Source: Planctomycetota bacterium (GTDB lineage Bacteria; Planctomycetota; B143-G9). Taken from it: DNA of 64,000 nucleotides. The stretch covers positions 28,046 through 92,045 of the forward strand of contig JAXHMW010000001.1 of NCBI GenBank assembly GCA_034521065.1. Reading direction: 5' to 3'. Made by a program: the position numbers and the translations under genes. The notes under the pieces were generated by a model. That model had not been told where the DNA came from. It searched no databases and worked only from the letters and a program-made list of their open reading frames with translations. This document shows positions 1-64,000 of the stretch, piece by piece (within the stretch, counting starts at the first letter, position 1; each line of letters begins with the position of its first letter).

Positions 1-493
1 TATTCCGTAATCCGCGCCCTTGCCGAGGTCCTCGACCACTATGGCCTCGTCGCCGAGTTGGGCGTAGTAGGCTTGGGCGAACGCACCGCCTGCCTTCAGC
101 TCCGGCAGAATCTGAAGGGGCGTCAGGTCGCGCTTTTCGCAAAAAGACTCCGGGACCACGAGTGAACGGTTGATGTGTTCGCAGCCCTGCACAGCGAGCA
201 CGAGACCCGCCTCGTCACAGATGGCGAGCAGTGGCTTCGTGATGGCCTCGGCCACTTCCCTGCTGCCCGAGCTGCCAAGCGGCTTGCCTACCACGGAACT
301 GGTCGAACAACCCACGACAAGCACGTTGCCCTTGCGCGGTTCGTGGCATTCCAGCAAAGTTCGCAAGGCGATTTCTGAATTACGGCCCAGCTCATTCGGG
401 TCGGTCATGGCAGCACTCCTGAGCAATGGCCCGTCCCCTGTTCAAGCCGGGACGGGCCATGAGTTTTCTGTTCACAGTGCGAACCGAAGGTTC

Positions 494-1628
494 TCAGCTC
501 GTCTTGTCTTCTTCGCCGTTCTCTGCCTTTTCGTCCGTTTCGTCCTTACCGTCGTCTTTCGGCTCAGACTTCTCCGCATCGAAGACCATGTCCTCGGGCT
601 CCTGGCCCGCGGTGGGAAGCATTCCGGTGGCGAGCCTTATCTCCTTCTCGATCGCGTTCGCGATGTCCTGGTTCTCCACGAGGAAGTCCACAGACTTTTC
701 GAAACCCTGTCCGAGCCTCGTCTCGCCGTATGAGAACCACGCGCCAGCCTTTTGGACGACGTCGTTTTCCACGCCGAGGTTGATAAGAGCGCCTTCGTGT
801 GTTATTCCGCGGTCGAAGAGTATCTTCAAACTCCGCGCGCCTGAACGGCGGGGCCACCTTGTTCTTGGCGACCACCGAGCGAATTTTGGAGCCGATTATC
901 CTGTCGCCCACCTTGATGGAGCCGATGCGCCTCACGTCGATTCGGACGCTCGAGTAGAACTTCAACGCACGGCCACCGCTTGTTACCTCGCCGCTTCCGT
1001 AGGAGAAACCGCCCATGCCGATCTTCTGACGAATCTGGTTGATGAATATCATCACGCAGCGGCTCTTGGCTATGGCGGAGGTGAGTTTTCTCAAAGCCTG
1101 GCTCATGAGTCTCGCCTGCAGCCCGACGTGCTGGTCGCCCATCTCTCCATCAAGTTCCGCCTTGGGCACGAGCGCTGCCACGGAATCCAGTACCACCACG
1201 TCAACCGAGTTGGAACGCACGAGCACCTCTGCGATGTCCAGCGCCTGCTCACCGTAGTTCGGCTGAGCGAGCAGAAGTTCGTCCACCTTGACACCCATTT
1301 TGCGGGCGTATGCCGGGTCGAGCGCGTGTTCGGCGTCTATGAAGGCGGCGGTTCCGCCCATCTTCTGCGCGTTGGCCACGCAGTGCAGGGCGAGCGTAGT
1401 CTTGCCGGAGGCTTCCGGCCCGAAAATCTCCACTACACGGCCGCGAGGCAGCCCCCCGACTCCGAGAGCGAGGTCGAGCGAGAGCGCCCCGGTGGGGATG
1501 GCCTCGGTCTGCAGAACTCGCTCGTCGCCCATCCTCATGATTGCGCCCTTGCCGTATTCCTTCTCGATGGAGTTGAGCGCCACGTCCAGCGAGCTCTTGT
1601 CCTTCTTGCGGGCCTTGCTTTTCGCCAT
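494..1628 (-). CDS. recA: Recombinase RecA, split by an apparent -1/+1 frameshift near 825-845: N-terminal 264 aa in frame of ORF 564..1628, C-terminal 111 aa in ORF 494..829
   Basis: Translation carries the RecA Walker A motif [12 protein letters not shown] and the conserved C-terminal block [38 protein letters not shown]. The two pieces together give ~350 aa of collinear RecA. A strong GGAGG ribosome-binding site precedes the ATG at 1628. Confidence 0.93.
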
Positions 1629-1744
1629 TTGATCCTCCTGAAAATGAAAGCCGCCCCTGTGTGAATCGGGGATGTTACAAGTTTGATGCCTGCGGCATCA
1701 TTTTAACCTCTTTGTACGAAGATATAAGGGTACCTCGAATATTT

Positions 1745-1895
1745 GGTTTCGTAGCAAAACGAGCGAGGCAAAGTCAGGCGAGAAAGACATGGTGTTTCGA
1801 CGGAAGTAATAGCCTCGGCTATACTTAAGGAAGAATCGTCTTGACGACGAAGCATGGCGAAGCCGTAGCCGTTTGCAGTTAAACCGTTTTTTCCG
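1745..1895 (+). repeat. Intergenic repeat element, copy 1 (family shared with 19605-19780 and 12578-12653)
   Basis: Shares a 5' block tttcgtagcaaaacgagcgaggcaaagtcaggcgag and a 3' block aagcatggcgaagccgtagccgtttgcagttaaaccgtttttt with the other copies. It lies in the recA 5' region. Confidence 0.55.
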
Positions 1896-1918
1896 AAGTG
1901 ACCATAAGTGAGCCGGTG

Positions 1919-2770
1919 CTATTTCGACGGTGTCGAACCAAACAGACTTTCGGTCGCCGGAGGTGATATCACATCGGAGCCCGCGGTTCGCCCTACGTTT
2001 ACTATCATAGAAGGCGAGAAAGGCGGCGCGATTTGCATCTGCGGCGCGTTCTCGCGACCATGCATGCGCTTTTCGTACTCTCTGCGGACGTGTTCGGGAG
2101 TGTTGCGTTCGGTACTGAGATGGCCGAACATCACCATTCTCGGCCCCGAGCCGGAGGCCACCAGACCCGTCACGAAGTCCGACGCCTTCTCGTTCTTCAG
2201 GTGATTCCAGGAGTTGGGGTTCGGATGCAGCCGAAGAAGACCGCTGTCGTGATTGGATTCGAGATACAACATGTCGCAGTCGGCGAGCCTCGGAGCAAGC
2301 CCCCTTGCATGTTTGAGGTCGGTCGCGAAACCTATCTTCACTCCCTCGCCTCCGATGACGAATCCGCGGTTGGGCGCCTTGGGCGTATGTTCCACCGGAA
2401 AGGATTCCACGCTGAGGTCGGAGACCTTGAAGGGAATGTCCTCGAACAGCTCTACATGGCAGTCCGAAAGGGCCTTTGCGCACTTCTCCGAGCGCGCGAT
2501 GCGGTCTGCGGTCTCAATGGAGAGGAACAAGGGTACCGCCATGGAGGACATGACCCGCAGGCTGTGGTAGTTGACGTGATCCCGGTGGGCGTGTGATATG
2601 ACCACGCCTCGTACGGGTCCGAAGTTTTCGCGGATGTAGTTCAGGGCATCGCGAAATCGCCGCTGAGAGGAGAATCCGGCATCGAATACTACGGCACCGC
2701 CCGGGCTGCCAACGACCGTACAGTTGCCGGAACTGGAGGAAATCAAAGTTGAGAATGCGAGTCCGCTCAT
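1919..2770 (-). CDS. MBL-fold metallo-hydrolase (beta-lactamase superfamily)
   Basis: HAHRDH (HxHxDH) metal-binding motif in a 283-aa intact ORF. Confidence 0.75.
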   Translation of the reverse strand: MSGLAFSTLISSSSGNCTVVGSPGGAVVFDAGFSSQRRFRDALNYIRENFGPVRGVVISHAHRDHVNYHSLRVMSSMAVPLFLSIETADRIARSEKCAKALSDCHVELFEDIPFKVSDLSVESFPVEHTPKAPNRGFVIGGEGVKIGFATDLKHARGLAPRLADCDMLYLESNHDSGLLRLHPNPNSWNHLKNEKASDFVTGLVASGSGPRMVMFGHLSTERNTPEHVRREYEKRMHGRENAPQMQIAPPFSPSMIVNVGRTAGSDVISPPATESLFGSTPSK

Positions 2771-2899
2771 TGTCAGAAAATGATATCTACCTTTAGCTGC
2801 GACCCCTTTCGTTTTTCCCTCAAATTCGCTCCCCCGCCGAGAAACGAAACAGGTGCCCCAACTGCGAGTATGATTTGTGTCACTAAATCCGGAGAGTTG

Positions 2900-4369
2900 A
2901 TGAAAACGACCTTCCCCGCCATTCTCCTTGTGCTGCTGTTCGCCCTGGCATGCTCCGCGTGCGCTGAAGCGCCCGAAGAGAAAGACTCGAAGCTCTCCGT
3001 CACTTCACTGTGCGTACTCATGGCGGACAACCTTGAGGAGTTCTGCGAGTCCGGCGGATTCGCGCTCATATCACCGGCGAACGACAATCTCTTCGTTGCG
3101 CGCTCGAAAGGCGCGCAGACCAAGCTTTTGCTGAACTCGAAGGACATCACACCGGACGGCTGCACCGGATTCATCTCCGCCGCCTTCGCCCCCGACAACA
3201 CGCTCGCTTTCGCATACTCGACCCACGAAGGCTGCTTCGTTTCCGTGAGAGAAAGACAACAGAAGTTCGGATCGTACCGTTCTGTCAGGGAGAACTCGCT
3301 GCTGTTCAGTCCGGACTCGAAGAGGCTCGCGTTCATAGCGGGTGTGCAACGCCCGCGCGAAGCCGTCGTGCTGGACGGAGAGAAGGGAGAGGGTTACACG
3401 GAGATATGCGAGTTCATCTTCTCGCGCGACTCGCGCAGGTTCGGCTTTATCGGGCGAAACGGCAACGAGTACGCGCTCGTTGTGAAAGGCAAGGTGAGCG
3501 ACCGCTACACGGCCTACCGTAACCTTCGCTTTTCCACCGCCCGGCGCGGATACGCGGTCATGGCCATGGACAAGGGCGAATGGTTCCCGCTGCTGGGTTC
3601 GCGCAGGGGCGCTGGTTGTTTCGGTGCTGCAAGCGAGTTCGTATTCGACTCTCGCGGTAAGCGCTGCGTTTTCGTTGCCGAGACCGAAGAGGGCAAGGTG
3701 CTGTTCGAAAACGGCAAGCCCACCAAGTGGACAGACGTACAGCGCCCGTTCTTCGGCCCACGAGACAAGCTGACCTTTGTGCAGACCAGAAAGGGCAGAC
3801 AGTTCCCCGTTGTGGACGGAGCGGCGCTCAAGAGCTACGACCGTGTGCGGTTGATGCTCTTCTCTCCGGACGGCAAGAGGTTTATCCACACCGCGTTCAT
3901 GGGGCAGATGGAAGTGATGATGGAGAACGGCTCGTTCGACGAGGAGTTCCATCACGTCATCGAACCTGTCTTTACGCCGGACGGCGGCCATCTCGCCTTC
4001 GCGGGCCAGTTCATGAAGGATGTGACTTTGGTGGTGGACAAGCTTAAACCTGCCATTTGCAAGGGCACCGACGCCTTTGCGGTCACGATTTCAGACGACG
4101 CGAAGCACAGCGCCCTCTTCGTGGTCAACGGCGAAAGGGTGAGCCTCGTTGTTGACGGGAAACAGCTTGCGGAGTACTATAAGTTCGACCCTTGGTGTTT
4201 CGGAGCCGGTTTCACCGCCTACCGGGCTGAACAGGCTGCGGCCTTTGCCCGTGGCGAAATTCCCGAAGCGGCGCAACGCATGTTCAGAATCAGCATCGAG
4301 GACGGTGGATTCAGGTATTTCGCGGTTCAGGACGGCAAGTTCGTTCGAGTGGAGGGCGAATTCAAATGA
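2900..4369 (+). CDS. Lipoprotein with TolB-like / beta-propeller 'SPDGKR(L)AF' repeats, function unknown
   Basis: Signal peptide MKTTFPAILLVLLFALACSAC with a lipobox-like Cys. Repeated FSPDGKRLAF, FSRDSRRFGF and FTPDGGHLAF motifs. A GGAGAG ribosome-binding site precedes the ATG at 2900. The ORF-finder start at 2780 is probably too far upstream. Confidence 0.6.
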   Translation: MKTTFPAILLVLLFALACSACAEAPEEKDSKLSVTSLCVLMADNLEEFCESGGFALISPANDNLFVARSKGAQTKLLLNSKDITPDGCTGFISAAFAPDNTLAFAYSTHEGCFVSVRERQQKFGSYRSVRENSLLFSPDSKRLAFIAGVQRPREAVVLDGEKGEGYTEICEFIFSRDSRRFGFIGRNGNEYALVVKGKVSDRYTAYRNLRFSTARRGYAVMAMDKGEWFPLLGSRRGAGCFGAASEFVFDSRGKRCVFVAETEEGKVLFENGKPTKWTDVQRPFFGPRDKLTFVQTRKGRQFPVVDGAALKSYDRVRLMLFSPDGKRFIHTAFMGQMEVMMENGSFDEEFHHVIEPVFTPDGGHLAFAGQFMKDVTLVVDKLKPAICKGTDAFAVTISDDAKHSALFVVNGERVSLVVDGKQLAEYYKFDPWCFGAGFTAYRAEQAAAFARGEIPEAAQRMFRISIEDGGFRYFAVQDGKFVRVEGEFK

Positions 4370-4863
4370 GTGACGGACCGTTGGTGTCGATTATCCTGGC
4401 GGTATCAGCGAACGGCGTAATCGGTCGGGAAGGCGGCCTTCCATGGTCTCTTCCGACAGACCTGCAACGATTCATGCAACTTACTCTCGGCTCGACTGTA
4501 ATCATGGGAAGGCTCACGGCGGAATCCATAAGGAATCCTCTTCGAGAGCGTACCAATATCGTGCTGACAAGCGGCCCGAAGCTCGGCAGGGGGTTCGAGA
4601 CCGCACATTCGCTCGACGAGGCACTTCGGATGTGCGAAAGCGGGAAAGAGGTCTTCGTCATCGGTGGCAGGCGGGTTTACGAGGAGGCCATGCCGCGGGC
4701 CGACAGGTTATATGTAACCCGCGTGATGGCACAGGTCGAAGGGGATGTCAGGTACATGCCGTCCGTGGACGGCAGTTGGCGAATAGTCAGGTCAGAAGGC
4801 CCGATTACGAGCAGCAAGGACGATCACCCGTACCTGTTCGAGATATACGAGCGAGTCAGATAG
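4366..4863 (+). CDS. folA: Dihydrofolate reductase
   Basis: Motifs ISIILAVSANGVIGREGGLPW, LTSG, VFVIGGRRVYEEAMP; 165 aa. The start overlaps the upstream stop (ATGA). Confidence 0.9.
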   Translation: MSDGPLVSIILAVSANGVIGREGGLPWSLPTDLQRFMQLTLGSTVIMGRLTAESIRNPLRERTNIVLTSGPKLGRGFETAHSLDEALRMCESGKEVFVIGGRRVYEEAMPRADRLYVTRVMAQVEGDVRYMPSVDGSWRIVRSEGPITSSKDDHPYLFEIYERVR

Positions 4864-5335
4864 TGCGATACCTGAGTTCCATGTAAGTCTTGAAGCCCAG
4901 AGAGTTCCAGAACGCCATTGACTGTTCGTTGCCGACCGCGGCCTTGAGTTCCACCCTCTTAATCTTCTTGAAGCGAAACCACTCGACAGCTGCGTTGAAG
5001 AGCCTGCGTCCGACTCCACGCCTTCTGTGACGTTCGGTCACCATCAGGTCAACTATGTAGCCGTAACGCCCCCTCGGCCGCATTGGCGGATTGTCCTTGA
5101 CCGCCGCGAGGCAGTAGCCTACCGGCGCGCCCGCGATGTCCGCGACGAACAACCTAACGCCCGCCTTGCGAATCATGTTGGAGAAAAACGCCCGCATCGC
5201 GCTCTTCCAGTTCGGAGAAAGCTCCCAAAGCGGGTCAATAGCGGCGTGAAGGTCCTGCAGTTCCTTGCAAAGCCGCACGAGCGCCGCGATGTCTTCTCGT
5301 TGTGCCTCTCTGACAAGGAGCGTTGCGCGCATCAT
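4856..5335 (-). CDS. GNAT family N-acetyltransferase
   Basis: RRRGVGRRLF acetyl-CoA binding motif (R/Q-x-x-G-x-G/A); 159 aa. Confidence 0.75.
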   Translation of the reverse strand: MMRATLLVREAQREDIAALVRLCKELQDLHAAIDPLWELSPNWKSAMRAFFSNMIRKAGVRLFVADIAGAPVGYCLAAVKDNPPMRPRGRYGYIVDLMVTERHRRRGVGRRLFNAAVEWFRFKKIKRVELKAAVGNEQSMAFWNSLGFKTYMELRYRTI

Positions 5336-7336
5336 TCACTCCTTCTGTTCTGCCTGTGAAGGCGGGGTTCTCAAAGTCCTCAGAAACAGGTATATCTTCA
5401 GGGCCTCTTGCTGTGAGAGGCCGAAGTCGTCCATATCGGTGTCAGGCTGGATGTCTCCCGCCCTTTTGAGCCACGAAACCATGAATTCCGGCGTGACCTT
5501 CACTCCGATGTTGGAAAGATCGGGTCCTGTGTAAGCGGCAATTCCCCTGCCGTACACCTTGTGGCAGCGCACGCAGAAGTTCTTCTGGAAAAGCTGTTCG
5601 CCTTCCCTCAGGGCCTCTCTTCCTTGTGGAATATCCTCCGTCAGCGCCACCGGCAGTTTACCTTTCAGCGTTGAAAGGTAAGCAGCGAGATCCGCTGTCT
5701 CGTGCGGTTGAAGCATGGGGTCGGGCATATCGCTGTGGTTGAGAACTTCGTACGGCGCGGACAGCCAATGCTCCAGCCAGCCCGTGCGAACCTTGTCGCC
5801 TGTGAGCGCGAGGTTGGGCCCCTGCAGGCGCGGGAACTTCTCCTTGCCCTCCTTGCGCGTAAGACCGGCCGGAACCGGAGCGACAGAATGACACTGGTAG
5901 CACTGCTTGTGAAAAAACAGTATCCGGCCCCTACTTTCGGCTTTGCGATAGGGCTCGCCGGAATCGAGAGCGCGAGATGGTTCGAAATCCCTCAACGACA
6001 TGAGAAATGCCACAATGGGTTCCGACTCGTCGCTTGCGAGCATAAAGTTCGGCATCGCTACCTCCCGCTCGACAATCTCTTCGAACGAGCGGACGTGAGA
6101 GAGGTAGTCCAGCAGAGTTTCGTGAGCTTCGACGCCATCCCTTCGCGGCATGTCTTTGAAAGGCAGGTCGAGAACCGGACGGGAAGCAAACCCCGCGAGC
6201 GACGGACCTATCTTGCGTTCCAGCGAGGAGCCGTCGGTGGTGTGGCATGCGAGACAGTAGTTGTCGTCGAACAGCTTGCGCCCTGCTACGGGGTCTCCAC
6301 CGGCTTTCATTCCCGCGTAAGGGTCGGACGAGCCTCCGGTGGAAGTGGTGAGATAAGCGACGAGTATTCGCTTTTGTTCCTCACCGAGGGAATAGACGGG
6401 CATCCGCGAAAAAGGAAGGATTTCGCGAGGGTCGGAAAACCACCAGTTGAGCCAGCTTCGGCGATAGCGGAAGCCTGCGCCGGTGAGTATGGGGCCTTCG
6501 TCGCCGCCCTCGGGAAACTGCGGGGTGACATGGCACCTGTCGCAGCCGAGTCTGTCGAACTCGTTCTGTCCCTCGGTCGCGTCACCGGGGCGGAGCAGTC
6601 CGTACGGGGGCGGCGTGCGAAACTCCTCGAGCGAGTCGAGATATGCTCCGAGGTCGTTCGCAGCTTCTTCGGAAAATCCGTAGTAGGGCATGGTGCGGGT
6701 GACGGTTACGAGGGGTTTCTCCTGTGTCAGCAGCGCGATGAGGTATTCGGCGCGCAGTTTCTGCACGAGCTTTATCAGGTCGATGCGCTCGGTGTGGCGG
6801 TAAAGCCGGGGAATGGAGTGACATTCTGCGCAGCCAAGTCGCCGCACAAGCGTCCTGCCGTAACCGGGGCCGGAAGAGGAAGCCTGTACGTACTCCTGCC
6901 TGTGACAGACCGTGCAGGAAGAACGGGCCCGCCAGAGCATGTCATTCAGGGCGGGCCGCAGTGCGCCTGTCACGCCGTGGGCCTGCTCATGGTCGAGAGA
7001 GCGTCCGTCGCCGCCGTGGCAGGACGTGCAGCCGTAGGCGAAGTACGGGTGTTGCCGGTGCGCATAGTTGGACGCAAGAACATCTTCGGGCAGGTGACAG
7101 GTGAGGCATCGGTCCACAATGCCATCCGAAGCGACGAATACCTGGCGCATCTGCGGTGAGGCGTCCGGGTTCAATTTGAAAAAGTGGCCGTGCCAGGAAG
7201 GCGATGATTCGAGTGCCAGCGTTACTGCCAGTGCGACAAGCAGCAGCACAGCGGCCACGGTCAAGGCGATAACCCATTGTGTCAGCGTCCGGCCGGTATC
7301 CTTCACATTCTTCCCTGGTCGAAATGAAGTCTGCAT
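5336..7336 (-). CDS. Multihaem c-type cytochrome (8 CxxCH motifs) with an N-terminal membrane anchor
   Basis: Eight haem-binding CxxCH motifs: CLTCH, CTSCH, CTVCH, CAECH, CDRCH, CLACH, CYQCH, CVRCH. N-terminal transmembrane helix WVIALTVAAVLLLVALAVTLAL. 666 aa, intact. Confidence 0.85.
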   Translation of the reverse strand: MQTSFRPGKNVKDTGRTLTQWVIALTVAAVLLLVALAVTLALESSPSWHGHFFKLNPDASPQMRQVFVASDGIVDRCLTCHLPEDVLASNYAHRQHPYFAYGCTSCHGGDGRSLDHEQAHGVTGALRPALNDMLWRARSSCTVCHRQEYVQASSSGPGYGRTLVRRLGCAECHSIPRLYRHTERIDLIKLVQKLRAEYLIALLTQEKPLVTVTRTMPYYGFSEEAANDLGAYLDSLEEFRTPPPYGLLRPGDATEGQNEFDRLGCDRCHVTPQFPEGGDEGPILTGAGFRYRRSWLNWWFSDPREILPFSRMPVYSLGEEQKRILVAYLTTSTGGSSDPYAGMKAGGDPVAGRKLFDDNYCLACHTTDGSSLERKIGPSLAGFASRPVLDLPFKDMPRRDGVEAHETLLDYLSHVRSFEEIVEREVAMPNFMLASDESEPIVAFLMSLRDFEPSRALDSGEPYRKAESRGRILFFHKQCYQCHSVAPVPAGLTRKEGKEKFPRLQGPNLALTGDKVRTGWLEHWLSAPYEVLNHSDMPDPMLQPHETADLAAYLSTLKGKLPVALTEDIPQGREALREGEQLFQKNFCVRCHKVYGRGIAAYTGPDLSNIGVKVTPEFMVSWLKRAGDIQPDTDMDDFGLSQQEALKIYLFLRTLRTPPSQAEQKE

Positions 7337-7450
7337 GTAACGGTACGCACCATTATAACGTAGTTGAGGAGCAAACGGTACGGAACAAATGTCATATTAT
7401 TGCTGAAATTTCGCGTTTTTGCGCTATAATTCCCCGTTAGCACGATTTGT

Positions 7451-7804
7451 GTGGGAGTGACACCTTTGACTGACGAACTTCACGAGTCGCTGTGTGAAAA
7501 GTGTGGCAGATGCTGCCATGCCAAGGTTCTGGTGGACGGGGTGGTCTATTTCACCCGAGGCCATTGTAGATTTCTTGATGCGGCATCGGGTCTCTGTTCA
7601 GTCTATGACAGGCGTTTTGAACTCAACAATGAGTGCATTCCCGTAGCCAGAGCCGTACAGCTCGGAGCACTTCCCGGGGATTGCCCCTATGTTCCAAACA
7701 GGCGCAATTACAGCGGCCCGAAGCCGTTTGAAGAGCTGGTCGCTTCGCTCGGCGAGGAATTTGCTGAAAAAGCTGCCCGTGAGGCGCTTGAAGGACATTG
7801 CTGA
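7451..7804 (+). CDS. YkgJ-family cysteine-cluster protein (CxxCxxCC putative Zn/Fe-chelating domain, UPF0153)
   Basis: CEKCGRCCH motif plus the downstream Cys pattern typical of the family. GTG start at 7451. Confidence 0.6.
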   Translation: MGVTPLTDELHESLCEKCGRCCHAKVLVDGVVYFTRGHCRFLDAASGLCSVYDRRFELNNECIPVARAVQLGALPGDCPYVPNRRNYSGPKPFEELVASLGEEFAEKAAREALEGHC

Positions 7805-8241
7805 ACGACCGATACCTAAACCATGAGCCGGGCAGGGAACGTAATATGGCAACTGATGACATTCTCACCAGGGCTGAGTGGACCGAGCGCGTTGTCGCCG
7901 TCGCGAACAACGTCATTGATGAGAACGAAGACCTATTTACGGAAAAAAAGGACAAGTCGTTCTTCGAGGACATGGTCCTCGACAGGGTCGAAGCCTACCT
8001 GAAAGGTTCGGCCGTACTTCACGCTGCACGCTATGAGTTCGTGAAGTACTGCGTTGGCGCAGAACATACCACAAGACCTGTGGAAGAAGAATGCAAGGGA
8101 CTGGAACGCTGTGCTGTACGGCGTTTCGTATCATTGCGCCTGTTTCGACGTTACAAAGATGGTTATGAAGATACTGTCGGACGAGGCTCCGAGACGCAAG
8201 AACCCCGTCTCACTGGACGAATGACGGAAAGGCCCCGATGA
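7798..8241 (+). CDS. Hypothetical protein (probable true start ATG at 7846)
   Basis: Intact ORF with no recognisable motif. It ends four nucleotides after the start of the next gene. Confidence 0.4.
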   Translation: MLNDRYLNHEPGRERNMATDDILTRAEWTERVVAVANNVIDENEDLFTEKKDKSFFEDMVLDRVEAYLKGSAVLHAARYEFVKYCVGAEHTTRPVEEECKGLERCAVRRFVSLRLFRRYKDGYEDTVGRGSETQEPRLTGRMTERPR

Positions 8242-11200
8242 AGACAATCGATGAGTTGGCGATCGAAAAAACGCTGAACGGTGAAGCGGAAGCCTTCGCC
8301 GACATCGTCATGCGTCACCGAATGGCGGTTATGCGCCTTTGTCTTTTTGCCTGCGGCGAATACGAAACCGCGAGCCGCATGCTCCGTCGCACTTTCCTCG
8401 CCTTCGCAAACCACATGGTCTCGCATCGCAATCAGGGCGACGTACACAACCTGCTCATAAACCACGCCGCACAGGTCATAAGCAGTTGGGAGAAGCGCGG
8501 CTCAAGACGTGTCGGTAAAATAGAAAATCTGAGAAACAACCTCGAACAGGCCTTCTACTTCCCTTCAGAAGAGCTTGAAAGGCTCAAGAACACCTCGATG
8601 GCTGAGTTGCAGAAGAGCTTTGTCAACGTCGCGGTGGCACTGGGCAAGTATCCCGTGCACCAGAAGCTCGTCATGGGCCTGAAGGCTTTCGAGGGTCGCT
8701 CGTACAACAACATCGCCAAGCTTTCCGGCATTGATCCGAAAAAGATACAGACCATAGTCGAGGACTTCCGCAAGTCCATTCTCGGCGGTTATAAGACAGA
8801 TGACGATGAAGAAGCCGAACTGGAGCAGATGCTTGGGCTTTTCGTTGACAACGAGCTTGCTCCCATCAAGGCCGCGCGTTTGCAGGAAGAGCTTAAGCAA
8901 AATGACCGTTTGCGCAAGCGCATGTCGGAGTTCATCCAGCTTCGCGACAGGCTGACGAGCGCGTTTGCGTACTTCGCCCCTCCCGACGACATCGTCGAGC
9001 AGATTATCAAGGGGATGCCCGACCCCAAGCGACTGCTCTCCGTCCCCCGCTTCGGTGAGATTGCCACGGCAATGGGCTTCGTCGAGCAGGAGGCCATCGA
9101 GGCAGCCCTGAAGGAGCAAAGGAAGCTCAAGGCCCGGGGGCACGATGAGCTTCTGGGTTCCATACTCGTTGAACGGGGCAGCATGGACAAAAAGACCGTT
9201 CAGCGTGTTCTGGAGGTGCAGGGAGAACAGGGCAAGCCTGAAACCCTTGCGGACTGCGAAATAGTGGAGCAGGTGGGCAAGGGCGGCATGGGTGTCGTGT
9301 ATCGCGCTCATCAGCAGAGCATGGGCAGAGATGTCGCAGTCAAGGTGCTGTATCCCAAGCTGGCGAAGGACGAGAAGTTCGTCGAGAGCTTCCTCACAGA
9401 GGGCAAAGCGGTTGCGCACCTTGCACACCCGAACGTGGTCACGGGTATTGATGTCGGAGAGCACCAGGGCTTCATCTACCTGATAATGGAGTTCGTGGAC
9501 GGCCCGACCCTGCGCGAATGGCTCGGGGAGCACGAGGTGATGGACGAGTCCACCGCCCTCGACATGGCCATCCAGGTCTCCGCCGCTCTCGACTACGCTT
9601 ACAAGAACAACTTCATTCACCGCGACATTAAGCCCGACAACATCATGCTCGACCGCAACGGCGTGGCGAAGGTCTGCGACCTCGGTCTCGCCATTAGTGG
9701 CGAACAGGACCTCTTCGACGAGGACGGCGTTGTGGGCACCCCGCACTACCTTTCACCGGAACAGGCCCGGGGAGAGCGCAATCTTGATACTCGCTCGGAT
9801 ATCTATTCCTTCGGCGCAACCCTCTACCACGTCTTGACCGGCTCGACACCCTATTCCGGCGAGGATTCGCGCGAGATCATGGAAAAACATGCTTTCAGCG
9901 ATATACAGCCTCCGAGCGAGCGCAATCCGGATATCTCAGAGGCGTTCGAGTCCATCATCATGAAGATGATGGCCCGTGACCGTGACCTGCGCTATCCCAC
10001 CCCCGGCGATTTGCAGCGCGACCTCGAACTGCTCAAGGCAGGCAAGCGCCCCGTGGCCTATCAGGAGAAGCTGATACTTGAAGGCAAGCTCGATCCCAAG
10101 ATGCTTTTCCATGCAGACCGCACTCCGCAGCTGGTAATCGGCATCGTGGCTTTCCTCGTAATAACCCTGACAGGCATGTACTTCCTGTTCCAGGAATCCA
10201 TCATGCCGCAACAAGAGACCACTTCCTCGTACACTCCGCCTCCCACTCCCACTCCGACGGTACTCAGAAGCGGCGAGTTCTTCGTGCCGTCAATCTCGCC
10301 CGAGCAGGCGAAGGCCGATTACGAGAAACTCGAACAGATGGCAGAGGCCTCAGAAGACCCCTATCAGCTCGCCATAGCATGCGGCACGTTCATTGAGAAG
10401 TATCCGGGAACCAAGTTCATTCAGAAGGTCCTGGAGTTACGCATAGAGGCGTTCAACGCTCACAACAAGCTGGTAGAGGCAGAAATCGAGAAACGCTTCA
10501 AGAAGGCCAAAGAATTGGTCACGCATGAAGAGTATGTCGCAGCACTGAATCACATGTACGGCCTGCCGGAACACATGCGAGCCTCTCCTGCATTCAATAA
10601 GGTAAAGGACAAGATAGACGAGATAAACATAGCCATCGAGGACGTTGTTTTCGAGGAAGTTGACGTTTCCCTCGAGCTTGCAGGTCAGGAAGAATTCACA
10701 GAGGCGACGGACAAACTGAAAGAGCTTATCAACAAGGTTCCACCCGAATACGTACAGCAGATCAGCAACACACTCGTCCGCATCGAGAAGGAAAAGTACT
10801 TCTATGTCATCAGCCTCGGCAAGAACGCGCTGACGAAGATTCTTTCGTATTTCATCGAGGGCGAGTTCGACCAAGCCGACAAGCTCGTGAAAAAGCTGAC
10901 TACCGACCCCGCTTTCGCCGAATTCGCGCCGATGATTGAACAGAGCAAGAATTTCTTCTCCTCGATTCGCTCTGTGATAGAACACGCGATGAAAAGAGCG
11001 AAGGAACTGGAGGGCGGTACGGTAATCCTTCGCCTCGATAACGGTTCAGAGGTTCAGTCCCGCATTCTGAAGGTGAATGACGATAGCACGCTGGATGTCA
11101 TATTTATGGCCGCGGGAGAGAAAAAGACCCTTTCCATTTCCGACCTGTCCTCTTATTGCATCGCGGATCTTGCAAGAAGTTCAATAAGTAACCTGCCTGC

Positions 11201-12569
11201 CGACAAGAAGGGAGAGCAGTACCTGTCGCTTGCAGTTTACGAGTTCCTGACAGGCCTCTTCGAGCTGGCGGACAAGGACATAGAACATGCCCGAAAGTTC
11301 AAAGCCGATCCCACCATTTACGGCATTCTTAAGAACAATTTCGGTGATGTGGTGAAGGAGCGATTCGCGTTGAAGACACTGCAGCGCCTGCGCACCGCCC
11401 GCAAGAACGAGGACTGGGAAGCCGTGGAGAGACTCGCCAAGGAGCTTTTGGGCAAGTTCTCTGCCACAAATGCCGTTTTGCCATATCTTGATACCATAAG
11501 GCTCGCAAGGTCGCAAGCCTCCCTCAATTTGACCGGAATCAAGCGGTTTTTCAACGCTCCCGTTTCCATGGACGCCAGGGGGCTGACGCAGTTCACCTAT
11601 GACCTTTCCAACAAGCACCAGATGAAGGATTTCGGTTACATGCCCGAAAAGTGGTCACTCGAAAACGGCAAGATTGTGCAAAGCGAGGACTTCGGCCTCG
11701 GCTACGGTCTGCATCATCCTGCCTTCTTCAAGGACCGATGCGAAGTGGAGTTCACCTACTCCAACGAAAAGTCCAACTCGCTTTTCGTGTACATGTGCGG
11801 GGTGTGGATCGGCCTCAACGCCCATAACTCCACCGCAGACGCTCTGAACGAGCTGCCGCGTGACAAGACCTACAAGGCGTTTTACGGCAACGACATCGAG
11901 TTCGGAATGGTTGCAGGCGATACCTACCGCATGCGCTACGTGGTCCGTGACGGAAAGGTTTCCGTGTTCGCGAACGACAAGCTCGTTTTCGAGAAGCACG
12001 TTACTACGAAAGCCTCAGGCGTTGAGATCCGCGATCTCGGTTTCGCTCAGATCTCCGAACTCGTAATCCGTGGCAAGATTGACGAGCAGTGGCTCGCAAC
12101 AATTGCAGAACTGAACGCCAGGATAGAGGCGGGAGAACTTACCCGCGGCCTCACCCGCATAGCCTACGGAACGCTGAATTTCTCGCGCAGACTCGGAGAC
12201 GAGGTAGTAAGCGAAGTTAACGATCATTTCGCGGTCGGGCCTTCCAAGCGTCTGCGCAAGCCGACTTGGTCCGCGAAGTACAAGGGATTCCTCATGGTTC
12301 CCGAACGCGGCGAGTACAAGCTTTATATCCGAACTACCGCCCGGACCTCTGTTCGTGTGAACGGAAAACGCGTTCACGACAACACGAGCACAGGCGGCGT
12401 GCCGGACAGCTTCCTCACCATCACCTTGCAGCTCGAAGCAGGGCTTAACGAGTTCGAGTTCTCCGTCGCCAACGACGACATTCCGGATCAGACCATCTGG
12501 CTCGGTTTCGGCTTTGAGACCGACTCCAAGGGCTCGCTCCCGCCAATCATGCTCTACACCGAACCTTAG
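8238..12569 (+). CDS. Giant multidomain signalling protein: N-terminal ECF-type sigma factor domain (sigma2 + sigma4 HTH), a T2SE_N-like helical domain (GspE N-terminal-like), a Ser/Thr protein kinase, one transmembrane helix, and a large extracytoplasmic region ending in a PA14-like domain
   Basis: The N-terminus LAIEKTLNGEAEAFADIVMRHRMAVMRLC...VHNLLINHAAQVI matches the ECF sigma2 pattern. HQKLVMGLKAFEGRSYNNIAKLSGIDPKKIQTIVEDFRKSI matches the sigma4 helix-turn-helix. Kinase motifs are GKGGMGVVYRA, VAVK, HRDIKPDNIML, DLGLA and GTPHYLSPEQ. The transmembrane helix is LVIGIVAFLVITLTGMYFLF. The C-terminal GFLMVPERGEYKLYIRTTARTSVRVNGKRVHDN...LQLEAGLNEFEFSV is PA14-like. The ORF is 1443 aa with no frameshift. 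Confidence 0.8.
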   Translation: MKTIDELAIEKTLNGEAEAFADIVMRHRMAVMRLCLFACGEYETASRMLRRTFLAFANHMVSHRNQGDVHNLLINHAAQVISSWEKRGSRRVGKIENLRNNLEQAFYFPSEELERLKNTSMAELQKSFVNVAVALGKYPVHQKLVMGLKAFEGRSYNNIAKLSGIDPKKIQTIVEDFRKSILGGYKTDDDEEAELEQMLGLFVDNELAPIKAARLQEELKQNDRLRKRMSEFIQLRDRLTSAFAYFAPPDDIVEQIIKGMPDPKRLLSVPRFGEIATAMGFVEQEAIEAALKEQRKLKARGHDELLGSILVERGSMDKKTVQRVLEVQGEQGKPETLADCEIVEQVGKGGMGVVYRAHQQSMGRDVAVKVLYPKLAKDEKFVESFLTEGKAVAHLAHPNVVTGIDVGEHQGFIYLIMEFVDGPTLREWLGEHEVMDESTALDMAIQVSAALDYAYKNNFIHRDIKPDNIMLDRNGVAKVCDLGLAISGEQDLFDEDGVVGTPHYLSPEQARGERNLDTRSDIYSFGATLYHVLTGSTPYSGEDSREIMEKHAFSDIQPPSERNPDISEAFESIIMKMMARDRDLRYPTPGDLQRDLELLKAGKRPVAYQEKLILEGKLDPKMLFHADRTPQLVIGIVAFLVITLTGMYFLFQESIMPQQETTSSYTPPPTPTPTVLRSGEFFVPSISPEQAKADYEKLEQMAEASEDPYQLAIACGTFIEKYPGTKFIQKVLELRIEAFNAHNKLVEAEIEKRFKKAKELVTHEEYVAALNHMYGLPEHMRASPAFNKVKDKIDEINIAIEDVVFEEVDVSLELAGQEEFTEATDKLKELINKVPPEYVQQISNTLVRIEKEKYFYVISLGKNALTKILSYFIEGEFDQADKLVKKLTTDPAFAEFAPMIEQSKNFFSSIRSVIEHAMKRAKELEGGTVILRLDNGSEVQSRILKVNDDSTLDVIFMAAGEKKTLSISDLSSYCIADLARSSISNLPADKKGEQYLSLAVYEFLTGLFELADKDIEHARKFKADPTIYGILKNNFGDVVKERFALKTLQRLRTARKNEDWEAVERLAKELLGKFSATNAVLPYLDTIRLARSQASLNLTGIKRFFNAPVSMDARGLTQFTYDLSNKHQMKDFGYMPEKWSLENGKIVQSEDFGLGYGLHHPAFFKDRCEVEFTYSNEKSNSLFVYMCGVWIGLNAHNSTADALNELPRDKTYKAFYGNDIEFGMVAGDTYRMRYVVRDGKVSVFANDKLVFEKHVTTKASGVEIRDLGFAQISELVIRGKIDEQWLATIAELNARIEAGELTRGLTRIAYGTLNFSRRLGDEVVSEVNDHFAVGPSKRLRKPTWSAKYKGFLMVPERGEYKLYIRTTARTSVRVNGKRVHDNTSTGGVPDSFLTITLQLEAGLNEFEFSVANDDIPDQTIWLGFGFETDSKGSLPPIMLYTEP

Positions 12570-12577
12570 GGGCGGGT

Positions 12578-12653
12578 TGCATAATACAGTCTTACTGCAA
12601 ACGGCTGCGGCTTTACCTCGCTCGTTTTCGTACGAAATTATTTTTTCGAGATA
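12578..12653 (-). repeat. Intergenic repeat element, copy 3 (compact, inverted orientation), flanked by a 16-bp direct duplication ccttaggggcgggttg (12562-12577 and 12655-12670)
   Basis: Its reverse complement reads ctcgaaaaaataatttcgtacgaaaacgagcgaggtaaagccgcagccgtttgcagtaagactgtattatg. The flanking 16-mer is duplicated exactly and includes the stop codon of the 1443-aa gene. Confidence 0.55.
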
Positions 12654-12795
12654 CCCTTAGGGGCGGGTTGAATGCGGTTCGCGGCGGGTTCTCAAAACTC
12701 AAGAAATTCTGAACGGGGTTCTCCCTTCTCCGAACGGCCTGCGCGGTTCCCTTTTGCGTGGTACAATATCTTAAAAATCATCAGGGAGGATAACT

Positions 12796-13275
12796 TTGGC
12801 AGCGAACATGCCTGAAAAGGGCGCAAAGGCCCCCGATTTCACACTTAAAGACCAGAACGGCGATGAGCACTCGCTCGCCGACTTCGCGGGTAAATGGCTC
12901 GTTCTCTACTTCTACCCCAAAGACAACACCCCCGGCTGTACTACCGAGGCGAAGGACTTCAACGATGCCATGGCCGAAATAGAACGGATGGGTGCGAAGG
13001 TCGTCGGCGTAAGCCCCGACTCCGTGAAGTCGCACTCGAACTTCTGTTCGAAATACGACCTGGACCTGATACTGCTCTCCGACCCGGACAAGCAGGTTCT
13101 CAGCGACTACGGTGCATGGCAGAAGAAAAAGATGTACGGTCGGGAGTACATGGGCGTTCAGCGTAGTACCGTGTTGATCGACCCCGAAGGCAGGGTCGCA
13201 GGGGTCTGGCCCAAGGTTCGCGTCAAGGGACATGTCGAAGAGGTCAGCAAAACCCTCAGTGAACTGGCCGGTTGA
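12796..13275 (+). CDS. bcp: Thiol peroxidase / peroxiredoxin Bcp
   Basis: APDFTLKDQNGDEHSLADFAGKWLVLYFYPKDNTPGCTTEA peroxidatic Cys motif. TTG start with a GGAGG ribosome-binding site 5 nt upstream. Confidence 0.88.
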   Translation: MAANMPEKGAKAPDFTLKDQNGDEHSLADFAGKWLVLYFYPKDNTPGCTTEAKDFNDAMAEIERMGAKVVGVSPDSVKSHSNFCSKYDLDLILLSDPDKQVLSDYGAWQKKKMYGREYMGVQRSTVLIDPEGRVAGVWPKVRVKGHVEEVSKTLSELAG

Positions 13276-13399
13276 TAACCTGGCGGTCGGGCACGAGCCT
13301 CACCGCTCTGAACCGAAACCTACCTGTCCGGTTTGTCAGGGAATGGGAAATCCGGGCAGTTTGACGTAAACAGTCTCTTCTCAGGGGGGAGACGTGAAG

Positions 13400-13432
13400 G
13401 CCGTGGGCATCCGCCCGCGGCCTTTTCTGTTT
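13400..13432 (+). terminator. Rho-independent terminator downstream of bcp
   Basis: ggccgtgggcatccgcccgcggcc followed by TTTTCTGTTT. Confidence 0.55.
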
Positions 13433-13524
13433 AAGAATATGTGTGGGCCTGACATGAAGAGAGGGAGCCAGCTGGCTCCCTCTCTTCGTTTATACCTTAT
13501 CGCCGTTTAAGGCGGGTTCTTGTG

Positions 13525-15374
13525 TCAGTCAATAAATGTGCGCACGAGTGCGCGGATGGGGCTCGTCATTTCTTCGGCTATGTCAGGTGATACGTAGTAG
13601 TAGTACGCTGTAATATCCGCGCCTGTTGCCGAAGAGGCAAGAGAGTTATCGCGCACAGAGCATAGGGTTCGCACGTTCTGTGCTCCCATCGTGCCGAAGG
13701 CCGCCGTGGCCACGAAGCAGCCGCCGCCGCCACCGCCGCCGTCACCGTCGCCGGGAGCGGGGTCGCCCGGTTCGCCGCTACCGTCCTCTACCGCTGATAT
13801 CTTGTATCCGCCCAGTTCCGCATAGGTGCGGGACGGAGTCTGTACGACCTTGATGTAAACGGTCTGGTCGTAGGGAGGGGTGAATGTTACACGCGATTCG
13901 CGGGTGGAGGCGTGGCGGTTGTCGTTGGTGCCGTAAACGGTGTCTCCCGTCCGGTTGTAAACGGTGACCACCGTGTCCGCTCCGTTAACGAGTTCCGATG
14001 TCGATACTGTGTACTGCATGTCGTGGATTACAGCGAGCGAGTACCAGTCCTCGTCGTCCTCGGGGAAGAACGTCGCATTGAGGGTGGTGCCGTCGTCGGT
14101 CAGTGGAGTGGAGTCGAGCCTTCTGTCGTTGTCCTCGAATGCGTCCTCGTAAAAACGCATGTCGAGATGGAAGTTGAAGATAGAGTCCATTGTGACGGCG
14201 TTGCCGTAGCCAAGGTCGAACCACTGGAACCAGAAATCCTCTACCGTAATCTGGTTGTTTGAGGGAAGCGTCTGCAGCGAACGGTAAACATCCCAGACCG
14301 CGTCCTCGCCGGTTTTGCCGCCGCTGAACGAGAATGCGGAATCCCATGTCTCGTTATCGGGGTCGAAGATATCCCACAGCGCGGACTGGACAGCGATCTC
14401 GTCGTTGGCGTGAAGGCCCGGGAAGCCGATTGCGGCAGGAGGCTCGATGTCCCAGTGCGTGGCACCGCTGACGCGGGTATCAATGTAAACCGAGCGGTAC
14501 AGCAACGGATTGCCCGTCAGTTCGCGTTCTGTATAAGTGTTCATCCAGGCCGCGAAGTAGCCGGACCAGGCCTCTGTCCACGCAAGGCGCAGGTCTCTTC
14601 CTCGCCGTAGTGGTAGCCGCCCGGCGAGTCCTCCTGAGTGTAATTGTAGGAGATGAAGTGGCCGTATTCGTGTACGATCACATCGTCGTCGAATTCGTCG
14701 GTGTCGCTCGTTGGGTTGCCTAACAGGTAAATGCTCTGCGAGGTGCTTTCGGTGTAGGTTCCCGTGGTGGATCCTGGCTCCCAGTAAACCGTAACGCGGT
14801 CAGGGAAGGTGCCGCCTTCCATCAGAGCAACCCTTTCCGCCGCTCGGGAGATGCAGAACATGATGTTGAAAGGTCCGCTGTTGTCCTCTGAAACTGTCAG
14901 GGTTGAGGGCGTGTCAATGTCTCCAGCCACACCTGTCCAGTCTCCGGCGGCGTCGGTCACCATCGCTGCTCCCTGAAAAATCACGGGAACGCTTACTCCG
15001 TCCAGTTCCAGCACCCGGACGGGCTGGGTCGAACCGCCGTCGCAGTCGGGATAGACGCGGAGCTGGAAGTCGGAATTCCCGCCGAGCAGCGAGTTGGAAA
15101 CCGTGAAGCTGAAGGTTCCGTCGGCTCCGAGGTTGTCGCTTGAAATCATAATTGCGTCGGTAACCTCGGGCCCGGTCTTGCGGTAAAGCTCTATGCGTGC
15201 GTAGGGAACCGGCAGGTAGCGGGTATCGCCGAAACCGCTCGTGGTCGGAACCTTGTCGGTGTAGCGTACTTCGCCCGAAACTGTGCCCGCTTGTGCGGAG
15301 TTCGCAAATGCCACGAGAACAAGGATGAGGGCGGAGAGTGTCAGCAGTGTATTTCTCATCATCCACCCCCTCAC
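13525..15374 (-). CDS. Secreted zinc metalloprotease (HExxH) with a C-terminal Gly-rich linker and a conserved Cys-containing C-terminal domain (CFVATAAFG...VRD...YYYVSP). Apparent frameshift near 14545-14640 joins ORFs 14541..15374 and 13525..14544
   Basis: Signal peptide LLTLSALILVLVAFANSAQA. HEYGHF zinc-binding motif. The upstream reading frame of the second ORF continues without stops (DLRLAWTEAWSGYFAAWMNTYTEREL), so this is one gene. C-terminal block G8-CFVATAAFGTMGAQNVRTLCSVRDNSL...YYYYVSPDIAEE. Confidence 0.7.
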
Positions 15375-15868
15375 TTTACCTGCACGTTCTGGACGCGCAT
15401 ACGGTGTTGGGGTGCAGGTTTGAAGTCAGGGTTCGCGGGTCTGTGGCCGAACTCCATTTGAGAGTTGTCCACCACTGCTGCTGTGCCGAAGTGAGCACTC
15501 ACCTCGGCCGTGAGCGTCGCCGCGTCTTTGGCGGCCACTGTCGCGGTAAAAGTGCATGTCTGCCCGGCGAGCAGGGAGAAGTAAGGCTCGGGGGCTTCGA
15601 GTACGGTCAGGTCGCCGAATGTTATGAGAGTAAGAGACGCATCGTTGAGGTCGGCCGTGGTGTGAACCGTTATTGTCACATCCTGCACGTCTCCGGCCCG
15701 GTTCGATTTCGTCATCTCGATTGTGAAGGGGCTGTATTTCTTGGCGGAGCGCTCTTGTGCCGCGCCCTGCTCGGCCCTGCCGTGAGGGGTAAAGCCGATT
15801 GCTAACAGCGCCGCCGCCGCCAAGAGTATCGTGTATATCAAGCGCACAAATATGTCCTTTCTCGTCAT
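15371..15868 (-). CDS. Small secreted protein, likely co-transcribed with the downstream metalloprotease (4-nt overlap)
   Basis: Signal peptide MTRKDIFVRLIYTILLAAAALLAIG, then ~135 aa rich in Thr/Ala/Val in a beta-strand-like pattern. The ORF-finder start at 15958 is probably too long. Confidence 0.5.
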   Translation of the reverse strand: MTRKDIFVRLIYTILLAAAALLAIGFTPHGRAEQGAAQERSAKKYSPFTIEMTKSNRAGDVQDVTITVHTTADLNDASLTLITFGDLTVLEAPEPYFSLLAGQTCTFTATVAAKDAATLTAEVSAHFGTAAVVDNSQMEFGHRPANPDFKPAPQHRMRVQNVQVK

Positions 15869-16003
15869 TATACGGTACCGGATTATACATCCTTGAGGGC
15901 ACAAGGCGCAATTCATATTCGATTTTATCAATGAACTCCGAGTTGTCCTTCGCCACATAATAGACGTGCGCGCGGGATGTTCGTTGCAGAAGTGGCTTGC
16001 TAC

Positions 16004-16032
16004 TTGCCCGTGCCCCGAAGTGGCGGTATAAT
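16004..16032 (+). promoter_or_regulatory. Putative sigma70-type promoter for the flavodoxin-rubredoxin gene (-35 TTGCCC, 17-nt spacer, -10 TATAAT)
   Basis: TTGCCC at 16004-16009 and consensus TATAAT at 16027-16032, ~30 nt upstream of the ATG at 16062. Confidence 0.45.
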
Positions 16033-16061
16033 TTCATCCCACTCACAAGGGGCGAAGAAAT

Positions 16062-16928
16062 ATGGAAACATGCCGAATTATGGTAATTTACGATTCCGAC
16101 AAGGGTGCCACACGCACCGTGGCGGAACACGTCGCTAAGGGCGCGGCCAAGATTCGTCACATCAACGTTGAGATGCGTTTCTGCGAGGATGTCGAACTCA
16201 AAGAGATGCTGAAGGCCGACGCGTTCGCGTTCGGAACTCCCAACCACTTGGGCACGATGTCTGCTCGGATGAAGATGTTTTTCCGAAAACTGCAACCGCT
16301 GTGGGAACAGGGTTCCCTCCGTGGCAAACCGGCCTCGGTGTTCACCGCTTCCGGCAAGTTCCATGGCGGAGCCGAGACCTCGATGCTGTCGCTTATGTTC
16401 CCTGTTTTCGCGCACGGCATGCTGCTGGTCGGTCTGCCCACCTTTCCGAGGAGTTACGTGCTGGACGGGTGTTTCCTCGGTGTGAAGGCGTTCGTGGACC
16501 GTTCAAAGGACGACGGCCCGGATGAACCATCTCTCAACGCCGCTCGCGCACTGGGCGAGAGGCTCGCGCGCACGGTCCTCGCGCTCAAGGCCGGACGCAT
16601 GTGTGTCAAGGAGCAAATCGTGGACGAGAAATCGGTTAAACCGACTGTCCCGCCGCTCGATACGGACGACCAGAAGGAACTGGACCGCCTTATGGCAGAC
16701 GGCGATGTGGATGCCTGGCAGTGCAAGAACTGCGGTTACGTCCACAACGGGGATGTACCGCCAGAGATTTGCCCTGTATGCAATCTCGAACAGGCCTCCT
16801 TCACTGCCTACGACGTGGACGCCTGGGAATGCAGGGGCTGCGGTTTCGTGGTTTATTCGCAACGGCCCTCCGAGCCTTGTCCGGTCTGCGGCGAGGATTC
16901 GAAGGCGTTCAATCCTTACAAGGGCTGA
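16062..16928 (+). CDS. WrbA/flavodoxin-like FMN protein fused to two C-terminal rubredoxin-type [Fe(Cys)4] domains
   Basis: Flavodoxin-like N-terminus RIMVIYDSDKGATRTVAEHVAKGA...FGTPNHLGTMSARMKMFF. Two rubredoxin knuckles: WQCKNCGY...CPVC and WECRGCGF...CPVCG. Confidence 0.75.
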   Translation: METCRIMVIYDSDKGATRTVAEHVAKGAAKIRHINVEMRFCEDVELKEMLKADAFAFGTPNHLGTMSARMKMFFRKLQPLWEQGSLRGKPASVFTASGKFHGGAETSMLSLMFPVFAHGMLLVGLPTFPRSYVLDGCFLGVKAFVDRSKDDGPDEPSLNAARALGERLARTVLALKAGRMCVKEQIVDEKSVKPTVPPLDTDDQKELDRLMADGDVDAWQCKNCGYVHNGDVPPEICPVCNLEQASFTAYDVDAWECRGCGFVVYSQRPSEPCPVCGEDSKAFNPYKG

Positions 16929-16931
16929 TGA

Positions 16932-18197
16932 ATGGAACTTCAGGAAGAACTGAGCGATTTTGAGCGACAACTCGCACGGCTCGCGGTTAAGAACAAATTC
17001 GCCTCGGAGCAGGATATCAACCGCTGCGTGGCGATGTTCACTATCCGCCGCGAGGACGACGAGGAGTTGTCTCTCAGTCGCTTCATGGTGGATGAAGGGA
17101 TAGTTGACGAAAAGCAGGCGCGAGCATTGAAGCTGGCCGCCGAAAGGCACGTAAAGGATGCACGTAACGAACAGCACCGTATCGGTGGCTACCAGATTAT
17201 CGGCAAGCTCGGAGAAGGCGGGCTGGGCGTGGTTTATCGCTGTCTCCAGCTCTCGATGGGCCGCGAGGTCGCGCTCAAACTCCTTCACCCGCGGTGGAAT
17301 TTCGACGAGGAGTTCAAGCGCCGATTCCTGCTCGAAGCTCGGCTGCTCGGAAAGCTCAGCCACGAGAACCTCGTACAGGTTTACGACGTCGGCAAGGACA
17401 AGGGGCGATTCTATTTCTCCATGGAACTCGTGCAGGGCAGGTCCATAGAGGAAATTATTGACGAGGAAGGCCCCTTCAGCTCCGACCTCGCCATTGACAT
17501 CGTATATCAGGTCGCAAAGGCCATCGAGTACCTGTGGCAGTACAAGATCGTCCACCGCGACATTAAGCCCGGCAACGTCATGGTGGACGCGAAAGGCAGG
17601 GCCAAGCTCATGGACTTCGGTTTCGTCAAGCCGCGAATCGAGACCATAGAGTCCGAACCGGGTATGGTCCTCGGAACTCCGGACTATATCTCACCCGAAC
17701 AGGCCCAGGGCAAAACTGAAATTGACATCCGAAGCGACTTCTACTCGCTCGGGGCTTCGCTGTACCATATGCTGACCGGCTCGCCCCCGTTCTCGGGTTC
17801 GGGCTCCTCCGTTATGCGACAGCACCTTGTCAAGGGCATTCCGGACCCCTCCAAGGTGAACCCGGACGTGCCGGAGGAACTTTGCGCCCTCGTAAAAAAG
17901 CTCACCGAAAAAGAACCCGCAGACCGACTCCAGGCTCCCGAAGAACTGCTCAACGAGATTTCTCTCATACGAGCCCGGCGTAAGCTGGAGGTCGAAAAGC
18001 TGCCCAGGGGCGGTTCCACGATTGTGCGGGCGCTCAAGACATCACAGAAAAAGGACAAGGATCAGACGGAGACCATCGGCAAGCTTCAGACCGAGGTCAA
18101 GCGTCTGCGGTCGCTCATGTTCATGATTCTCATAGGCGGAGCGATTGCACTGGTCGTGCTCGCCGTACTCGTCGCAATTATGCTGCTGAAAAACTGA
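16932..18197 (+). CDS. Ser/Thr protein kinase with an N-terminal T2SE_N-like helical domain and a C-terminal transmembrane anchor
   Basis: GEGGLGVVYRC, VALK, HRDIKPGNVMV, DFGF, GTPDYISPEQ. C-terminal helix LMFMILIGGAIALVVLAVLVAIMLL. Confidence 0.88.
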   Translation: MELQEELSDFERQLARLAVKNKFASEQDINRCVAMFTIRREDDEELSLSRFMVDEGIVDEKQARALKLAAERHVKDARNEQHRIGGYQIIGKLGEGGLGVVYRCLQLSMGREVALKLLHPRWNFDEEFKRRFLLEARLLGKLSHENLVQVYDVGKDKGRFYFSMELVQGRSIEEIIDEEGPFSSDLAIDIVYQVAKAIEYLWQYKIVHRDIKPGNVMVDAKGRAKLMDFGFVKPRIETIESEPGMVLGTPDYISPEQAQGKTEIDIRSDFYSLGASLYHMLTGSPPFSGSGSSVMRQHLVKGIPDPSKVNPDVPEELCALVKKLTEKEPADRLQAPEELLNEISLIRARRKLEVEKLPRGGSTIVRALKTSQKKDKDQTETIGKLQTEVKRLRSLMFMILIGGAIALVVLAVLVAIMLLKN

Positions 18198-18204
18198 GGA
18201 TTCT

Positions 18205-19593
18205 ATGCAGGACAAAATGGAACTCGAACAACTCAAAGCTTACTATGAAGAACACGGTCAGGGCCACGTTTTCGACCACATCGGCGAACTGGCCGTACCA
18301 GCCCGCTCAGAGTTTCTGAAGCAACTGCGCTCGATAGACCTCGACAAGGTGGACTCGCTCGTCGAGAAGTACCGTACCCGCAAGGAGGAAACCGACCACG
18401 AACTCCGCCCCGCCGAGACTGTAGGCGCGCCAACTAACGACCAGGAGCGTGCCGAGAGGCGCAAGGCGCGCAACCGCGGAGAAGAACTTCTGCGGGCAGG
18501 TAAGGTCGCCGCTTTCCTCGTGGCCGGAGGACAGGGCACCCGCCTCGGGCTGCCCGGCCCCAAGGGAACTTTCCCCATTTATCCCATCACCGGCAAGAGC
18601 CTCTTCGAGGTCTTCGCTCAGAAACTGCTGAACCTGAGAGCTCGATTCGGCAAGCCCGTGCCCCTTTACGTCATGACGAGCCCCGCGAACGACGAGGAGA
18701 CCCGCGCATACTTCATGGCCTTCAATTACTTCGGTCTCGATAAGAAGACGGTGAAATTCATCATGCAGGGCACTCTCCCTTCGGTTGACCTCTGGGGCAA
18801 GCTTGCCCGTGACCAGCCCGGGCACGTATTTGAAAGCCCCAACGGCCATGGCGGAGCGATTGAGGCCATGGCAAAGAACGGCATGGTTCGCGAGCTTCTG
18901 GATGCGGGTTACGAGGAGCTTTTCTACTTTCAGGTTGACAATGTGCTCGCCCGAATATGCGACCCCGTTTTCGTAGGCTTTCACAACATGCGCGAGGCCG
19001 ACCTCAGCACCAAGGTGGTCGAGAAGATTCGCCCGGAAGAGAAGGTCGGAGTGGTCGGTTATATTGACGGCAAGCCGGGCGTAATTGAGTACTCTGAACT
19101 CTCTCAGAAACAGCTTCACGACCGTCGCAAGGACGGGCGTTTGCGCTATAACGCAGGCAACACAGCCATTCACTGCTTCAGCCTTCGCTTCCTCGATAAC
19201 CTGATATCCGGTAACTCGGAGCTTCCCTACCACTTTGCCCTCAAGAAGATGAAGAACATCGATGGCGAAGAAGTGGAGGTAGTGAAGTTCGAGAAGTTCA
19301 TCTTCGACGCAATGAAATTAGCCGGTCGCGTAATGGTGTTCGAGGTTGACCGTGCGCAGGAGTTCTCTCCTCTGAAAAACGCTGTCGGGCCGGACTCGCC
19401 CAACACCGTGAAAGAGGACCTTCAGAACCTCTGGACCGGGTGGCTCGAGGCCGCAGGTGTTGACGTGTCGCGGACCGAAGACGGCGAGCCTCGCGGCTGC
19501 ATCGAGATAAGTCCCACCTTCGCAGACAGCGAACTGGAACTGGTTGACAAACTCCCCGAAGGCTGGGAGTTCTCCGACGGCGCAGTACTGTAG
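18205..19593 (+). CDS. UDP-sugar pyrophosphorylase of the eukaryotic UDPGP family (UAP1/UGP-like; UDP-N-acetylglucosamine or UTP-hexose-1-P uridylyltransferase)
   Basis: VAAFLVAGGQGTRLGLPGPKG nucleotide-binding loop and overall UDPGP architecture; 462 aa, intact. Confidence 0.75.
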   Translation: MQDKMELEQLKAYYEEHGQGHVFDHIGELAVPARSEFLKQLRSIDLDKVDSLVEKYRTRKEETDHELRPAETVGAPTNDQERAERRKARNRGEELLRAGKVAAFLVAGGQGTRLGLPGPKGTFPIYPITGKSLFEVFAQKLLNLRARFGKPVPLYVMTSPANDEETRAYFMAFNYFGLDKKTVKFIMQGTLPSVDLWGKLARDQPGHVFESPNGHGGAIEAMAKNGMVRELLDAGYEELFYFQVDNVLARICDPVFVGFHNMREADLSTKVVEKIRPEEKVGVVGYIDGKPGVIEYSELSQKQLHDRRKDGRLRYNAGNTAIHCFSLRFLDNLISGNSELPYHFALKKMKNIDGEEVEVVKFEKFIFDAMKLAGRVMVFEVDRAQEFSPLKNAVGPDSPNTVKEDLQNLWTGWLEAAGVDVSRTEDGEPRGCIEISPTFADSELELVDKLPEGWEFSDGAVL

Positions 19594-19604
19594 GGGTGCC
19601 TCGA

Positions 19605-19780
19605 AAAAACTGCTTTCGCACGAAAACGAGCGAGGTCAACTCAGGCGAGGCAGCCAAGTTAAATTATGTTGATGGTGGCTGGCGGCCGTTATCGCAGGTA
19701 TCCCTCGTTCTCTGACCGTTCAACGACAATCAGGTAAGCATGGCAAACCCGCGGACGTTTGCAGTAAAACTGTATTTAAG
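19605..19780 (+). repeat. Intergenic repeat element, copy 2 (longest; between the UDPGP gene and the RCC1 gene)
   Basis: cctcgaaaaaactgctttcgcacgaaaacgagcgaggtcaactcaggcgagg ... taagcatggcaaacccgcggacgtttgcagtaaaactgtattt. Confidence 0.55.
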
Positions 19781-19851
19781 CGGTGCCCAGTAGTGCGTAT
19801 GCCTTAAAACTTTGTAAACTCTGTCAACGACAATGTAACGGAGGGAACAGA

Positions 19852-22800
19852 ATGCGAAAGTCGGTCTTGATTGTTTCGGTGATTGCGGTTGTTGTGGTTC
19901 TCGCGCTTTCGCTGAACCTCGGCGGTTTAAGGGACATGCTTTCCGGCGGCGCGGGCGAAACGGTTATAGAGCGTTCGCGCACAAGCGGAACGCGCAGCTA
20001 CGAGACAGACGCGACGGCGCAGCAAAGCAGGATTTCGGCAGGGCGGAAACACACTCTTTGCCTGGATAAATACGGCTCGCTCTGGGCGTGGGGCGATAAC
20101 GGTTGGGGCCAGATCGGCAAGGGAGAGGAAGACAGCAAAGAACTTCTGCCTGTTCCCATACGTAAACCAGAAGATATGGGGAATGTCCTCGCCATCTCCG
20201 CCGGAAGTTTTCACAACGTTGTCCTTTGTGAAGATGGCTCGCTCTGGGCGTGGGGCCGGAACATGTACGGCCAGATCGGAAACGGTAAGGGCGGAGAGCA
20301 GGAAAGCAAAGAGCCTCTGCCTGTTCCCGTGCGTAAACCGGAAGGCATGGGAAATGTCGTCGCGATCTCTGCCGGAGATGAGCACAGCCTTGCCCTTTGT
20401 GAAGACGGCTTCTCTGGGCGTGGGGCTCGAACGAATTCGGCCAGATCGGGAACGGTAAGGGCGGAGAAAAGGACAGCAAAGTGCTTTTGCCTGTCCGCGT
20501 GAGTAAACCCGAAGGCATGGGGAATGTCGTCTCCATCTCCGCCGGAGGTTCTCACAATCTTGCCCTTTGTGAAGACGGCTCGCTCTGGGCGTGGGGCTGG
20601 AACGAGTACGGCCAGATCGGCAACGGCAAGGGCGGAGAGACGGGTAGCAAAGAGCTTCTGCCTGTCCGCGTGCGTGAGCCGGTACGCATGGGGAATGTCC
20701 TCGCGATCTCCGCCGGAGGTTGGCACAGCTTTGCCCTCTGTGAAGACGGCTCGCTCTGGGCGTGGGGGTACAACAGGTATGGCCAGATCGGCAACGGTAA
20801 GGGCGGAAAGTGGGACAGCGGAGGAAAGCTTCTGCCTGTTCCCGTGCGTAAACCTGAAGGCATGGGTAATGTCGTCTCTATCTCCGCCGGATTTTGGCAC
20901 AACCTAGCCCTTTGTGAAGGCGGCTCGCTCTGGGCGTGGGGCGATAACGAGTACGGCCAGATCGGCAACGGCAAGGGCGGAGAGCAGGACAGCGAAGAAC
21001 TTCTGCCTGCCTTCGTGTTGCCACACGCGGGCATGGGGAATGTAGTCGCCATATCCGCCGGAGGTTTGCACAGCTTTGCCCTTTGTGAAGACGGCTCGCT
21101 CTGGGCGTGGGGCGATAACGAGTACGACCAGATCGGCAACGGCAAGGGCGGTTGGACGGACAGCAAAGAGCTTCTGCCTGTTCCCGTGCGTAAACACGAA
21201 GGCATGGGGAATGTCCTCACAATCTCCGCCGGAAGTGATCACAACCTCGCCCTTTGCGAAGACGGCTCGCTCTGGGCGTGGGGGGGCAACTCGTCCGGCC
21301 AGGTCGGCAACGGCAAGGGCGGAGAGGAAGACAGCAAAGAGCTCTCTGCCTGTGCGCGTGAGTAAACCGGAAGGCATGGGGAATGTCGTCGCCATCTCCG
21401 CCGGAGGTTGGCACAACCTCGCCCTTTGTGAAGACGGCTCGCTCTGGGCGTGGGGGAACAACTGGTTCGGCCAGGTCGGCAACGGCAAGGGCGGAGAAAA
21501 GGACAGCAAAGAACTTCTGCCTGTCCGAGTGCGTAAACCGGAAGGCATGGGATGTCGTAGCCATCTCCCGGAGGTTTGCACAGCCTTGCCCTTTGCGAAG
21601 ACGGCTCGCTCTGGGCGTGGGGCTGGAACAAGGTCGGCCAGATCGGCAACGGCAAGGGCGGAGAGCAGGACAGCAAAGAGCTTCTGCCTGTTCGCGTGTG
21701 GCAACACGAAGGCTTGGGGGATATTGTCGCCATCTCCGCCGGATTTAAGTACAACCTTGCCCTTTGTGAAGACGGCTCGCTCTGGACGTGGGGTGAAAAC
21801 TATTTCGGCCAGATCGGCAACGGTAAGGGCGAAGAGGTGTACAGCAAAGAGCCTCTGCCTGTCCGCGTGAGTAAACCGGAAGGTATGGGGAATGTCCTCG
21901 CCATCTCCACTGGATGGTTTCACAACCTTGCCCTTTGTGAAGACGGCTCGCTCTGGGCGTGGGGGAACAACTCGTCCGGCCAGATCGGCAACGGCAAGGG
22001 CGGAGAGGAAGACAGCAAAGAGCTTCTGCCTGTCCGCGTGCGTAAACCGGAAGGCATGGGAGATGTGCTCGCCATATCCGCCGGAGCTGCTCACAACCTT
22101 GCCCTTTGTGAAGACGGCTCGCTCTGGGCGTGGGGAACAACTCGTCCGGCCAGATCGGCAACGCAAAGGGCGGAGAGGTGTCAGCAGAGAACTTCTGCCT
22201 GTCCGTGTGCGTAAACCGAAAGGTATGGGGAATATTGTCACCATATCCGCCGGAGCTTTGCACAACCTTGCCCTTTGCGAAGACGGCTCGCTCTGGGCGT
22301 GGGGTTATAACGCTTCCGGCCAGATCGGCAACGGCAAGGGCGGAGAGGAAGACAGCGAAGAGCTTCTGCCCGTGCGCGTGAGTAAACCGTAAGGTATGGG
22401 TGATGTCCTCCCCATCTCCGCCGGAGCTTTGCACAACCTTGCCCTTTGCGAAGACGGCTCGCTCTGGGACTTGGGGGGGACAGAGTACGGCCAGATCGGG
22501 GAACGGTAAGAAACGCAGGCGAAGAGCTTCTGCCTGTTCCCGTGCGTAAACCCGAAGATATGGGGAATGTCGCCGCGACTTCCGCCGGAGGTGTTCACAA
22601 CCTTGCCCTTTGTGAAGACGGCTCGCTCTGGGCGTGGGGCTGGAACGATTACGGCCAGATCGGGAACGGTAAGGGTGGAAAGGAGTACAGCAAAGAGCCT
22701 CTGCCTGTCCGAGTGAGTAAACCAGAAGATATGGGGAATGTCCTTGCCATCTCCGCCGGAGGTACTCACAACCTTGCCCTTTGTGAAGACGGCTCGCTCT

Positions 22801-23078
22801 GGGCGTGGGGCGAGAACGATGATGGCCAGATCGGCAACGGTAAGGGTGGAGAAAAGGACAGCAAAGAACTTCTGCCTGTCCGCGTATGGAAACCGCAAGG
22901 CATGGGGAATGTCGTCGCGTTCTCCGCCGGAGGTGCTCACAACCTTGCCCTTTGTGAAGACGGCTCGCTCTGGGCGTGGGGCTGGAACAAGTACGGCCAG
23001 ATCGGGAACGGTAAGGGTGGAAAAAAAGGCAGCAAAGAGCTTTTGCCTGTCCGCGTGCGTAAACCTGAAGGTATGTAA
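19852..23078 (+). pseudogene. Membrane-anchored RCC1-repeat (beta-propeller) protein encoded by ~19 tandem ~170-nt repeat units. The reading frame is broken many times by indels and at least one in-frame stop, so it is either a pseudogene or a repeat-collapse/indel-error hotspot
   Basis: N-terminal anchor MRKSVLIVSVIAVVVVLALSL with a GGAGGG ribosome-binding site. The unit ...GSLWAWGxNxYGQIGNGKGGExDSKELLPVPVRKPEGMGNVVAISAGxxHNLALCEDG... recurs every ~170 nt from ~20060 to ~23080. Frame breaks occur near 20400, 21350, 21550, 22130, 22385 (an in-frame TAA from a G-to-T change in the otherwise conserved aaaccgGaagg), 22450-22510 and 23070. Confidence 0.7.
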
Positions 23079-23080
23079 GA
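20050..23080. repeat. Tandem array of ~19 direct repeats (~170 bp, RCC1-coding units, roughly 80-95% identical)
   Basis: The string tgtgaagacggctcgctctgggcgtgggg recurs at ~20228, 20399, 20569, 20739, 20909, 21075, 21247, 21426, 21592, 21766, 21937, 22108, 22277, 22448, 22612, 22783 and 22954. Confidence 0.9.
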
Positions 23081-23225
23081 TGTTGTAGCCATCTCCGCCG
23101 GAAAATCGCAACACGAATCAGTGCAGCCAGTGCGCCCCGCGAGCCTTTACGAACGTGCTTGTCTCGAAAGAAGTTACGAACAGCAGAGATATAGCAGGCA
23201 TACGGGAAAACCAGCGATAGCGGCC

Positions 23226-23390
23226 GCCAGCCACCATCAGCACGATTTAGCTTGGGTGCCGAGCCTCGGCGTGCCGCACGGGCAAGATTAAACCAGGCAA
23301 GCGGGGGATTTCTGTGATAACGCTTGCCGACCATCATCAGCAAGATTTAACCTGGGTGCCGAGCCTCGGCGTGCCGCACGGGCAGGTTGA
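23226..23390. repeat. Two ~58-bp imperfect direct repeats (accatcagcaMgatttaRcYtgggtgccgagcctcggcgtgccgcacgggcaRgtt) separated by an 8-bp-stem hairpin
   Basis: Copies at 23226-23290 and 23332-23390. Between them lies ggcaagcg-N17-cgcttgcc. The pair sits between the end of the RCC1 array and the ACR3 gene. Confidence 0.6.
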
Positions 23391-23416
23391 TGCTTCTTCG
23401 GTTATGTACGCATCGT

Positions 23417-24539
23417 TCAATTATCGGGGGATGCGTTCATGGCCGGTTTGCGGGTCACATGATACACTCCGTCGGGCGTTTTGACGGCATAGGGGAAGTA
23501 TTTGCGCTTGAACCACAGGGCCACGTTGACCAGTGCGATGAGTACCGGTACTTCGACCAAAGGCCCTATGACAGCGGCGAAGGCTTCTCCCGAATTGAGC
23601 CCGAACACGGCCACGGCAACCGCGATGGCCAACTCCAAGTTGTTGGAAGCGGCCGTGAACGACAGGGTGGCTGTCTGTTCGTAGGTGGCTCCCAGTTTGG
23701 TTGACATGAAAAAGCTGATCAGGAACATTGCCAGAAAATAGATGCACAGCGGAATGGCGATGCGCACCACGTCCAGTGGCAGCTTGACGATGAATTCGCC
23801 CTTCAACGAGAACATGAGCACGATGGTGAACAGCAGGGCAATCAGCGTCAGGGGACTGATATTCGGGATAAACCGTTCGTTATACCACTTCTCTCCCATG
23901 GTCTTGAGTCCTATGATGCGCGTAATCAGGCCCGCAATGAACGGAATGCCAAGGTAGATGAAAACGCTTTCGGCGATCTGACCGATGGTGATATCGCACT
24001 GTCCGCCTCGAATACCGAACCAGCTCGGCAGGATGGTGATGAAAAACCAGGCATAGAACGAGAAAAACAACACCTGAAAGATGGAATTGAAGGCCACCAG
24101 CCCCGCGCAGTACTCGGAGTCCCCCTTGGCGAGGTCATTCCAGACCAGTACCATGGCGATGCAGCGCGCCAGTCCTATCATAATCAGCCCGACCATATAT
24201 TCGTGGTGGCCGGAAAGAAACGCAATTGCCAGCAGGAACATCAATACCGGGCCGATTACCCAGTTCTGCACCAGTGACAGGGAGAGTATTTTCACATCCT
24301 CCGGAACACTGAAGCCCAGCTTTCTCGTAGCGCACCTTTGCCAGCGGCGGGTACATCACTCAGCATCAGTCCCACGGCTGACGGGGATGTTCTGTGGTGC
24401 CCACCTGGAAGATGTTGATGAAATCCCGCACGCCGGGGTACAGGCAGAGCCGCCGAGACACCCCGACGGCCATGGCCAGAAAGATCCACAGCGTGAGAAA
24501 CCGGTCAAGAAGACTCAATCTCTTGATGGGTGAATCGGC
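23417..24539 (-). pseudogene. ACR3-family arsenite efflux permease, disrupted by at least 3 frameshifts within ~24290-24380
   Basis: N-terminal frame MADSPIKRLSLLDRFLTLWIFLAMAVGV...FQVGTT. Short segments SPSAVGLMLS and [15 protein letters not shown] sit in two other frames. The C-terminal 292 aa ([23 protein letters not shown]...) is in the ORF 23417..24295. Together these are collinear with ACR3. Confidence 0.7.
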
Positions 24540-24879
24540 CATTGTTTCTCCTTTACGCTTTCGCTTTCCCGCTACAGGCAGCAGCTTCGGCGGTCACCCT
24601 GAACAATCGCCGAAATCCGTATTGAGTATATTTACAAAAGCAATTATGTCAGCCGTTGTCAGGGAACTGTGAGAAGACCGTTATCGAATTCCCTTTCGGG
24701 TCGGAACTCCCAAAATGTACAAGAAGGATATTTCTATCGATATAAAAATGTCGTGGCTGGAATTATTTTCGCGGAGCATGACCGTCATGAGCACTTCGGA
24801 GGCATTCAAAACGACCGCAAAGGCCGCACTATCCCAAATTACCTTCAAATGAGCCGTGATTGCGCCACGCTGAAGATAT

Positions 24880-24921
24880 TGGTGCTTTTCAAGACGGAAA
24901 TGGGGATTGTTCGAGGTGACC
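24880..24921 (+). mobile_element. Terminal fragment (right-inverted-repeat-like end) of the same IS5-family element as at 51906-52443; a low-GC patch (~24690-24921) may be further IS remnant
   Basis: tggtgcttttcaagacggaaatggggattgttcgaggtgacc matches tgcgctttttctgacagaattgggtattgttcgaggtggcc at 52420-52443 (~33/42 identities). Confidence 0.45.
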
Positions 24922-24952
24922 CGAAGGAGTTCGGGGGGGGTCGATTCGGGCT

Positions 24953-24985
24953 GAAAAAATAAAAACCCCGTCCGGGCGGACGGGG
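24953..24985 (-). terminator. Rho-independent terminator downstream of tRNA-Ser
   Basis: Hairpin ccccgtccg-ggc-ggacgggg followed on the minus strand by TTTTTATTTTTT. Confidence 0.7.
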
Positions 24986-24999
24986 TTCCGCAGTTTCGA

Positions 25000-25091
25000 T
25001 GGCGGGAAGGGCGGGATTTGAACCCGCGGTACGGAACAAACCGTACAACGGCTTAGCAAGCCGCCGCATTCGACCGCTCTGCCACCTCCCC
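25000..25091 (-). tRNA. tRNA-Ser (anticodon GCU), 92 nt with a long variable arm, CCA encoded
   Basis: Acceptor stem GGGGAGG/CCTTCCC. Anticodon stem-loop GCGGC-TTGCTAA-GCCGT. 20-nt variable arm. T-arm GCGGG-TTCAAAT-CCCGC. 3' GCCA. Confidence 0.85.
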
Positions 25092-25367
25092 GCAAGTTTT
25101 CAGGGCGCTTGACTCGCCGAAAAGGAATTGTAGCGAATTGTCCCGACTGTCAAGAACTGCCGGCCTTGCATCGCCTGCATACTGCCGTTCCCATGTGTGT
25201 TGCTTGAGGGCAGAGGATACGGCCCAAAAGAGGCGATTGCGTCAGAAAAAGGCCATGCGACAGGCACCGCCCTCAGGGAATATCCATGCCCGCGATTCAT
25301 CGCCGGTGTTGCTTTACCGGGTTCGCGCCAGTTGCAGGTTATGGCAATGAGTTTTGGCAAATGGGCA

Positions 25368-26665
25368 TCAATGCTTGAAAGCACGCTGTCCGGTAAACAT
25401 CATTGCTACCTGCGGTTCGGCCTCGTTGCAGGCTTCGATAGATTCGAAGTCCCTTATCGAGCCGCCCGGATGCACGATAGCCGTGATGCCCTCCGCAATG
25501 GCGATGTCAACCGCGTCGCGGAATGGGAAGAACGCATCGGACACCATTACAGCGGCTTTCAGACCCGCGTTCTCCTCGCGAGTGCGAGCTTTCAGTTCCT
25601 CGAGCTCTTCGGCCGGACGCTCGCCGCGGCTAATTTCGAGCTCCATCTGGAATATGGATTTGCCGCACTTTTTGAAGCACATCGCGTCTGTGTGCTTGAT
25701 GTATGCCTTGTCTATCGCGCTCCTGGTCACGCCAGGCCTGGCCCTGGCTCGCCGGTTCCGATAGAAACCGTCACTCCATCGCGAACGAAAAGAACGCTGT
25801 TGGAGCTGACTCCCTGTTCCACGAGCCACCCGAACAGAAGGTCATCGAGTTCCCGCTCACCGGGCTCGCGTTCGCATTCGTAGTTGCGGCCCTTGTACTC
25901 GCATCTTGCGGGGAGGAAATCTTCGGGTAGCCGCTGGCACTCGGCTGACGGGGGCTCGGCCGGGACAATCATTCCGCCGTCCATCAGCGATTTGAACTCC
26001 ACGAACCGCATATCAGCGTACTTGTGAACTTCGGCTATCCTGGAAGCCTTCACGATTCGAAGGTTCTTGCGCTTCGCGAGCCTCTCCACTGCGCCTTCCT
26101 CGTATTCCGGCGCGGCCACGACTTCAGCGTACTGCTCGGCGATGAGGTGAGCAGTAGCGAGGTCGCAGGGGCGGTTGAGCACGACGCATCCGCCGAAAGC
26201 CGCGATACGGTCGGCAAAGTAAGCTCTCTCGTACGCGTTTGCGAGGCTGTCGGCCCGGGCGACTCCGCAGGGGTTGTTGTGCTTCATTATCGCGCAGCAT
26301 GGAGTTTCGGGGAAGAACTTGAGTATGGACAGCGCGTTGTCTATGTCGGTCAGGTTAGTCTTTCCCGGATGTTTGCCGAACTGCACAAGGCCCTGTTCAT
26401 CAATTCGGGAGACGATCGAGTTGCCGGGCCTTATGAACTCACAGTCTCCGAGAGTCAGCGAGCCCTGAACAAGCTCGAACAGCGCTGCTTCCTGCCCCGG
26501 GTTTTCGCCGTATCGGAGACCTTTCTCCACGACTCCTTCCCTGGTCTCGAGCTTCCACGTGCGTTTGCGATAGACCAGTTCCTGCCCGCCGAAGGATATC
26601 TTCATCTCTGATGGGAAGTGGTCTTCCATTACGGTTTTGTACTGTTTTCTCATGTCGTTTGTCAT
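25368..26665 (-). CDS. purH: AICAR formyltransferase (PurH AICARFT domain only, no N-terminal MGS/IMP-cyclohydrolase domain), with an apparent frameshift near 25735-25760
   Basis: [12 protein letters not shown] and [10 protein letters not shown] motifs. C-terminal [57 protein letters not shown] lies in a second frame. Start ATG at 26665 with a GGAGGT ribosome-binding site and a TATAAT -10 box at 26685-26690. Confidence 0.8.
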
Positions 26666-26816
26666 ATCAGACCTCCATGGTGAGATTATACGCATTGTGA
26701 CCGTTACATTCCATCGTCAAACATGTTGTAAATGGTGACGAGGGGCCCGCGCCGCGAAGCCGGGCACAGTCAAAGCCTGCTATAATCATATGCACGTCTT
26801 TCTACGGAGAAACGAT

Positions 26817-28048
26817 ATGTCTCATTCGCGCTTGATACACGACCGTCTGTCCGTTTTCATCATCTGTTCAATGCTGTTGCTCGTCATTCCGTCCTCCATT
26901 GGAGCCGAGGAGGAGAAGGATTACTGCAACCGGTGCCACAACACCGGCAAGGTCGAATGCGACGAACACGGCGGAGACTGGGAACATCCTCCCTACAAGT
27001 CCTCCGTGATAATCGAGGCCGAATGCGGCTGCTGCGGACTCGGCTGGCTTCCCTGTCCCGAAGAGGACTGCCCGAAGCGTCCGGCGGCACTCGAGGAGTT
27101 CAAGCGCAAGACCGATATGCTGAAAGCCTGGTTGCAGGCCCGGCGGGCGAAGGTGGACGCGAAAATCCTCACCGACAAGTATCCCAAGCTCAAAAAGACC
27201 AAACCCCTTCACGCCGAGACAGACCACTGCATCAATATTCCGGCACCTTCAAGGACCGGATAGTCAAGTACAAGTACAAGGGCATGACCCGCAAGAAACG
27301 CTACACCGGCCCCGAGTCCCTGCACCTGTATTGCGAGAGGCTCGAGGACATCTACAAGGTCATCATGGGCATGCTGAAGTACGAAGGCGATTATCGCCCC
27401 AAGTACACTGACAAATGGCAGTTGATGGTGTGGGCGAAGGAGGAGGAGCAGAAGGCGGCCTCGTTCGAGTTCTGTAACTTCACGAACACCGCCGGAGCGA
27501 AGATTGACGGTGTACTGCACACTACCTGGGATTCCGACCAGGACGACTACCTGCACCACAAGTTAGCGGTGGCGGCGACGAACCTCGCCGTGGACGACTA
27601 CGGCGGCATAGTTGAATACTTCCCCGACTGGATTCGCGAGGCCACTGCGCACTACGTTGAACAGAAGATCTTCGATGAGCTTCGGATTTTTTCAGGCGGC
27701 GAAGGGGGCTTCAGTGCGAACTGTCCTACTCACAAGCTGAAGGTCACGATGCGAAAGGCCGTGAAGGCCGACCGAAGGCAACTGAGTCCTTTCTCGGAGA
27801 TTATTAACAAGAAGATGGTCAAGATAACCGGCTGGGAGCGTCTGAAATGCTGGTCGATTGTTGACTGGATGGTCAATGCACACGAGGACGACAAGCTTGG
27901 TCGTTTCATCAAGCATATGAAGAAGATGTATCCCCAAGAAAAAAACAAGCGCCAAGGCCCTTCCTTTCGGGAGGTGTTCGAGATGACACCTCCGGCGATT
28001 GAAGAGGAATGGAAAGCCTGGGTTATGGAGACCGACCCGACGGTGTAG
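26817..28048 (+). CDS. Secreted Cys-rich hypothetical protein (apparent frameshift near 27245-27265 joins ORFs 26790..27263 and 26933..28048)
   Basis: Signal peptide MSHSRLIHDRLSVFIICSMLLLVIPSSIGA. Cys cluster CNRCHNTGKVECDEHGG...ECGCCGLGWLPCPEEDCP. The downstream frame continues as ordinary protein (GTFKDRIVKYKYKGMTRKKRYTGPES...). Confidence 0.55.
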
Positions 28049-28090
28049 TCAAAAACTGTGGTATTATCTCCCATGAAGGGAGGTTGAGCA

Positions 28091-28450
28091 ATGCGTGAGA
28101 TCAAAGTAACTCAGCCCGATGAGGACTGGCTTGAGAAGAACGGTGTAAGAGACTGGCCGATATGGACCAAGGATCCATCCACCTTCGACTGGTACTACGA
28201 TTCGGAGGAGCATTGCCTGATACTGGAGGGAAAGGTCACAGTTCGCGAAGGAGCGCAGGAAGTTCATCTGAAGCCCGGCGACTTCGTCGTTTTCCCGAAG
28301 GGCTTGCGCTGCAGGTGGGAGGTCGAGCAACCGGTCAGAAAGTATTACAAGTTCGTTGAACTCCTAATGTGTTTTATGAAAAACGCCCGACTCAACGAGT
28401 CGGGCGTTTTCAATTGTGGGGTCGAATATCGGACTATTGCCGGCGGATGA
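28091..28450 (+). CDS. Cupin-domain protein (DUF861-like). The true stop may lie upstream of 28450
   Basis: WPIWTKDPSTFDWYYDSEEHCLILEGKVTV...GDFVVFPKGLRCRWEV cupin signature. A strong terminator hairpin at 28381-28412 lies inside the ORF as called. Confidence 0.55.
   Translation: MREIKVTQPDEDWLEKNGVRDWPIWTKDPSTFDWYYDSEEHCLILEGKVTVREGAQEVHLKPGDFVVFPKGLRCRWEVEQPVRKYYKFVELLMCFMKNARLNESGVFNCGVEYRTIAGG
28381..28412. terminator. Bidirectional rho-independent terminator (aacgcccgactc-aacg-gagtcgggcgtt) with T-tracts on both strands
   Basis: 12-bp perfect stem and 4-nt loop. TTTTCAATT follows on the plus strand and TTTTTCAT on the minus strand. It sits between the convergent cupin gene and the 28437..29424 gene. 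Confidence 0.7.
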
Positions 28451-29424
28451 ACGCCTCGGTGACCTCGATGTCGTCGTAAATTGAAAGCTCAAGTCCCTCG
28501 TCCGAGCGCTTGCTCTCCATCTGCACGAGTATCACCTTGTTGTTCGTAAGAGTGACGAGAACCTTCCCGTCCTTCGCAAGTTCGAGCAACATATCCAGAA
28601 GGGGGTCGATCTTTCGCCAGAGCCTCTAGAAGTAGTTCTCTTTCAGGGACTCGTGAAGCTCCACGACAATTCCCTTTTCCGGGCAAGCTTTTTCAGCTTG
28701 GGCTGGGCGTCCTCATAAGCCTCGAATTCCTCCTGGGCTACCTCCATCTTGTGGACAAGTTCTTCTTTCGAGAGCTGGTAGGCCACGGGTATCACCTTGT
28801 TCTCGTAGTCCGGTACGCGTTTGGCTTCCTTTTCCACAAGAAGCGTGAAACGCTTGACGATGCGGTTGAAGGAGCGGTTTTCGCTCATCAGCTTGTCAAG
28901 CGAACGCACGAAAACAGAAGCGTCGGACCATGCCATGTCGTCCGTTATGCGAATATCCACCCGCATCTTGCGCAACTGGTCCTGAATCTCGTTATAAACC
29001 TCCTTGTCGCGAACAAGCTTGCGGATGAGGCTTTCAAAGTCGGCTGTCATCGGGTTGTAGTCAATTTGACGGTTGGTGGTCTTTTCGATAAACCAGTAGT
29101 GACCGGGATTCTTGACGTCCTTGTTGGTGATAAGCAGGTCGATGCCGTCAAGGCTGCGCAGCTCGCGCTTCCAGCGGGTTTTCTTGTCGCTTTCAAAGAA
29201 ATCCTGTGTCTTCGTGACGAAACCGAACACGAGCTGAATGCCCGATATGTTCTTGGGCTCGAGTTCATACGTGAGCTGGAACTTATAGCGCTTTTCGAAA
29301 TCCTCGATCTTCTCTTTGAGCTGTTCTTCTATATCGCGAACCATCGCGTCTTCCTCGGCGAACAGGGGGCTCGCGAAGATGATCAGCAGTGCGAATAGCG
29401 CAAACAGGTACTTTTTCATATGCA
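28437..29424 (-). CDS. Secreted hypothetical protein, disrupted near 28627-28690 by a frameshift plus an in-frame TAG
   Basis: Signal peptide MHMKKYLFALFALLIIFASPLFA and a charged coiled-coil-rich body. The frame after the break still reads as protein: RLWRKIDPLLDMLLELAKDGKVLVTLTNNKVILVQMESKRSDEGLELSIYDDIEVTEAFIRRQ. Confidence 0.5.
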
Positions 29425-29634
29425 TTTCCCCTTCTTTAAGGGTTTTTCGATCTGAATGTTGGACGCTTGCCCGCGACAAGTACAAGAACGTCCGTTCAGG
29501 CGACTTGTAACAGAGCGAGCATCCGGCAGTTCTCTGTCGAAACAGGCGAACAGCGGACAATCGCGTAGTATTGTATGTAATGTCCGCTCTTTTGAACTTT
29601 TTCCGGGCATTTGAATTACCGAATTGGAGGATGC

Positions 29635-31005
29635 ATGAAAGAACGCATTAGGGACGTCCTCTCCAAAGCGGATTGCGACTACGTCGAGATTCGCCTGGAG
29701 GATTCGCAGAGAACGAGCATCAACTTCACGGGGCCGGACCTCGAAGAGTGCTCGCTGAAGACAGATTTTGGCGGAAATGTGCGCGCCCTCGTCAACGGAG
29801 GCTGGGGTTTCACAACCTTCAACGACCTCGAGGACCTCGAAGGCAAGGTGGAGCTTGCAATTTCGCACGCGCGCAGCATCGGCAGCAGAAGGGGAGAGTC
29901 GTTCAAACTCGCCCCGGTGGACGTGGTGGAAGCCGAGTTCCCGCTGAATGTTGTGCTCGACCCCGCTGACATCTCGCTTGACGACAAGCTGCGGCTTCTG
30001 TCGGGATACAACCGACTCGTACTCGAACACGACAAGCGGATAACCACTTCCTCCGCCCGCTATCACGATGTAAAGCGCAAACTCACCTTCGCCAACAGCG
30101 AAGGCGCATGGGTCGAACGCGAAAACATAGACCTCGCTGTTTCGGCCGGCCCCATGGTTCGAAACGACAAGGGCACCTTCTTCCGCAGGGCTTTCAACGG
30201 CTCCAGCAATGATTTCGGAGCCGTTCGCGGCCTTGAGGACGAGGTCGTCAAGGCCTGTGAGGATACCCTCGCCATCTCCGAGTCCGACTCCGTGGTCGGC
30301 GGCGAGTACACCGTCATTCTCAATCCCATCATGGCAGGAGTGTTCATCCACGAGGCGTTCGGACACCTGTCAGAGGGCGACAACGTATATGAGGACCCCA
30401 ACCTCCAGAAGGTCATGAAGCTCGGAAGCACTTTCGGCTTCTCCAGGCTGACGTGGCGGACGCCGGTCTCGTCGCGGGAACCCGAGGATATTTGCCCATA
30501 GATGACGAGGGCGTTCGTACAGAGCGCACCTACCTTATACGTGAAGGAAAGCTGGTAGGCCGACTGCACTCCCGCGAGACGGCGACACGCATGAACGAAG
30601 AGCCCACCGGCAGCGCACGGGCCATCAGTTACAAGTTCCCGCCCATCCCCAGAATGCGCAACACGGTCTCGACCCGCAAGGAGCAGATACAACAACAGTG
30701 ATCACCGACACAAAAAGGGCATCTACTGCATAGACGCCTCTGGCGGTCAGACGAACGGTGAACTGTTCACCTTTACAGCCGCGGACGCTTTCATGATTCG
30801 AAACGGCAAGCTCGCCGAACGCGTGCGCGATGTCACGCTCACCGGCAACGTTTTTGAGACTCTCAAGAACATCGACATGATAGGTGATGACTACCACCTG
30901 CGCGATTCGGGCGGTGGCTGCGGCAAGGCTGGACAGATGCCTCTTCCCGTAAGCCATGGTTCGCCACACATAAGAATCCGGAACGTCGTCGTGGGAGGTA
31001 AGTGA
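29635..31005 (+). CDS. tldD: Metalloprotease TldD, with apparent frameshifts near 30440-30500 and 30690-30790
   Basis: HEAFGHLSEGD motif. Segments GTRGYLPIDDEGVRTERTYLIREGKLVGRLHSRETA and FTFTAADAFMIRNGKLAERVRDVTLTGNVFETLKNIDMIGDD...GGK are collinear with TldD across three frames. Confidence 0.8.
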
Positions 31006-32285
31006 TGAACTACGTAAAACTGCTCGAAAACGCCGCTAAGCTTGCCGATTCGGCAGAGGTTTACACCGGCGGCAACAAGAACATTTCGGTATCCTTCGAG
31101 AACAACAAGATCAAGGACTCCTCTTCCTCGGACCTTTCGGGAACCGGAGTAAGGGTCATCCGCGACGGCAAGGTCGGCTTCTCCTCCACCACCCGTCCCA
31201 ACGACGAGACCGTGGCATCCAACGCTGCCGAACTCGCCCGACACGGCAAGAGAGTCGCCTTCGAGTTTCCGTCTCAGGGCGAAACCAAACCGTTCGATGC
31301 GAACGTGGAGTCGGTGCAGAGCATTGACGAGGCCTACTGCGTAGAACAGACCGAGGCGGCAGCCGGAAAGATACGCGAACTCGGAAAGGAAGTGCAGGCG
31401 TTCAGCGGCATTTCGAGGGACGTGGGTAACGGACGGCTTTTGAACTCCAACGGGCTTGACGTCGAACAGGAACTCGCGTTCATCTCCTGGTATTGCGGAC
31501 TGACCTACAACACCGAAGGCAACTTTATCCAGATCTACGAGACCGACTTCGGCGACACCTTCGAGGGGTTCGACAAGCAGGTCGAGAAGGTCAGGCTCAA
31601 CTACAGGCTGTGTTCGAACAACGTAAAGGCCAAAACCGGCAAGTACAAGGTTCTGTTCTCGCCGCGCGGCTTTCTGCACCTCACGATGGTCTTCAACTCG
31701 TGCCTGTCGGGCCTCGCCGTAGCAAAGGGAATATCGCCCTGGCAGGACAAGCTTGGAATGAAGCTGTTCGATGAGCGCATCAGCCTCGTGACCGACCTCG
31801 TGACCGACGATGCGCCGTTCAAGCTCGCTTACGACGGCGAAGGCGTTCAGACCGGTCTGCACAAGCTTATCGAGAACGGTACGCTCAAGTCCTTCTATCA
31901 CTCGCTGGACGCCGCGGCCCAGTGCGGCCAGGCCACCCGGTCACGGATTCCGCGCGAGTACATCCAGCCCGGCCCGTCACTGCGTTGTCACTAAAAACCT
32001 GGAGAGGATGACCTTGGCGAGATGATGAAGGAAGCGGACATCTGGGTGGACGAATTGCTGGGAACATTCACGAGCAATCCTTTCGCGGGAGTGGTCACCG
32101 GCAACGTGTCGCTCGGTTACACGATGAAGGGCGGCGAAAGAGAGGCGCGAATAAAGGACGCGATGCTCAGCGTCAACGTCTTCGATCTGTTCAATTCTGC
32201 GATTCTCGCGCTTTCGAAGCAGACCGACAGACAGGAAGCTGGCGAGTGCCTTGCTTTGGACAACGTTTCCATAGCATCCAAGTAG
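31005..32285 (+). CDS. pmbA: Metalloprotease PmbA/TldE, with an apparent frameshift near 31940-32025. Start overlaps the tldD stop (TGATG)
   Basis: TldD/PmbA-family N- and C-terminal segments (…VLFSPRGFLHLT…, C-terminal GTFTSNPFAGVVTGNVSLGYTMKGGER). Confidence 0.75.
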
Positions 32286-32390
32286 GCCGCATTGCAGCCG
32301 TTGTGAGGCAGTGGCCCCCTTTTTGCATATTTGCGGGTTCGGGGAAAAGGTGGACGGGGAGCGCATAAAAACCCGGAATAAAAAACTCAT

Positions 32391-32417
32391 TTGACCGGAA
32401 TGAGCCGTGGCTATAAT
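32391..32417 (+). promoter_or_regulatory. Putative sigma70 promoter upstream of speH (-35 TTGACC, 15-nt spacer, -10 TATAAT)
   Basis: TTGACC at 32391-32396 and TATAAT at 32412-32417. The ORF-finder start at 32391 is the TTG of the -35 box. Confidence 0.4.
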
Positions 32418-32495
32418 TTGCGCTTTTCCTCACTCGCATTTTTTTCGGAGAACAAGTTGAAAAATACCGAAACAGCTCCCTTGATATGCGCATCA

Positions 32496-32853
32496 CGGGA
32501 CGTGGTGTTCGGGTCACATCTTGTCGCGGATTACAGAGGCGTCTCGCCAGACCTCCTCAACTCTCCGGACAGGATTATCGAGATACTCGAACAGGCCGCG
32601 CTCGCAGGCGATGCCACCGTCGTGGATTCCTGCATCCACCAGTTCTCACCCTACGGTGTTACCGCCACTGTGACGCTCGCGGAGATCTGGTGTATCCTCC
32701 ATTCCTGGCGGAACCAGTTACGCCGCCGTTGACGTTTTCGTATGCGGAAAGGCCGATGCCGCTGCCGCTCTCCGGTACATAACCCGGCTGCTCGAACCTC
32801 AAAGCGTTGACGTTTGCGAACTCAAGCGCGGAAAACTGCCCAAAGCATTTTGA
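32496..32853 (+). CDS. speH: S-adenosylmethionine decarboxylase proenzyme (SpeH type), with an apparent frameshift near 32700-32725
   Basis: GSHLVADYRGV...YGVTATVTLAE. The self-processing Ser/His region is displaced into another frame (…SYAAVDVFVCGKADAAAALRYITRLLEPQSVDVCELKRGKLPKAF). Probable GTG start near 32496. Confidence 0.7.
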
Positions 32854-33656
32854 TGGCTGTTCACAGAGAAAAAATTCACCCGTCCGTCCACCTCGAACTG
32901 TCAGGCGAGCTGCTGGTTGACGAGCACTCCGAGTACCAGCATATTAAGGTGCTGGAGAATCCTCACTTCGGCGCGGTTCTCGTGCTCGACAACGTGCTGC
33001 AGACCACCGAACGCGATTCATACATCTACCACGAGGCGATTGTCCACGTCCCCCTTTGCGGCAAGAAAACACCTGCGAAGCGCGTGCTCATCATCGGCGG
33101 AGGGGATTTGCGCTTCGTCGCACCGGTTCTGCTTCACGACTCGGTCGAGAGAGTTGTGATGTGCGAACTCGATTCCCGCGTTGTCCAGGTCGCAAGGGAG
33201 TACTTCCCGTTCCCCGCGGCACTCGAAGACGAGCGCGCCGAGCTCGTAATCGGTGACGGCGTGAAGTTCGTGCGTGAGTTCTCCGGCGAACCATTTGATG
33301 CGATAATTGTTGATTCCTCCGACATCACCACCCTGCAAGAAGCTCTTTACACGCGGAATTCTACAGGTACAGCACGTGACATCATGACTCCTGACGGTGT
33401 CATGATTCACCAGTCAGGTCTGCCGGAACAGAATCGCGAATGTCTGCGCATTGCCGTTCGTGCAATGAGGCAGGCGTTTGAAAAAGTCGCCCCGATTTAC
33501 GCACCGGTACTTACCTACGGCGAATGTATCGCATTCACAACGGGCTCGCCGCACGATATCTCACAGTCGAAGCGGGAGATGAGGGGCAAATGGTATTCTC
33601 CCCGCGCCCACAGTGCCTACTTTGCAACGCCCGCCCTCTGGGACGAACTGCTCTGA
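32852..33656 (+). CDS. speE: Spermidine synthase (polyamine aminopropyltransferase)
   Basis: VLVLDNVLQTTERDSYIYHEAIVHVPL and VLIIGGGDLRFV motifs. ATG overlaps the speH stop (TGATG). Confidence 0.85.
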
Positions 33657-33752
33657 CGCGCTCACCTTTTTGATACTCTTCGAAGCTCGTGCGTCAAATG
33701 CGGTGAGGGGCTCCCTCTTTCTCGGATTCCACGCTTACTTTTTGGAGGCGAT

Positions 33753-34172
33753 ATGTACAGACTCCCGCTGATTGCCCTTGTCGCGCTGGGCATTTTCGCT
33801 GCCGGATGCACTAACGCACGTCAGGACACTACCGCTCAGTTCAGTCCCGACGTGATATTCCTCGACCACTCGCTCGCCAAGAAGCTGTCGGTAGTACAGG
33901 TAACGGAAGGTGAAAGCGGTGGGCTCGCGACCTCTCAGGTGCGTCTGCAGAACCTGACTTCCCGCCCCCTCAAGACCTACATTCGCGCCAAGTTTTTCGA
34001 TGCCGCGGGCAGAGAGGTGCCGGCCTCGCTGAGCCACTACAACGTCCTGCTGTTCAGGGGCGCACAGGAGAAATCCTATTCCGCGGTCGCGCCCAACACT
34101 GCTGTGACGAAGATCAGGTTTGAAATCTATTCCGGCGAAGGGGGCGAACTCCGCCCGCCCGACAGGAGATGA
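33753..34172 (+). CDS. DUF1425 (YcfL-like) lipoprotein
   Basis: Lipobox LGIFAAGC. KTYIRAKFFDAAGREV...AVTKIRFEIY matches the YcfL pattern. Confidence 0.55.
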   Translation: MYRLPLIALVALGIFAAGCTNARQDTTAQFSPDVIFLDHSLAKKLSVVQVTEGESGGLATSQVRLQNLTSRPLKTYIRAKFFDAAGREVPASLSHYNVLLFRGAQEKSYSAVAPNTAVTKIRFEIYSGEGGELRPPDRR

Positions 34173-34188
34173 ACCTCACGGAGGCATT

Positions 34189-34770
34189 ATGAAATACAGA
34201 ATAGTCGCAATTTCCCTTGTCCTGTGCCTTGTACTGCTCGCAGGCTGCTCGAGGGACGGTTCGTACAGCAGGGGCGAATACGTTGACCCCGACGAACCAA
34301 CACCCGTGGGCGATTACTACAGTGATACCGACCTGAAAAATGGCGGCAGAGGCCATGTTCGCATCTCTGGTCAAGTCGCCGGTGGTTTCCGAGACGGAGA
34401 AGCTGCCCGTTCTGCTGGTAATGATGATGGAAAACCGCACCCGCGACCCCATTGACATGGAGAACCTCACCAACAAGATCTCCACGGCTCTCATCAGGGC
34501 CGGCCAAAGTGCGTATTCGTAGAACAAGAAGCTGCGAGAGGGTCTCATATCCGCGAATACGAATACAACGAAAGCGAGGCTGCGTTCGACCCTCAGACCG
34601 CCAGACACGGCGGGAAGCAGGTGGCAGCGCAATACATCCTGAGCGGCGAGTTCTCCTCCATCGAGATGCCGCGTGGCAGTGAGAAGAGGGTGTATTACAA
34701 CCTGACTCTCCGCCTTACGGACGTGGCGCGAACCTGGTCGTACCGTCTGGCAAAGCAGACGAAGAGATAA
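34189..34770 (+). CDS. LpoB-like lipoprotein (COG3417 family), with two apparent frameshifts (~34340-34380, ~34500-34520)
   Basis: Lipobox LVLLAGCS. MFASLVKSPVVSETEKLPVLLVMMMENRTRDPIDMENLTNKISTALIRAGQ and C-terminal QYILSGEFSSIEMPRGSEKRVYYNLTLRLTDVARTWSYRL are collinear with LpoB. Confidence 0.6.
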
Positions 34771-34786
34771 AGAAGCTGCTTCGCAA

Positions 34787-35959
34787 ATGACCAGAAGGGC
34801 CGGCCCGATAATTGCGCTGACAATGCTGCTCGCACTCACCGCCTGCAGCAACTATTCCGGCGACCTTGCCCGGGCGCGTTCCGTGTTCCTGTCTGGTTCC
34901 TATGCCCAGGCCGGCCAACTGCTCGAACAGAAGCTGCCCGAAGCAGGACGCAACGACCTTTTGTATCTTCTCGAGGCCGGTTCAGCCTATCACTTCGCCC
35001 GTGATTACCAGAAGTCGCGCATCCTGCTCGAACGCGCCGACGAGCTCGCGCGGGAACGTTCGTACATATCCATATCGCAGGAAGCGGCGGCGGTCATATT
35101 CGACGACCGTTTCAAGCCTTACCGGGCGCCGGACTACGAGCGCTACCTGCTGCTTTACCTGCTGGCGATGAACCGGTTCGTCAGCGGCGATGTGGAAGGC
35201 GCGCTGGTGGAACTCAACAGGCTCATCGAGTTCGAACGCAGGCTTGCAAACCGTGGTCACCCGAACCCTCAGCCGCAGGCGCATTTTCTGGCAGGGCTTT
35301 GTTACCTGCGCTTCGCGGAGTTCGATAACGCCCGTCAGCAGTTTGAGACCGCCGTCGCCATAAACCCTGGCAACGAGACCTATCAGAGGATGCTCGAACT
35401 GTCGCGCGAGTACTTCGAACGAGACTCCCACGGAGAGAAGGGCTTCTTTCTTCTGTTCGCCAACACCGGCCTTGCTCCGCAGCGTACAGCTCGCAATTCC
35501 TTTACCGCCATACCCGCCTTCGCTTCCCTCAACAGCCTCTTCAACGACGTTACCGTGAGCCTTTCTGTGCAGAACAGGGAACATAGACCTGCTTGCACAA
35601 TACATTTTGATAAGATGTGTTACAATTGGCTCGACAATATGGTGGAGCTGTACCTTGCCCGCGAGGTAGGCAGCGTTGTCGCCAGAGAGGTAATCGCCGA
35701 CCAGGTCGGCAAGGCGACGGACAGCGAGGATGCAGAAGTCGCTGCGCGGCTCGTAATGCTTCTCGCGAGAAGTCCCGACCTTCGGTCTTGGCGAAACCTG
35801 CCACAGAAGGTCACGGTCTTCGTGATGCAAGGCTCATTAGGAACCTATTCCGCACGCGTCAACTTGCGAAATCCGCGGATGAAGGTTCACGGAACACGAG
35901 TAGATTTCTCGCTGAGCCCGGGAAAGTTGACCTCTGCCGTCGTTTCTTATTTGAAGTAG
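34787..35959 (+). CDS. Lipoprotein with TPR-like repeats, function unknown
   Basis: Lipobox LALTACS. TPR-like helical pairs (YQKSRILLERADELA..., AHFLAGLCYLRFAEFDNARQQFETAVAINP). Confidence 0.55.
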   Translation: MTRRAGPIIALTMLLALTACSNYSGDLARARSVFLSGSYAQAGQLLEQKLPEAGRNDLLYLLEAGSAYHFARDYQKSRILLERADELARERSYISISQEAAAVIFDDRFKPYRAPDYERYLLLYLLAMNRFVSGDVEGALVELNRLIEFERRLANRGHPNPQPQAHFLAGLCYLRFAEFDNARQQFETAVAINPGNETYQRMLELSREYFERDSHGEKGFFLLFANTGLAPQRTARNSFTAIPAFASLNSLFNDVTVSLSVQNREHRPACTIHFDKMCYNWLDNMVELYLAREVGSVVAREVIADQVGKATDSEDAEVAARLVMLLARSPDLRSWRNLPQKVTVFVMQGSLGTYSARVNLRNPRMKVHGTRVDFSLSPGKLTSAVVSYLK

Positions 35960-36006
35960 AACCGCTCCTCTGTGCTATAATTCGTTCAGAGGGTGCAATC
36001 ATAAAG

Positions 36007-38560
36007 ATGTTCTTCTCCTTGCTCTCACTGCTCGCGCTCGCGGCGTTCTTCGTCGGGCACAACACCCGTTCCGCCGCCGAGGCGCCACCTGACGTCTCGA
36101 TATCGTTCGAGCCGGTTACCCTGTTCCCCACAATGTCCAAGATGACCTTTCCCGCGAGGTCCATTCCCACTCCGCCGGTGTCCTATCCCTCGCCGCCGGT
36201 ACCGACCTTTTCGAGAATCGCTCCCGTGGAAGGCCCCGTGCTGCCCAGCAACAATTTCGAGTGGTTCAACTGGTGGCAGATAAACGTCTCTTACCTGCTG
36301 GATATGCGCGACGAGGCACTTTTCTACCGTGACATTCAGGTCACGAAAGAGAACGTGGTGCAGATACTCGCGCTGCTCGACTATTCCGGCGTGTTCTATC
36401 CTACCACCCGCAAGATTGCCATCCAGTGCCTCGAGAAGCTCGACGACAAGGGCATAGAGCAACTGCAAAGAATCGCGTCGGGCGACCTCGGCACGCGCAA
36501 GAACGTACACCCATCTATCACTAACAGCAAGTTGCAGGGCCTTGCGGCCTTCGCACTGGGCCATCTGCGCTCCCGTGATTCTCTGGACATCATCGTCAAA
36601 CTTGCTGAGACCAGCAAGCCCAATGTTCGGATGCTCGCGGTTCTCGCTCTCGGGCATCTCGGGATAGAAGAATCCGAGACAAAGCTGCTCGAGATGCTGG
36701 ATGACGAGAGGGACAGCAGAGTTGCCGCTTCGATTCTCATCGGGCTCGCTCTCGTCGGTTCCGAACGCTCCCGCAAGGCACTTCTCGAAGCCGCGGAGAC
36801 ACTCAAAAACAATCCAACGAAGCAGGCGTTCGCCTACATCGCACTTTCGCTGATTATGAACAAGCCGTCCACCGCCGACATAAACCGCGCGGCCTTTTCG
36901 AACGACTCCGCATATTGGCTTTCGGGTGTCACCGCCAAGGCGATACTGATGTCCAAACGGGAGCTTGACGCACGTGACGTTGACAAGCTCATTGAGTTAA
37001 CTCTGCTTCATGCAGAGGGCATAAGCGAGATGTCGGCCATCATGCCTCTGTTTATGCTGGAAGAGAACCTCTCCGCTTCCGACCTCCAAAAGCTCCTGCG
37101 CCACATGGACCCGAAGGTCCGTGCAATGACCCGCTTCCTCGCGGCACTGTCCGGTTCTCCGGACATGGCTGCCGCAGTGGTTGACAGGGCAGCAGACGAG
37201 GATTCCGACGCAGCTTACATGCAGTCCCTGGCTCTCGCCTACCTCGCAGCGCCCGACAGAGGCAGCTTCGCCAAGAAGATGCTTCGCGAAAAGCACCTTG
37301 CGGCAAAGGTGGCCGGCGTGCTTGCTCACGGCGAATACATGCAAAAGAGTGACCTGCGCGAACTCAGGGCATACGCCGACAATAGAAACAGTTCGAGATC
37401 AAGCTCGCTTACCTGTTCGCGCTCAGCAGGGCTGCCCCGAGGCTGCCTTCCGCCTGGAACGAACTCATCCGCAAACTGCGTTCGTCTGACCGTTTTATCC
37501 AGAACCTTACTATGGTGCTCATAGGTTCGACAAAGACTCTGATGTCAGCACGGCTGCTGCTCGACCTGAAGGACTCAAATGTTGACGAATTGCCTTACTC
37601 GATTGCAATGTCGCTTCTCGGACCTCTTCCTTACGAGCTGACACTGCGCAAGGCTCTCGACGCCAATGGCGAGCTTGCTCGCACATCTGCTGTCCTCGCC
37701 TTCTCCTTTTTACCCCTCGAAAGCGCGAGGGCGCGGCTTTTCGAACACCTTTCAAGCGATACTCTCCCGCTTTCGCGTGCTCACGCGGCGGTTGGTCTCA
37801 TGCTGCACGAAAGCAAGGATATCAGCGACAATCAGGCGAAGAACCTTATCCGTGCCGCAGAAAGAGGTCCTGACGAATGGGTGCGCGGCTACTCGACTCT
37901 CGCTCTCGGTAAATTCGCGCACAACAGGGATGTCGCCCTCGCTCTCGAAAAGCAACTGGACAACTCCAATATCCAGTTCCGTGCTATGGCGGCTTTCAGC
38001 ATGGGCATCAACCGCTATCCCCGCGGTGTCCAGCTTCTCAAGAAGAAGGTCGAGACGGAGAAGTCCTATGCCGTTCTTGCCGACATAGTCTCGCTGGGAA
38101 TGTTCAAACACAGGATGTTTGTGCCGTACTTCTCTTCTGGCATCAAGTACTCCGGAAGCGACCCCGAACGACTCGCTTTTGCCTCTGCGCTCGCCTCATC
38201 CATCGAGACTTCCGACTATCCGAAGATCGTCGAGTTACTCTCCGAAGCGAGTTCGGTAGATAAAAAGACCTACGCCTGGACGCTCGGGCTGCACGGAATA
38301 CCCGGCTCGTTCGCCTTCGCAAGGTTGCGGAGTCGCTGCGCGGCATCCAAAAGGACAACCACGCCGTGGTCAACTTCCATCTTGCGCTTGTGCGCTGTGC
38401 TCTGGGCGACGGAGAGGCCACGGGCGACCTGCTCGAAGCGGCGTCCGCGAAGGGCTTCTCTTATGACCCCATAATTCCGGAGCCCAGGTTCCTGCTGGAG
38501 TACCTGCAGGCCGAACTGCCGGACTACAACAGGGTCATACCCTACTTCTTCTTTGAGTAA
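36007..38560 (+). CDS. Secreted HEAT/PBS-lyase-repeat protein (~850 aa), with apparent frameshifts near 37385 and ~38340-38370
   Basis: Signal peptide MFFSLLSLLALAAFFVG. Many HEAT-like units (RMLAVLALGHLGIEESETKLLEMLDDERDSRVAASILIGLALVGSERSRKALLEAAE; VRGYSTLALGKFAHNRDVALALEKQLDNSNIQFRAMAAFSMG). Confidence 0.6.
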
Positions 38561-38640
38561 ACCAATTACTGCATTCGGGCCGGTTGAGAATCAAACTCCG
38601 ACCGGCCCGTCATTTCTCTTGAGCCGATAACGGAGGGAAG

Positions 38641-39039
38641 ATGGACAAAGAACTTCACGACATTGCCTACGACTTCTTTGACTCGTATTGCAGCGCGATG
38701 AAAACGGGCGATATCGCCAAGATCATGGAGCATTACGTGGAGTCCGAGGAGACCACACAGATACTCTCCAACGGTCAGATTATCCGCGGACACGAGCAGA
38801 TACTGAAGGAATACAAGGTCTTTCTCGACGAAGTCGAGATGATGGACTTTCAGATTCCAATGTTCGAGATCGTAAAGCTCGACGAAGACAAAGTTCTCGT
38901 CCTGCTCAAGCTGCACGGCATGGCCAGGGTTAAGCGCTCGCGTGTCAAGCTGCCGTACAGGGGCACCGGAGGCATTCTGCTCAAGAAACTCGACTCGGGT
39001 TTCCGAATGTTGTACGAGCACTTCACGCTTATAGACTGA
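38641..39039 (+). CDS. SnoaL-like / NTF2-fold protein (DUF4440-like)
   Basis: 132-aa intact ORF with an NTF2-like hydrophobic pattern; weak assignment. Confidence 0.4.
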   Translation: MDKELHDIAYDFFDSYCSAMKTGDIAKIMEHYVESEETTQILSNGQIIRGHEQILKEYKVFLDEVEMMDFQIPMFEIVKLDEDKVLVLLKLHGMARVKRSRVKLPYRGTGGILLKKLDSGFRMLYEHFTLID

Positions 39040-39045
39040 CAGGAT

Positions 39046-39775
39046 GCATCTGAAAAACTTCCTGCATGAATGGGATGTCACTCCGACCGAGGCAGTCCGT
39101 TTGCAGAGGGGGTACTTTGCGGGAAACTCGTACACCCGCGGTTGCCGAGAGGAATAACGGAAATTGCCGGTGTGGACGTTTCCTCGCCACGCGGCGGCGA
39201 CCATGTCGCCGCCGTCGTCGTTTACTCGCTGCAAACGGGCAGGGTAACTCAGGTGGCTGTCGCCCGCGTGGCTCCATCGTTTCCATATGTGCCCGGACTT
39301 CTCGCCTTTCGAGAGGGCCAGGGTCGTACTCCGGGTCCTGGCAAAACTCGAATGCGAACCCCGGGCCGTCATGTTCGACGGGCAGGGGATAGCGCATCCC
39401 AGGAGAATGGGCCTTGCGGCACACATGGGCCTGTGGCTGGATGTGCCAACTGTCGGTATTGCCAAGAGCCTGCTCCGCGGACGATTCCGGGAACCGCGCG
39501 AGAAGGCGGGTTCGACCTCCGCGCTGATGCTCGACGGAGAACAGGTCGGTTGCGTAGTGCGAACTCGCAGTTCGGTTCGGCCGGTTTTCGTATCACCGGG
39601 AGACAAGCTCGGTATCACCGGTGCTGTTCGGCTCACTCTCCGCTGCTGCAGCGGCCTGCGCATCCCCGAGCCCACCCGGCTAGCCCACATCGCCGCCGGA
39701 GCAGCGAGGTCGAGAGGACTTGAGGGCGAGCAGTTGCTGCAACACGTCAATACATTCGCGAGGCCGCCAAAGTGA
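39046..39775 (+). CDS. nfi: Endonuclease V, with apparent frameshifts near ~39110 and ~39290-39320
   Basis: IAGVDVS...FPYVPGLLAFREG and DGQGIAHPRRMGLAAHMGLWLDVPTVGIAK motifs in different frames. Confidence 0.75.
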
Positions 39776-41124
39776 GCAAAACCGGAATAACAAAACGTAC
39801 TACTTCACTCGCCTTCGGGCTGTTCATCATCGTGCTTGCCTTTCTCGCGGCCTACGTCGCACGCAAGTTCAGTGACCGCGGAGCCGGGGCCGATGTCCCG
39901 GAAGTCATCGAAGGCACCGTGCGCGTGGCCCCGGGGGCGTTCCTGCCTCGCCGGGTAACTGTCAGGCCGGGCGGCGTTCTCGTGTTTCCGACCGGCAGCG
40001 TCCGTGTTCCGAAAAAGTGCGGTGGGAGTATGCAGGGCGCACTGCGATGGCCGGCAAGCGCGATGGAGCAGACCAAGTTCTTCTCGGCAGACCAGGCGGT
40101 TACCGCCCACCTCGCCATAAGCTTCGCCAAGAGCGGAACTGTCCAGCACTGTTCGCTTGCGGGCTACAACGGCCCCGTTGGCGACCCCAGGATGCGCCTC
40201 GCCGTAGCCGCTGAGGAGCGTCTCGACATTGTGGGTGTGAGGATGCAAGGGGTTGGTCATTCGGAAAGCAAGCCCGTGTTCCAGGCGAGGAGCCTCAGCC
40301 TCAAGGGCCTTTTCTACTCGTCGGACAATCGCAGTGTCGCACAGGATAATCCCTTTGTGGCCGGTGAAGAGATCATCGTGGACGGCTTGACCGCCGAGGG
40401 TCTCACGGGCTACGCTTCGCTGTTCGACTGCAAAAAACTCGATGCAACCAACGTTGACCTCAAGGGCGTGATGTGTGCGGATATGCTCGTGCGTGGATGC
40501 GATAGCGCCGCTCTGCACCACGTTCTCCTGTGCGCGTGCGAGATTTGGCCGATAAAGGCGAGGAAGCTGTACTTCGAACGCTGCACCCTTGCAAACATGG
40601 ACGGTTCACTCGAATGTGAGTCTGATACCCTTTCGATTACCGACAGCATTTTCGCAGCACTCGGACTGTCGTTAGCCTGCGAAAACATCGCTCTCAAAGG
40701 TGGAATATTGTGTTCTCCGGATGGGAGCATATCGCTGGGGAAGTCTGAAACGCGCGACAACATGATTGCCGTTTCCGCAACGGGGACGGTCGAAAGCTCC
40801 CTGTTATCTGTCACTTCGCCCGACCGCAAGTTGTTCGAGCTGTTCGCCAACGGCAAGGCTCCCGAGAAGGAAACGCCTGACGTTGACGGCACTCTTTTCA
40901 TGCGCGGTGTGGTAATCGTTTATGCCGAGTCCGTTCCAGAACTGAAACTTCATGCCTCTGCCAGATGCGAGATGTGCGTAATGATGGGGGCTGAGGCTGT
41001 CCGAAGTACGCCCGAAGGCTTCAAAGCGGTGATCTATAAGGGAAAGAAAGTCCCTGGCGAAATGCTCAACAGGGTCGCTCTGCGCCCAGGGCTCGTCACG
41101 CTACTTACGTCGCTGCCGTTCTGA
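39772..41124 (+). CDS. Membrane-anchored hypothetical protein
   Basis: N-terminal transmembrane helix LAFGLFIIVLAFLAAYV; 450 aa, intact, no recognisable motif. Confidence 0.45.
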   Translation: MSKTGITKRTTSLAFGLFIIVLAFLAAYVARKFSDRGAGADVPEVIEGTVRVAPGAFLPRRVTVRPGGVLVFPTGSVRVPKKCGGSMQGALRWPASAMEQTKFFSADQAVTAHLAISFAKSGTVQHCSLAGYNGPVGDPRMRLAVAAEERLDIVGVRMQGVGHSESKPVFQARSLSLKGLFYSSDNRSVAQDNPFVAGEEIIVDGLTAEGLTGYASLFDCKKLDATNVDLKGVMCADMLVRGCDSAALHHVLLCACEIWPIKARKLYFERCTLANMDGSLECESDTLSITDSIFAALGLSLACENIALKGGILCSPDGSISLGKSETRDNMIAVSATGTVESSLLSVTSPDRKLFELFANGKAPEKETPDVDGTLFMRGVVIVYAESVPELKLHASARCEMCVMMGAEAVRSTPEGFKAVIYKGKKVPGEMLNRVALRPGLVTLLTSLPF

Positions 41125-41130
41125 TTTACA

Positions 41131-42521
<1,391 letters not shown>

Positions 42522-42545
<24 letters not shown>

Positions 42546-43967
42546 ATCGCCTTCCTCCAGTGTCTTGAAATGATCGGTGGAAATGGACGCGAGCCTCGCG
42601 CTTTGCGGTGAAGTCGGCAAGAACATTCTGAAAATAGTGCCCTTGTCCGAGCTGACAAACCGAATGCGTCCGCCATGTTGCTCGATTATGCGCTTCGCAA
42701 TGGACAGGCCAAGGCCTGTTCCCGCCTTTTTTGTCGAGAAGAACGGCTCGAAAATCCGCTCACGCACGTCTTCGGGGATGCCGGGCCCCTCGTCCTCTAT
42801 TGCGAGCGTCATCACAGGCACCCCTTCCACTCGCGCAAGCATAGCGGATATCGAAAGCGTTCCGCCCTTGGGCATGGCCTGGACCGAGTTCAGCAGGATA
42901 TTGATGAGTACCTGCTTGATTTGGTCGGGGTCAACAAAAATGAGCGGAAGACTGTCCTCGTAGGAAGTTATAACGGACACATTGGCGTGGTCGAGTTGCC
43001 TGCGAAGAAGCAGAAGCGTGTCGTTCACCAGTTCTTCAATGTTCGTCTGGCGCATGTCAGGTACGTACTGGCCGCCGAACTCCATGAGCTGGTCCATGTG
43101 GTTCTTGAGCCGGTCGATTTCCGCCACGAGAACCTCGAGCCATTCACGCACCTTCTCGTCCTCGCCCTTGAAGCGCTTATGCATCATCTGCACGGTCATG
43201 CGCATTGCGGTAAGGGGGTTCCGCACCTCGTGGGCTATGCCCGCGGTCACCTGCCTGAATACCGCGATGCGCTCGCTTTCCACCTGGTTGCTCTGCTTGC
43301 GGCGCAAACGCATTACAGCGCGACGTATCGAACGCGCAAGCTCACCGGACGGCCCGGACCGGTTGAGGTAGTGTATCCGGGGTTCCTCTTCCGCCGATGC
43401 CGCCTCGATTGCCGCTGCAAGACCCTTCATCGGCATATGATATTCGATATACATCAGCATGCTGAAAAGGAACGCGCCTATCAAACAGGCGAGTGCTATC
43501 AGCAGCATTTCGGAGACAGTGGGATATACCGCCTCTGCATGAAAAGGGTTTGTCTGCACGAAGATATGTATTACTTCCGGGTGCGCTGCGACCGGAATCG
43601 AACGGAATTCCAGCGGCCGAGTCCCGTCGGATATCACAACGGGTTTTGTGGATTTTTCCTGGACATTCGCCTCGAAAAACTCGTAGTTCTCCGCGAGCAT
43701 ACGCTCGTCCGATGCGAAGCTGCCGCGCTTGAGGAACACCACTATTTCCATGCCGCTGCCGAACGAGATATCCCGCAGAGAGCTGAACGAAACGAGATAG
43801 GGTTTGTCGAGAATATGGTTCCTGAGTTTTGCTATGAACTGTTCGTTGCGCTGATTGAAGGTCTCGGCGGAGGTTATGGAGGTCACGTGCGCCGCGACTG
43901 CCGCCGCACAGGCGAGCGACAGGAATATGAGAACGAAGTTCCTTAACAGATTGAGGTCCGGCCTCAA
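42522..43967 (-). CDS. Sensor histidine kinase (membrane-bound; HisKA + HATPase_c)
   Basis: H-box AGIAHEVRNPL. N, G1 and G2 boxes (…GTGLGLSIAKRIIEQHGG). Overlaps the regulator start. Confidence 0.85.
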
Positions 43968-43991
43968 AAGCCTTCCTCCCTTGCTCGTTCG

Positions 43992-44754
43992 CTACGCAGA
44001 CACTTCCAGACCGTCGTAAGCGAGCCGGACGTTTTCCGGCAGAAGCTTCGACACCCTTTCGTGATGAATATCGTGACCGATGTGCGTAAGGTATGCCTGT
44101 CCCGGTCCAATGCGCTCTATTAATTCGCAGGCTTCCACTACGTTCAGGTGCGCCGGGTGACTGCGATTGTACTTTAGAGAATTCAGAACGAGAACATCCA
44201 CTCCCTTCAGCAGTTCAATGCTCGTCGCCGGTATCTCCTTGGCGTCGGTCACGTAGGCGAGGTTCCCGAACCTGAAGCCGCGTACCGACACGTTCGATGA
44301 AGTACCGGAAGGGGAATGACCGGGATGCCCTCCACCTCGAAAGGCTCGTCATCGAAGGTATGGACGTGAAAATCGGGGCTGCTGCTTACCCCGTTCGAGG
44401 TGCTGAACGCGAAGAAGAATATCTTGCGAACGTTGTACAGTGATTGGCCTGACATGTACAGGCAGGCCGGTTCGGCCATACTGACGTTCAGCGCGGTTAT
44501 GTCGTTGATGCCGAGAATATGGTCCGCGTGAGCGTGCGTCACAAGTATCGCGTCAAGGTGTGTAACCGAGTTTGCCAGCATCTGTTGTCGGAAGTCGGGG
44601 CCGATATCAATGCATAACTTTTTGCCTTCAATCTCCAGTAGCGCACTCGGGCGTGTTCTCCTGTTCCTCGGGTCGTTCGAAGTGCAGGTAGGGCAACTGC
44701 AGCCAATTACAGGAACGCCCAGGGATGTTCCGGTGCCCAGGAAGGTAAGCTTCA
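43992..44754 (-). CDS. MBL-fold metallo-hydrolase (PhnP/GloB-like), with an apparent frameshift near 44290
   Basis: MKLTFLGTGTSLGVP...LVTHAHADHILG motif. C-terminal ...AYLTHIGHDI in a second frame. Confidence 0.7.
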
Positions 44755-44762
44755 TTCTTCGT

Positions 44763-45559
44763 CGCCGCCCTCGATACCGTACACCGCGCGGGGCACGGAG
44801 ATATCCACGATATGTATCCGGCCGCACATATCGGGTCCGGTCCGTTTCCAAAAAGCCCTTCTTGGCGGCGGCAAATGTAATCGTGTGGTCTGCACGAACG
44901 CACTTGCCGGGGGTTTCTCCCGTGTTCACGTCGAGCCCTGAAGGCAGGTCCACCGAGAACACGAGGCTGCCGCTGTCATTTATCATCTCTATGAGCTTGT
45001 CGTAGGGTTCGCGCGGGGCGCCCTGAATGCCGGAGCCCAGCAGCGCGTCCACCACTATGTCCGACTCCTCGAGGAAGTGCGGGATGTTTTCCAACTCCAA
45101 CTCGGTGCCGACCTCTACCACGCGGATGCCCATCTTCTGGGCGATTGCAAGGTTTACATCGGCTTCGTCAACATCCTCTTCCGGAGCTTTCAGGCCGTAC
45201 TTCTCCGCTATTTCCTTGCGCTTGAGACTACCGTAAGTCTCGATATAGCTGCCCGGTTTGCTCGGTGATGAACCCGTATTCTTCGTCCCTATGCCCATCA
45301 CGTTGACGTTGACGCCGTGGTTGTGAAGATGACGTGCTATAACGTAGCCATCTCCGCCGTTATGGCCCTTACCGGCAAGAATGGTTACCGAACGAGGTTC
45401 GTCGAATTCTTCGAGGGCCGACAGAATTATGTCCGCACTGCGCAGTCCGGCGTTCTCCATCAGTACTATGCCGGGGATGCCGTACCTGTCCATTGCAACG
45501 CTGTCAATCTGCCGGGCGCGTTCCCTTGTGAACGGTTCAACTTTCTCGAGATGCCTCAT
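44763..45559 (-). CDS. NAD(P)H-hydrate epimerase (YjeF N-terminal domain / Nnr), with an apparent frameshift near 44810-44835
   Basis: LMENAGLRSADII...ILAGKGHNGGDGYVIARHL. The true C-terminus GRIHIVDISVPRAVYGIEGGDEE is in another frame and ends in ATGA overlapping the next gene. Confidence 0.7.
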
Positions 45560-46350
45560 GTTTTGCTCCTTCGATAAACGCTTTGCCGCGGAATACCGGG
45601 CCGTCCTTGCAGGCTCGCGCCATTTTAAGCCGGCCGTTGACCATAAGCGGAACCGTGCAACCGAAGCAGGCTCCTATCCCGCATGCCATGCGCTCTTCCG
45701 TGGCGACAAGGCTTTCGGTCTCGTTTTCGAGTGCCATTTCCGCCACGGCTTTCAACATTCCGTCGGGGCCGCAAGCGGCTACGATGTCCACGCCGCCCTC
45801 ACCCAGCATACGTTCGAGGGGCCCTGTTACGATACCTGTCTCGCCGTCGGATCCGTCTTCTGTTGTGACGACTACCTCGCGGCAGTGTTCACGTATCCTG
45901 TCCAAGTGTACTAAATCCTGTTTCGTCCCTGCACCGCAGATGAAGCGAGCAGGACGTCCCTGGGCGTTAAGTTGTTTCGCGAGCAGTACAAGTTCCGCCG
46001 CACCGACTCCGCCTCCGACCAGCAGGATATCCTCGTATGAGCGGGAGACCGTGAAGCCGTTGCCCAGCGGTCCCACGACGTCTATGTCCATTCCCTCGTG
46101 GAAGGTTGCCCCGAGCCATCTGTCGTGTTCCGCCCCCTACCACCGCCGCGACGAACTCCACCCAGCCCTCGCTGCAGTCACTTACACAGAAGGGACGCCC
46201 TAACAGGCGTTCACCGTCCTCTGCCACGTGCACCATGAAAAACTGCCCCGGAACGAGTTGGCCGCACCAGTCGGCATCGAACCGGCAAAGCATGTATCTG
46301 CCCTGCAGTTCGAACGAAACTATCCTGTAGCTTTGCCTCGTCTTTCTCAT
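45537..46350 (-). CDS. PyrK-like oxidoreductase FAD/NAD(P)-binding subunit with a C-terminal 2Fe-2S cluster, with an apparent frameshift near 46090-46130
   Basis: RIVSFELQGRYMLCRFD...GQFFMVHV (FAD-binding). LLVGGGVGAAELVLLAK (NAD-binding). MACGIGACFGC iron-sulfur motif. No pyrD lies adjacent. Confidence 0.65.
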
Positions 46351-46417
46351 CCGTCTCTCCAAAGAAAAGGGAGGGCAAACGCTCCCCTTTTCGGTATGCC
46401 TCTGATTAAATTGTAGC

Positions 46418-47860
46418 CTACCGCGGCTTTTTGAAGTGGGAATCGTCAATGGTATTGTTGCCGAACTTGATCTCGCCCAGTTCGTCGTCGTTTTCCTTGT
46501 TGACGTGAATCCACTTCATCTCCGGCTGTGTGCCGCCCTTGATCGTGTTGCTATCGGGCTCAAGCTGGTTGCGAACCGACATGATGTTGTGCGGGAACTT
46601 CAGCTTGTTCTTCTCGCCATAATCCCAGTAGTACTTGTTGACCTTCTCGTTGTTCATCTCATCTTTGTAGGTGATCATGGCCGGAAGGTCTTTCCAGTCC
46701 TCGTAACGGGGGTCATTGTAGAAGCACATCTGTATCTGCTTGCCGCTGATGCGGTCCGCGACGAGAAAGTAGTTCACGCGAATCTTCGAGCGGTCGAAAC
46801 GAATCCTCTTCGCCTCTCCGAAGATCTTGCGGAATTTGAACTGACCGTGTGCGAGCTTATACATGATATCGCGGTCATATGCATCGTGACGGTAGCGTTC
46901 GGCCTCTTCCTTGTCCAGTTCGGAGCCGTTGTTGTCAACGAACCTGCGAAGGGTCTCTCCGTCGAAGAGCACCGAGATTTTCAGCGATGCCTGTATCCAC
47001 TTGAAGAAAAGCATATCTTTATTGCTCGAGCGCTTGTAGCCTATCGTAGCTGAGTACTCGGTCTCGGATGTCCATGCGAAAGGCTTCATGGGGTCGTCAT
47101 CGCTGACCTCATCGTCGCGCTGAAGGTGGCTCTTGACAATCGCGTCGTACTGACGGCAGTTATTGAACTTCATCGCCTCGAAGCCACCGTAGTTCTCGAT
47201 GACCTTCGCCACGTAGTCCTGAATTTCCTGGTCGGTCTCATCGAGCTCCACGTAGGCTTCGCTGACCTCTGCGGGTTTCTTGGTCTTGCCGGGCTCGGCA
47301 CTTGTCTCCGTTGAGCCGCCGTTGTTGCCGCTCGAGTCGGTCTTGGCTGTCGCGCCGTTGTTCATGGTTTTGGCGGGAGTCTTACCGGGTGACGGCGTTG
47401 CATCCCAGTTAGGAGTTTTCGCTGTTCCGTATTTGCCAGTGAAATTGGAAGGAGTGGCATCCGGCGGCGCAGTTGTGGGACGCAGTGCCTCGCCGCTGGT
47501 GAACGCAAGAATCAGACCGACGATCAGGAGGAATCCCACCGCGCCGAGAATGGCGTACAGAGTGGTGTTGTCCTTTTTCTTGGGATAGCGGCCGCGGTCC
47601 CTGTCGAGGTCTTCTTCGTCGAATTCTCGTCTGCGACGCGGCGAACGCCTCGGTGCTGAAGCTCCGGGACGCGAACGACGGCCACCGGACGAACGACTCC
47701 CTCGGCGGGAACTTCGCGAATCCGAGGCCTGTTGTTCGTCTGCACCCGGTACGGTCACAACTTCGTTGCACTCCGTGCAGCGGAACTTCATGCCAGGCTT
47801 GAAGGTGGAAATGTTGTACTGCTTGCCACAGTGAGGGCAGGGCATTATGCGGTCGGCCAT
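46418..47860 (-). CDS. Membrane protein with an N-terminal MJ0042-type zinc ribbon, an Arg/Ser-rich disordered segment, one transmembrane helix and a ~330-aa extracytoplasmic domain
   Basis: CPHCGKQYNI...FRCTECNEVV. SRRGSRSSGGRRSRPGASAPRRSPRRRREF. Transmembrane helix LYAILGAVGFLLIVGLILAF. Confidence 0.55.
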   Translation of the reverse strand: MADRIMPCPHCGKQYNISTFKPGMKFRCTECNEVVTVPGADEQQASDSRSSRRGSRSSGGRRSRPGASAPRRSPRRRREFDEEDLDRDRGRYPKKKDNTTLYAILGAVGFLLIVGLILAFTSGEALRPTTAPPDATPSNFTGKYGTAKTPNWDATPSPGKTPAKTMNNGATAKTDSSGNNGGSTETSAEPGKTKKPAEVSEAYVELDETDQEIQDYVAKVIENYGGFEAMKFNNCRQYDAIVKSHLQRDDEVSDDDPMKPFAWTSETEYSATIGYKRSSNKDMLFFKWIQASLKISVLFDGETLRRFVDNNGSELDKEEAERYRHDAYDRDIMYKLAHGQFKFRKIFGEAKRIRFDRSKIRVNYFLVADRISGKQIQMCFYNDPRYEDWKDLPAMITYKDEMNNEKVNKYYWDYGEKNKLKFPHNIMSVRNQLEPDSNTIKGGTQPEMKWIHVNKENDDELGEIKFGNNTIDDSHFKKPR

Positions 47861-47949
47861 CTCTCTCTCCTTCCGAAAAGACAACTCTCTTTTCCAATTG
47901 TATTGTCTTATCAGGCACTAAGCAGCCTTTTTAGGGTTGCAGCGCCTGT

Positions 47950-48709
47950 TTATGGCCTGTCACGCCTGCCTGTGAGCACGCAGGCGGTGTCGAACTCCAG
48001 CGCAACGAGACAAACGTCCGCAAAGCCCGCTCCTTCGAAAGCCTTCCGTATCTCATCGCGGTCCGTCATGGCAAGAATGCTTTCGGCGAGATACCGGTAA
48101 TCGCTCGCCTTAGCGAACGGACTGACCAGCGCCGGTACTATCCTCCGCAGCCAGAGGCTCATCAGGGGCCTCATCATGCTACGTGAACGTGGCGCGAAAG
48201 TATCCAAAAGCATAACCCTGCCACCGGGTTTCAGAACCCGATACATCTCGCTTACAGCCTTCTTGCGGTCGCTGAGATTGCGGTACACGAAGCAGCTTGT
48301 AACCACGTCGAATGAGCTGTCTCCGAACGGCATGTCCGTGGCGTCCGCCTTCAATATGTTCGCGCCGGGCACTTTTTTCCGGGCAATGTCCAGCATGGTC
48401 TCGGAAATGTCAATGCCGGTGCAGCTTACGTCCGGTCGCTTCGCGGCAAGAAAGGCCGGCAGCAATCCCGCAGCCCGTTCCCACATCCAGCAGCCTGGCG
48501 TCCCGGGGGATTTTCAGCAGCCGGAGGGCCTTGACCCTCCACCGGGTGGTAGCTCCAAGCGATATGATATCGTTCATGCGGTCATATCGAGGGGCGACCC
48601 TGTCGAACAGACTGCTCACAAACGCGGTCTTGCGCGAACCGTTTAAGTTCGCGGCTTCCAGGGGAGTTACCCCGTCGGCTTTCTCGCTTACGCGATCTCG
48701 TTTACCCAT
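47950..48709 (-). CDS. ubiE: Demethylmenaquinone/ubiquinone C-methyltransferase (UbiE/MenG), with an apparent frameshift near 48420-48490
   Basis: VSSLFDRVAPRYDRMNDIISLG...LDVGTGCG. C-terminal ...VLKPGGRVMLLD in another frame. Confidence 0.75.
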
Positions 48710-48950
48710 CGCGTTAGATTCTTTACTGCCTTGTTCAGACTGTAGTACACGCTGTGGGGAGTTGTCTGCTCGAACGCATCGCCGTACTTAGGGATAAAAG
48801 GTAACGTAAGTCCAAACACCGGTTTCTGAACTGTCAACCTGTCGGGCTACTGGCAAGCTCGAATACCCCAACTGCCTACTACTCTCCGTGAGTTATCTTA
48901 TCAGGACAGAGATCGCAATTGTATTTGACGAAAAGATGTTGTGCTGATGT

Positions 48951-49518
48951 TCAGGCAGAACAGGTAAATTGCCTTCGACATTGGCATACCAGCATGTTGT
49001 TTGGTTTCCCCAACCTGAAGGCCTCCAACGGGATGATGTCAGGCCATGGCGAATCGCCAAGAAACTCAGAGCGATTGGTGAAGTTGTATTTGAGAGCAAC
49101 ATACTCATATGCTTTATCTATTCGTCTCATCGCTCTGAAATGCGAACTGTCTCCTTCCCTGTATATTGGCAAATGATAGCTCGTATCTCGGATGGATCTC
49201 AGTCGGTGCCCGGAATTGGAGATCGTTCTTGGTTGGGCCATCTACTATTATGCTATAGCCCCAAAACACTTCACAATTTGAGACTTCCATGAGACGGCCA
49301 AGTGACACAAGCGAAATGGTGGAGTATGATACATCCACGGTTCCAACGGAGGCTTTCCCAAGGAATCTTGCAATGACTGTGAAGTTGCTACCGGTCAAAT
49401 CCGAGTTCATTACTCTAATCTCTGAGAGCTGGTTTCTTGTTAAAAGTGCTTCCGTAGACGGGACAAAGGAACAATTCCAGAGCCGTAACCGCGTGTTCTC
49501 ACCTGAAGTAGAACACAA
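48951..49518 (-). CDS. Hypothetical protein A of the low-GC island (probably with a frameshift near 49130-49240; start near the IS-end copy)
   Basis: ORF 49114..49518, plus overlapping ORF 48951..49241 whose translation (DKAYEYVALKYNFTNRSEFLGDSPWPDIIPLEAF) reads as protein. Immediately upstream lies a perfect ribosome-binding site and ATG inside the IS-end copy (GAGGTGGCCTGATG at ~49545). Confidence 0.35.
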
Positions 49519-49545
49519 AACATCCTCGCCAACATCAGGCCACCT

Positions 49546-49608
49546 CGAAAAATTGGCGCATCCACGACCTGAGTATACAATGGAGGGACTTAAAGTCAGC
49601 CGAAAAAC
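49546..49608 (-). mobile_element. Solo copy of the IS5-family terminal inverted repeat with its adjacent ~45 bp (same as 51906-51970)
   Basis: ggccacctcgaaaaattggcgcatccacgacctgagtatacaatgga matches ggccacctcgaaaaatcggcgtatccacaacctgagtatacaatgga at 51906. It contains an outward-facing TTGACT-16-TATACT promoter-like pair and a GAGGTG Shine-Dalgarno sequence. Confidence 0.5.
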
Positions 49609-49929
49609 TGCGTCTCTTTCTTCTCGTTATCTTCTTCCTTGCTTGGCTCGCGAGCCCCATTGTAGCAGGAGATTCCTCCCCCTTAACCATCTGTCCAGTT
49701 TTTGGGGACAAGCTCACTTCTTACAGGACACAGCGGTAAAAAACTGTTGAGAAAACTACTATACACCTCTCTTCAGGTCAGTCCCTTCTGATAACCGTAG
49801 CGCAGTGTGCACTTCCCCACCTAAACCTGTTTTCAAGCTTGCGACTCATGAAGACTCTCTTTGCGTTCAGTACGCGCACATCGAACTCTTTCGCGAATTT
49901 TGTATACACAGTACAGTTCTCGGGAACAT

Positions 49930-51276
49930 TTAGGTTGATTCTGATCTCCACCTTTCTCCTATCGGGCGTTCTGCAGCTTTTGTGTAGCCGAAAGCAGCAT
50001 AGAAGCTGAGGCGACGCAGTTCGGGCATGCTCTTACTCACCCAAGAGAAAAGCTCAGAGGCATCCGGAGCATCTTGCTCCGTAAGACAGGGCGCCATGAC
50101 AAACTCGCGAATACCGGGATATGAACCATCTTTAAGACACTTCACAATACCGTCATCAAACGACCCGGATATCCTCACTCTCGACGCACTTGCGAGAAGT
50201 TTCTTGCTCAACTCCCTCGCTCTCTCTCCGGTGAACTGCAAGTTGTGACAATGCAGCCACTCGAGTTGGTTGTCGCCAATCTCAAAGACAGCATCCGGTG
50301 TTGACTCAATATCCAGATTATAGAGGCCCAGAGACTCACAGCAGTTCAGAAGAGTACAGAGCTCTTCTGCAGAGACCGTGATCCTCTTGTCTGAAGATCC
50401 GACGAGGTGAACTTTCTTTATCTTCCCGGATTCTTCTACATCGTCCTCGAACTCAAGGTCGAGCATGCCGGGCTCCCCTTCTTTCGCGTCGCTGCTGATC
50501 CGTAGCTCTTCTATCGGCCACTTCCGTAATGTCGGAACATGAACAGTTGACGGAGAGTAGCAGTAATCGAGATACAGGACTCTCACCTGTTGTTGCGAAT
50601 ACGCAATTTTCTCAAGAGCCTTGGGCGAAAGCGCTGTTCTAACGGCAAAAGTCACTTCCAGTTTGTTCTTTGCTTGCTCGAAGTCCGTGGCCGACATCGG
50701 GTCAAGCAGACACGTTGTATGTTCCTCGACCCTGTGCCAATCAATAGCACCTGTCGCAACCAGAGGTCGGTAAACCCACTTGCTCTCGCGCAACCATCTC
50801 GAATCGGGAAAAACACCGCTCAGCGAGGAGGAGGGTATCGCTATCACCACACCTTTAACGGTTGCTTTCTTCGCTATCTTCAAAATGCTGCGATCTCGTT
50901 CTTCATCCTTTCTAACTTCTGGCCACTTTGTGTCTGAACCGACTGTAACATAAGGGATTTCTCTGTCTTCCAGAACGCCTGCAATAGTGTCTGGGTCCAA
51001 TGACATAATGCACTGGCATTTGTCACCTGCGAAGAACACAGAATAGCCTTCGTACTTCTCGATGCGCAGGTCGAGCCCCGCCGCTGCGGAGTAGTCGAAC
51101 AAATATGTATGTTCATCAACATCGACGAATGTGCACAGATCTTCGTCCTGAAGAGCAGAAAGCTTTAGCAGTTGCCCACTTTCCTGAACGTTCGACAAGT
51201 ATGCTGCCAAACGAACAGTCTGCAAAGCCCTGAGCTCCTCTCTCACCAAAGCAGTCACTTGCGAAGAGCACTGCAA
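49930..51276 (-). CDS. Hypothetical protein B of the low-GC island (448 aa), with a C-terminal ribonuclease-inhibitor-like leucine-rich repeat region
   Basis: A long intact ORF in ~45% GC DNA. C-terminal LxxLxLxxNxI/F-type repeats (LYNLDIESTPDAVFEIGDNQLEWLHCHNLQFTGERARELSKKLLASASRVRISGSFDDGIVKCL). The N-terminal ~250 aa has no recognisable motif. Confidence 0.5.
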   Translation of the reverse strand: MQCSSQVTALVREELRALQTVRLAAYLSNVQESGQLLKLSALQDEDLCTFVDVDEHTYLFDYSAAAGLDLRIEKYEGYSVFFAGDKCQCIMSLDPDTIAGVLEDREIPYVTVGSDTKWPEVRKDEERDRSILKIAKKATVKGVVIAIPSSSLSGVFPDSRWLRESKWVYRPLVATGAIDWHRVEEHTTCLLDPMSATDFEQAKNKLEVTFAVRTALSPKALEKIAYSQQQVRVLYLDYCYSPSTVHVPTLRKWPIEELRISSDAKEGEPGMLDLEFEDDVEESGKIKKVHLVGSSDKRITVSAEELCTLLNCCESLGLYNLDIESTPDAVFEIGDNQLEWLHCHNLQFTGERARELSKKLLASASRVRISGSFDDGIVKCLKDGSYPGIREFVMAPCLTEQDAPDASELFSWVSKSMPELRRLSFYAAFGYTKAAERPIGERWRSEST

Positions 51277-51323
51277 TACACATTAGAACACAAAAAACGG
51301 AGTTTGCTTTCAAAACAGACCTC

Positions 51324-51935
51324 CTACGGTGCATCACGATCATTTGGTATTGGATCGTGCGCCTTTACTTCTACATAATCTTGCATTTGTGAAGCCTGCG
51401 GTTCACTATTCTCAGTCAGAAGGTAAGTATCATTTTTCTCTGAGTAACCCACAATACAATCTACGTTCGTGCCAGTGTAATCACTTGTTACCGTAAGCTC
51501 GTTCTTGTCAATTATCGGCGTTTTCTCTCTGCTGTTTTCGATATACCTAGTGTATACTCCTCCGATTTGAAAGGTGTTTGCCCAATCGACCGTCCTGCCG
51601 TCCTCATTCCATGTTGTCTTATATGCAGTGTATCTTGCCCATATCTTTGTGCAACGTATAAACGTACCACACTTTGGCCCATGTTCATTCTCATCTCTTT
51701 GCCCAATGTAGGAATCGCTAAGCTGGACTTCTTTGTTTCCTTGTATCCAACGCCGCAACGGGCCATTGTAGTCACACATGTGTATGCGATATCTAATGGT
51801 CTTTCTGAGCCCGTTTTTAGACGGGCCATTTCCACTTCCTGCATCTGTCAGTTCCCAGTCATTTCCCTCAATGGTATTCTTCTCTCTGCTAAAAAGCTCT
51901 CTTGTGGCCACCTCGAAAAATCGGCGTATCCACAA
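51324..51935 (-). CDS. Hypothetical protein C of the low-GC island (203 aa as called; the 5' end lies inside the IS terminal repeat, so the real start is uncertain or the gene is truncated by IS insertion; first ATG at 51779)
   Basis: Intact ORF, Trp/Tyr/Asn-rich, no recognisable motif. The ORF-finder start is a TTG inside the IS left inverted repeat. Confidence 0.4.
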   Translation of the reverse strand: MWIRRFFEVATRELFSREKNTIEGNDWELTDAGSGNGPSKNGLRKTIRYRIHMCDYNGPLRRWIQGNKEVQLSDSYIGQRDENEHGPKCGTFIRCTKIWARYTAYKTTWNEDGRTVDWANTFQIGGVYTRYIENSREKTPIIDKNELTVTSDYTGTNVDCIVGYSEKNDTYLLTENSEPQASQMQDYVEVKAHDPIPNDRDAP

Positions 51936-52443
51936 CCTGAGTATACAATGGATGGAGGATAAGTCAACCGAAGAGAGGCAATAATTGTTGAGGGTTTTTA
52001 AGTTAACATCGACGTAGAAAACGTGCTTGCCAGGCTCGATAAGAAGGGCGATATTCTTGCGAAGCTGAACGAGGTCATTGACTGGGAGGATTTTTGTCCG
52101 ATCCTAAGCCGCATTCGCAAGGCAGATCGCAAGAACACGTGTTCGGGATTCAGAGATGACCGCGGGAAACCTTCTGCTGAGGTGCGTCGGGCTGGACAGG
52201 GCGCGGGCGAAGATCGGCCTTCGAAACCTCGCCCACAACATGAGGAGATTCGTAACTCTTCTGAAAGAACGACCTTGCACTGTTTAAGTCTGCCCTGAGT
52301 ACGGGAAATAGAGTCAAAATGCGTGCAAAACGGACGCAAATAGCCGAAAAGAGCGCGAATTCGGACAGTTTTCAGGCTAATAATCGCTCCCTGACCAATA
52401 ATTACGCACCGGAGGCAAAATCTGCGCTTTTTCTGACAGAATT
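51906..52443 (+). mobile_element. Degenerate IS5-family insertion-sequence remnant (~540 bp) with terminal inverted repeats (GGCCACCTCGAAMAAT) and an internally deleted transposase gene
   Basis: Left end ggccacctcgaaaaatcgg (51906-). Right end is the reverse complement, ggtattgttcgaggtggcc (-52443). The internal ORF 52023..52287 encodes MLARLDKKGDILAKLNEVIDWEDFCPILSRIRKADRKNT (IS5/IS1182 DUF772-like N-terminus) fused out of frame to ...GLDRARAKIGLRNLAHNMRRFVTLLKER (the conserved IS5-family C-terminal tail). Confidence 0.65.
52023..52287 (+). pseudogene. IS5-family transposase remnant (N-terminal ~45 aa + C-terminal ~40 aa; DDE catalytic core deleted)
   Basis: See the mobile-element entry above; the two halves lie in different frames. 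Confidence 0.6.
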
Positions 52444-52570
52444 GGGTATTGTTCGAGGTGGCCTTACGCAAGCGTTTCCCTTTCTCAAAGCACCCGGTTG
52501 CTTCCAAACATTTGCCCTCAACGGAAAACGAATACAATCTCTGGCCATTCGATGACAAGTGGGCCTATAG

Positions 52571-52646
52571 CTCAATCGGCAGAGCAGCGGACTCATAATC
52601 CGCGTGTTCCTGGTTCGAGTCCAGGTGGGCCCACCAGTTTTAAGCG
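52571..52646 (+). tRNA. tRNA-Met (anticodon CAU; elongator-like anticodon stem, could also be tRNA-Ile2 by lysidine modification), 76 nt with CCA
   Basis: GGGCCTA acceptor stem. Anticodon stem-loop GCGGA-CTCATAA-TCCGC. T-arm CCTGG-TTCGAGT-CCAGG. Discriminator A, then CCA. Confidence 0.85.
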
Positions 52647-52651
52647 GGTTT

Positions 52652-52695
52652 CAGCTTGACGGCTGAGACCCGCTTTCCTTTTGGGGAACAATTAG
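52652..52695 (+). terminator. Rho-independent terminator after tRNA-Met
   Basis: aagcgggtttcagc-ttgacg-gctgagacccgctt followed by TCCTTTTGGGG. Confidence 0.65.
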
Positions 52696-53011
52696 GAAAA
52701 CAATACGGTTAACTCCGTCTTCCTTTGGCCGCAGCCTCCTGATGAGTACCTGAACAGCTCTCCACCCGCGCCTCTCATGCGTGCCGCCTCTTACCGTCCA
52801 TGACAAGTTCATTTAAGGCCCGCAAGCGTCCGGAGTCTGTATTCCGCTATTTTTCGGCCGGTACAAAGAAGCGCAGGTTTTCGGCATCATTCTTTTCATT
52901 TCCTTCGTCCCACTCCACATCACGTGGATATCACTCGCCCCCGATTTCAGAGAACGGTATAATTACTTCAAGCGCTCCTTGCTCGTTCGCCTCGGTATCA
53001 GGAATACGCCC

Positions 53012-54319
53012 ATGCCAAGAAGAATTCTTCCGATCCTGCTTATGCTGCTCTTCTTTGCCGTCTCGGTTTCACCGGCCGAGAGCGTCCCCGATTTTACCGA
53101 ATACACCTCTGGCCACTACCAGTTGCGCACCGACCTCGGCAAAGAGTTCGCCGACGACGGACTCGCAGCACTCGAAGCCGCATATGAGACCGAGAAAGAC
53201 TTCTACGGCGCGCAACCCCGTCTCAAGCGCGGAAATAAGCTCGTCGTGAACTGCTTCAGCACGAAGGAAAAAGTCAACGCATACATGGCCGCCAACGGAG
53301 GAGGAAGTGTCAGCAAGGGAGGTATCTACCTATATGCGACCCGAGAGGCGAACCTGTTCCGTCAACCCACTGATGCCTACACTCGTCACCTTCTCGTGCA
53401 CGAGTGCGCACACCAGTTCTTGCACAACTCGGTGTGCCGAAACGATGGCTCGGTGCCTTCCTGGCTGGATGAGGGGCTCGCCGAGTATTTCGGGTCTCAT
53501 GTCTGGGATTTCAAAGAACTCTCGGTCGGCAGAACAGATATCGTCCGGCTCAACTCCAATAACAAGCTGCGCATTTTCAAGGAGCACCTCGCGGATCCGA
53601 ACTGGAAATTCGCACATATCTTCTCAGATAACTGGACGAACAACTATCCCGACTCCTTTGGCGTGGTGCACTTCCTCATCTCTCACAAGAGCTACTCGCG
53701 GCGATTCATGAAGTTCGTCAAGCTCATCAAAGGCAGGGGCGATACCGGCAACCCGCAGGCGGGCGGAAGACGTGCCTTCAAGAGCATCTACGGTCACGAG
53801 CCCCATAAAATGGAGGAGGCCCTGCGCGAGTTCTACGGCGACATAGTACCGAGATGGGAAGTGGTTTGGAACCAGTGGGACGGCGGAGGAAAGCGCATTC
53901 GTGGCTTTTCCGATGTAACCGGCCTGCTCGTATCCACAACAGAGCTCAAGGAAGGCTCTCGGCAATCATGCAAGTTGGATTTTATTGGAGGAAGGCAATC
54001 GAAGGCAGGCTTCGTGGTGGGTTACGAGGACACCGACAATTTCACGGAGATAATGCTCGTGAAAGACGAGCGTGTTAAGGTAGTGTACCGCAGGGCAGGG
54101 AAATGGGTAACCGGCCCGAGCGCGGAATTGCCCGCCGGGGCCAAAGGCGGCGGCCCGCCAACCATTACGTTGAATCTTTTGGCCGACGGACGAACAGAAA
54201 TCGGCGTGAACGGCGCAGAAGTTCTGGCGACAAAGCTGGAATGCGGCACTGTCGGCTCCCGCTGGGGCCTGTTCGTGGATGCCACCCACTGCGATTTCGT
54301 GGAGATGGTTAGCGAGTAG
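53012..54319 (+). CDS. Secreted putative zinc metallopeptidase (HExxH; DUF1570-like MA-clan fold) with a C-terminal beta-rich domain
   Basis: Signal peptide MPRRILPILLMLLFFAVSVSPAES. LLVHECAHQFLH, with a downstream Glu (SWLDEGLAEYF) as the candidate third zinc ligand. Confidence 0.55.
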   Translation: MPRRILPILLMLLFFAVSVSPAESVPDFTEYTSGHYQLRTDLGKEFADDGLAALEAAYETEKDFYGAQPRLKRGNKLVVNCFSTKEKVNAYMAANGGGSVSKGGIYLYATREANLFRQPTDAYTRHLLVHECAHQFLHNSVCRNDGSVPSWLDEGLAEYFGSHVWDFKELSVGRTDIVRLNSNNKLRIFKEHLADPNWKFAHIFSDNWTNNYPDSFGVVHFLISHKSYSRRFMKFVKLIKGRGDTGNPQAGGRRAFKSIYGHEPHKMEEALREFYGDIVPRWEVVWNQWDGGGKRIRGFSDVTGLLVSTTELKEGSRQSCKLDFIGGRQSKAGFVVGYEDTDNFTEIMLVKDERVKVVYRRAGKWVTGPSAELPAGAKGGGPPTITLNLLADGRTEIGVNGAEVLATKLECGTVGSRWGLFVDATHCDFVEMVSE

Positions 54320-54483
54320 CAATCCTGTGTATCAATAATTGAACATCTTCGTGACCCTCTTTTGCTTCCCCTCCACAGCCTTGTATGCAATCGCATTCCA
54401 CAGGGAAGAATTCCCCTCAAAACCTGCGCATTGGTGTATGATAAGGAAAACTGTCGGCAACTCTTATTTAAGGAGACAATGAA

Positions 54484-54951
54484 ATGAAAGCAGACCAAAA
54501 ACTCATCGACAAGCTCAACGAGCTGCTCAAGGACGAGCTTACAGCAATCAATCAGTATTTCGTTCACGCTGAAATGTGCGAGGACTGGGGCTATGCTGGT
54601 CTTTCGGGACAGATAAAGCAGCGCTCAATTCAGGAAATGAAACACGCCGAAGCTCTTATCGAACGCATTCTCTTCCTCGAAGGCCGCCCCATAGTAAGCG
54701 ACCTGTCGGACATCCATATCGGCAGCGAGATTCCCAAGATGTTCGTCAACGACAAACATTCAGAAGAGATCGCCATCAAGGGCTACAACGAGGGAATCAA
54801 GCTCTCCACCGAACTCGGTGACAACGCCACGAAGACCATACTCGAAGGCATCCTTAACGATGAGGACGGGCACCTTGACGAGATCGAGGAGCAAATAGAC
54901 CAGATCGAGATGATGGGCCTTCCCTACTACCTCACGACCATCAAGAAGTAA
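54484..54951 (+). CDS. bfr: Bacterioferritin
   Basis: LNELLKDELTAINQYFVHAEMCEDWGY...EMKHAEALIERILFLEG ferroxidase-centre residues and the haem-ligand Met in the expected place; 155 aa. Confidence 0.88.
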   Translation: MKADQKLIDKLNELLKDELTAINQYFVHAEMCEDWGYAGLSGQIKQRSIQEMKHAEALIERILFLEGRPIVSDLSDIHIGSEIPKMFVNDKHSEEIAIKGYNEGIKLSTELGDNATKTILEGILNDEDGHLDEIEEQIDQIEMMGLPYYLTTIKK

Positions 54952-54975
54952 CTCAGCGATACCGAAGACGACAAA

Positions 54976-55010
54976 AGCCCCCGCCATTGCGCGGGGGGGC
55001 TTTTCTGTTT
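54976..55010 (+). terminator. Rho-independent terminator after bfr (gcccccgc-cattg-cgcggggggc + TTTTCTGTTT)
   Basis: GC-rich 8-9-bp stem plus T-tract. The same ~45-nt sequence recurs at 55619-55660. Confidence 0.75.
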
Positions 55011-55248
55011 AGCGGGCAAGCCCCTCCTGCCCGGGGCCCCCCGCGTGCGATATTCCAACACGAGGTGTTGCATAGCACTACACTGAGAGAAGTATCCTAC
55101 CTCGCGCTCGGAAACTTCCCGACTCCGGTAATATGCGCAAAGCCACATATAAAGAGGGCCTGGGGCTGCCCCCTGCCGCTTTGGCACACCAGTTGTACCG
55201 TAAGAGATGCGTTGTTCATCAGTTCAATATATACAAAAGGAGGCAACT

Positions 55249-55602
55249 ATGACGCGCATATCTGTTTTATCCCTCTCCATTCTCATGCTGCTCGCTGCGG
55301 TACTGGTTTCGTCCCCGGCAGTGTTCGCTGACGACGCGCAGAACACCTCCCGTCAAAGCTTCGTTGACGCCAACGAAGACGGAGTGTGCGACCTGTTCGA
55401 TGACGCTGCCACTCAGATGAGACGGAATGGCTCCGGCAAAGGCGACGGCAAGGGCATCCGCGACCGCAAGCGTGATGGCTCCGGCGACTGCCCCCATGGC
55501 AACGACGGGATCCGCGACCGTAAGCGTGATGGTTCCGGTAACGGTAAGCGTGACGGTTCCGGCCACGGAAAGGGTAAGGGCAAAGGCCGCAGAGGGCACT
55601 AA
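55249..55602 (+). CDS. Small secreted low-complexity protein with Gly/Asp/Lys/Arg repeats (GIRDRKRDGSG units)
   Basis: AGGAGG ribosome-binding site. Signal peptide MTRISVLSLSILMLLAAVLVSSPAVFA. Repeated GIRDRKRDGSG...GKGKGKGRRGH. Confidence 0.5.
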   Translation: MTRISVLSLSILMLLAAVLVSSPAVFADDAQNTSRQSFVDANEDGVCDLFDDAATQMRRNGSGKGDGKGIRDRKRDGSGDCPHGNDGIRDRKRDGSGNGKRDGSGHGKGKGKGRRGH

Positions 55603-55628
55603 GCTCAACATGTAACCATGACGACAAA

Positions 55629-55660
55629 AGCCCCCGCCATTGCGCGGGGGCTTTTATTTT
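55629..55660 (+). terminator. Rho-independent terminator (duplicate of the bfr terminator, including the 12 nt 5' of the stem)
   Basis: gacgacaaaagcccccgccattgcgcgggggcttttatttt. Confidence 0.75.
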
Positions 55661-55769
55661 GCTGACTCAGTCCGTTTGGTTCAGTTGTTTTCAGCTCCGT
55701 GCCGATACCAGCCTTGAAGAGAACAGTCGTTTCCTCCAACTGCGCTTTTCGAGAAAATCCCGGGGCCGC

Positions 55770-57728
55770 CTACCTGTACTTCTTCTTCGTATCCCACAGG
55801 ATGCCGTAGCCGGTCACCTTGTCCTTGTGTTTACCGGTGTGAACGAACACGTCGTCCTCGCCACGGTCGGGGGCGGGCTCGTCGTTGATCAGGTACTTGT
55901 CGCTGCCGCCGAAGTTCAAAAGGAAACCGAACGAGTGCGTCCCTCGGTCGGCATCCTGCTTGTGGCCTCCCCAACCCTGTACGTTACTCTTCGTTGCCTT
56001 GAATACATCGTCGCCGCCCGCATCCACAAGAGCCGCGAACGATGTTATGGTAGCCGAGCCCTGGCACAGCCCCGTGCCGGTGTACATGTCGTTTCCGGCA
56101 CCGTCTATCAGCGCTACTATCCCCAAATCCCATACTCCCGCCTGGTTGGCTACACTGCGCCCGAAGTACGCATCGTCGCCCTTATCGTCCATAACGCATC
56201 CGAGCCCCATGTGCGCTGAGGTGGCGAGGCCATAGCGAGAGGCTGCGTATTTATCGTTTCCGCCGCGGTCGTGAACTATGCCAAGCCCGTAGAAATACCC
56301 GCCGCCCAGTCCGAACTCTCCGCAGGTGTAGGTGTCGTCACCTTCGAAGTCGGTGATAATCCCTATCCCCGCTGCGGCGAAGATTCTGAACCCCAGGGCA
56401 AATCCCATTGACATGGCATGCCATTCGCCCTTGGTGCCGTAGGTGGAGGGGTATGCGCCGGTAACGGAATAGCTGTCTTTGCCCTTTGCGTCCGCAATCA
56501 ATCCCATACCCTTTGTCATTCCGAAGCCCAGCGCGTAAAGCTTGGCCTTGTACTTGTCTGCGCCTTCGAGGTCGGCGAGAATGCCCTGTCCGAAAAGCGC
56601 GGCGCCTTGCACCATCTCGCCCGCCGAGTACTCGTCGTCCCCTTCGACGTCAACCAGCAAACCGACTCCGTACATACCGAAACCCTGTGACATAGAGCCG
56701 CCAGAGCAGCTGTCGTTTCCCGAGTAGGTCGAGTATCATGCCATAGCCTGCAAGTGCGCCCGCTGTTGCGAAGTCACCTCCAGTGTAGGTGTCGTCACCG
56801 CCGGCGTCGAGCACGACAGAAACAGTCTGACCCTTGCGGGCCGCCCCCTGGTCTTTATAAGTGTCTTCTCCGCCCAGGTCGAATATGAAAGCATATGCGC
56901 CGGCATACGAGTTCTTATACTTGCCGCCCACCAGCAACGGGCCATAGTTGCTTTCAGCACTCACAAGAACCTTGCCGTCAACTCCGTTTACGCGCTCGTT
57001 GCCCTTTCGCTTTTGAGAGAACACCTTCGTCATGTGTTCCACGTTTTCGGGCATGAACAGAGATGAAAGTATCGCCGCGCCCCTGTAAAGAGAATCGAAA
57101 TCAACCTTGCTTTGCAGGTTGAGAAGGGTCAGATTGGCCTGCAGTGTGTTCTCATAGGCGTGGATGTAAATGTGCTTTACCATCTGCCTGCAGAGGTTGG
57201 GAGACTGGCCGTACAGGAACTTGACCTCCTTCTCGCTCAACTGCGCAAAAGCCTGGTCGCGAGCCATACCGGCGGTGTTCAGAACATTTGCGATTTCATT
57301 AAGAAGGGCCTCGGGCTCGTCGGAAGAGAGCTTCACTTTCTCGGTTTTGCCAGGCTCGTATTCCAGGACCTTAGCTAATTCACGAATGAGCGCGGAGTAG
57401 TCACGTTCGCTGACGTTCTCGTAAGCGAGGTCCGAGATGCTACCCGAAACCGGTTCCAGGGCGAAAGGGTCCGACTGTATTCGCTTGACGGCCGGAAGCC
57501 TGAATCCCCGACCGGGATCCAGTTTCCCCTTCATGGCCTTGATCTGGTTGTCAGTTATGTCGCGATAAGCGGTAACGAACCCGTTCCACTCATCGGTCAG
57601 GCCTTCGTCTTCCAACAGCTTTGTATGTGCTTTTCGGCGGTCCATTCGTTGTTATCGGCTTCTGCATTCATGCTGAAAGCGCACCCGAAGAGCAAAGAGA
57701 CAAACAGTGCCGCGGCGAGTTTATTCAT
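55770..57728 (-). CDS. Large secreted repeat protein with recurrent G-x-D-x-Y / GGDD motifs (beta-solenoid-like), with apparent frameshifts near 57640 and 56690
   Basis: Signal peptide MNKLAAALFVSLLFGCAFSMNAEA. ~20-aa units GxxDxYxxxxxxGxGxGxxxDxxGxDxY repeated more than 15 times across ORFs 56650..57645 and 55770..56693. Confidence 0.55.
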
Positions 57729-58002
57729 GTCAACCCCTTGTAAAGACATAGTGATTCTACAACAGTGGTTCCCCGGTTCAAGGAAGGCCCGCAATGCCAT
57801 AACTACATTATAGCAGATACTTGCGAACGAAGTTCGGTGTCTGTCATTTGCGCAATGAACTTCGAAGACAAGGCCATAATGTGCCGACCTGTTCTCCGAG
57901 ATTTCGAACGCTTCCGGCAAAATGCAGTTTTTCCGGAGGGCTTTTTCTTGACCTCATATTACCATATGGTAATATAGCAATAAACGCGACAGGGAGCATG
58001 TA

Positions 58003-58326
58003 TGAAGCACCGGACTGAAAATGAGCGAATGGCCGAAGAAGTCCTCGAAGAGGCCGCAGAGGCCTTCAAGGCGCTCGGACAGTTCCCCTGCGCGCATTCT
58101 TATTCTCGAGGCATTGGGCTCGGATTCCGCCCACGTGGGAGAACTCGTTGAAAGGCTGAATCTGCCGCAGGCCGTTGTTTCGCAGCATCTTCGAAAGCTC
58201 TACATGCAGAAGTTCGTTTCGCGCACTCGCGAGGGCAACCGAATTCTTTACAGCCTTGCGCGCAAGGAAGTGCTGGACATTTTCGGCTGTCTCGAAAAGT
58301 GCCTCTACAGGCCGACAGAAAGATAA
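58003..58326 (+). CDS. ArsR/SmtB-family metalloregulatory transcriptional repressor, with an apparent frameshift near 58080-58095
   Basis: N-terminus MKHRTENERMAEEVLEEAAEAFKALG in one frame. Helix-turn-helix ARILILEALGSDSAHVGELVERLNLPQAVVSQHLRKL in the next. Confidence 0.7.
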
Positions 58327-58341
58327 CAGAGGGTTGAGGAA

Positions 58342-59680
58342 ATGAAGAAACTCATTCTCGCACTGCTTTCACTCGCGATTTTGGTCGTCATCATCATGTG
58401 GCTCATCGGGTCTTTTACGCCCGGTCGTATTTCTCCGACCGAACACCCCGGAATGCTGGGCCAGAGGCTCCAGAAGGTGGTCGAATACACGGTCCGGGCA
58501 GAGATGATCGATGTCGATTATATCGGAATCGGCACTGTAAGGGCGAATACCCAGTCGGTCATCTCCGGACAGGTCAACGGCACCGTGATGGAGACATTCG
58601 TGCGTGACGGTGTACGGGTCACAAAGGGACAGAAGCTGCTCAAGGTTGATGACCGGGAGTACATGACCGTTCTGCGCGAGGCCGAAAAGGGGCTGGAGAT
58701 GGCGAAGGTACAGCTTCAACAGTCTCGTCAGACTCTTCTGCAGGCGCAGGCGCAGTACCAGCAGGCGGTAGCGGGATTGAGAGTTTCCGAGCAGACCAAG
58801 GAGCGCGCCATTCAGCAGCTCGCGGCTGCGGAAGAGAACTTTCGCAGACTGAAGGCTGACTTTGAGCGTTCTCAGAAGTTGTTCGAGCAGGGCACGGTGA
58901 CTGAACAGCAGTTCGAGGCAGCGCGAGCAGCTTATGTTTCGGCCAAGGCCAACGCCGAACAGGCCAGAATTGCCATTGATATCGCTAAGGCCGGAATAGA
59001 ACAGGCTCGGGAGGCCATCAAGGCCGCCGAAGCCGGTAAAGAGCAGGCGACATCGGGAGTGGAGAATGCTAAGCTCGGAGTGGAAAGGGCGCAAGAGGTG
59101 CTCGAACGTGCGCGCATATCGCTCGCTTACACGGTCGTCATCGCACCGGCTGACGGTTTCATCGGCCAGACTTTCGCTGACACGGGAGACCTCGTCTTTC
59201 CCGGCAAGCCACTGGTGGAGTTCTACTCGCGCAACGGCTTCGAGGTCCAGACTTACGTGCGGGAGTCACTCTTCGAGAAGGTCGCCATAGGCGACACCTA
59301 CAGCGTGATAATCGAGTCCATCGGCTACGAGGACGACGCGAAGGTGGTTGAGATTATTCCTTCGGCAAGACCCCATGAGCCGAACATGACTTCCTGCTTC
59401 AAGGTCGAGCTTTCCGACAACGACAGAATCTACCCCGGCATGTTCGCCCGTGTGCGAATACCCATTGACAAGCGCAGGGCCTTTCTCGTACCTGATAACG
59501 CCATCAGGCGGGTTGGAATGCTCGAAACCGTTACAGTCGAGTCGGACGGGCTCGCAGTCACACGGTACGTGAAAACCGGCGAGAGGATGCTTGACGGGCG
59601 CGTGGAGGTCATCAGCGGACTCTCAGACGGCGAGGTGATCTCTGTCAGGGGAGGCGAACGACGCACGCACCCAAGGCGTG
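58342..59680 (+). CDS. Efflux transporter periplasmic adaptor subunit (HlyD/AcrA-type membrane fusion protein); 3' end uncertain because of a frameshift at the junction with the RND gene
   Basis: Signal-anchor KKLILALLSLAILVVIIMWLIG, a long coiled-coil hairpin, and the lipoyl/beta-barrel segments typical of membrane fusion proteins (TVVIAPADGFIGQTFADTGDLV). Confidence 0.8.
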
Positions 59681-59699
59681 CCGCCGAAAACTACCGGCG

Positions 59700-62600
59700 G
59701 GCTTCGCTCGCTCTCCGTTCTTCCTGCACACCAGGAACTCCGTGCTGTTGCTGGTCGCCGCTCTGCTGCTGGGCTTCTTCGCTGTTGTCAATACTCCCCG
59801 AGAGGAAGAGCCCCAGATCGTCGTGCCCATGGCGGACGTGTTTCGTCCTCCGTTCCGGGAAGTTCGCCTTCCGGAATCGGAAAGACCGTTGCCACCCCGC
59901 TTGAAAAAGTTGTTGTGGCAGATAGACGGAGTGGAATACGTGTATTCCACCTCCTATCGGGACTTCGCGGTGGTTACCGTCCGTTACTACGTCGGCGAGG
60001 ACCGCGAGGACTCGCTTGTAAAGCTGTACAACAAGCTCAACTCGAACGCCGACGAAGTTCCGCCATCGGTTGCCAATTGGGTGGTAAAACCGATCGCGGT
60101 GGACGACGTTCCCATCGTCAACCTGACACTCTTCTCTGAACGCTACGATGACCACGAGCTGTACCGGATGGGCGAGGAGATGCTCGCGCGGCTCAACTCG
60201 GTCGAGAAGATTTCTAAAACCGGAATACGCGGCGGGCGCAAACGCGAAGTTCGGGTCGAACTGGATGCCGAAAGCTGCGCGGCCATGAACATATCTCCTC
60301 TGCAGGTCGTTCGGACAATCGGCGCGGCCGACTCTTCTCTGTCCGCAGGCAAGATAGAGCAGGGCAACGTGGAGAGTGCGGTCGTCACTGGCCCACTGAT
60401 TATGACCGCCCAAGACGTGCGCGAGATAGTTGTGGGAGTCTATAAGGGCAGGCCGGTTTACATCCGCGATGTAGCGAAGGTCATTGACGGCCCGGAGGAA
60501 CGCTCAACCTACACCCGCTTTGGCTGGGGACCTGCAAGCGGGATCTCGCAAGAGGAGCGGAGTAGCTCCCACAGTTCCGTCACCCTCTGGTTTGCCAAGC
60601 AAAAAGGCTCAAACGCAGTCGACGTGTCGGAAGAGATTATCCATCGCGCAGACATTCTGAAGGCCGAGATGCTCCCGCCAGACGTACACATGCAGCTCAC
60701 GCGCGACTACGGAGAGAGCGCGAACGAGAAGGTGAACGAACTGCTGCTCGAACTCGCTATCGCCATCATCACCGTTGTAATACTCATCGGGTTCGGCCTG
60801 GGCTGGAGGGAGGCTCTGGTCGTCGCGCTGGCCATTCCGGTCAGCTTCTCGCTGGCACTGTTCTCCTCGTACCTGCTGGGATATACGATCAACCGACGCT
60901 GTTCGCCTTGGTGCTTTCGCTCGGAATTGTGGTGGACGACCCGATTGTCAACGTGGATAACATCCAGCGGCATCTCATGTTGCGCAAGAAGGACTTTCCC
61001 GCCCGAAAGGCCGCCGTCATCGGCGTCAAAGAGATATTCATGCCGGTGCTCGGTGCAACTCTGGCCATCATAGTCTCATTCCTGCCAATGTTCTTTATCT
61101 CCGGCATGATGGGGCCGTACATGGCTCCCATGGCCGCGAACGTGCCGCTGGATGACATTCCTGCTGCTCCTGTTCGGTCACCATCGCGCCCTGGCTCGCG
61201 TTCATGCTGCTCAAGAACCACGTTAAGCCCGAACAGAACGAAGATACCGGCGGTACTTCTGGCTTCATATACAATTCCTATCGAAAGATACTGAATCCCT
61301 TCCTCGAACGAAAGTCCCTGCGCTGGATACTCATGGGAAGCGTGGCGGCCTTGTTGGTTGTCTCGTTCGGGCTCGCGTTCGTGGCGGTGCCACTCAAAAT
61401 CCTGCCCTTCGACAACAAAAACGAGTTCCAGATCGTCGTCAACATGCCAGAGAACACAACCCTCGAGACCACCGACGACGTCGTGCGCTCCTTCGAGCGT
61501 TACCTTGCCAACATGCCCGAGGTCCGGGACTACCAGTCCTACGTCGGAACCAATTCGCCGATGGACTTCAACGGAATGGTTCGACATTACTATCTGCGCG
61601 AGGGAAGCAACGTCGCCGATATTCGCATCAACCTGGCCCACAAGAAGAAGCGCGTCCAACAGAGCCACTCTATCATTCTGCGTATTAGAGACGACCTACA
61701 GCAAATCGCCGACCAAAACGGCGCACGAATTCAGGTCGTCGAGGCGCCGCTGGAACTTTTCGCCAGTTCGACTATCAGCGGCGAAGGCAGACGGCGTAGC
61801 CCGATAATACTGAGCACCAAACTCGTGGCCGGTGCTAAGACCGTCATGAAGGCCATGGAGGCCGAGAAAGACGTTGTTGACATAGACTTGAGCGCAGAGG
61901 CCGAGCGCGAGCGTTTCGAGTTCGTCGTTGACAAGGAGAAGGCAGCTCTTCACGGCATCACGACCGAGCAGGTGGTCAACACGCTTTACACCGCTATTTC
62001 GGGCTCGAGCGCATCCGGCGCTCACATGCCACATGCAGCAGGTAACCCTTGGGTACGTGCGGTCATAACCCGGGCGATGCTTGAGCCTTGAAGAACTCGG
62101 CCGAATAGCCATGCATGGAGCGGACGGTTCCATGATGCACCTGTCCGATATCGGCAATTTCGTCAGCAAAGCCGTTGAGCAGCCGATATATCACAAGAAC
62201 CTCAAGCCGGTTGTGTACGTGTTCGCCGAGATGGCGGGACGTTCGCCGGTAGATGCCATATTCGGATTAAAGGGACGTGTGAACGAAGAGGACGGGTACA
62301 TGCTGCCCGAAGGCGTGACAACCTACTGGCAGGGCGAAGGCGAGTGGCAGATAACCGTGGATGTGTTCCGTGACCTCGGATTGGCCTTTGCGATTGCCAT
62401 GCTGGGCATCTACATCATCCTGGTGTTCGAGATAAAGAGCTTCCGCATGCCGCTTGTCATCATGGCTGCCATACCGCTTACCGCAATCGGCATAATGCCG
62501 GGCTTCGCGGTTCTCAATTTCATCGCGGCCGGAGAGTCGGGAGGGCGCTGACTGAATCACCGCTACCGCCATGATAGGGATGATTGCCCTCGGTGGGATA

Positions 62601-62953
62601 GTGGTGCGAAACGCCATCCTGCTCATCGAGTTCATACTGGATTCGCTCAAGGGTGGTCTTGAGCTGAAGGAGGCTCTGCTTCAGAGCGGTGCGGTGCGCT
62701 TCCGGCCCATTCTCCTTACCGCCTCTTCCGCTGCACTCGGCGCATGGCCCATCAAGGGTTTAGCCCAATTTTTCGGGTCTTGCGTGGGCTCTTATCTTCG
62801 GGCTTATCGCTTCCACTTCCTTCACCCTGCTGGTCGTTCCGGTCCTGTACTTCATGCTATTTGCCGGCGATACCGACAAGCTTCTTGACACACTCATGGA
62901 AGGAGAAGAGAACGAAGATAAGGAATGGCTGCCCTATGCGCACGAGTCATAAG
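59700..62953 (+). CDS. RND-family efflux permease (AcrB/CzcA-like, ~1050 aa), fragmented by at least 5 frameshifts (near 60880-60910, 61200, 62080, 62550, 62760)
   Basis: Collinear RND segments across frames: FFLHTRNSVLLLVAALLLGFFAVVNTPREEEPQIVVPMADV; VVDDPIVNVDNIQRHL; the TM7-12 region AIAMLGIYIILVFEIKSFRMPLVIMAAIPLTAIG; MIGMIALGGIVVRNAILLIEF; C-terminal FTLLVVPVLYFMLF. Confidence 0.8.
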
Positions 62954-63202
62954 AACTCGTGCGTACCCGGCCTGAACCACGAGCGAAGTTCCGCACAAAC
63001 GCGCTTGGGAAGGGGATGAAGCTAAGTAATGGCTGCCCTTTTGTGTAACCTCGAGTTCATATGTCCGTTGAATAATTGTCTTGGGAGTGGTGATTTTCGA
63101 GGATGGTTGATGCAGGTGACCCTACAGAAGATTTTGAGGTGCAGAAAGGTGGATGATGGCGTGTCTATTCCGGTGGAGAAGACAGAAGCGACGACCTGAT
63201 GG

Positions 63203-63589
63203 ATGATGAGAAAAGGAACGAGAAGGATGACTGAGGTTTGGTGTAAGGTATCCTGCATTGTTCTACTTGTTTCCTTTTTGATCTATACAGGTTGCTGCGA
63301 AAAGCAAGATGGTTCAGGCTCTGAGGCGTGTCCGTACAAGTCCGAGGGTGAGTGGTTCGATAGCCTTCCGCATTCCTGTGACGATTCCACATACTTGAAA
63401 TGGGATGCAAGCTACACCTATCTTCTTCACGTGGAGAGAGACAGAATTCTCGAACTTTTGCCATTTGCTCGCAAACACCCCGCATCGCCATATTCTCAGT
63501 TAGTTTTCCTTCGCTTGCTTAATGATGAGGATGCGCTGGCTGAGCTGATTGCAGACCCAGAGGCATCGGAGAATTTCGCCAGTTTCTGA
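63203..63589 (+). CDS. Hypothetical lipoprotein in a low-GC (~47%) segment
   Basis: Signal and lipobox LLVSFLIYTGCC; 128 aa. Confidence 0.4.
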   Translation: MMRKGTRRMTEVWCKVSCIVLLVSFLIYTGCCEKQDGSGSEACPYKSEGEWFDSLPHSCDDSTYLKWDASYTYLLHVERDRILELLPFARKHPASPYSQLVFLRLLNDEDALAELIADPEASENFASF

Positions 63590-63601
63590 CCAAGGTTTGA
63601 T

Positions 63602-63994
63602 TTGGTTCTCCTTGGTTCCATGCCAGCTGTTTCTGAACGTATGAAGCCTCGAGTCCTTGAGCATGAAGTGCGAGCAGGCTGTATAAGAACGTTTCTTACA
63701 TCCACACTAACCGTACCGCCAGCAATGCTTGATGCAATAGATGGAGTCCACTATCAAGAGCTCAAATCTCTTGCTGAAGAAGTACACTGGTCATTTGGCT
63801 TTGAGTACTTGTGTGCAGCATCTATGTACTTTGGACTTGGAGTCACAAGGAGGGATATGGCAGAGGTGTGCGCCTTGGATCCAGACGAAGCCGTCACAGC
63901 AATGTCATTGCTGTCTGAAGGGAGACCACCTGCTTCAGAGTGGAATTCTGCTTTGGATAGTGGAGATAAGGCAGGGCGCGACACTGCCTCTTGA
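63602..63994 (+). CDS. Hypothetical protein (low-GC segment, runs to the window edge)
   Basis: 130-aa ORF with no motif; low confidence. Confidence 0.25.
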   Translation: MVLLGSMPAVSERMKPRVLEHEVRAGCIRTFLTSTLTVPPAMLDAIDGVHYQELKSLAEEVHWSFGFEYLCAASMYFGLGVTRRDMAEVCALDPDEAVTAMSLLSEGRPPASEWNSALDSGDKAGRDTAS

Positions 63995-64000
63995 GGCACT

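Follow-up and report, generated by a model that had tools for sequence, protein, structure and literature searches.

Three short intergenic repeats in a Planctomycetota contig are probably IS5-type MITEs, one of them a precise insertion upstream of recA

The window analysed here, i.e., the whole 64-kb stretch of Planctomycetota DNA, contains three copies of an intergenic repeat, two on the forward strand (c1 and c2) and one on the reverse strand (c3; Table 1). The first copy stops approximately 100 nt short of the recA start codon, on its 5' side, c2 is located between a UDP-glucose pyrophosphorylase-like gene and an RCC1-repeat gene, and c3 lies at the end of a gene encoding a 1443-aa kinase (8238-12569). 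All three lie between called ORFs, and their sizes (86-195 bp) are below transposase-coding length. Their orientation with respect to the flanking genes is mixed (antisense for c1, sense for c2, and antisense for c3), and their GC content is 46.5-52%, compared with 56% in the window.

Table 1. Positions of the repeat copies, their flanking repeats, and related elements within the window.
Feature	Position	Strand	Description
c1	1729-1903	+	175 bp; 5' block 1729-1782, core 1783-1849, 3' block 1850-1903
c1 termini			left GGTACCTCGAA...; right end, reverse complement, GGTCACTTCGGAA...
c1 target-site duplication, left	1724-1728		ATAAG (recA orientation: CTTAT)
c1 target-site duplication, right	1904-1908		ATAAG; lies 10 nt beyond the stop codon that ends metallo-beta-lactamase-fold gene 1919-2770 (-)
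c3	12570-12655	-	compact copy; homology to c1 and c2 gives 86 bp, or 12580-12654 (75 bp) if the entire 16-mer counts as target DNA
16-bp direct repeat CCTTAGGGGCGGGTTG, copy 1	12564-12579		exact; holds the kinase stop codon
16-bp direct repeat CCTTAGGGGCGGGTTG, copy 2	12655-12670		exact
c2 flanking repeat, left	19589-19593		TGTAG; its TAG is the stop codon of gene 18205-19593
c2	19594-19788	+	195 bp; 5' block 19594-19649, core 19650-19735, 3' block 19736-19788
c2 flanking repeat, right	19789-19793		AGTAG; 4/5 match to the left copy
Tandem repeat	23205-23384	-	two copies of a ~100-nt unit
Coding-less derivative	24592-24921	+	330 bp; IS5-type inverted repeats GGTCACCCTGAACAAT, GGTCACCTCGAACAAT; adjoins a tRNA gene
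Solo left end of the IS5-family element at 51906	49538-49604	+	87% identical to 51906-51972
Internally deleted IS5-family element	51906-52463	+	558 bp; inverted repeats GGCCACCTCGAAAAAT, GGCCACCTCGAACAAT; N- and C-terminal transposase fragments

The copies share a 5' block of approximately 55 nt and a 3' block of approximately 53 nt, which are pairwise 70-80% identical (31-36 of 43-46 columns in the alignments) and in which a 13-mer and a 10-mer are invariant. Within the window, AAAACGAGCGAGG occurs exactly three times (1757, 19624, and, on the reverse strand, 12616), and CGTTTGCAGT(A/T)A is found at 1870, 19756, and 12592 (reverse strand). Profile searches of the 64-kb window with both blocks yielded E values of 1e-15 to 1e-19 at c1, c2, and c3 and no fourth locus, the next matches having E > 1. 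Exact strings and profiles thus bear out the initial annotation, which had proposed three intergenic loci with common ends, although the limits it assigned (1745-1895, 19605-19780, and 12578-12653) proved too narrow and have been moved outwards. Between the blocks (TCAGGCGAG to AAGCATGGC), there is a core of 67 nt in c1, 86 nt in c2, and 0 nt in c3, in agreement with the unrelated cores of 0, ~60, and ~90 nt described previously. Homology between the c1 and c2 cores was rejected because their global and local alignments are no better than those of shuffled sequences (p ~0.7). However unrelated to that of c1, the c2 core holds approximately 62 nt of the unit that is tandemly repeated at 23.2 kb, in the opposite orientation and with an 82% match; the cores are therefore mosaic and built from other repeated DNA.

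The c1 copy is a precise insertion with a 5-bp flanking duplication, since a close relative carries the same site empty. This relative is represented by an ENA metagenome contig (L029); across the N-terminal 268 aa, its RecA shares 95% identity with that of the window. In recA orientation, the empty site of L029 reads ...gctgaCTTATatcttcgtacaaagaggttaaaat..., whereas the filled site of the window reads ...gctcaCTTAT[175 bp]CTTATatcttcgtacaaagaggttaaaat...; L029 has a single CTTAT, where the window has one on each side of the 175-bp insert. When positions 1729-1908 are removed from the window, the two sequences are collinear, with 81% identity over 154 nt, and it is the empty site that fixes the limits of c1. 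In a more distant relative (RecA 80% identity), the 21 kb surrounding recA contain no copies.

Short repeats also pair up at the homologous boundaries of the remaining copies. The flanking 5-mers are copy-specific yet matched inside each copy (ATAAG in c1, CTAAG in c3, and TGTAG/AGTAG in c2), and in element orientation the short flank is always xTA(A)G. At c3, the counterpart of the c1 duplication is CTTAG, which lies inside a longer 16-bp direct repeat and gives CTAAG/CTAAG in element orientation. An empty site for c2 was not obtained, as the sole homologue of the C-terminus of its upstream gene (69% identity) is non-syntenic downstream.

The compact copy deserves separate attention. Its 5' and 3' blocks meet at an AAG microhomology, and it can be derived from a c1-like copy via a deletion between two such microhomologies. 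It contains the perfect palindrome TTTCGTACGAAA that had been pointed out in the initial annotation, and the exact 16-bp duplication reported there is likewise present, with the TAG stop codon of the kinase gene inside its first copy; nothing within three mismatches of this 16-mer occurs elsewhere in the 64-kb window. A repeat of this length does not agree with fixed-stagger DDE insertion. The earlier suggestion that the 16-bp duplication is the target-site signature of the family is not upheld: the repeat is an anomaly, atypical of a family whose regular duplication is 4-5 bp, and it is found at the copy whose right terminal repeat appears to be missing. In another relative (L007), in which the kinase and AhpC genes are syntenic, a 101-nt spacer lacks the element, but its sequence is too diverged there to be compared with the 16-mer site.

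The element termini (GGnnnCTCGAAAAA) point to the IS5 family. The left and right ends of a single copy are only loosely matched to each other (p ~0.05 for c1 and c2; 0.4 for c3). However, when aligned from their outermost base, the termini of all three copies are similar to the inverted repeats of the internally deleted IS5-family element at 51906-52463, with p <= 0.003 in most pairs. The transposase fragments of that element match IS5-family transposases (tblastn E 1e-2 and 1e-4), and it is likely a relative of the parent of the present family. Moreover, AAAGTCAGCCGAAAAA of the solo left end at 49538-49604 matches AAAGTCAGGCGAGAAA in the c1 5' block, and the coding-less derivative at 24592-24921 represents another MITE-like element from this superfamily. 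Twenty large ORFs located between 25.7 and 59.9 kb of the window included no intact transposase.

Intact IS5-family elements are available for comparison from two plasmids, Antarctobacter pSMS3-2 (NZ_CP022542.1; 1325 bp, left repeat GGTTACCTCGAAAAATTG, flanks ACAT/ACAT) and Pseudosulfitobacter p3 (CP070877.2; 1293 bp, flanks TTAG/TTAG). When the left ends of all three copies and the right ends of c1 and c2 were compared with the four terminal repeats of these elements, the best-match p values ranged from <0.0005 to 0.002. An IS5-family terminal-repeat match is therefore seen in five of the six ends, the exception being the right end of c3, whose last 10 nt resemble no inverted repeat of the IS5 type. 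The end type is the same (GGTTACCTCGAAAAATTG, GGGCACCTC... in the plasmid elements vs. GGTACCTCGAATATTTGG, GGGTGCCTCGAAAAAAC in the copies), the short duplications of the plasmid elements (ACAT, TTAG) abut GG, and their targets include (C)TTAG, as at c3. In contrast to the plasmid elements, which are 1.3 kb long and encode a transposase of ~347 aa, the copies described here are 86-195 bp and non-coding, and no similarity extends beyond approximately 20 nt from each end. The canonical target duplication of the IS5 group is 4 bp, as in both intact relatives, whereas that of c1 is 5 bp and shrinks to 4 bp only when the shared G is counted as the first base of the left repeat.

Taken together, the empty site at c1, the matched flanks, the IS5-like ends, the higher AT content than in the window, and the occurrence in both orientations make it highly probable that c1, c2, and c3 derive from an IS5-family insertion sequence and are themselves non-coding and non-autonomous (MITEs). 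The idea of a MITE-like element had already been put forward in the initial annotation, and the empty site in L029 together with the IS5-like ends now provides stronger evidence than was offered there. According to this model, each copy would retain both parental ends, consisting of imperfect terminal repeats of ~16-20 nt that start with GG(G)nnC(C/T)TCGAAAAA and are followed by ~35 nt of subterminal sequence, whereas the transposase gene would have been lost and the middle either deleted (c3) or replaced by unrelated short DNA (c1 and c2). Both ends would be bound by a DDE transposase whose gene lies at another genomic locus, and this enzyme would insert the element into a short T-A-rich target (ATAAG, CTAAG, GTAG) at or just past stop codons, and repair of the staggered cut would duplicate 4-5 bp of the target. 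We infer that the copies are mobilised in trans by an IS5-family transposase and that they arose via internal deletion; nonetheless, because the c1 and c2 cores diverge directly after the shared blocks, these two copies did not simply arise from one parent by independent deletions. The deleted IS5-family element and the coding-less 330-bp derivative in the window are consistent with a stepwise decay from IS to MITE, with the steps in this presumed order.

Like IS5-derived prokaryotic MITEs, they are shorter than 200 bp, have no coding capacity, carry IS5-resembling terminal repeats and a short target duplication, are intergenic, have a GC content below that of the host DNA, and include length variants from internal deletion, features that agree with the definition in PMC10969869. 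They differ in that the two terminal repeats of a copy match each other poorly, one copy has a 16-bp flanking repeat, and the interiors of the long copies are unrelated, one of them holding a module of another local repeat. The conserved terminal modules and the variable middle are also reminiscent of BIMEs, BOX, and Correia elements, interspersed intergenic repeats with conserved terminal modules, optional or variable middles, and internally deleted length variants. However, BIMEs and BOX elements are not known to have target duplications or IS-type ends, and in Correia elements the duplicated target is TA and the repeats are 26 bp long.

Tn3-family replicative transposition typically generates 5-bp duplications, and the c1 duplication (ATAAG on both sides) has this length, although the feature is not family-specific. 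The copies might accordingly be Tn3-family-derived, TIME-like elements moved replicatively by a Tn3-family transposase, a reading that we consider very unlikely. TIMEs are likewise small and non-autonomous, with conserved ends, variable or mosaic cores, and duplications of 5 or 6 bp (PMC4133298, PMC13367494), and GG(G) opens the ends described here, which also include strings like CGGAAAAAAC or ACGAAAAC. These ends nevertheless have weak similarity to the Tn21 and Tn3 inverted repeats, for which the reference sequences were verified in plasmids as exact 38-mers: the best p values are 0.014-0.036, and across the six ends they range from 0.014 to 0.63, far weaker than against the IS5-family ends. 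Whereas TIMEs carry 38-bp repeats homologous to those of the Tn3 family, the copies do not have a GGGG...TAAG 38-bp architecture at both ends; IS5-family ends are their best match, and the Tn3/Tn21 similarity is marginal. In addition, the targets are not especially AT-rich (GTAG), and the window contains IS5-family debris of the same end type, whereas no Tn3-family gene was seen.

Structured small RNAs in UTRs had also been raised as a possibility in the initial annotation. On such a reading, the copies would be functional structured RNAs, either small RNAs or cis-regulatory UTR elements, with both blocks folding into a shared structure and the core acting as a variable insertion. Both blocks are indeed conserved, the copies adjoin gene ends, and local hairpins can be drawn (TTTCGTACGAAA, CCTCG...CGAGG, and TGCAGTAAGACTGTA). 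However, no Rfam match was found at the loci, either at gathering thresholds over the whole window or at E <= 5 over positions 1-24000. The folding and covariation analysis proposed earlier offered no support either: the folding energies are no different from those of shuffled sequences (z-scores of -0.1 to -1.7), and double-sided changes were found in 0/20 consensus pairs, with an unfavourable covariation term, in a comparison that has low power with three sequences. The orientation relative to the flanking genes is inconsistent, no promoter-like or terminator-like site common to the copies was found, and the orthologous spacers lack the element, as seen for the recA spacer of L029 and the kinase-AhpC spacer of L007. 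We consider a role as structured RNA very unlikely.

It is highly unlikely that the copies are REP/REPIN-like or IS200/IS605-derived palindromic elements, which would be moved in single-stranded form by a Y1 (HUH) transposase to a position beside a fixed short target and would generate no true duplication. Subterminal hairpins are present approximately 18 nt inside the left end and approximately 15 nt inside the right one, and the constant xTA(A)G flank might be taken for such a target. Nonetheless, these hairpins have little strength and c1 does not conserve them, and the flanking 5-mers vary between copies and agree within each (A..A, C..C, GT..GT), which is predicted by duplication rather than by a fixed cleavage motif. 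Furthermore, the ends match the inverted repeats of DDE-type IS5 elements, and neither a RAYT nor a TnpA-Y1 gene was seen. The REP-like interpretation of the initial annotation thus fails on the absence of a dominant palindrome and the presence of target duplications. Integron attC sites were dropped as a candidate, given the mixed orientation, the lack of an array, and the target duplications.

Within the interpretation of the copies as IS5-type MITEs, the peculiarities of c3 and of the cores merit further consideration. The c3 copy appears to be without its right terminal repeat, and it may be regarded as a damaged copy in which this repeat was lost or replaced, accompanying the anomalous 16-bp repeat. 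Since the last ~10 nt of the right terminal repeat appear to be missing, a normal transpososome should not use c3. The missing right end and the perfect 16-bp duplication of putative target DNA would fit the capture of a damaged or linear copy of the element by host repair at a long-staggered break rather than strand transfer by a transposase. Relatedly, the unrelated cores and the presence of the 23.2-kb module inside c2 raise the idea that the two conserved ends may repeatedly pick up unrelated short DNA. That c3 records a non-canonical insertion route and that the ends of the family constitute a minimal DNA-capturing cassette is, as a joint proposal, speculative and rather unlikely; if the latter is true, the family would amount to a composite transposon in miniature that swaps its cargo.

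Scans of public collections gave no further members. The exact pattern TTTCGNNNNAAAACGAGCGAGG gave 6 matches in GTDB representative genomes, 20 in JGI metagenomes, and 0 in IMG/VR, none of them accompanied by the other block, and the 5 matches to the 3'-block pattern in IMG/VR consisted of the pattern only, with the other block absent. BLASTN of c1 and c2 against plasmids returned only chance matches of 20-27 nt. It should be noted that exact patterns miss diverged members and that the source genome is evidently absent from the scanned collections; as no members were found in these collections, the family is known from this genome only.

Although these elements leave the understanding of transposition unchanged and are of an ordinary kind, they come from a lineage without catalogued examples, and the copies themselves are unannotated and have no database relatives. 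In genome annotation, such repeats should be masked as mobile DNA rather than treated as riboswitch or small-RNA candidates. Both c2 and c3 are inserted exactly on stop codons, and, given also the position of c1 5' of recA, the copies may affect termination or read-through between adjacent genes. Finally, the comparison of the filled and empty sites provides a clean sequence-level demonstration for a MITE family that is, or was until recently, active in uncultured members of a Planctomycetota lineage.

The three intergenic loci that the initial annotation rightly singled out are a genuine repeat family, each copy (c1, c2 and c3) consisting of a conserved 5' block and 3' block around a variable core. 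Exactly three matches to the 13-mer AAAACGAGCGAGG are present in the window (1757, 19624 and, on the minus strand, 12616), and the 3'-block string CGTTTGCAGT(A/T)A is found at 1870, 19756 and 12592 (minus). Searched with profiles of the two blocks, the window yields these loci alone (E 1e-15 to 1e-19), the next matches having E > 1. Alignment of the three copies extends the shared sequence outward past the limits first proposed; block identity from copy to copy is 70-80%, and the GC content of the elements is 46.5-52%, compared with 56% in the window. The perfect palindrome described in the compact copy, c3, is indeed present as TTTCGTACGAAA. The cores are likewise as variable as had been claimed: measured between TCAGGCGAG and AAGCATGGC, they span 67 nt in c1 and 86 nt in c2 and are unrelated to each other (p about 0.7 against shuffles), and in c3 the blocks are joined directly, with AAG microhomology at the junction.

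Repeat copies and insertion sequence-related features (window coordinates, or length for elements of other replicons)
Feature	Position or length	Strand	Details
c1	1729-1903		limits refined from alignment; between metallo-beta-lactamase-fold gene 1919-2770 (minus) and recA 564-1628 (minus), antisense to both
c2	19594-19788		limits refined from alignment; between UDP-glucose pyrophosphorylase-like gene (plus) and RCC1-repeat gene (plus), sense
c3	12570-12655	minus	limits refined from alignment; between kinase gene (plus) and AhpC gene (plus), antisense
c1 target duplication	1724-1728 and 1904-1908	plus	ATAAG (CTTAT on the recA strand)
~100-nt unit	23205-23384		two tandem copies, on the far side of the RCC1-repeat gene from c2
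Internally deleted IS5-family element	51906-52463		558 bp; repeats GGCCACCTCGAAAAAT and GGCCACCTCGAACAAT
Solo left IS end	49538-49604		87% identical to the internally deleted element
Coding-less derivative	24592-24921		330 bp; directly beside long-arm tRNA gene 25003-25091 (minus)
Intact relative, Antarctobacter pSMS3-2	1325 bp		left repeat GGTTACCTCGAAAAATTG; flanks ACAT/ACAT
Intact relative, Pseudosulfitobacter (plasmid)	1293 bp		flanks TTAG/TTAG

That the copies are inserted DNA is clearest at c1. A RecA search led to a 1265-bp ENA metagenome contig (L029), whose RecA is 95% identical to that of the window over the N-terminal 268 residues. Upstream of recA this contig reads ...aaatagcactcgctgaCTTATatcttcgtacaaagaggttaaaat..., where the window, on the recA strand, reads ...aaatagcaccggctcaCTTAT[175 bp]CTTATatcttcgtacaaagaggttaaaat.... 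Once 1729-1908 are removed, the window is collinear with the contig across the insertion point (81% identity over 154 nt, both flanks aligning); therefore, c1 is a precise insertion bounded by duplicated CTTAT. At the homologous boundaries, c3 has CTAAG on the left and right, and c2 has TGTAG and AGTAG. Because these flanking repeats agree within a copy and differ between copies, they point to target duplication and not to a fixed terminal motif. The duplication length is ambiguous by one base, since the G that ends ATAAG may open the left repeat GGG; this would make it 4 bp long (ATAA, CTAA), the length seen in both intact IS5-family relatives. In a second relative (L007, AhpC 82% identical), the kinase C-terminus and AhpC are syntenic, and the 101-nt spacer between them contains no element. 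L029 matches the window exactly over the 29 nt adjoining the c1 site (1695-1723; recA-strand sequence CTTATATCTTCGTACAAAGAGGTTAAAAT), the surrounding spacer being only approximately 80% identical; this stretch may be a recA promoter or operator, and the c1 duplication leaves it intact.

The termini of the copies start with GG(G)nnC(C/T)TCGAAAAA, and the window also carries debris of IS5-family insertion sequences with the same type of end. The N- and C-terminal transposase fragments of the internally deleted element match annotated IS5-family transposases (tblastn, E 1e-2 and 1e-4), with a faint NCBIfam IS1182 match as well; no recognisable target duplication was found at this element, the solo end or the coding-less derivative. 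In end-anchored alignments with shuffling controls, both ends of c1 and c2 and the left end of c3 resemble the intact IS5-family repeats and the window remnant (p <0.0005 to 0.003), and the right end of c3 shows no resemblance to the repeats of the two intact plasmid elements (p 0.22-0.81). At a collinear position, AAAGTCAGGCGAGAAA of the c1 5' block also corresponds to AAAGTCAGCCGAAAAA in the solo IS end (p 0.005). A Tn3-family origin is improbable, the ends being only marginally similar to Tn3/Tn21 repeats (best p 0.014; each reference repeat verified as an exact 38-mer present in thousands of plasmids).

The right end of c3 coincides with the exact 16-bp duplication reported there, which we confirmed: CCTTAGGGGCGGGTTG lies at 12564-12579, where it includes the TAG stop of the 1443-aa Ser/Thr kinase gene, and at 12655-12670, and no further window sequence is within three mismatches of it. 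Its reading as a target-site signature does not hold for the family. Homology with c1 predicts a CTAAG duplication at c3, and CTAAG is found at the expected spot within the 16-mer; an additional 10 nt (GGGCGGGTTG, plus strand) fall where the right terminal repeat belongs, match the native flank on the opposite side exactly and show no resemblance to IS5-type repeats. Of two possible explanations, one is that a normal c3 insertion was afterwards changed by slippage or conversion, which is plausible because a third GGCGGGTT some 20 nt further on makes the native spacer itself repetitive. The other is that a 75-bp element without a right repeat is surrounded by a genuine, long target duplication of 16 bp. 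In the one relative carrying the locus, this stretch has diverged too far for comparison. Under either option, the repeat is not the normal signature of the family but an oddity of one damaged copy. In the spacer 3' of c3 (12662-12691), GGCGGGTT occurs twice in 30 nt, or three times counting the duplicated 16-mer, and this short-repeat nature of the native target region may bear on the origin of the duplication.

The interiors of c1 and c2 have been replaced or filled by other DNA. Part of the c2 core (19643-19704) shares ~62 nt, with an 82% match in opposite orientation, with the ~100-nt unit, which bears the GC-rich hairpins TGCCCGTGCGGCA and GCCGAGGCTCGGC; the 3.5-kb RCC1 gene thus has inverted copies of this module on either side. 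No other match was found for the c1 core. Simple deletion from a single parent therefore does not account for c1 and c2.

Several lines of evidence speak against the alternative that the copies are structured small RNAs. Rfam matches in the window are limited to two tRNAs; the three loci have none, even at E <= 5. The suggested folding of the copies gave energies no different from those of dinucleotide shuffles (z -0.1 to -1.7), and a consensus fold with the cores removed had an unfavourable covariation term and double-sided changes in none of 20 pairs, a test of low power with three sequences. No promoter-like or terminator-like site is common to the copies. The empty orthologous sites are an independent argument, as is the mixed orientation relative to genes, which makes an RNA acting in cis less likely.

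When GTDB representative genomes, JGI metagenomes and IMG/VR were scanned for the exact pattern, the only matches were chance ones that did not extend beyond it; as the window's own copies were absent, the source genome is not in those collections. BLASTN against plasmids revealed no relative, and a more distant relative carries no copy in the 21 kb surrounding its recA.

At two of the three insertion targets, the upstream gene's stop codon falls within the target; the third target is 10 nt past a stop codon. The window derives from a Planctomycetota metagenome-assembled genome, and the AhpC/Bcp protein encoded downstream of c3 shares 100% identity with NCBI 'MAG: thioredoxin-dependent thiol peroxidase [Planctomycetota bacterium]'. 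Two neighbouring genes have disrupted reading frames. A frameshift near 825-850 splits recA (506-1628, minus), the relative's RecA matching in frame -3 over residues 1-268 (95% identity) and in frame -1 over residues 263-368 (75%); this is either an assembly indel error or a pseudogene. The RCC1-repeat gene (19853-23200, plus) comprises 17-18 tandem repeats of 171 nt (57 aa) that carry the motif YGQIGNGKGGE and whose uneven spacing (164-174 nt, plus two double spacings) breaks the reading frame across several ORFs; the cause is either indels in the assembly or gene decay. Elsewhere, a 38-nt repeat (54960-54997 and 55613-55650, 92% identical) with the GC-rich hairpin GCCCCCGCCATTGCGCGGGGG at its end resembles a duplicated terminator.

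The evidence best supports mobilisation in trans, in which an IS5-family DDE transposase from another part of the genome would bind both element ends and insert the element into a short target containing T-A; 4-5 bp would be duplicated when the staggered cut is repaired. The insertion with its duplication is demonstrated, as are the kinship of the copies and the similarity of the ends; the transposase's identity and even its presence are inferred, since a search of 20 large ORFs of the window revealed no transposase. Prokaryotic MITEs are defined as intergenic elements of <500 bp with terminal repeats and flanking direct repeats that are AT-richer than the host (PMC10969869), and the features described here fit this definition. 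The MITE-like nature initially suggested is thus backed by the empty c1 site, the copy-specific flanking repeats and the IS5-type ends. Derivation as MITEs from the IS5 family is the best explanation of the copies and very probably correct, and they are a fresh addition to an already known class of element.

Follow-up and report, generated by a model that had tools for sequence, protein, structure and literature searches.

An apparent single-chain fusion of an ECF-type sigma-like domain with an anti-sigma domain-bearing Hanks-type kinase receptor in a Planctomycetota bacterium

Introduction

Can an ECF-type sigma domain and a membrane-bound Ser/Thr kinase be parts of one polypeptide and, if so, what would the sigma domain do there? 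This question is raised by a long open reading frame (ORF) in a 64,000-nt stretch of DNA from a Planctomycetota bacterium (hereafter the window; coordinates refer to it, and all features described lie on its (+) strand). Control of ECF sigma factors is generally attributed either to an anti-sigma factor or to a Ser/Thr kinase. The initial annotation read the ORF as a covalent sigma-kinase-sensor fusion. Here, we describe its domains, the junction at which the sigma part meets the kinase part, its operon and its relatives, and we weigh whether the fusion is real and whether the sigma-like domain is likely to act as a sigma factor.

Results

Domain architecture of the 1443-aa ORF

The ORF (8238..12569) starts with ATG, runs uninterrupted and encodes 1443 aa; an identical 1443-aa protein is recorded at NCBI as MDZ7814456.1 ("MAG: protein kinase [Planctomycetota bacterium]"). 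The unbroken frame and this record bear out the single 1443-aa ORF. Its first 184 aa (8238..8789) form an ECF-type sigma domain, the counterpart of a sigma that relatives encode in a gene of its own (184-187 aa); only sigma2 (helices at aa 4-86) and sigma4 (helices at aa 121-182) are present, with a sigma fold. Pfam Sigma70_r2 gave no match to the window protein, and Sigma70_r4_2 (12.4 bits versus a cut-off of 25.7) and NCBIfam TIGR02937 (28.6 versus 42.9) missed their curated thresholds. The sigma2/sigma4 N-terminus proposed earlier is thus real as an ECF-type fold but stays below the curated Pfam and NCBIfam thresholds.

Directly after sigma4 we found a class-I anti-sigma domain (ASD; 8805..9014, aa ~190-259), with AF2-predicted helices at 190-203, 209-221, 223-244 and 252-259. 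Pfam zf-HC2 matched the window protein with an E-value of 0.32 and, at the aligned position, the homolog P0006 with 33.1 bits (gathering score, 22.2), while the family profile matched DdvA (E = 0.039) and RsiW (E = 0.52). The zinc ligands (C...H-x3-C-x2-C) are lost in the window, where aa 186-230 contain no Cys or His; they are intact in P0006 (HKDCPAC) and L010 (HLKECPDC) and also missing from the unfused L001, L005 and P0007. The bare sigma-kinase-sensor layout therefore does not hold, as it missed the ASD between sigma4 and the next domain and, since the ASD is inside the same chain, there is no need to seek a free anti-sigma partner.

The next domain is an MshEN/T2SSE_N-like four-helix domain (9039..9236, aa ~268-333) with two 24-residue motifs (RFGEIA... 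at 271 and LLGSIL... at 305), the two-copy consensus being RLGxxLLxxGLLxxxxLxxxLxxQ; this domain may bind c-di-GMP. It is followed by a Hanks-type Ser/Thr kinase (9258..10055, aa 341-606), the completeness of which was confirmed by a Pfam Pkinase match at aa 341-586 (E = 1.9e-53) and by the presence of all catalytic motifs: the G-loop GKGGMG at 347, VAVK (with the VAIK Lys) starting the entry at 366, HRDIKPDN at 461, DLG at 481 and SPE at 506. A single transmembrane helix (10131..10190, aa 632-651), the only hydrophobic one, precedes a Pro/Thr-rich linker. Since three K/R residues lie before this helix and none after it, the N-terminus is predicted to be inside the cell, with sigma and kinase domains in the cytoplasm and the sensor outside, in agreement with the proposed topology. 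The initial annotation, which would have fallen with the lack of any sigma2/sigma4 match or with an N-terminus outside the cell, withstood both checks.

The extracytoplasmic part comprises a helical region (10305..11552, aa ~690-1105) that keeps 27-30% identity in relatives, a beta-sandwich of concanavalin-A-like or DUF1080-like type assigned with low confidence (11562..12080, aa ~1109-1281) and a PA14-like C-terminal domain (12186..12512, aa ~1317-1425). Foldseek matches of the beta-sandwich were 3h3l, 4hxc, 8v31 and CBM66, at a TMt of 0.4-0.5 for an AF2 model with a pLDDT of 61. The same low-confidence ectodomain model (pLDDT 61) matches the PA14 domain of RsgI3 (PDB 6qe7). Pfam PA14 scored 20-21.8 bits in the window and 22.9 bits in P0006, both below the gathering score of 24, and the family profile matched the PA14 protein 6qdi (E = 5.9e-5) and RsgI3 (E = 0.037). 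The earlier domain calls hold up, the C-terminal domain being tentatively PA14-like.

Relatives carry the two halves as adjacent genes

An exhaustive HMMER search combined with pattern scans revealed a small family with members in seven lineages, of which two could be assigned to MAGs of uncultured Planctomycetota. Judged by sequence, these lineages share a rare module of four genes that has this locus at its core. A search of related genomes for the same architecture had been suggested; all six relatives encode the sigma (184-187 aa) and the anti-sigma-MshEN-kinase-sensor protein (~1261 aa) as two adjacent genes. The sigma stop and kinase start codons read TAG|ATG in L001 and L009, TGATG in L003 and L010, and TAA-g-ATG in L005, so that the split pair, with stop and start abutting or overlapping, is by this sequence evidence translationally coupled. 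The split arrangement was seen in four independent assemblies for L005 and in three for L003.

The fusion was found in one MAG only, i.e., in one of seven lineages; the scanned set of GTDB species representatives does not include its source MAG. Exact look-ups of the 1443-aa ORF, the second kinase and the UDPGP gene matched no further assembly. Word-index homology searches retrieved only P0001 with aa 1-335 and nothing with the ectodomain alone or with a four-sequence ectodomain alignment. A first scan of genome contigs returned nothing, and a second returned only the L003 genome and an unrelated MshEN match in Desulfuromonadaceae.

Operon surroundings and a repeat behind the ORF

Two genes precede the ORF. 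Operon gene 1 (7451..7804) encodes 117 aa with a CxxCGRCC motif and is a homolog of the first operon gene of relatives (120 aa), with motif and homology found in L001, L003 and L009 and no Pfam match. Operon gene 2 (7846..8223), a homolog of the relatives' 127-aa gene, is frameshifted near 8040-8050; three-frame translation against the 127-aa gene of L003 placed its true stop at the TGA in 8221-8223, 14 nt before the sigma ATG. Upstream of the operon lies a promoter-like site, CTGAAA-16-TATAAT (7403..7430), the only sigma70-type match within 7300-13300, which overlaps GCGTTTTT-N5-TATAAT. Four lineages (the window, L003, L009 and L010) have a CGTTTTT-N5-TAnnAT motif conserved at this place, ahead of the operon. 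An ECF-type -35/-10 dyad shared by the five loci searched was not found; the only shared signal was this sigma70-like motif.

The 16-bp duplication and repeat element reported behind the ORF proved to be a direct repeat, CCTTAGGGGCGGGTTG (12564-12579 and 12655-12670; span 12564..12670), that flanks a short, 75-bp copy of an intergenic repeat element; two longer copies of this element occur in the window. By chance, 0.02 matches of this kind are expected. The first copy of the repeat contains the stop codon of the ORF.

The fusion junction and its possible origins

By family alignment, the junction falls on TAT AAG ACA (8790..8798; Tyr185-Lys186-Thr187): relatives have their sigma stop opposite Tyr185/Lys186 and their kinase start Met opposite Lys186/Thr187, with neither a linker nor extra residues relative to the split relatives. 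As assembled, it reads TATAAGACAGATGAC, and frame-0 codon usage is continuous through it (8.9-9.5 bits per 36 nt). Leu195, three residues before Met198, occupies a position that is hydrophobic in all relatives. On this sequence evidence, both the sigma stop and the kinase start codon would have been lost in this genome alone, with TAT AAG in their place, giving one 1443-aa chain; the fusion, as yet unconfirmed, would then be an unusual single-chain version of a rare sigma/anti-sigma/kinase pair.

The organism may instead possess two genes, with one or more consensus indels having removed the sigma stop from frame and created a read-through ORF, an explanation that we consider unlikely. The initial annotation had stressed that the ORF, unlike much of the window, has no frameshift; the ORF is indeed intact, but the observation cuts both ways, as its broken neighbors include operon gene 2, about 750 nt upstream. 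Many window genes are broken by frameshifts into pieces that still score strongly for one domain, as is typical of consensus errors (an RCC1-repeat gene is split over at least four frames and an RND transporter is in pieces), and an artifact at the sigma stop therefore has some probability. The fusion is, moreover, unique among the seven lineages, and, in frame +2, a TAA falls on the codon at which the sigma of L003, L005, L009 and L010 ends (FR plus seven residues). An extra G or T in GGCGGTTATAA, i.e., a base missed in GG or TT, would yield a 185-aa sigma ending in ...FRKSILGGL*. However, such a single indel leaves the kinase without a start codon until Met198, at the cost of 11-12 N-terminal residues present in 6/6 relatives, among them half of anti-sigma helix 1 (predicted at 190-203; pLDDT about 90), and a start at the homologous place requires two errors within about 40 nt. 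The putative spacer also has coding-like codon usage (9.4 bits in frame 0 versus 2.5 in frame 1) and retains the hydrophobic residue seen in relatives three residues before Met198. Tyr-Lys and Asp-Asp codons automatically produce the TAA and the ATG outside frame 0, and a stop would occur there by chance in about 5-10% of cases. Alternatively, the fusion could be real, recent and a non-adaptive lesion in an operon being lost here, which we regard as very improbable. The lost zinc ligands and, if real, the frameshift in operon gene 2 would fit a module that is already damaged, but the zinc ligands are missing in three unfused homologs too, the 4.3-kb ORF is intact within a frameshift-rich window, every kinase catalytic motif is kept, and the sigma and ASD/MshEN parts have diverged to an extent similar to that in unfused lineages.

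Two further candidates were rejected. A frame-1 ATG ACG ATG right behind the out-of-frame TAA was considered as a kinase start, but these triplets are forced by Asp-Asp-Asp-Glu codons, and the frame-1 peptide has no homology and a lower codon-usage score. An ORF with OEP and HlyD matches was considered as a second artifactual fusion, but its overlapping matches resemble coiled-coil cross-matching. The window also contains an ORF combining YjeF_N with a metallo-beta-lactamase, another possible artifactual fusion.

The sigma-like domain has lost signatures of sigma function across the family

In an alignment to 64 ECF sigmas, Thr44 (codon 8367..8369) stands in place of the first Asp of the DAED motif in sigma2.2, here T-A-S-R. 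This acidic core-binding motif is replaced across the family (TASR, TAAN, TARN, TAAV or TASN), and Thr44, a candidate phospho-acceptor, is invariant in 6/6 sigma sequences compared. Also within region 2.2, Q-E has become K/R-R (R-R in the window). The whole family lacks the Trp used for melting in region 2.3 and the Arg residues usual in the recognition helix of sigma4.2, with WLxRIAxN (regions 2.3/2.4) replaced by LLINHAAQ-type sequences and GTVKSRLxRAR (region 4.2) by xEVxxxxxxFR. Because of these losses (DAED, Q-E, Trp and Arg), genuine sigma activity of the domain is doubtful. The fused sigma domain is 44-53% identical to unfused ones, which are 48-59% identical among themselves; there is thus no sign of relaxed constraint.

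Discussion

How might the pair work? Our preferred reading, tentative and somewhat short of an even chance, is that the anti-sigma domain holds the sigma in cis until the ectodomain senses a glycan, whereupon phosphorylation of a Thr switches the sigma. At rest, sigma2 and sigma4 would be clamped in cis around the neighboring anti-sigma helices; a closed conformation is predicted, and its sigma-ASD contacts are putative. The kinase would be activated by a glycan signal at the cell surface, perhaps with c-di-GMP as a second input (both ligands being putative), and would phosphorylate Thr44 in sigma2.2. Phospho-Thr44 could then supply the missing negative charge, loosen the anti-sigma grip and allow binding to the RNA polymerase core. 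In kinase-regulated ECFs, DAED is replaced by uncharged residues and activation occurs by Thr/Ser phosphorylation (PMC8103513, PMC8999054). To give an output, the fused form would need a sigma that is freed by proteolysis, as in IutY/ECF52-type fusions, or one that drives transcription while tethered to the membrane. Without cleavage, it is difficult to see how a sigma covalently attached to 1250 aa of membrane protein could form a holoenzyme, and the 1443-aa protein showed no cleavage signal. Also against a sigma role, the conserved motif upstream of the operon is sigma70-like, unlike an autoregulated ECF promoter.

A rather unlikely alternative is that the domain is a pseudo-sigma, i.e., a dedicated partner or substrate of the kinase's ASD that, like PhyR, plays no role at RNA polymerase; the sigma/anti-sigma contact would gate kinase activity or localization, and fusion would be harmless or even helpful because the pair always acts as a 1:1 complex. 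All three functional signatures (regions 2.2, 2.3/2.4 and 4.2) are degenerate family-wide, Sigma70_r2 is unmatched and curated ECF cut-offs are missed, the upstream motif is not ECF-like, and PhyR sigma-like domains occur among the structural matches of the sigma region. The stop/start overlap in relatives implies stoichiometric co-production, and a domain that never has to leave would make it easier to see how its fusion to a large membrane protein can be viable. On the other hand, a DAED motif converted to a conserved Thr, with a cognate Hanks kinase alongside, is precisely what marks genuine kinase-activated ECFs; ECF promoter specificities are so diverse that divergent regions 2.4/4.2 are no proof of lost function; and region 2 is strongly conserved (MRLCxFxCG..DTA..VKRxFLAFAN), which suggests a constrained interface, possibly with RNA polymerase. 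It is also conceivable, though we doubt it, that the family follows an undescribed logic in which the sigma-fold partner of an ASD-bearing Hanks receptor kinase is a phosphorylation-controlled regulatory subunit rather than (only) a transcription factor. If so, a sigma/anti-sigma interaction would have been reused as an intramolecular switch, and the single-chain fusion would show an obligate membrane complex, possibly integrating glycan outside with c-di-GMP inside.

The family puts both customary controls on one receptor beside a DAED-less sigma and could show how sequestration works together with phospho-activation. If the fusion is real, nature would have built a whole pathway, from a lectin-like sensor outside the cell to a sigma domain, into one polypeptide, a compact object for asking whether such sigmas must be released to act and a possible design template. 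It would also illustrate how the loss of a single stop codon can make a multidomain protein out of two coupled genes; equally, fusion calls in error-prone MAGs need read-level confirmation. In the literature searched, of which coverage was incomplete, neither a protein combining an anti-sigma domain with a Hanks kinase nor a sigma-kinase fusion was described.

Several known systems share parts of this design. In ECF43 (EcfP/PknT of Vibrio parahaemolyticus and EcfK/PknS of Xanthomonas citri), the planctomycetal ECF59-62 and ECF217, a sigma stands beside a transmembrane Hanks kinase, as here, where the cognate kinase adjoins the sigma in six lineages and is fused to it in the window. As in ECF43-like sigmas, DAED is replaced by an uncharged sequence with a conserved Thr (STTA in EcfP, TASR in the window). 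Kinase-linked ECF groups typically lack an anti-sigma factor (PMC7826278), and ECF43-like kinases are separate proteins, whereas here the kinase has an N-terminal ASD and, in the window, is joined to the sigma; the family also departs much further from known sigmas in regions 2.4/4.2 and misses the curated ECF thresholds. PhyR-NepR-EcfG likewise uses a sigma-like fold as a phosphorylation-controlled anti-sigma partner but relies on a receiver domain, His-Asp phosphotransfer and a small separate NepR instead of a Hanks kinase.

On the sensor side, RsgI3 of Clostridium thermocellum (PDB 6qe7), matched by both the family profile and the model, is a membrane anti-sigma with an extracellular PA14 carbohydrate-binding sensor; RsgI proteins differ in serving another sigma family (SigI), in their anti-sigma fold, in having no kinase and in not being fused to their sigma. 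If the fusion is real, the chain resembles IutY of Pseudomonas putida (ECF243) and the actinobacterial ECF48/52/53 (SCO4117), in which a sigma, a ZAS-type anti-sigma, one or more membrane helices and an outer domain, carbohydrate-binding in SCO4117, form one polypeptide. However, those proteins belong to conserved groups thought to be activated by regulated proteolysis and have no kinase or MshEN between anti-sigma and membrane, whereas the window protein is a one-off fusion with about 370 signaling residues there and no zinc ligands. Within the same phylum, planctomycete ECFs gain C-terminal extensions such as WD40 and TPR by capture of downstream genes, so that a sigma reads into the gene behind it (PMC7671368). 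The nearest matches outside the family (P0070, P0137 and P0148) are such extended sigmas, which differ in having canonical Sigma70_r2/r4_2 domains and extensions other than anti-sigma-kinase receptors.

Domain architecture of the window protein

The ORF at 8238-12569 (+) runs unbroken from an ATG start through 1443 codons in a window of ~57% G+C, and an identical protein, on a 348-kb contig, is deposited in NCBI nr as MDZ7814456.1 ('MAG: protein kinase [Planctomycetota bacterium]'). The initial annotation assigned an ECF-type sigma domain to its N-terminus, which is upheld by full-length homology but not by curated models. Specifically, the first 184 residues fall short of the curated thresholds (Sigma70_r4_2, 12.4 bits; TIGR02937, 28.6 bits against a cut-off of 42.9) and gave no match to Pfam Sigma70_r2. 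However, a two-sequence profile, run against 1.84 billion representatives, matched ~100 ECF sigmas of ~190 aa across aa 5-181 (E 7e-11 to 1e-5), several of which contain canonical Sigma70_r2/r4_2 domains, and a six-sequence family profile matched AlgU (E 7e-9), sigmaE and SigW in the PDB. Judged by these profile matches, the 184 residues are homologous to ECF sigmas end to end, despite their sub-threshold HMM scores. The window sigma shares 44-53% identity with those of the unfused lineages, which are reported at 48-59% among themselves; it is thus no more diverged than they are, suggesting that the sigma part is still under constraint.

The domain order proposed initially (sigma, T2SE_N-like, kinase) holds for those parts but omits a class-I anti-sigma domain (ASD), which we found between sigma4 and the MshEN-like domain, with AF2 helices at aa 190-203, 209-221, 223-244 and 252-259. 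No zinc ligands remain in the window copy (zf-HC2, only E 0.32), while the full-length homologue P0006 retains C6...H-K-D-C-P-A-C (zf-HC2, 33.1 bits vs 22.2) at the aligned position and the ASD of lineage L010 carries HLKECPDC; the family profile also touched two anti-sigma factors, DdvA and RsiW. For aa 1-340, an AF2 model based on an alignment of 75 sequences was confident (pLDDT 88, pTM 0.76) and superposed on CnrH/CnrY and RpoE/NepR over ~146-150 residues, whereas against RNAP-bound sigmas it aligned through one domain only. The predicted sigma2/sigma4 arrangement is therefore the closed, anti-sigma-bound state.

The complete Hanks-type kinase claimed earlier was confirmed at aa 341-586 (Pfam, E 1.9e-53), with every catalytic motif present (GKGGMG at 347, VAVK at 366, HRDIKPDN at 461, DLG at 481 and SPE at 506). 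The sole hydrophobic helix, aa 632-651, is flanked by three Lys/Arg residues before it and none after, which places the N-terminal 631 residues in the cytoplasm and ~790 residues outside, in agreement with the proposed topology (sigma and kinase inside, ~800 residues outside). The far C-terminus looks PA14-like, as proposed: Pfam scores of 20-22 bits, in the window protein and one homologue, lie below the gathering score of 24, but the family profile matches the PA14 protein 6qdi (E 5.9e-5) and, in the anti-sigma RsgI3, the PA14 sensor (E 0.037). A low-confidence model of the ectodomain (pLDDT 61) shows two beta-sandwiches and matches ConA-like/DUF1080-like proteins, CBM66 and RsgI3.

Relatives and operon context

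The family is very small. Beyond the window protein, an exhaustive search returned two sigma-only proteins of ~185 aa and four proteins starting at the anti-sigma segment, one of them full length (1261 aa); gene-context look-ups and a metagenome scan brought the family to six lineages besides that of the window. Two of the seven, the window MAG and L003, are assigned to Planctomycetota, and the other five are represented by metagenome contigs or by a single protein. In all five relatives with a readable junction, sigma and anti-sigma-kinase are separate genes whose stop and start touch: in-frame TAG|ATG in L001 and L009 (a single contig each), a TGATG overlap in L003 (three assemblies) and L010 (a single contig), and TAA-g-ATG in L005 (four independent assemblies). 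The sixth relative, P0007, is a protein fragment beginning at the kinase start Met and does not enter this count. Ectodomains are homologous between lineages, at 27-32% identity.

The pair lies in a conserved operon, downstream of genes for a CxxCGRCC protein and a protein of 127 aa, and a Bcp peroxiredoxin follows it in both L010 and the window. A divergent 666-aa multihaem cytochrome c (5336-7336, -) lies upstream of the operon in the window, and a second, soluble-looking Hanks kinase of 421 aa (16932-18197, +) lies 4 kb downstream. L001, the closest sigma relative, has frameshifts at 3640-3700 (kinase gene, after GRD) and 1789-2101 (first operon gene), so that the 189-aa 'protein' P0004 is a truncated call. 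In P0005 (269 aa), ~200 residues match the L009 kinase and are followed by unrelated low-complexity sequence; its ENA contig probably contains a chimeric join or a frameshift.

The 16-bp duplication and repeat element noted initially after the ORF were both recovered. The copy at 12564-12670 is a 75-bp short form between 16-bp direct repeats, and the other two intergenic copies, at ~19600-19790 (-) and ~1725-1890 (-), are ~190 bp long. The copies share a 5′ end (ATACAGTyTTACTGCAAACG...) and a 3′ end (CCTCGCTCGTTTTCGTACGAAA..TTTTTCGAGrTACCCyTA) with an internal palindrome, TTTCGTACGAAA; the element looks MITE- or REP-like.

The probable fusion junction

The junction is assembled in the window as TATAAGACAGATGAC. 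In the family alignment, the relatives' sigma stop falls at Tyr185/Lys186 and their kinase start Met at Lys186/Thr187, and the window protein, as aligned, is a direct concatenation of sigma and kinase with zero linker residues. Two substitutions convert the in-frame TAG ATG, as found in L001, to TAT AAG.

Alternatively, a base may have been lost from GG or TT during assembly, since restoring one base yields a 185-aa sigma and an out-of-frame TAA occurs where four relatives end theirs; yet the Tyr-Lys and Asp-Asp codons themselves force an out-of-frame TAA and ATG. Many genes in the window are indeed broken, with frameshift sites at ~8040, 19780-23100 and 59742-62900. The second operon gene (7846-8223, homologue of the conserved 127-aa protein) is frameshifted near 8040-8050 and has its true stop, TGA, at 8221-8223; a listed ORF at 7798-8241, overlapping the sigma ATG by 4 nt, was dismissed as a by-product of this frameshift. 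An RCC1-repeat (beta-propeller) gene at 19780-23100 (+) is split across at least four frames, yet each piece gives a strong RCC1 score, a pattern that suggests indel errors in the consensus or mis-assembled repeats. The efflux operon at 58342-62900 (+) has its RND transporter (ACR_tran) in several ORFs and an HlyD-type gene overlapping the RND start by ~160 nt. Because the fragments of a broken gene keep high scores for a single domain, these breaks look like consensus errors. The ORF at 44249-45559 (-), in which a YjeF_N domain precedes a truncated metallo-beta-lactamase domain, is possibly a further product of read-through or frameshift.

An artefact at the junction, however, would leave the kinase without a start before Met198, at the cost of 11-12 residues that every relative keeps, including half of anti-sigma helix 1. 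Codon usage in this 'spacer' is high in frame 0 (9.4 bits vs 2.5 in frame 1), and Leu195, three residues ahead of Met198, occupies a site that is conserved as hydrophobic. We consider the artefact the less likely reading and the fusion probably real in the DNA of this one MAG assembly. The initial contrast between an unbroken ORF and its frameshifted neighbors holds for the 1443 codons as assembled, with the fusion itself less secure.

Putative mechanism and the pseudo-sigma alternative

In kinase-regulated ECFs, uncharged residues replace the acidic DAED motif (STTA in EcfP), and Thr/Ser phosphorylation restores the charge required for binding the beta-prime clamp (PMC8103513, PMC8999054); EcfK is directly phosphorylated by PknS (PMC13147305). 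Region 2.2 of the window sigma reads T44-A-S-R in place of D-A-E-D, and this Thr is shared without exception by the six sigma sequences that were compared. According to the ECF classification, groups linked to kinases usually come without an anti-sigma factor (PMC7826278); in the present family, sequence comparison suggests that the kinase itself is the anti-sigma factor. We propose that the ASD keeps sigma closed until a glycan on the lectin-like ectodomain, possibly together with c-di-GMP at the MshEN-like domain, switches the kinase on. Phosphorylation of Thr44 would then weaken the ASD grip on sigma2 and enable core binding. In the fused form, output would require either proteolytic release, for which IutY/ECF243 is a precedent and which is expected for ECF48/52/53, or tethered action.

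The main functional rival to this phospho-switch is a pseudo-sigma, in which the sigma fold may act solely as a partner or substrate for the ASD of the kinase, in a PhyR-like manner. Throughout the family, Q-E of region 2.2 is replaced by K/R-R, the melting Trp is missing and the usual Arg residues are absent from the recognition helix of sigma4.2; a pseudo-sigma would also account for the tolerance of covalent fusion. The motif CGTTTTT-N5-TAnnAT, conserved immediately ahead of the operon in four lineages of <56% to 66% G+C (window, ~7410-7432; L003, ~4650-4670; L009, ~690-710; L010, ~1025-1045), is likewise not ECF-like. Within 6 kb of the window, no other sequence matched a sigma70-like promoter, and the motif resembles a -10 element of sigma70 type plus a fixed T-tract, unlike a classical ECF promoter.

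Comparison with known systems

Capture of downstream genes as C-terminal extensions is documented for planctomycete ECFs (PMC7671368). The searchable literature, itself incomplete, yielded no account of a Hanks kinase bearing an ASD, nor of a sigma fused to a kinase. Of these results, the architecture of the family as a whole is better supported and of greater interest; the single-chain fusion is more striking but less secure. The locus appears to work like kinase-activated ECFs combined with sigma/anti-sigma hybrids, while departing from each in one or more defining features: it differs from ECF43-like groups in having an anti-sigma domain, from ECF52/IutY in carrying an inserted kinase and in a fusion that relatives do not share, and from ECF sigmas in that its sigma scores below curated thresholds.

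Follow-up and report, generated by a model that had tools for sequence, protein, structure and literature searches.

A low-GC islet with orphan genes and IS5-family remnants beside a tRNA-Met gene in a Planctomycetota draft genome

The 64,000-nt stretch of DNA analysed here (the window) comes from a draft genome, a Planctomycetota MAG, and contains a low-GC interval between the ubiE and tRNA-Met genes. An initial annotation proposed that three minus-strand ORFs in this interval form a horizontally acquired accessory system, in which a leucine-rich-repeat (LRR) protein and two small partners are expressed from the ends of insertion sequences (IS). This locus thus raises the question of whether the three ORFs are genes of one system, or whether the interval has another origin.

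Composition and borders of the interval

The interval at positions 48720-52560 has a GC content of 0.480, compared to 0.565 in the rest of the window, and this value is the minimum among all 3.8-kb windows (mean 0.560, sd 0.021). The low-GC island that had been reported is therefore present, but the drop is from 56.5% to 48% and not, as claimed, from 60% to 45%. The GC3 values of the island ORFs are 0.45-0.54, against ~0.70 in host genes. The suggested tetranucleotide comparison with the flanks found the island to be deviant: the z-score correlation between the island and the rest of the window was 0.09, whereas 105 other windows gave 0.62±0.09 with a minimum of 0.30. The GC3 and tetranucleotide results point to a foreign composition, which is consistent with the horizontal acquisition that had been proposed.

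On the left, the islet is bordered by a ubiE/menG-type methyltransferase gene (47950..48709, minus strand; Pfam Ubie_methyltran), which lies outside it. The right border is tRNA-Met(CAT) (52561-52636, plus strand); the islet is located 5' of this gene, and a terminator-like hairpin (52642-52675) follows the gene. The genes around the islet belong to core-gene families, including a two-component system, YjeF, PyrK-like, UbiE, bacterioferritin, HlyD, and AcrB. Between ubiE and the first of the three ORFs, a low-GC stretch (48710..49113) has just short overlapping ORF fragments (71 aa and 96 aa, in different frames) and no recognisable gene, and both frames gave zero matches in a protein-database search. 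We found no integrase-like ORF in the islet (ORF list, Pfam) and no repeat of the tRNA sequence at the far border, just a 12-nt chance repeat flanking the tRNA. No related genome was recovered in which an ancestral empty site could have shown the insertion.

The ubiE gene itself is split over two frames, with the N-terminal fragment at 48410-48709 and the C-terminal fragment at 47950-48486; one frame matched positions 5-61 of the Pfam Ubie_methyltran profile, and the second frame matched positions 72-230. Frameshifts also break the conserved ntrC-like, pyrK-like, and acrB-like genes of the window, the last of these over at least three frames. These broken conserved genes indicate an indel-prone assembly, and therefore the gene boundaries of the island are unreliable and the ORF limits given below are provisional. 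Until the assembly has been polished, ORFs of this window that look like "orphans" or "truncated genes" should be left uninterpreted, and this probably holds for the whole MAG. Chimeric assembly is another source from which low-GC DNA without homologues can arise.

In an error-prone assembly of the metagenome, a low-GC segment of another organism or strain could have been joined to the contig, perhaps across IS repeats. Such an artefact would fit the tetranucleotide signature of the segment, which bears no relation to that of the remaining window, the dense frame errors in conserved genes, which indicate a low-accuracy consensus, and the repeated IS ends inside the segment. However, the flanks are host-like and the edges fall exactly at the start of ubiE and at the 5' end of the tRNA gene, so that two precise chimeric joins would be required, and the IS ends lie within the low-GC stretch and not at its edges. 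We consider this explanation quite unlikely.

Coding potential of the three ORFs

The sole solid orphan gene of the islet is ORF2 (49930-51276, minus strand; 448 aa from the mechanical start at 51276), which is deposited as a hypothetical protein of 422 aa with its start at 51198 (U5N86_00390). Its open frame of 450 codons was reached in none of 2000 simulations (maximum 315), and codon models clearly favoured the annotated frame, with a GC1>GC2 pattern. By these sequence statistics, ORF2 is a real gene. A word-indexed search of 5.8 billion proteins returned only ORF2 itself (hypothetical protein, Planctomycetota MAG), and an exhaustive phmmer search of 1.84 billion representatives returned itself and two weak matches. 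No relatives were found in metagenome contigs or viral contigs, and no family was found in Pfam, NCBIfam, PADLOC, or PHROGs. No fold could be assigned to the N-terminal ~180-200 aa, and they have no detectable relative.

At the 5' end of ORF2 (51251..51325, minus strand), we read an AGGAGG (51325-51320), which is unique on the islet minus strand and is the one strong Shine-Dalgarno sequence, followed by a 6-nt spacer, a TTG (51313), and the signal-peptide-like segment MKANSVFCVLMCIAVLFASDC, with a Kyte-Doolittle 15-residue maximum of 2.61. The frame of this segment differs from that of ORF2, and the two overlap at the ORF2 start. Because frame errors are frequent in the window, we infer that the segment may in fact be where ORF2 begins, having been put out of frame by such an error; if ORF2 starts with it, the product would be a secreted LRR-like protein.

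ORF3 (51324-51935, minus strand; 203 aa) is deposited as a hypothetical protein of 195 aa (U5N86_00395; 51324..51911), and the deposited GTG start lies within the terminal 6 nt of an IS end. The open frame continues into the IS, where there is no credible start. The word-indexed protein search found only ORF3 itself (hypothetical protein, Planctomycetota MAG), and we found no relatives in viral contigs, no family in Pfam, NCBIfam, PADLOC, or PHROGs, and no significant match in the PDB. The AF2 pLDDT is 29.6, the positional GC is flat, and the codon-frame signal favours the annotated frame. ORF3 is probably an orphan gene that was truncated at its 5' side by an IS5-family end.

ORF1 (49114-49518, minus strand; 134 aa from TTG) lies in an open frame of 170 codons that extends through an IS end, and its 134 aa are within chance, since the mean longest open run in Markov simulations was 142 codons. 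In the word-indexed protein search, ORF1 and its overlapping frames matched nothing, not even themselves, and therefore no deposited protein corresponds to ORF1; no family was found in Pfam, NCBIfam, PADLOC, or PHROGs. The codon-frame signal is weak, with the annotated frame favoured, and the positional GC is flat. Local alignment of ORF1 with the ORF2 C-terminus gave P ~0.03-0.07. ORF1 is doubtful as a gene and is possibly a fragment.

The entire interval might be non-coding or decayed, with none of the ORFs being a gene, as the lack of homologues, the very low AF2 confidence for ORF3 and most of ORF2, and the flat positional GC in ORF1 and ORF3 would allow. The length of the ORF2 frame, unmatched in the simulations, and its clear codon-frame preference with GC1>GC2 speak against this, and we find the idea hardly credible.

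The C-terminal half of ORF2

ORF2 had been described as ending in ribonuclease-inhibitor (RNI)-like LRRs. In the phmmer search, residues 259-331 matched a ribonuclease-inhibitor-type LRR protein with 32% identity (E 1.7e-5). The weak PDB matches were LRR proteins in 6 of 7 cases for the full-length protein and in 8 of 8 for the C-terminal half. The single-sequence AF2 model had a pLDDT of 44 overall and of 60-77 at residues 310-400, where it forms alternating beta-alpha repeats. Eight hxxhxh motifs are found at residues 205-394 with a spacing of 24-31 aa (P 0.004-0.02 compared to shuffles, for a residue alphabet picked post hoc), and the strict 11-residue LRR motif has one match only. The best Foldseek matches in the PDB were a mixture of LRR proteins and TIM barrels (E at least 0.013, TM ~0.15). 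No Pfam family, LRR or other, matched ORF2 as a whole (E up to 1) or its C-terminal half (E up to 10), NCBIfam likewise gave none, and a repeat HMM made from the phmmer LRR match gave ORF2 a score not above the best shuffles. Several weak signals thus agree with the described LRR ending, but every curated threshold was missed. The C-terminal half of ORF2 is probably an irregular LRR-like beta/alpha solenoid, a binding scaffold that lacks any enzymatic domain.

The string LEWLHCHNL, quoted for the LRR ending, is one residue short and lies one residue out of register with the canonical LxxLxLxxNxL. ORF2 contains no Walker A motif ([AG]xxxxGK[ST]), no NTPase (Pfam, PADLOC), and no effector domain, confirming the earlier statement that an NTPase domain is missing. 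Profile searches for the three proteins and structure prediction for ORF2 and ORF3 gave a weak LRR-like tail of ORF2, but no family for ORF1 or ORF3 and no fold for the ORF2 N-terminus.

IS5-family remnants and promoter-like sites

The islet contains a direct repeat of 67 bp (49538-49604 and 51906-51972, 87% identical), whose 21-nt core has two matches in the window versus 0.02 expected. The first copy is a solo IS5-family left end (49538..49604, plus strand), and its likeness to the other copy stops after ~70 bp. The second copy is the left end of an internally deleted IS5-family element of 561 bp (51906..52466, plus strand), the terminal inverted repeats of which agree in 15 of 16 nt (GGCCACCTCGAAAAAT on the left, 51906-51921; GGCCACCTCGAACAAT on the right, 52451-52466, reverse complement). 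In this element, N- and C-terminal transposase remnants lie in different frames and the DDE catalytic core is deleted. The tblastn searches with the remnants led to annotated IS5-family transposases (E 1e-2 for the N-terminal piece and 1e-3 for the C-terminal piece), with matches in 162 plasmid records; Pfam found nothing in the 91-aa transposase remnant. The 561-bp element has no target-site duplication (left ...CTTGT, right TTACG...), the window contains no full-length IS copy, and a search for a full-length relative with the IS-end 21-mer gave nothing but a chance match, within a phospholipase-D-like gene. The repeats and the tblastn matches bear out the IS5-family ends reported earlier. 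Two of the three ORFs, ORF1 and ORF3, abut the 67-bp copies.

The left end of the 561-bp element carries an outward-facing TTGACT-N16-TATACT (51967-51940, minus strand), and the solo left end carries CTGACT-N16-TATACT (49599-49572, minus strand). There are 7 promoter-like sites in the region, which is not above shuffles (4.1±2.1). The minus strand has GAGGTG at 51914 and 49546, in the IS ends beside ORF3 and ORF1, respectively; beside ORF3 no start codon follows it at a usable distance, and beside ORF1 it lies 5 nt before an out-of-frame ATG, the start of a 31-codon ORF. The promoter and Shine-Dalgarno sequence ascribed to the IS ends are therefore there as hexamers and GAGGTG, with CTGACT in one copy, but GAGGTG has no usable in-frame start. 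IS elements can switch on neighbouring genes via outward-facing promoters (PMC5343135). Judging from the consensus hexamers only, the outward IS ends are a possible source of any ORF3 or ORF2 transcription.

A 2.93-kb cargo unit might also be bounded by the solo left end (49538) and the deleted element's right end (52466), and a full-length IS5 transposase encoded elsewhere in the genome could move its passengers ORF2 and ORF3. The two ends are inverted, with arms (49537-49553 and 52448-52464) that are 94% complementary over 17 nt, both ORFs lie between the arms, and the flanks TCA (left) and TTA (right) resemble TNA targets, which are known in some IS5-family groups. However, the flanks differ and there is therefore no target-site duplication, an extra internal left end abuts ORF3, and neither a second copy nor an intact transposase was found in the window and the public collections searched, so we regard such a unit as unlikely. 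It is highly improbable that ORF2, with its signal peptide restored, and ORF3 are an unseen two-gene cargo, a secreted LRR-like binder with a small beta-rich partner, between the inverted IS5-family ends (49538-52466) and with an outward IS promoter. If this were true, Planctomycetota would have in this cargo a mobile module for surface interactions that is specific to the lineage.

The three ORFs as a proposed accessory system

In the accessory system proposed initially, the three ORFs would be a functional, horizontally acquired module of an LRR sensor or adaptor and two small partners, with promoters in the IS ends. The ORFs share one direction and lie close together, the promoter-like hexamers of both IS ends face them, ORF2 has weak LRR signals, and for each ORF the annotated frame is the one favoured by the codon-frame signal. 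Nevertheless, protein searches found no convincing homologue of ORF1, ORF2, or ORF3 beyond their own deposited records, and conserved co-occurrence is therefore not demonstrable; the search for the trio in other genomes, named beforehand as a point on which the proposal would fall, found no conserved trio. The three minus-strand ORFs without a recognisable family do exist, but ORF1 is neither significantly long nor represented by a deposited protein, and ORF3, apparently truncated at its 5' side, has no credible start outside the IS. At E up to 1, none of the three ORFs matched a family of the known anti-phage defence systems in PADLOC-DB, the module has no NTPase or effector domain, and its promoter-like sites do not outnumber those of shuffles. 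These results argue against an LRR protein with two small partners as an accessory system, and we consider it very unlikely.

Discussion

Our results make it fairly probable that the interval is an IS-scarred foreign islet with orphan genes, reshaped by transposition and decay, and not a co-adapted trio. The islet would lie in a divergent intergenic region of the Planctomycetota MAG, in a chromosomal neighbourhood that otherwise consists of core genes. It would contain ORF2 as a real gene, ORF3 cut at its 5' side by an IS5-family insertion, the 561-bp element, the solo 67-bp left end, and ~0.8 kb of fragmentary ORFs including "ORF1". In this most likely history, the gain of foreign DNA would have come first, and transposition of IS5-family elements, deletion, and decay would have reshaped it afterwards. 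Islets of this type, small and low in GC, with orphan genes and IS debris, are common; the present one is of little importance as it stands and has no tie to any function. Should ORF2 prove to be secreted, LRR-like, and moved by IS5 ends, it would illustrate, in a modest way, the gain of eukaryote-like repeat proteins by Planctomycetota.

Compared with NLR-like/STAND sensors (Avs, bNACHT), ORF2 shares solely the idea of a C-terminal repeat sensor, and differs in having no Walker A/NTPase, PADLOC match, or effector domain. It resembles RNI-type and cysteine-containing (F-box-type) LRR proteins in its putative beta-strand/helix units of ~24-31 residues, an hxxhxh core, and a ribonuclease-inhibitor-type LRR protein as its best database match; it differs from them in the absence of a Pfam LRR match, the irregular asparagine/cysteine position, at most ~8 degenerate units, and N-terminal ~180-200 residues with no detectable relative. 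The 561-bp element resembles the IS5 family and its MITE-like derivatives in its inverted repeats (15/16), transposase remnants, and outward -35/-10-like pair, whereas its DDE core is deleted, it has no target duplication, and no full-length relative was recovered. Unlike tRNA-associated integrative islands, the islet lies 5' of the tRNA gene and not at its 3' end, and it has no integrase. In relation to small foreign islets with ORFans and IS remnants, it differs in having no integrase and no att-type direct repeat, in lying 5' and not 3' of the tRNA gene, and in being very small (3.85 kb), but it is like them in its low GC and GC3, deviant tetranucleotides, IS fragments, and homologue-less genes, and in its place between core genes, adjoining a tRNA gene.

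Composition and Setting of the Islet

A low-GC islet lies between the start of a ubiE-type methyltransferase gene (48709, minus strand) and tRNA-Met(CAT) (52561-52636, plus strand), and since these two are divergent, it fills a divergent intergenic region. Sliding-window analysis showed that GC fell from 0.56-0.60 to 0.44-0.51 across about 48.7-52.5 kb. The GC of 48720-52560 was 0.480, compared with 0.565 in the remainder of the window, and was the minimum among all 3.8-kb windows (mean 0.560, sd 0.021); the drop reported in the initial annotation is real, its size being 56.5 to 48% and not the 60 to 45% given there. GC3 was 0.45-0.54 in the ORFs of the islet versus about 0.70 in neighbouring genes. 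In a tetranucleotide comparison, the z-score correlation between the islet and the rest of the window was 0.09, versus 0.62±0.09 (minimum 0.30) for 105 non-overlapping windows. It follows from the GC and tetranucleotide figures that the compositional deviation of the islet is genuine.

The gene immediately right of tRNA-Met carries DUF1570, which, with the names under which two islet proteins are deposited, assigns the window to a Planctomycetota MAG. The farther neighbours are ordinary core genes, encoding a histidine kinase, a sigma-54 response regulator, YjeF, a PyrK-like protein, bacterioferritin, HlyD, and AcrB. The sequence on either side is host-like, and the edges of the islet coincide exactly with gene boundaries, which argues against an assembly chimera as the source of the islet, and we consider such an artefact quite unlikely. 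We rejected a prophage or integrative element because integrase and att repeats are absent and the islet is not on the side of the tRNA where such an element would sit. The Rfam scan found two tRNAs and nothing else, and synteny queries with the flanking 488-aa protein against genome contigs and with the DUF1570 protein against metagenome contigs recovered no relatives. A 12-nt direct repeat (11/12 identical) abuts tRNA-Met upstream (52549-52560) and recurs 160 nt downstream of it (52797-52808); it probably arose by chance and does not bracket the islet. Farther right, a 38-nt repeat (92% identical; 54960-54997 and 55613-55650) carries the hairpin AAAAGCCCCCGC...GCGGGGGCTTTT and resembles a bidirectional terminator, reused behind the bacterioferritin gene.

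IS5-Family Ends and Their Promoter-Like Sites

Two copies of a 67-bp direct repeat, 87% identical, are located at 49538-49604 and 51906-51972, and cease to resemble each other after about 70 bp; the 21-nt core occurs twice, versus 0.02 occurrences expected. The copy at 51906 has an inverted partner at 52451-52466 (15/16 nt matching), which bounds a 561-bp element with the end sequence GGCCACCTCGAAAAAT. Within it, two peptides, one N-terminal (…LAKLNEVIDWEDFCPILSRI…) and one C-terminal (…GLRNLAHNMRRFVTLLKE), lie in separate frames, and tblastn matched them to annotated IS5-family transposases on plasmids (E 1e-2 and 1e-3, respectively; 162 records matching). From its inverted ends and transposase remnants, the 561-bp element is identified, at the level of sequence, as an IS5-family element with an internal deletion, and the repeat copy at 49538 as a solo left end, which agrees with the IS5-family terminal repeats that had been described beside the ORFs. 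The ends at 49538 and 52466 are inverted relative to each other with arms 94% complementary, which favours a 2.93-kb cargo unit between them; we found no target duplication at the element flanks, which argues against such a unit, and it seems unlikely.

A search of genome contigs with the 21-mer of the IS end matched two MAG contigs, which align with each other over the stretch shown. The match in contig L002 sits inside a phospholipase-D-like ORF and was rejected as an IS relative; apart from this chance match, the IS-end sequence had none in public genomes. Elsewhere in the window, a repeated intergenic element occurs at 1725-1908, 12565-12659 (inverted), 19605-19776, and 23205-23266 (inverted, partial). 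It contains the palindrome TTTCGTACGAAA between CCTCG...CGAGG and has a CCTCGAAAAA core similar to the IS5-like end at 49538 and 51906. Opposite-orientation copies flank a 1466-aa Ser/Thr kinase/PA14 gene and an RCC1-repeat gene. The former, a 1466-codon ORF at 8169-12569, carries a Ser/Thr protein kinase domain (E 2e-53) and, at its C-terminus, a weak PA14 match that stays below threshold (E 6e-4, 20 bits vs a cut-off of 24); the latter (20030-23226) contains at least 17 tandem 171-bp units encoding RCC1 repeats (Pfam RCC1 and WD40_RLD, E down to 1e-70).

According to the initial annotation, the IS ends might drive expression of the ORFs through an outward promoter and a GAGGTG Shine-Dalgarno sequence. 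The outward hexamers are indeed present, as TTGACT-N16-TATACT at 51967-51940 (10/12 consensus positions) and CTGACT-N16-TATACT at 49599-49572 (9/12 consensus positions); promoter-like sites in the region showed no excess over shuffled sequences (7 vs 4.1±2.1). The GAGGTG motif is also present; beside ORF3 no start codon follows it at a usable spacing, and beside ORF1 it stands 5 nt before an out-of-frame ATG of a 31-codon ORF.

Probable Frame Errors in the Window

The sequence beneath the ORF calls is of low accuracy. Frame breaks were found at 41400-41560, 46080-46200, 48410-48520, 61070-61160, and 62030-62120 in the genes for the sigma-54 response regulator, the PyrK-like protein, UbiE, and AcrB. 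The AAA-lid part of the regulator resumes in a different frame, the N-terminus of the PyrK-like protein is in a different frame, ubiE is divided between two frames, and the AcrB-like gene covers at least three, two of its shifts falling inside a stretch of about 40 nt. For breaks in housekeeping genes at roughly 1 per 2 kb, an indel-prone consensus fits better than natural decay or real pseudogenes, and unpolished long-read assemblies are known for such indels (PMC9262707). At this rate about two errors are expected inside the islet, and because the assembly appears indel-prone, every ORF boundary in the window is provisional. The RCC1-repeat frame is fragmented into several pieces on both strands; the 1466-codon kinase ORF is intact although other genes in the window carry frame errors.

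Coding Potential and Homology of the Three ORFs

Three minus-strand ORFs were analyzed in the islet. The length of ORF1 (49114-49518) is within chance expectation in Markov simulations, and its positional GC is flat. Concatenated with two overlapping downstream frames, ORF1 retrieved no match, itself included, from 5.8 billion proteins in a word-indexed search, whereas ORF2 and ORF3 found their own NCBI records in the same collection. On these several counts, ORF1 is weak as a gene.

ORF3 (51324-51935) is deposited as U5N86_00395, a 195-aa protein starting at the GTG at 51911. Its mechanical and deposited starts both lie within the IS end, no credible start was found outside the IS, and it looks 5'-truncated by the IS insertion. 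The word-indexed search of 5.8 billion clustered proteins returned only its own record, 'MAG: hypothetical protein U5N86_00395 [Planctomycetota bacterium]'. A single-sequence AF2 model was uninformative (pLDDT 29.6), no PDB relative was found, and the back-translated query had no match in viral contigs.

ORF2 (49930-51276) is deposited as U5N86_00390, with 422 aa from 51198. None of 2000 Markov simulations attained the length of its 450-codon open frame (maximum 315), and codon models clearly favour this frame. By length and codon structure, ORF2 is a real gene, which contradicts the reading that the islet holds no genes and makes it highly improbable. The same word-indexed search returned only its own record, 'MAG: hypothetical protein U5N86_00390 [Planctomycetota bacterium]', and an exhaustive phmmer search of 1.84 billion representatives brought two further, weak matches, one of which, a low-complexity repeat protein, was dismissed. 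Back-translated ORF2 found nothing in metagenome or viral contigs, and exact-sequence look-ups returned no record.

The initial annotation had proposed an accessory system of an LRR protein with two small partners. No homologues of the three ORFs were found in these searches, and the three ORFs yielded nothing usable from Pfam, NCBIfam, PADLOC, or PHROGs. Conserved co-occurrence of the trio in other genomes is therefore not supported, an outcome that the annotation itself had named as refuting its proposal. Paralogy among the ORFs was not significant (P 0.03-0.07 for ORF1 against the ORF2 C-terminus). Nothing ties the ORFs together as a system, and a functional three-gene system is very unlikely.

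Boundaries and Probable LRR-Like Character of ORF2

Two features of the islet would accord with such frame errors. AGGAGG occurs only once on the islet's minus strand (51325-51320), 6 nt ahead of a TTG (51313), which opens a signal-peptide-like segment, MKANSVFCVLMCIAVLFASDC (51251-51325, minus strand), in a frame overlapping the ORF2 start; host genes with clear ATG starts use Shine-Dalgarno sequences of the AGGAGG kind. We infer that ORF2 may be a secreted protein whose N-terminus (MKANSVFCVLMCIAVLFASDC) was shifted out by a frame error. At the other end, a 57-codon ORF (49778-49951, minus strand) begins shortly ahead of the ORF2 stop in another frame and has the top codon score there; speculatively, it could be a frame-shifted continuation. 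Adding both segments to ORF2 did not improve its repeat statistics.

To evaluate the LRR C-terminus described for ORF2, profile searches and structure prediction were applied. phmmer matched residues 259-331 to a ribonuclease-inhibitor-type LRR protein (E 1.7e-5, 32% identity). Among sub-significant PDB sequence matches, LRR proteins made up 6 of 7 for full ORF2 (E 0.5-1.9) and all 8 for the C-terminal half (E 0.12-0.96). The single-sequence AF2 model was poor overall (pLDDT 44) but rose to 60-77 over residues 310-400, where strands and helices alternate regularly. Residues 205-394 contain eight hxxhxh motifs at intervals of 24-31 residues (P 0.004-0.02 vs shuffles, with the alphabet picked post hoc). 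Against these four weak concordant lines, Pfam gave no curated LRR profile match, Foldseek of the model against PDB was not significant and mixed LRR proteins with TIM barrels, and the canonical 11-residue LRR motif is nearly absent, the quoted repeat unit LEWLHCHNL falling one residue short of it. With a repeat HMM derived from the LRR match, ORF2 reached 5.2 bits, and the top score among 1000 shuffles was the same; this HMM is over-fitted and uninformative. ORF2 is probably an LRR-like solenoid. No Walker A motif was found in ORF2, in agreement with the reported absence of an NTPase domain, and an NLR-like architecture is therefore excluded.

Taken together, we favour with moderate confidence a small foreign islet that IS5-family activity would have remodelled and in part destroyed, and that would retain a single intact orphan gene, ORF2, whose tail is probably a repeat scaffold, together with one truncated orphan ORF (ORF3) and debris. 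Islets of this type, IS5 derivatives, and orphan repeat proteins are already familiar.
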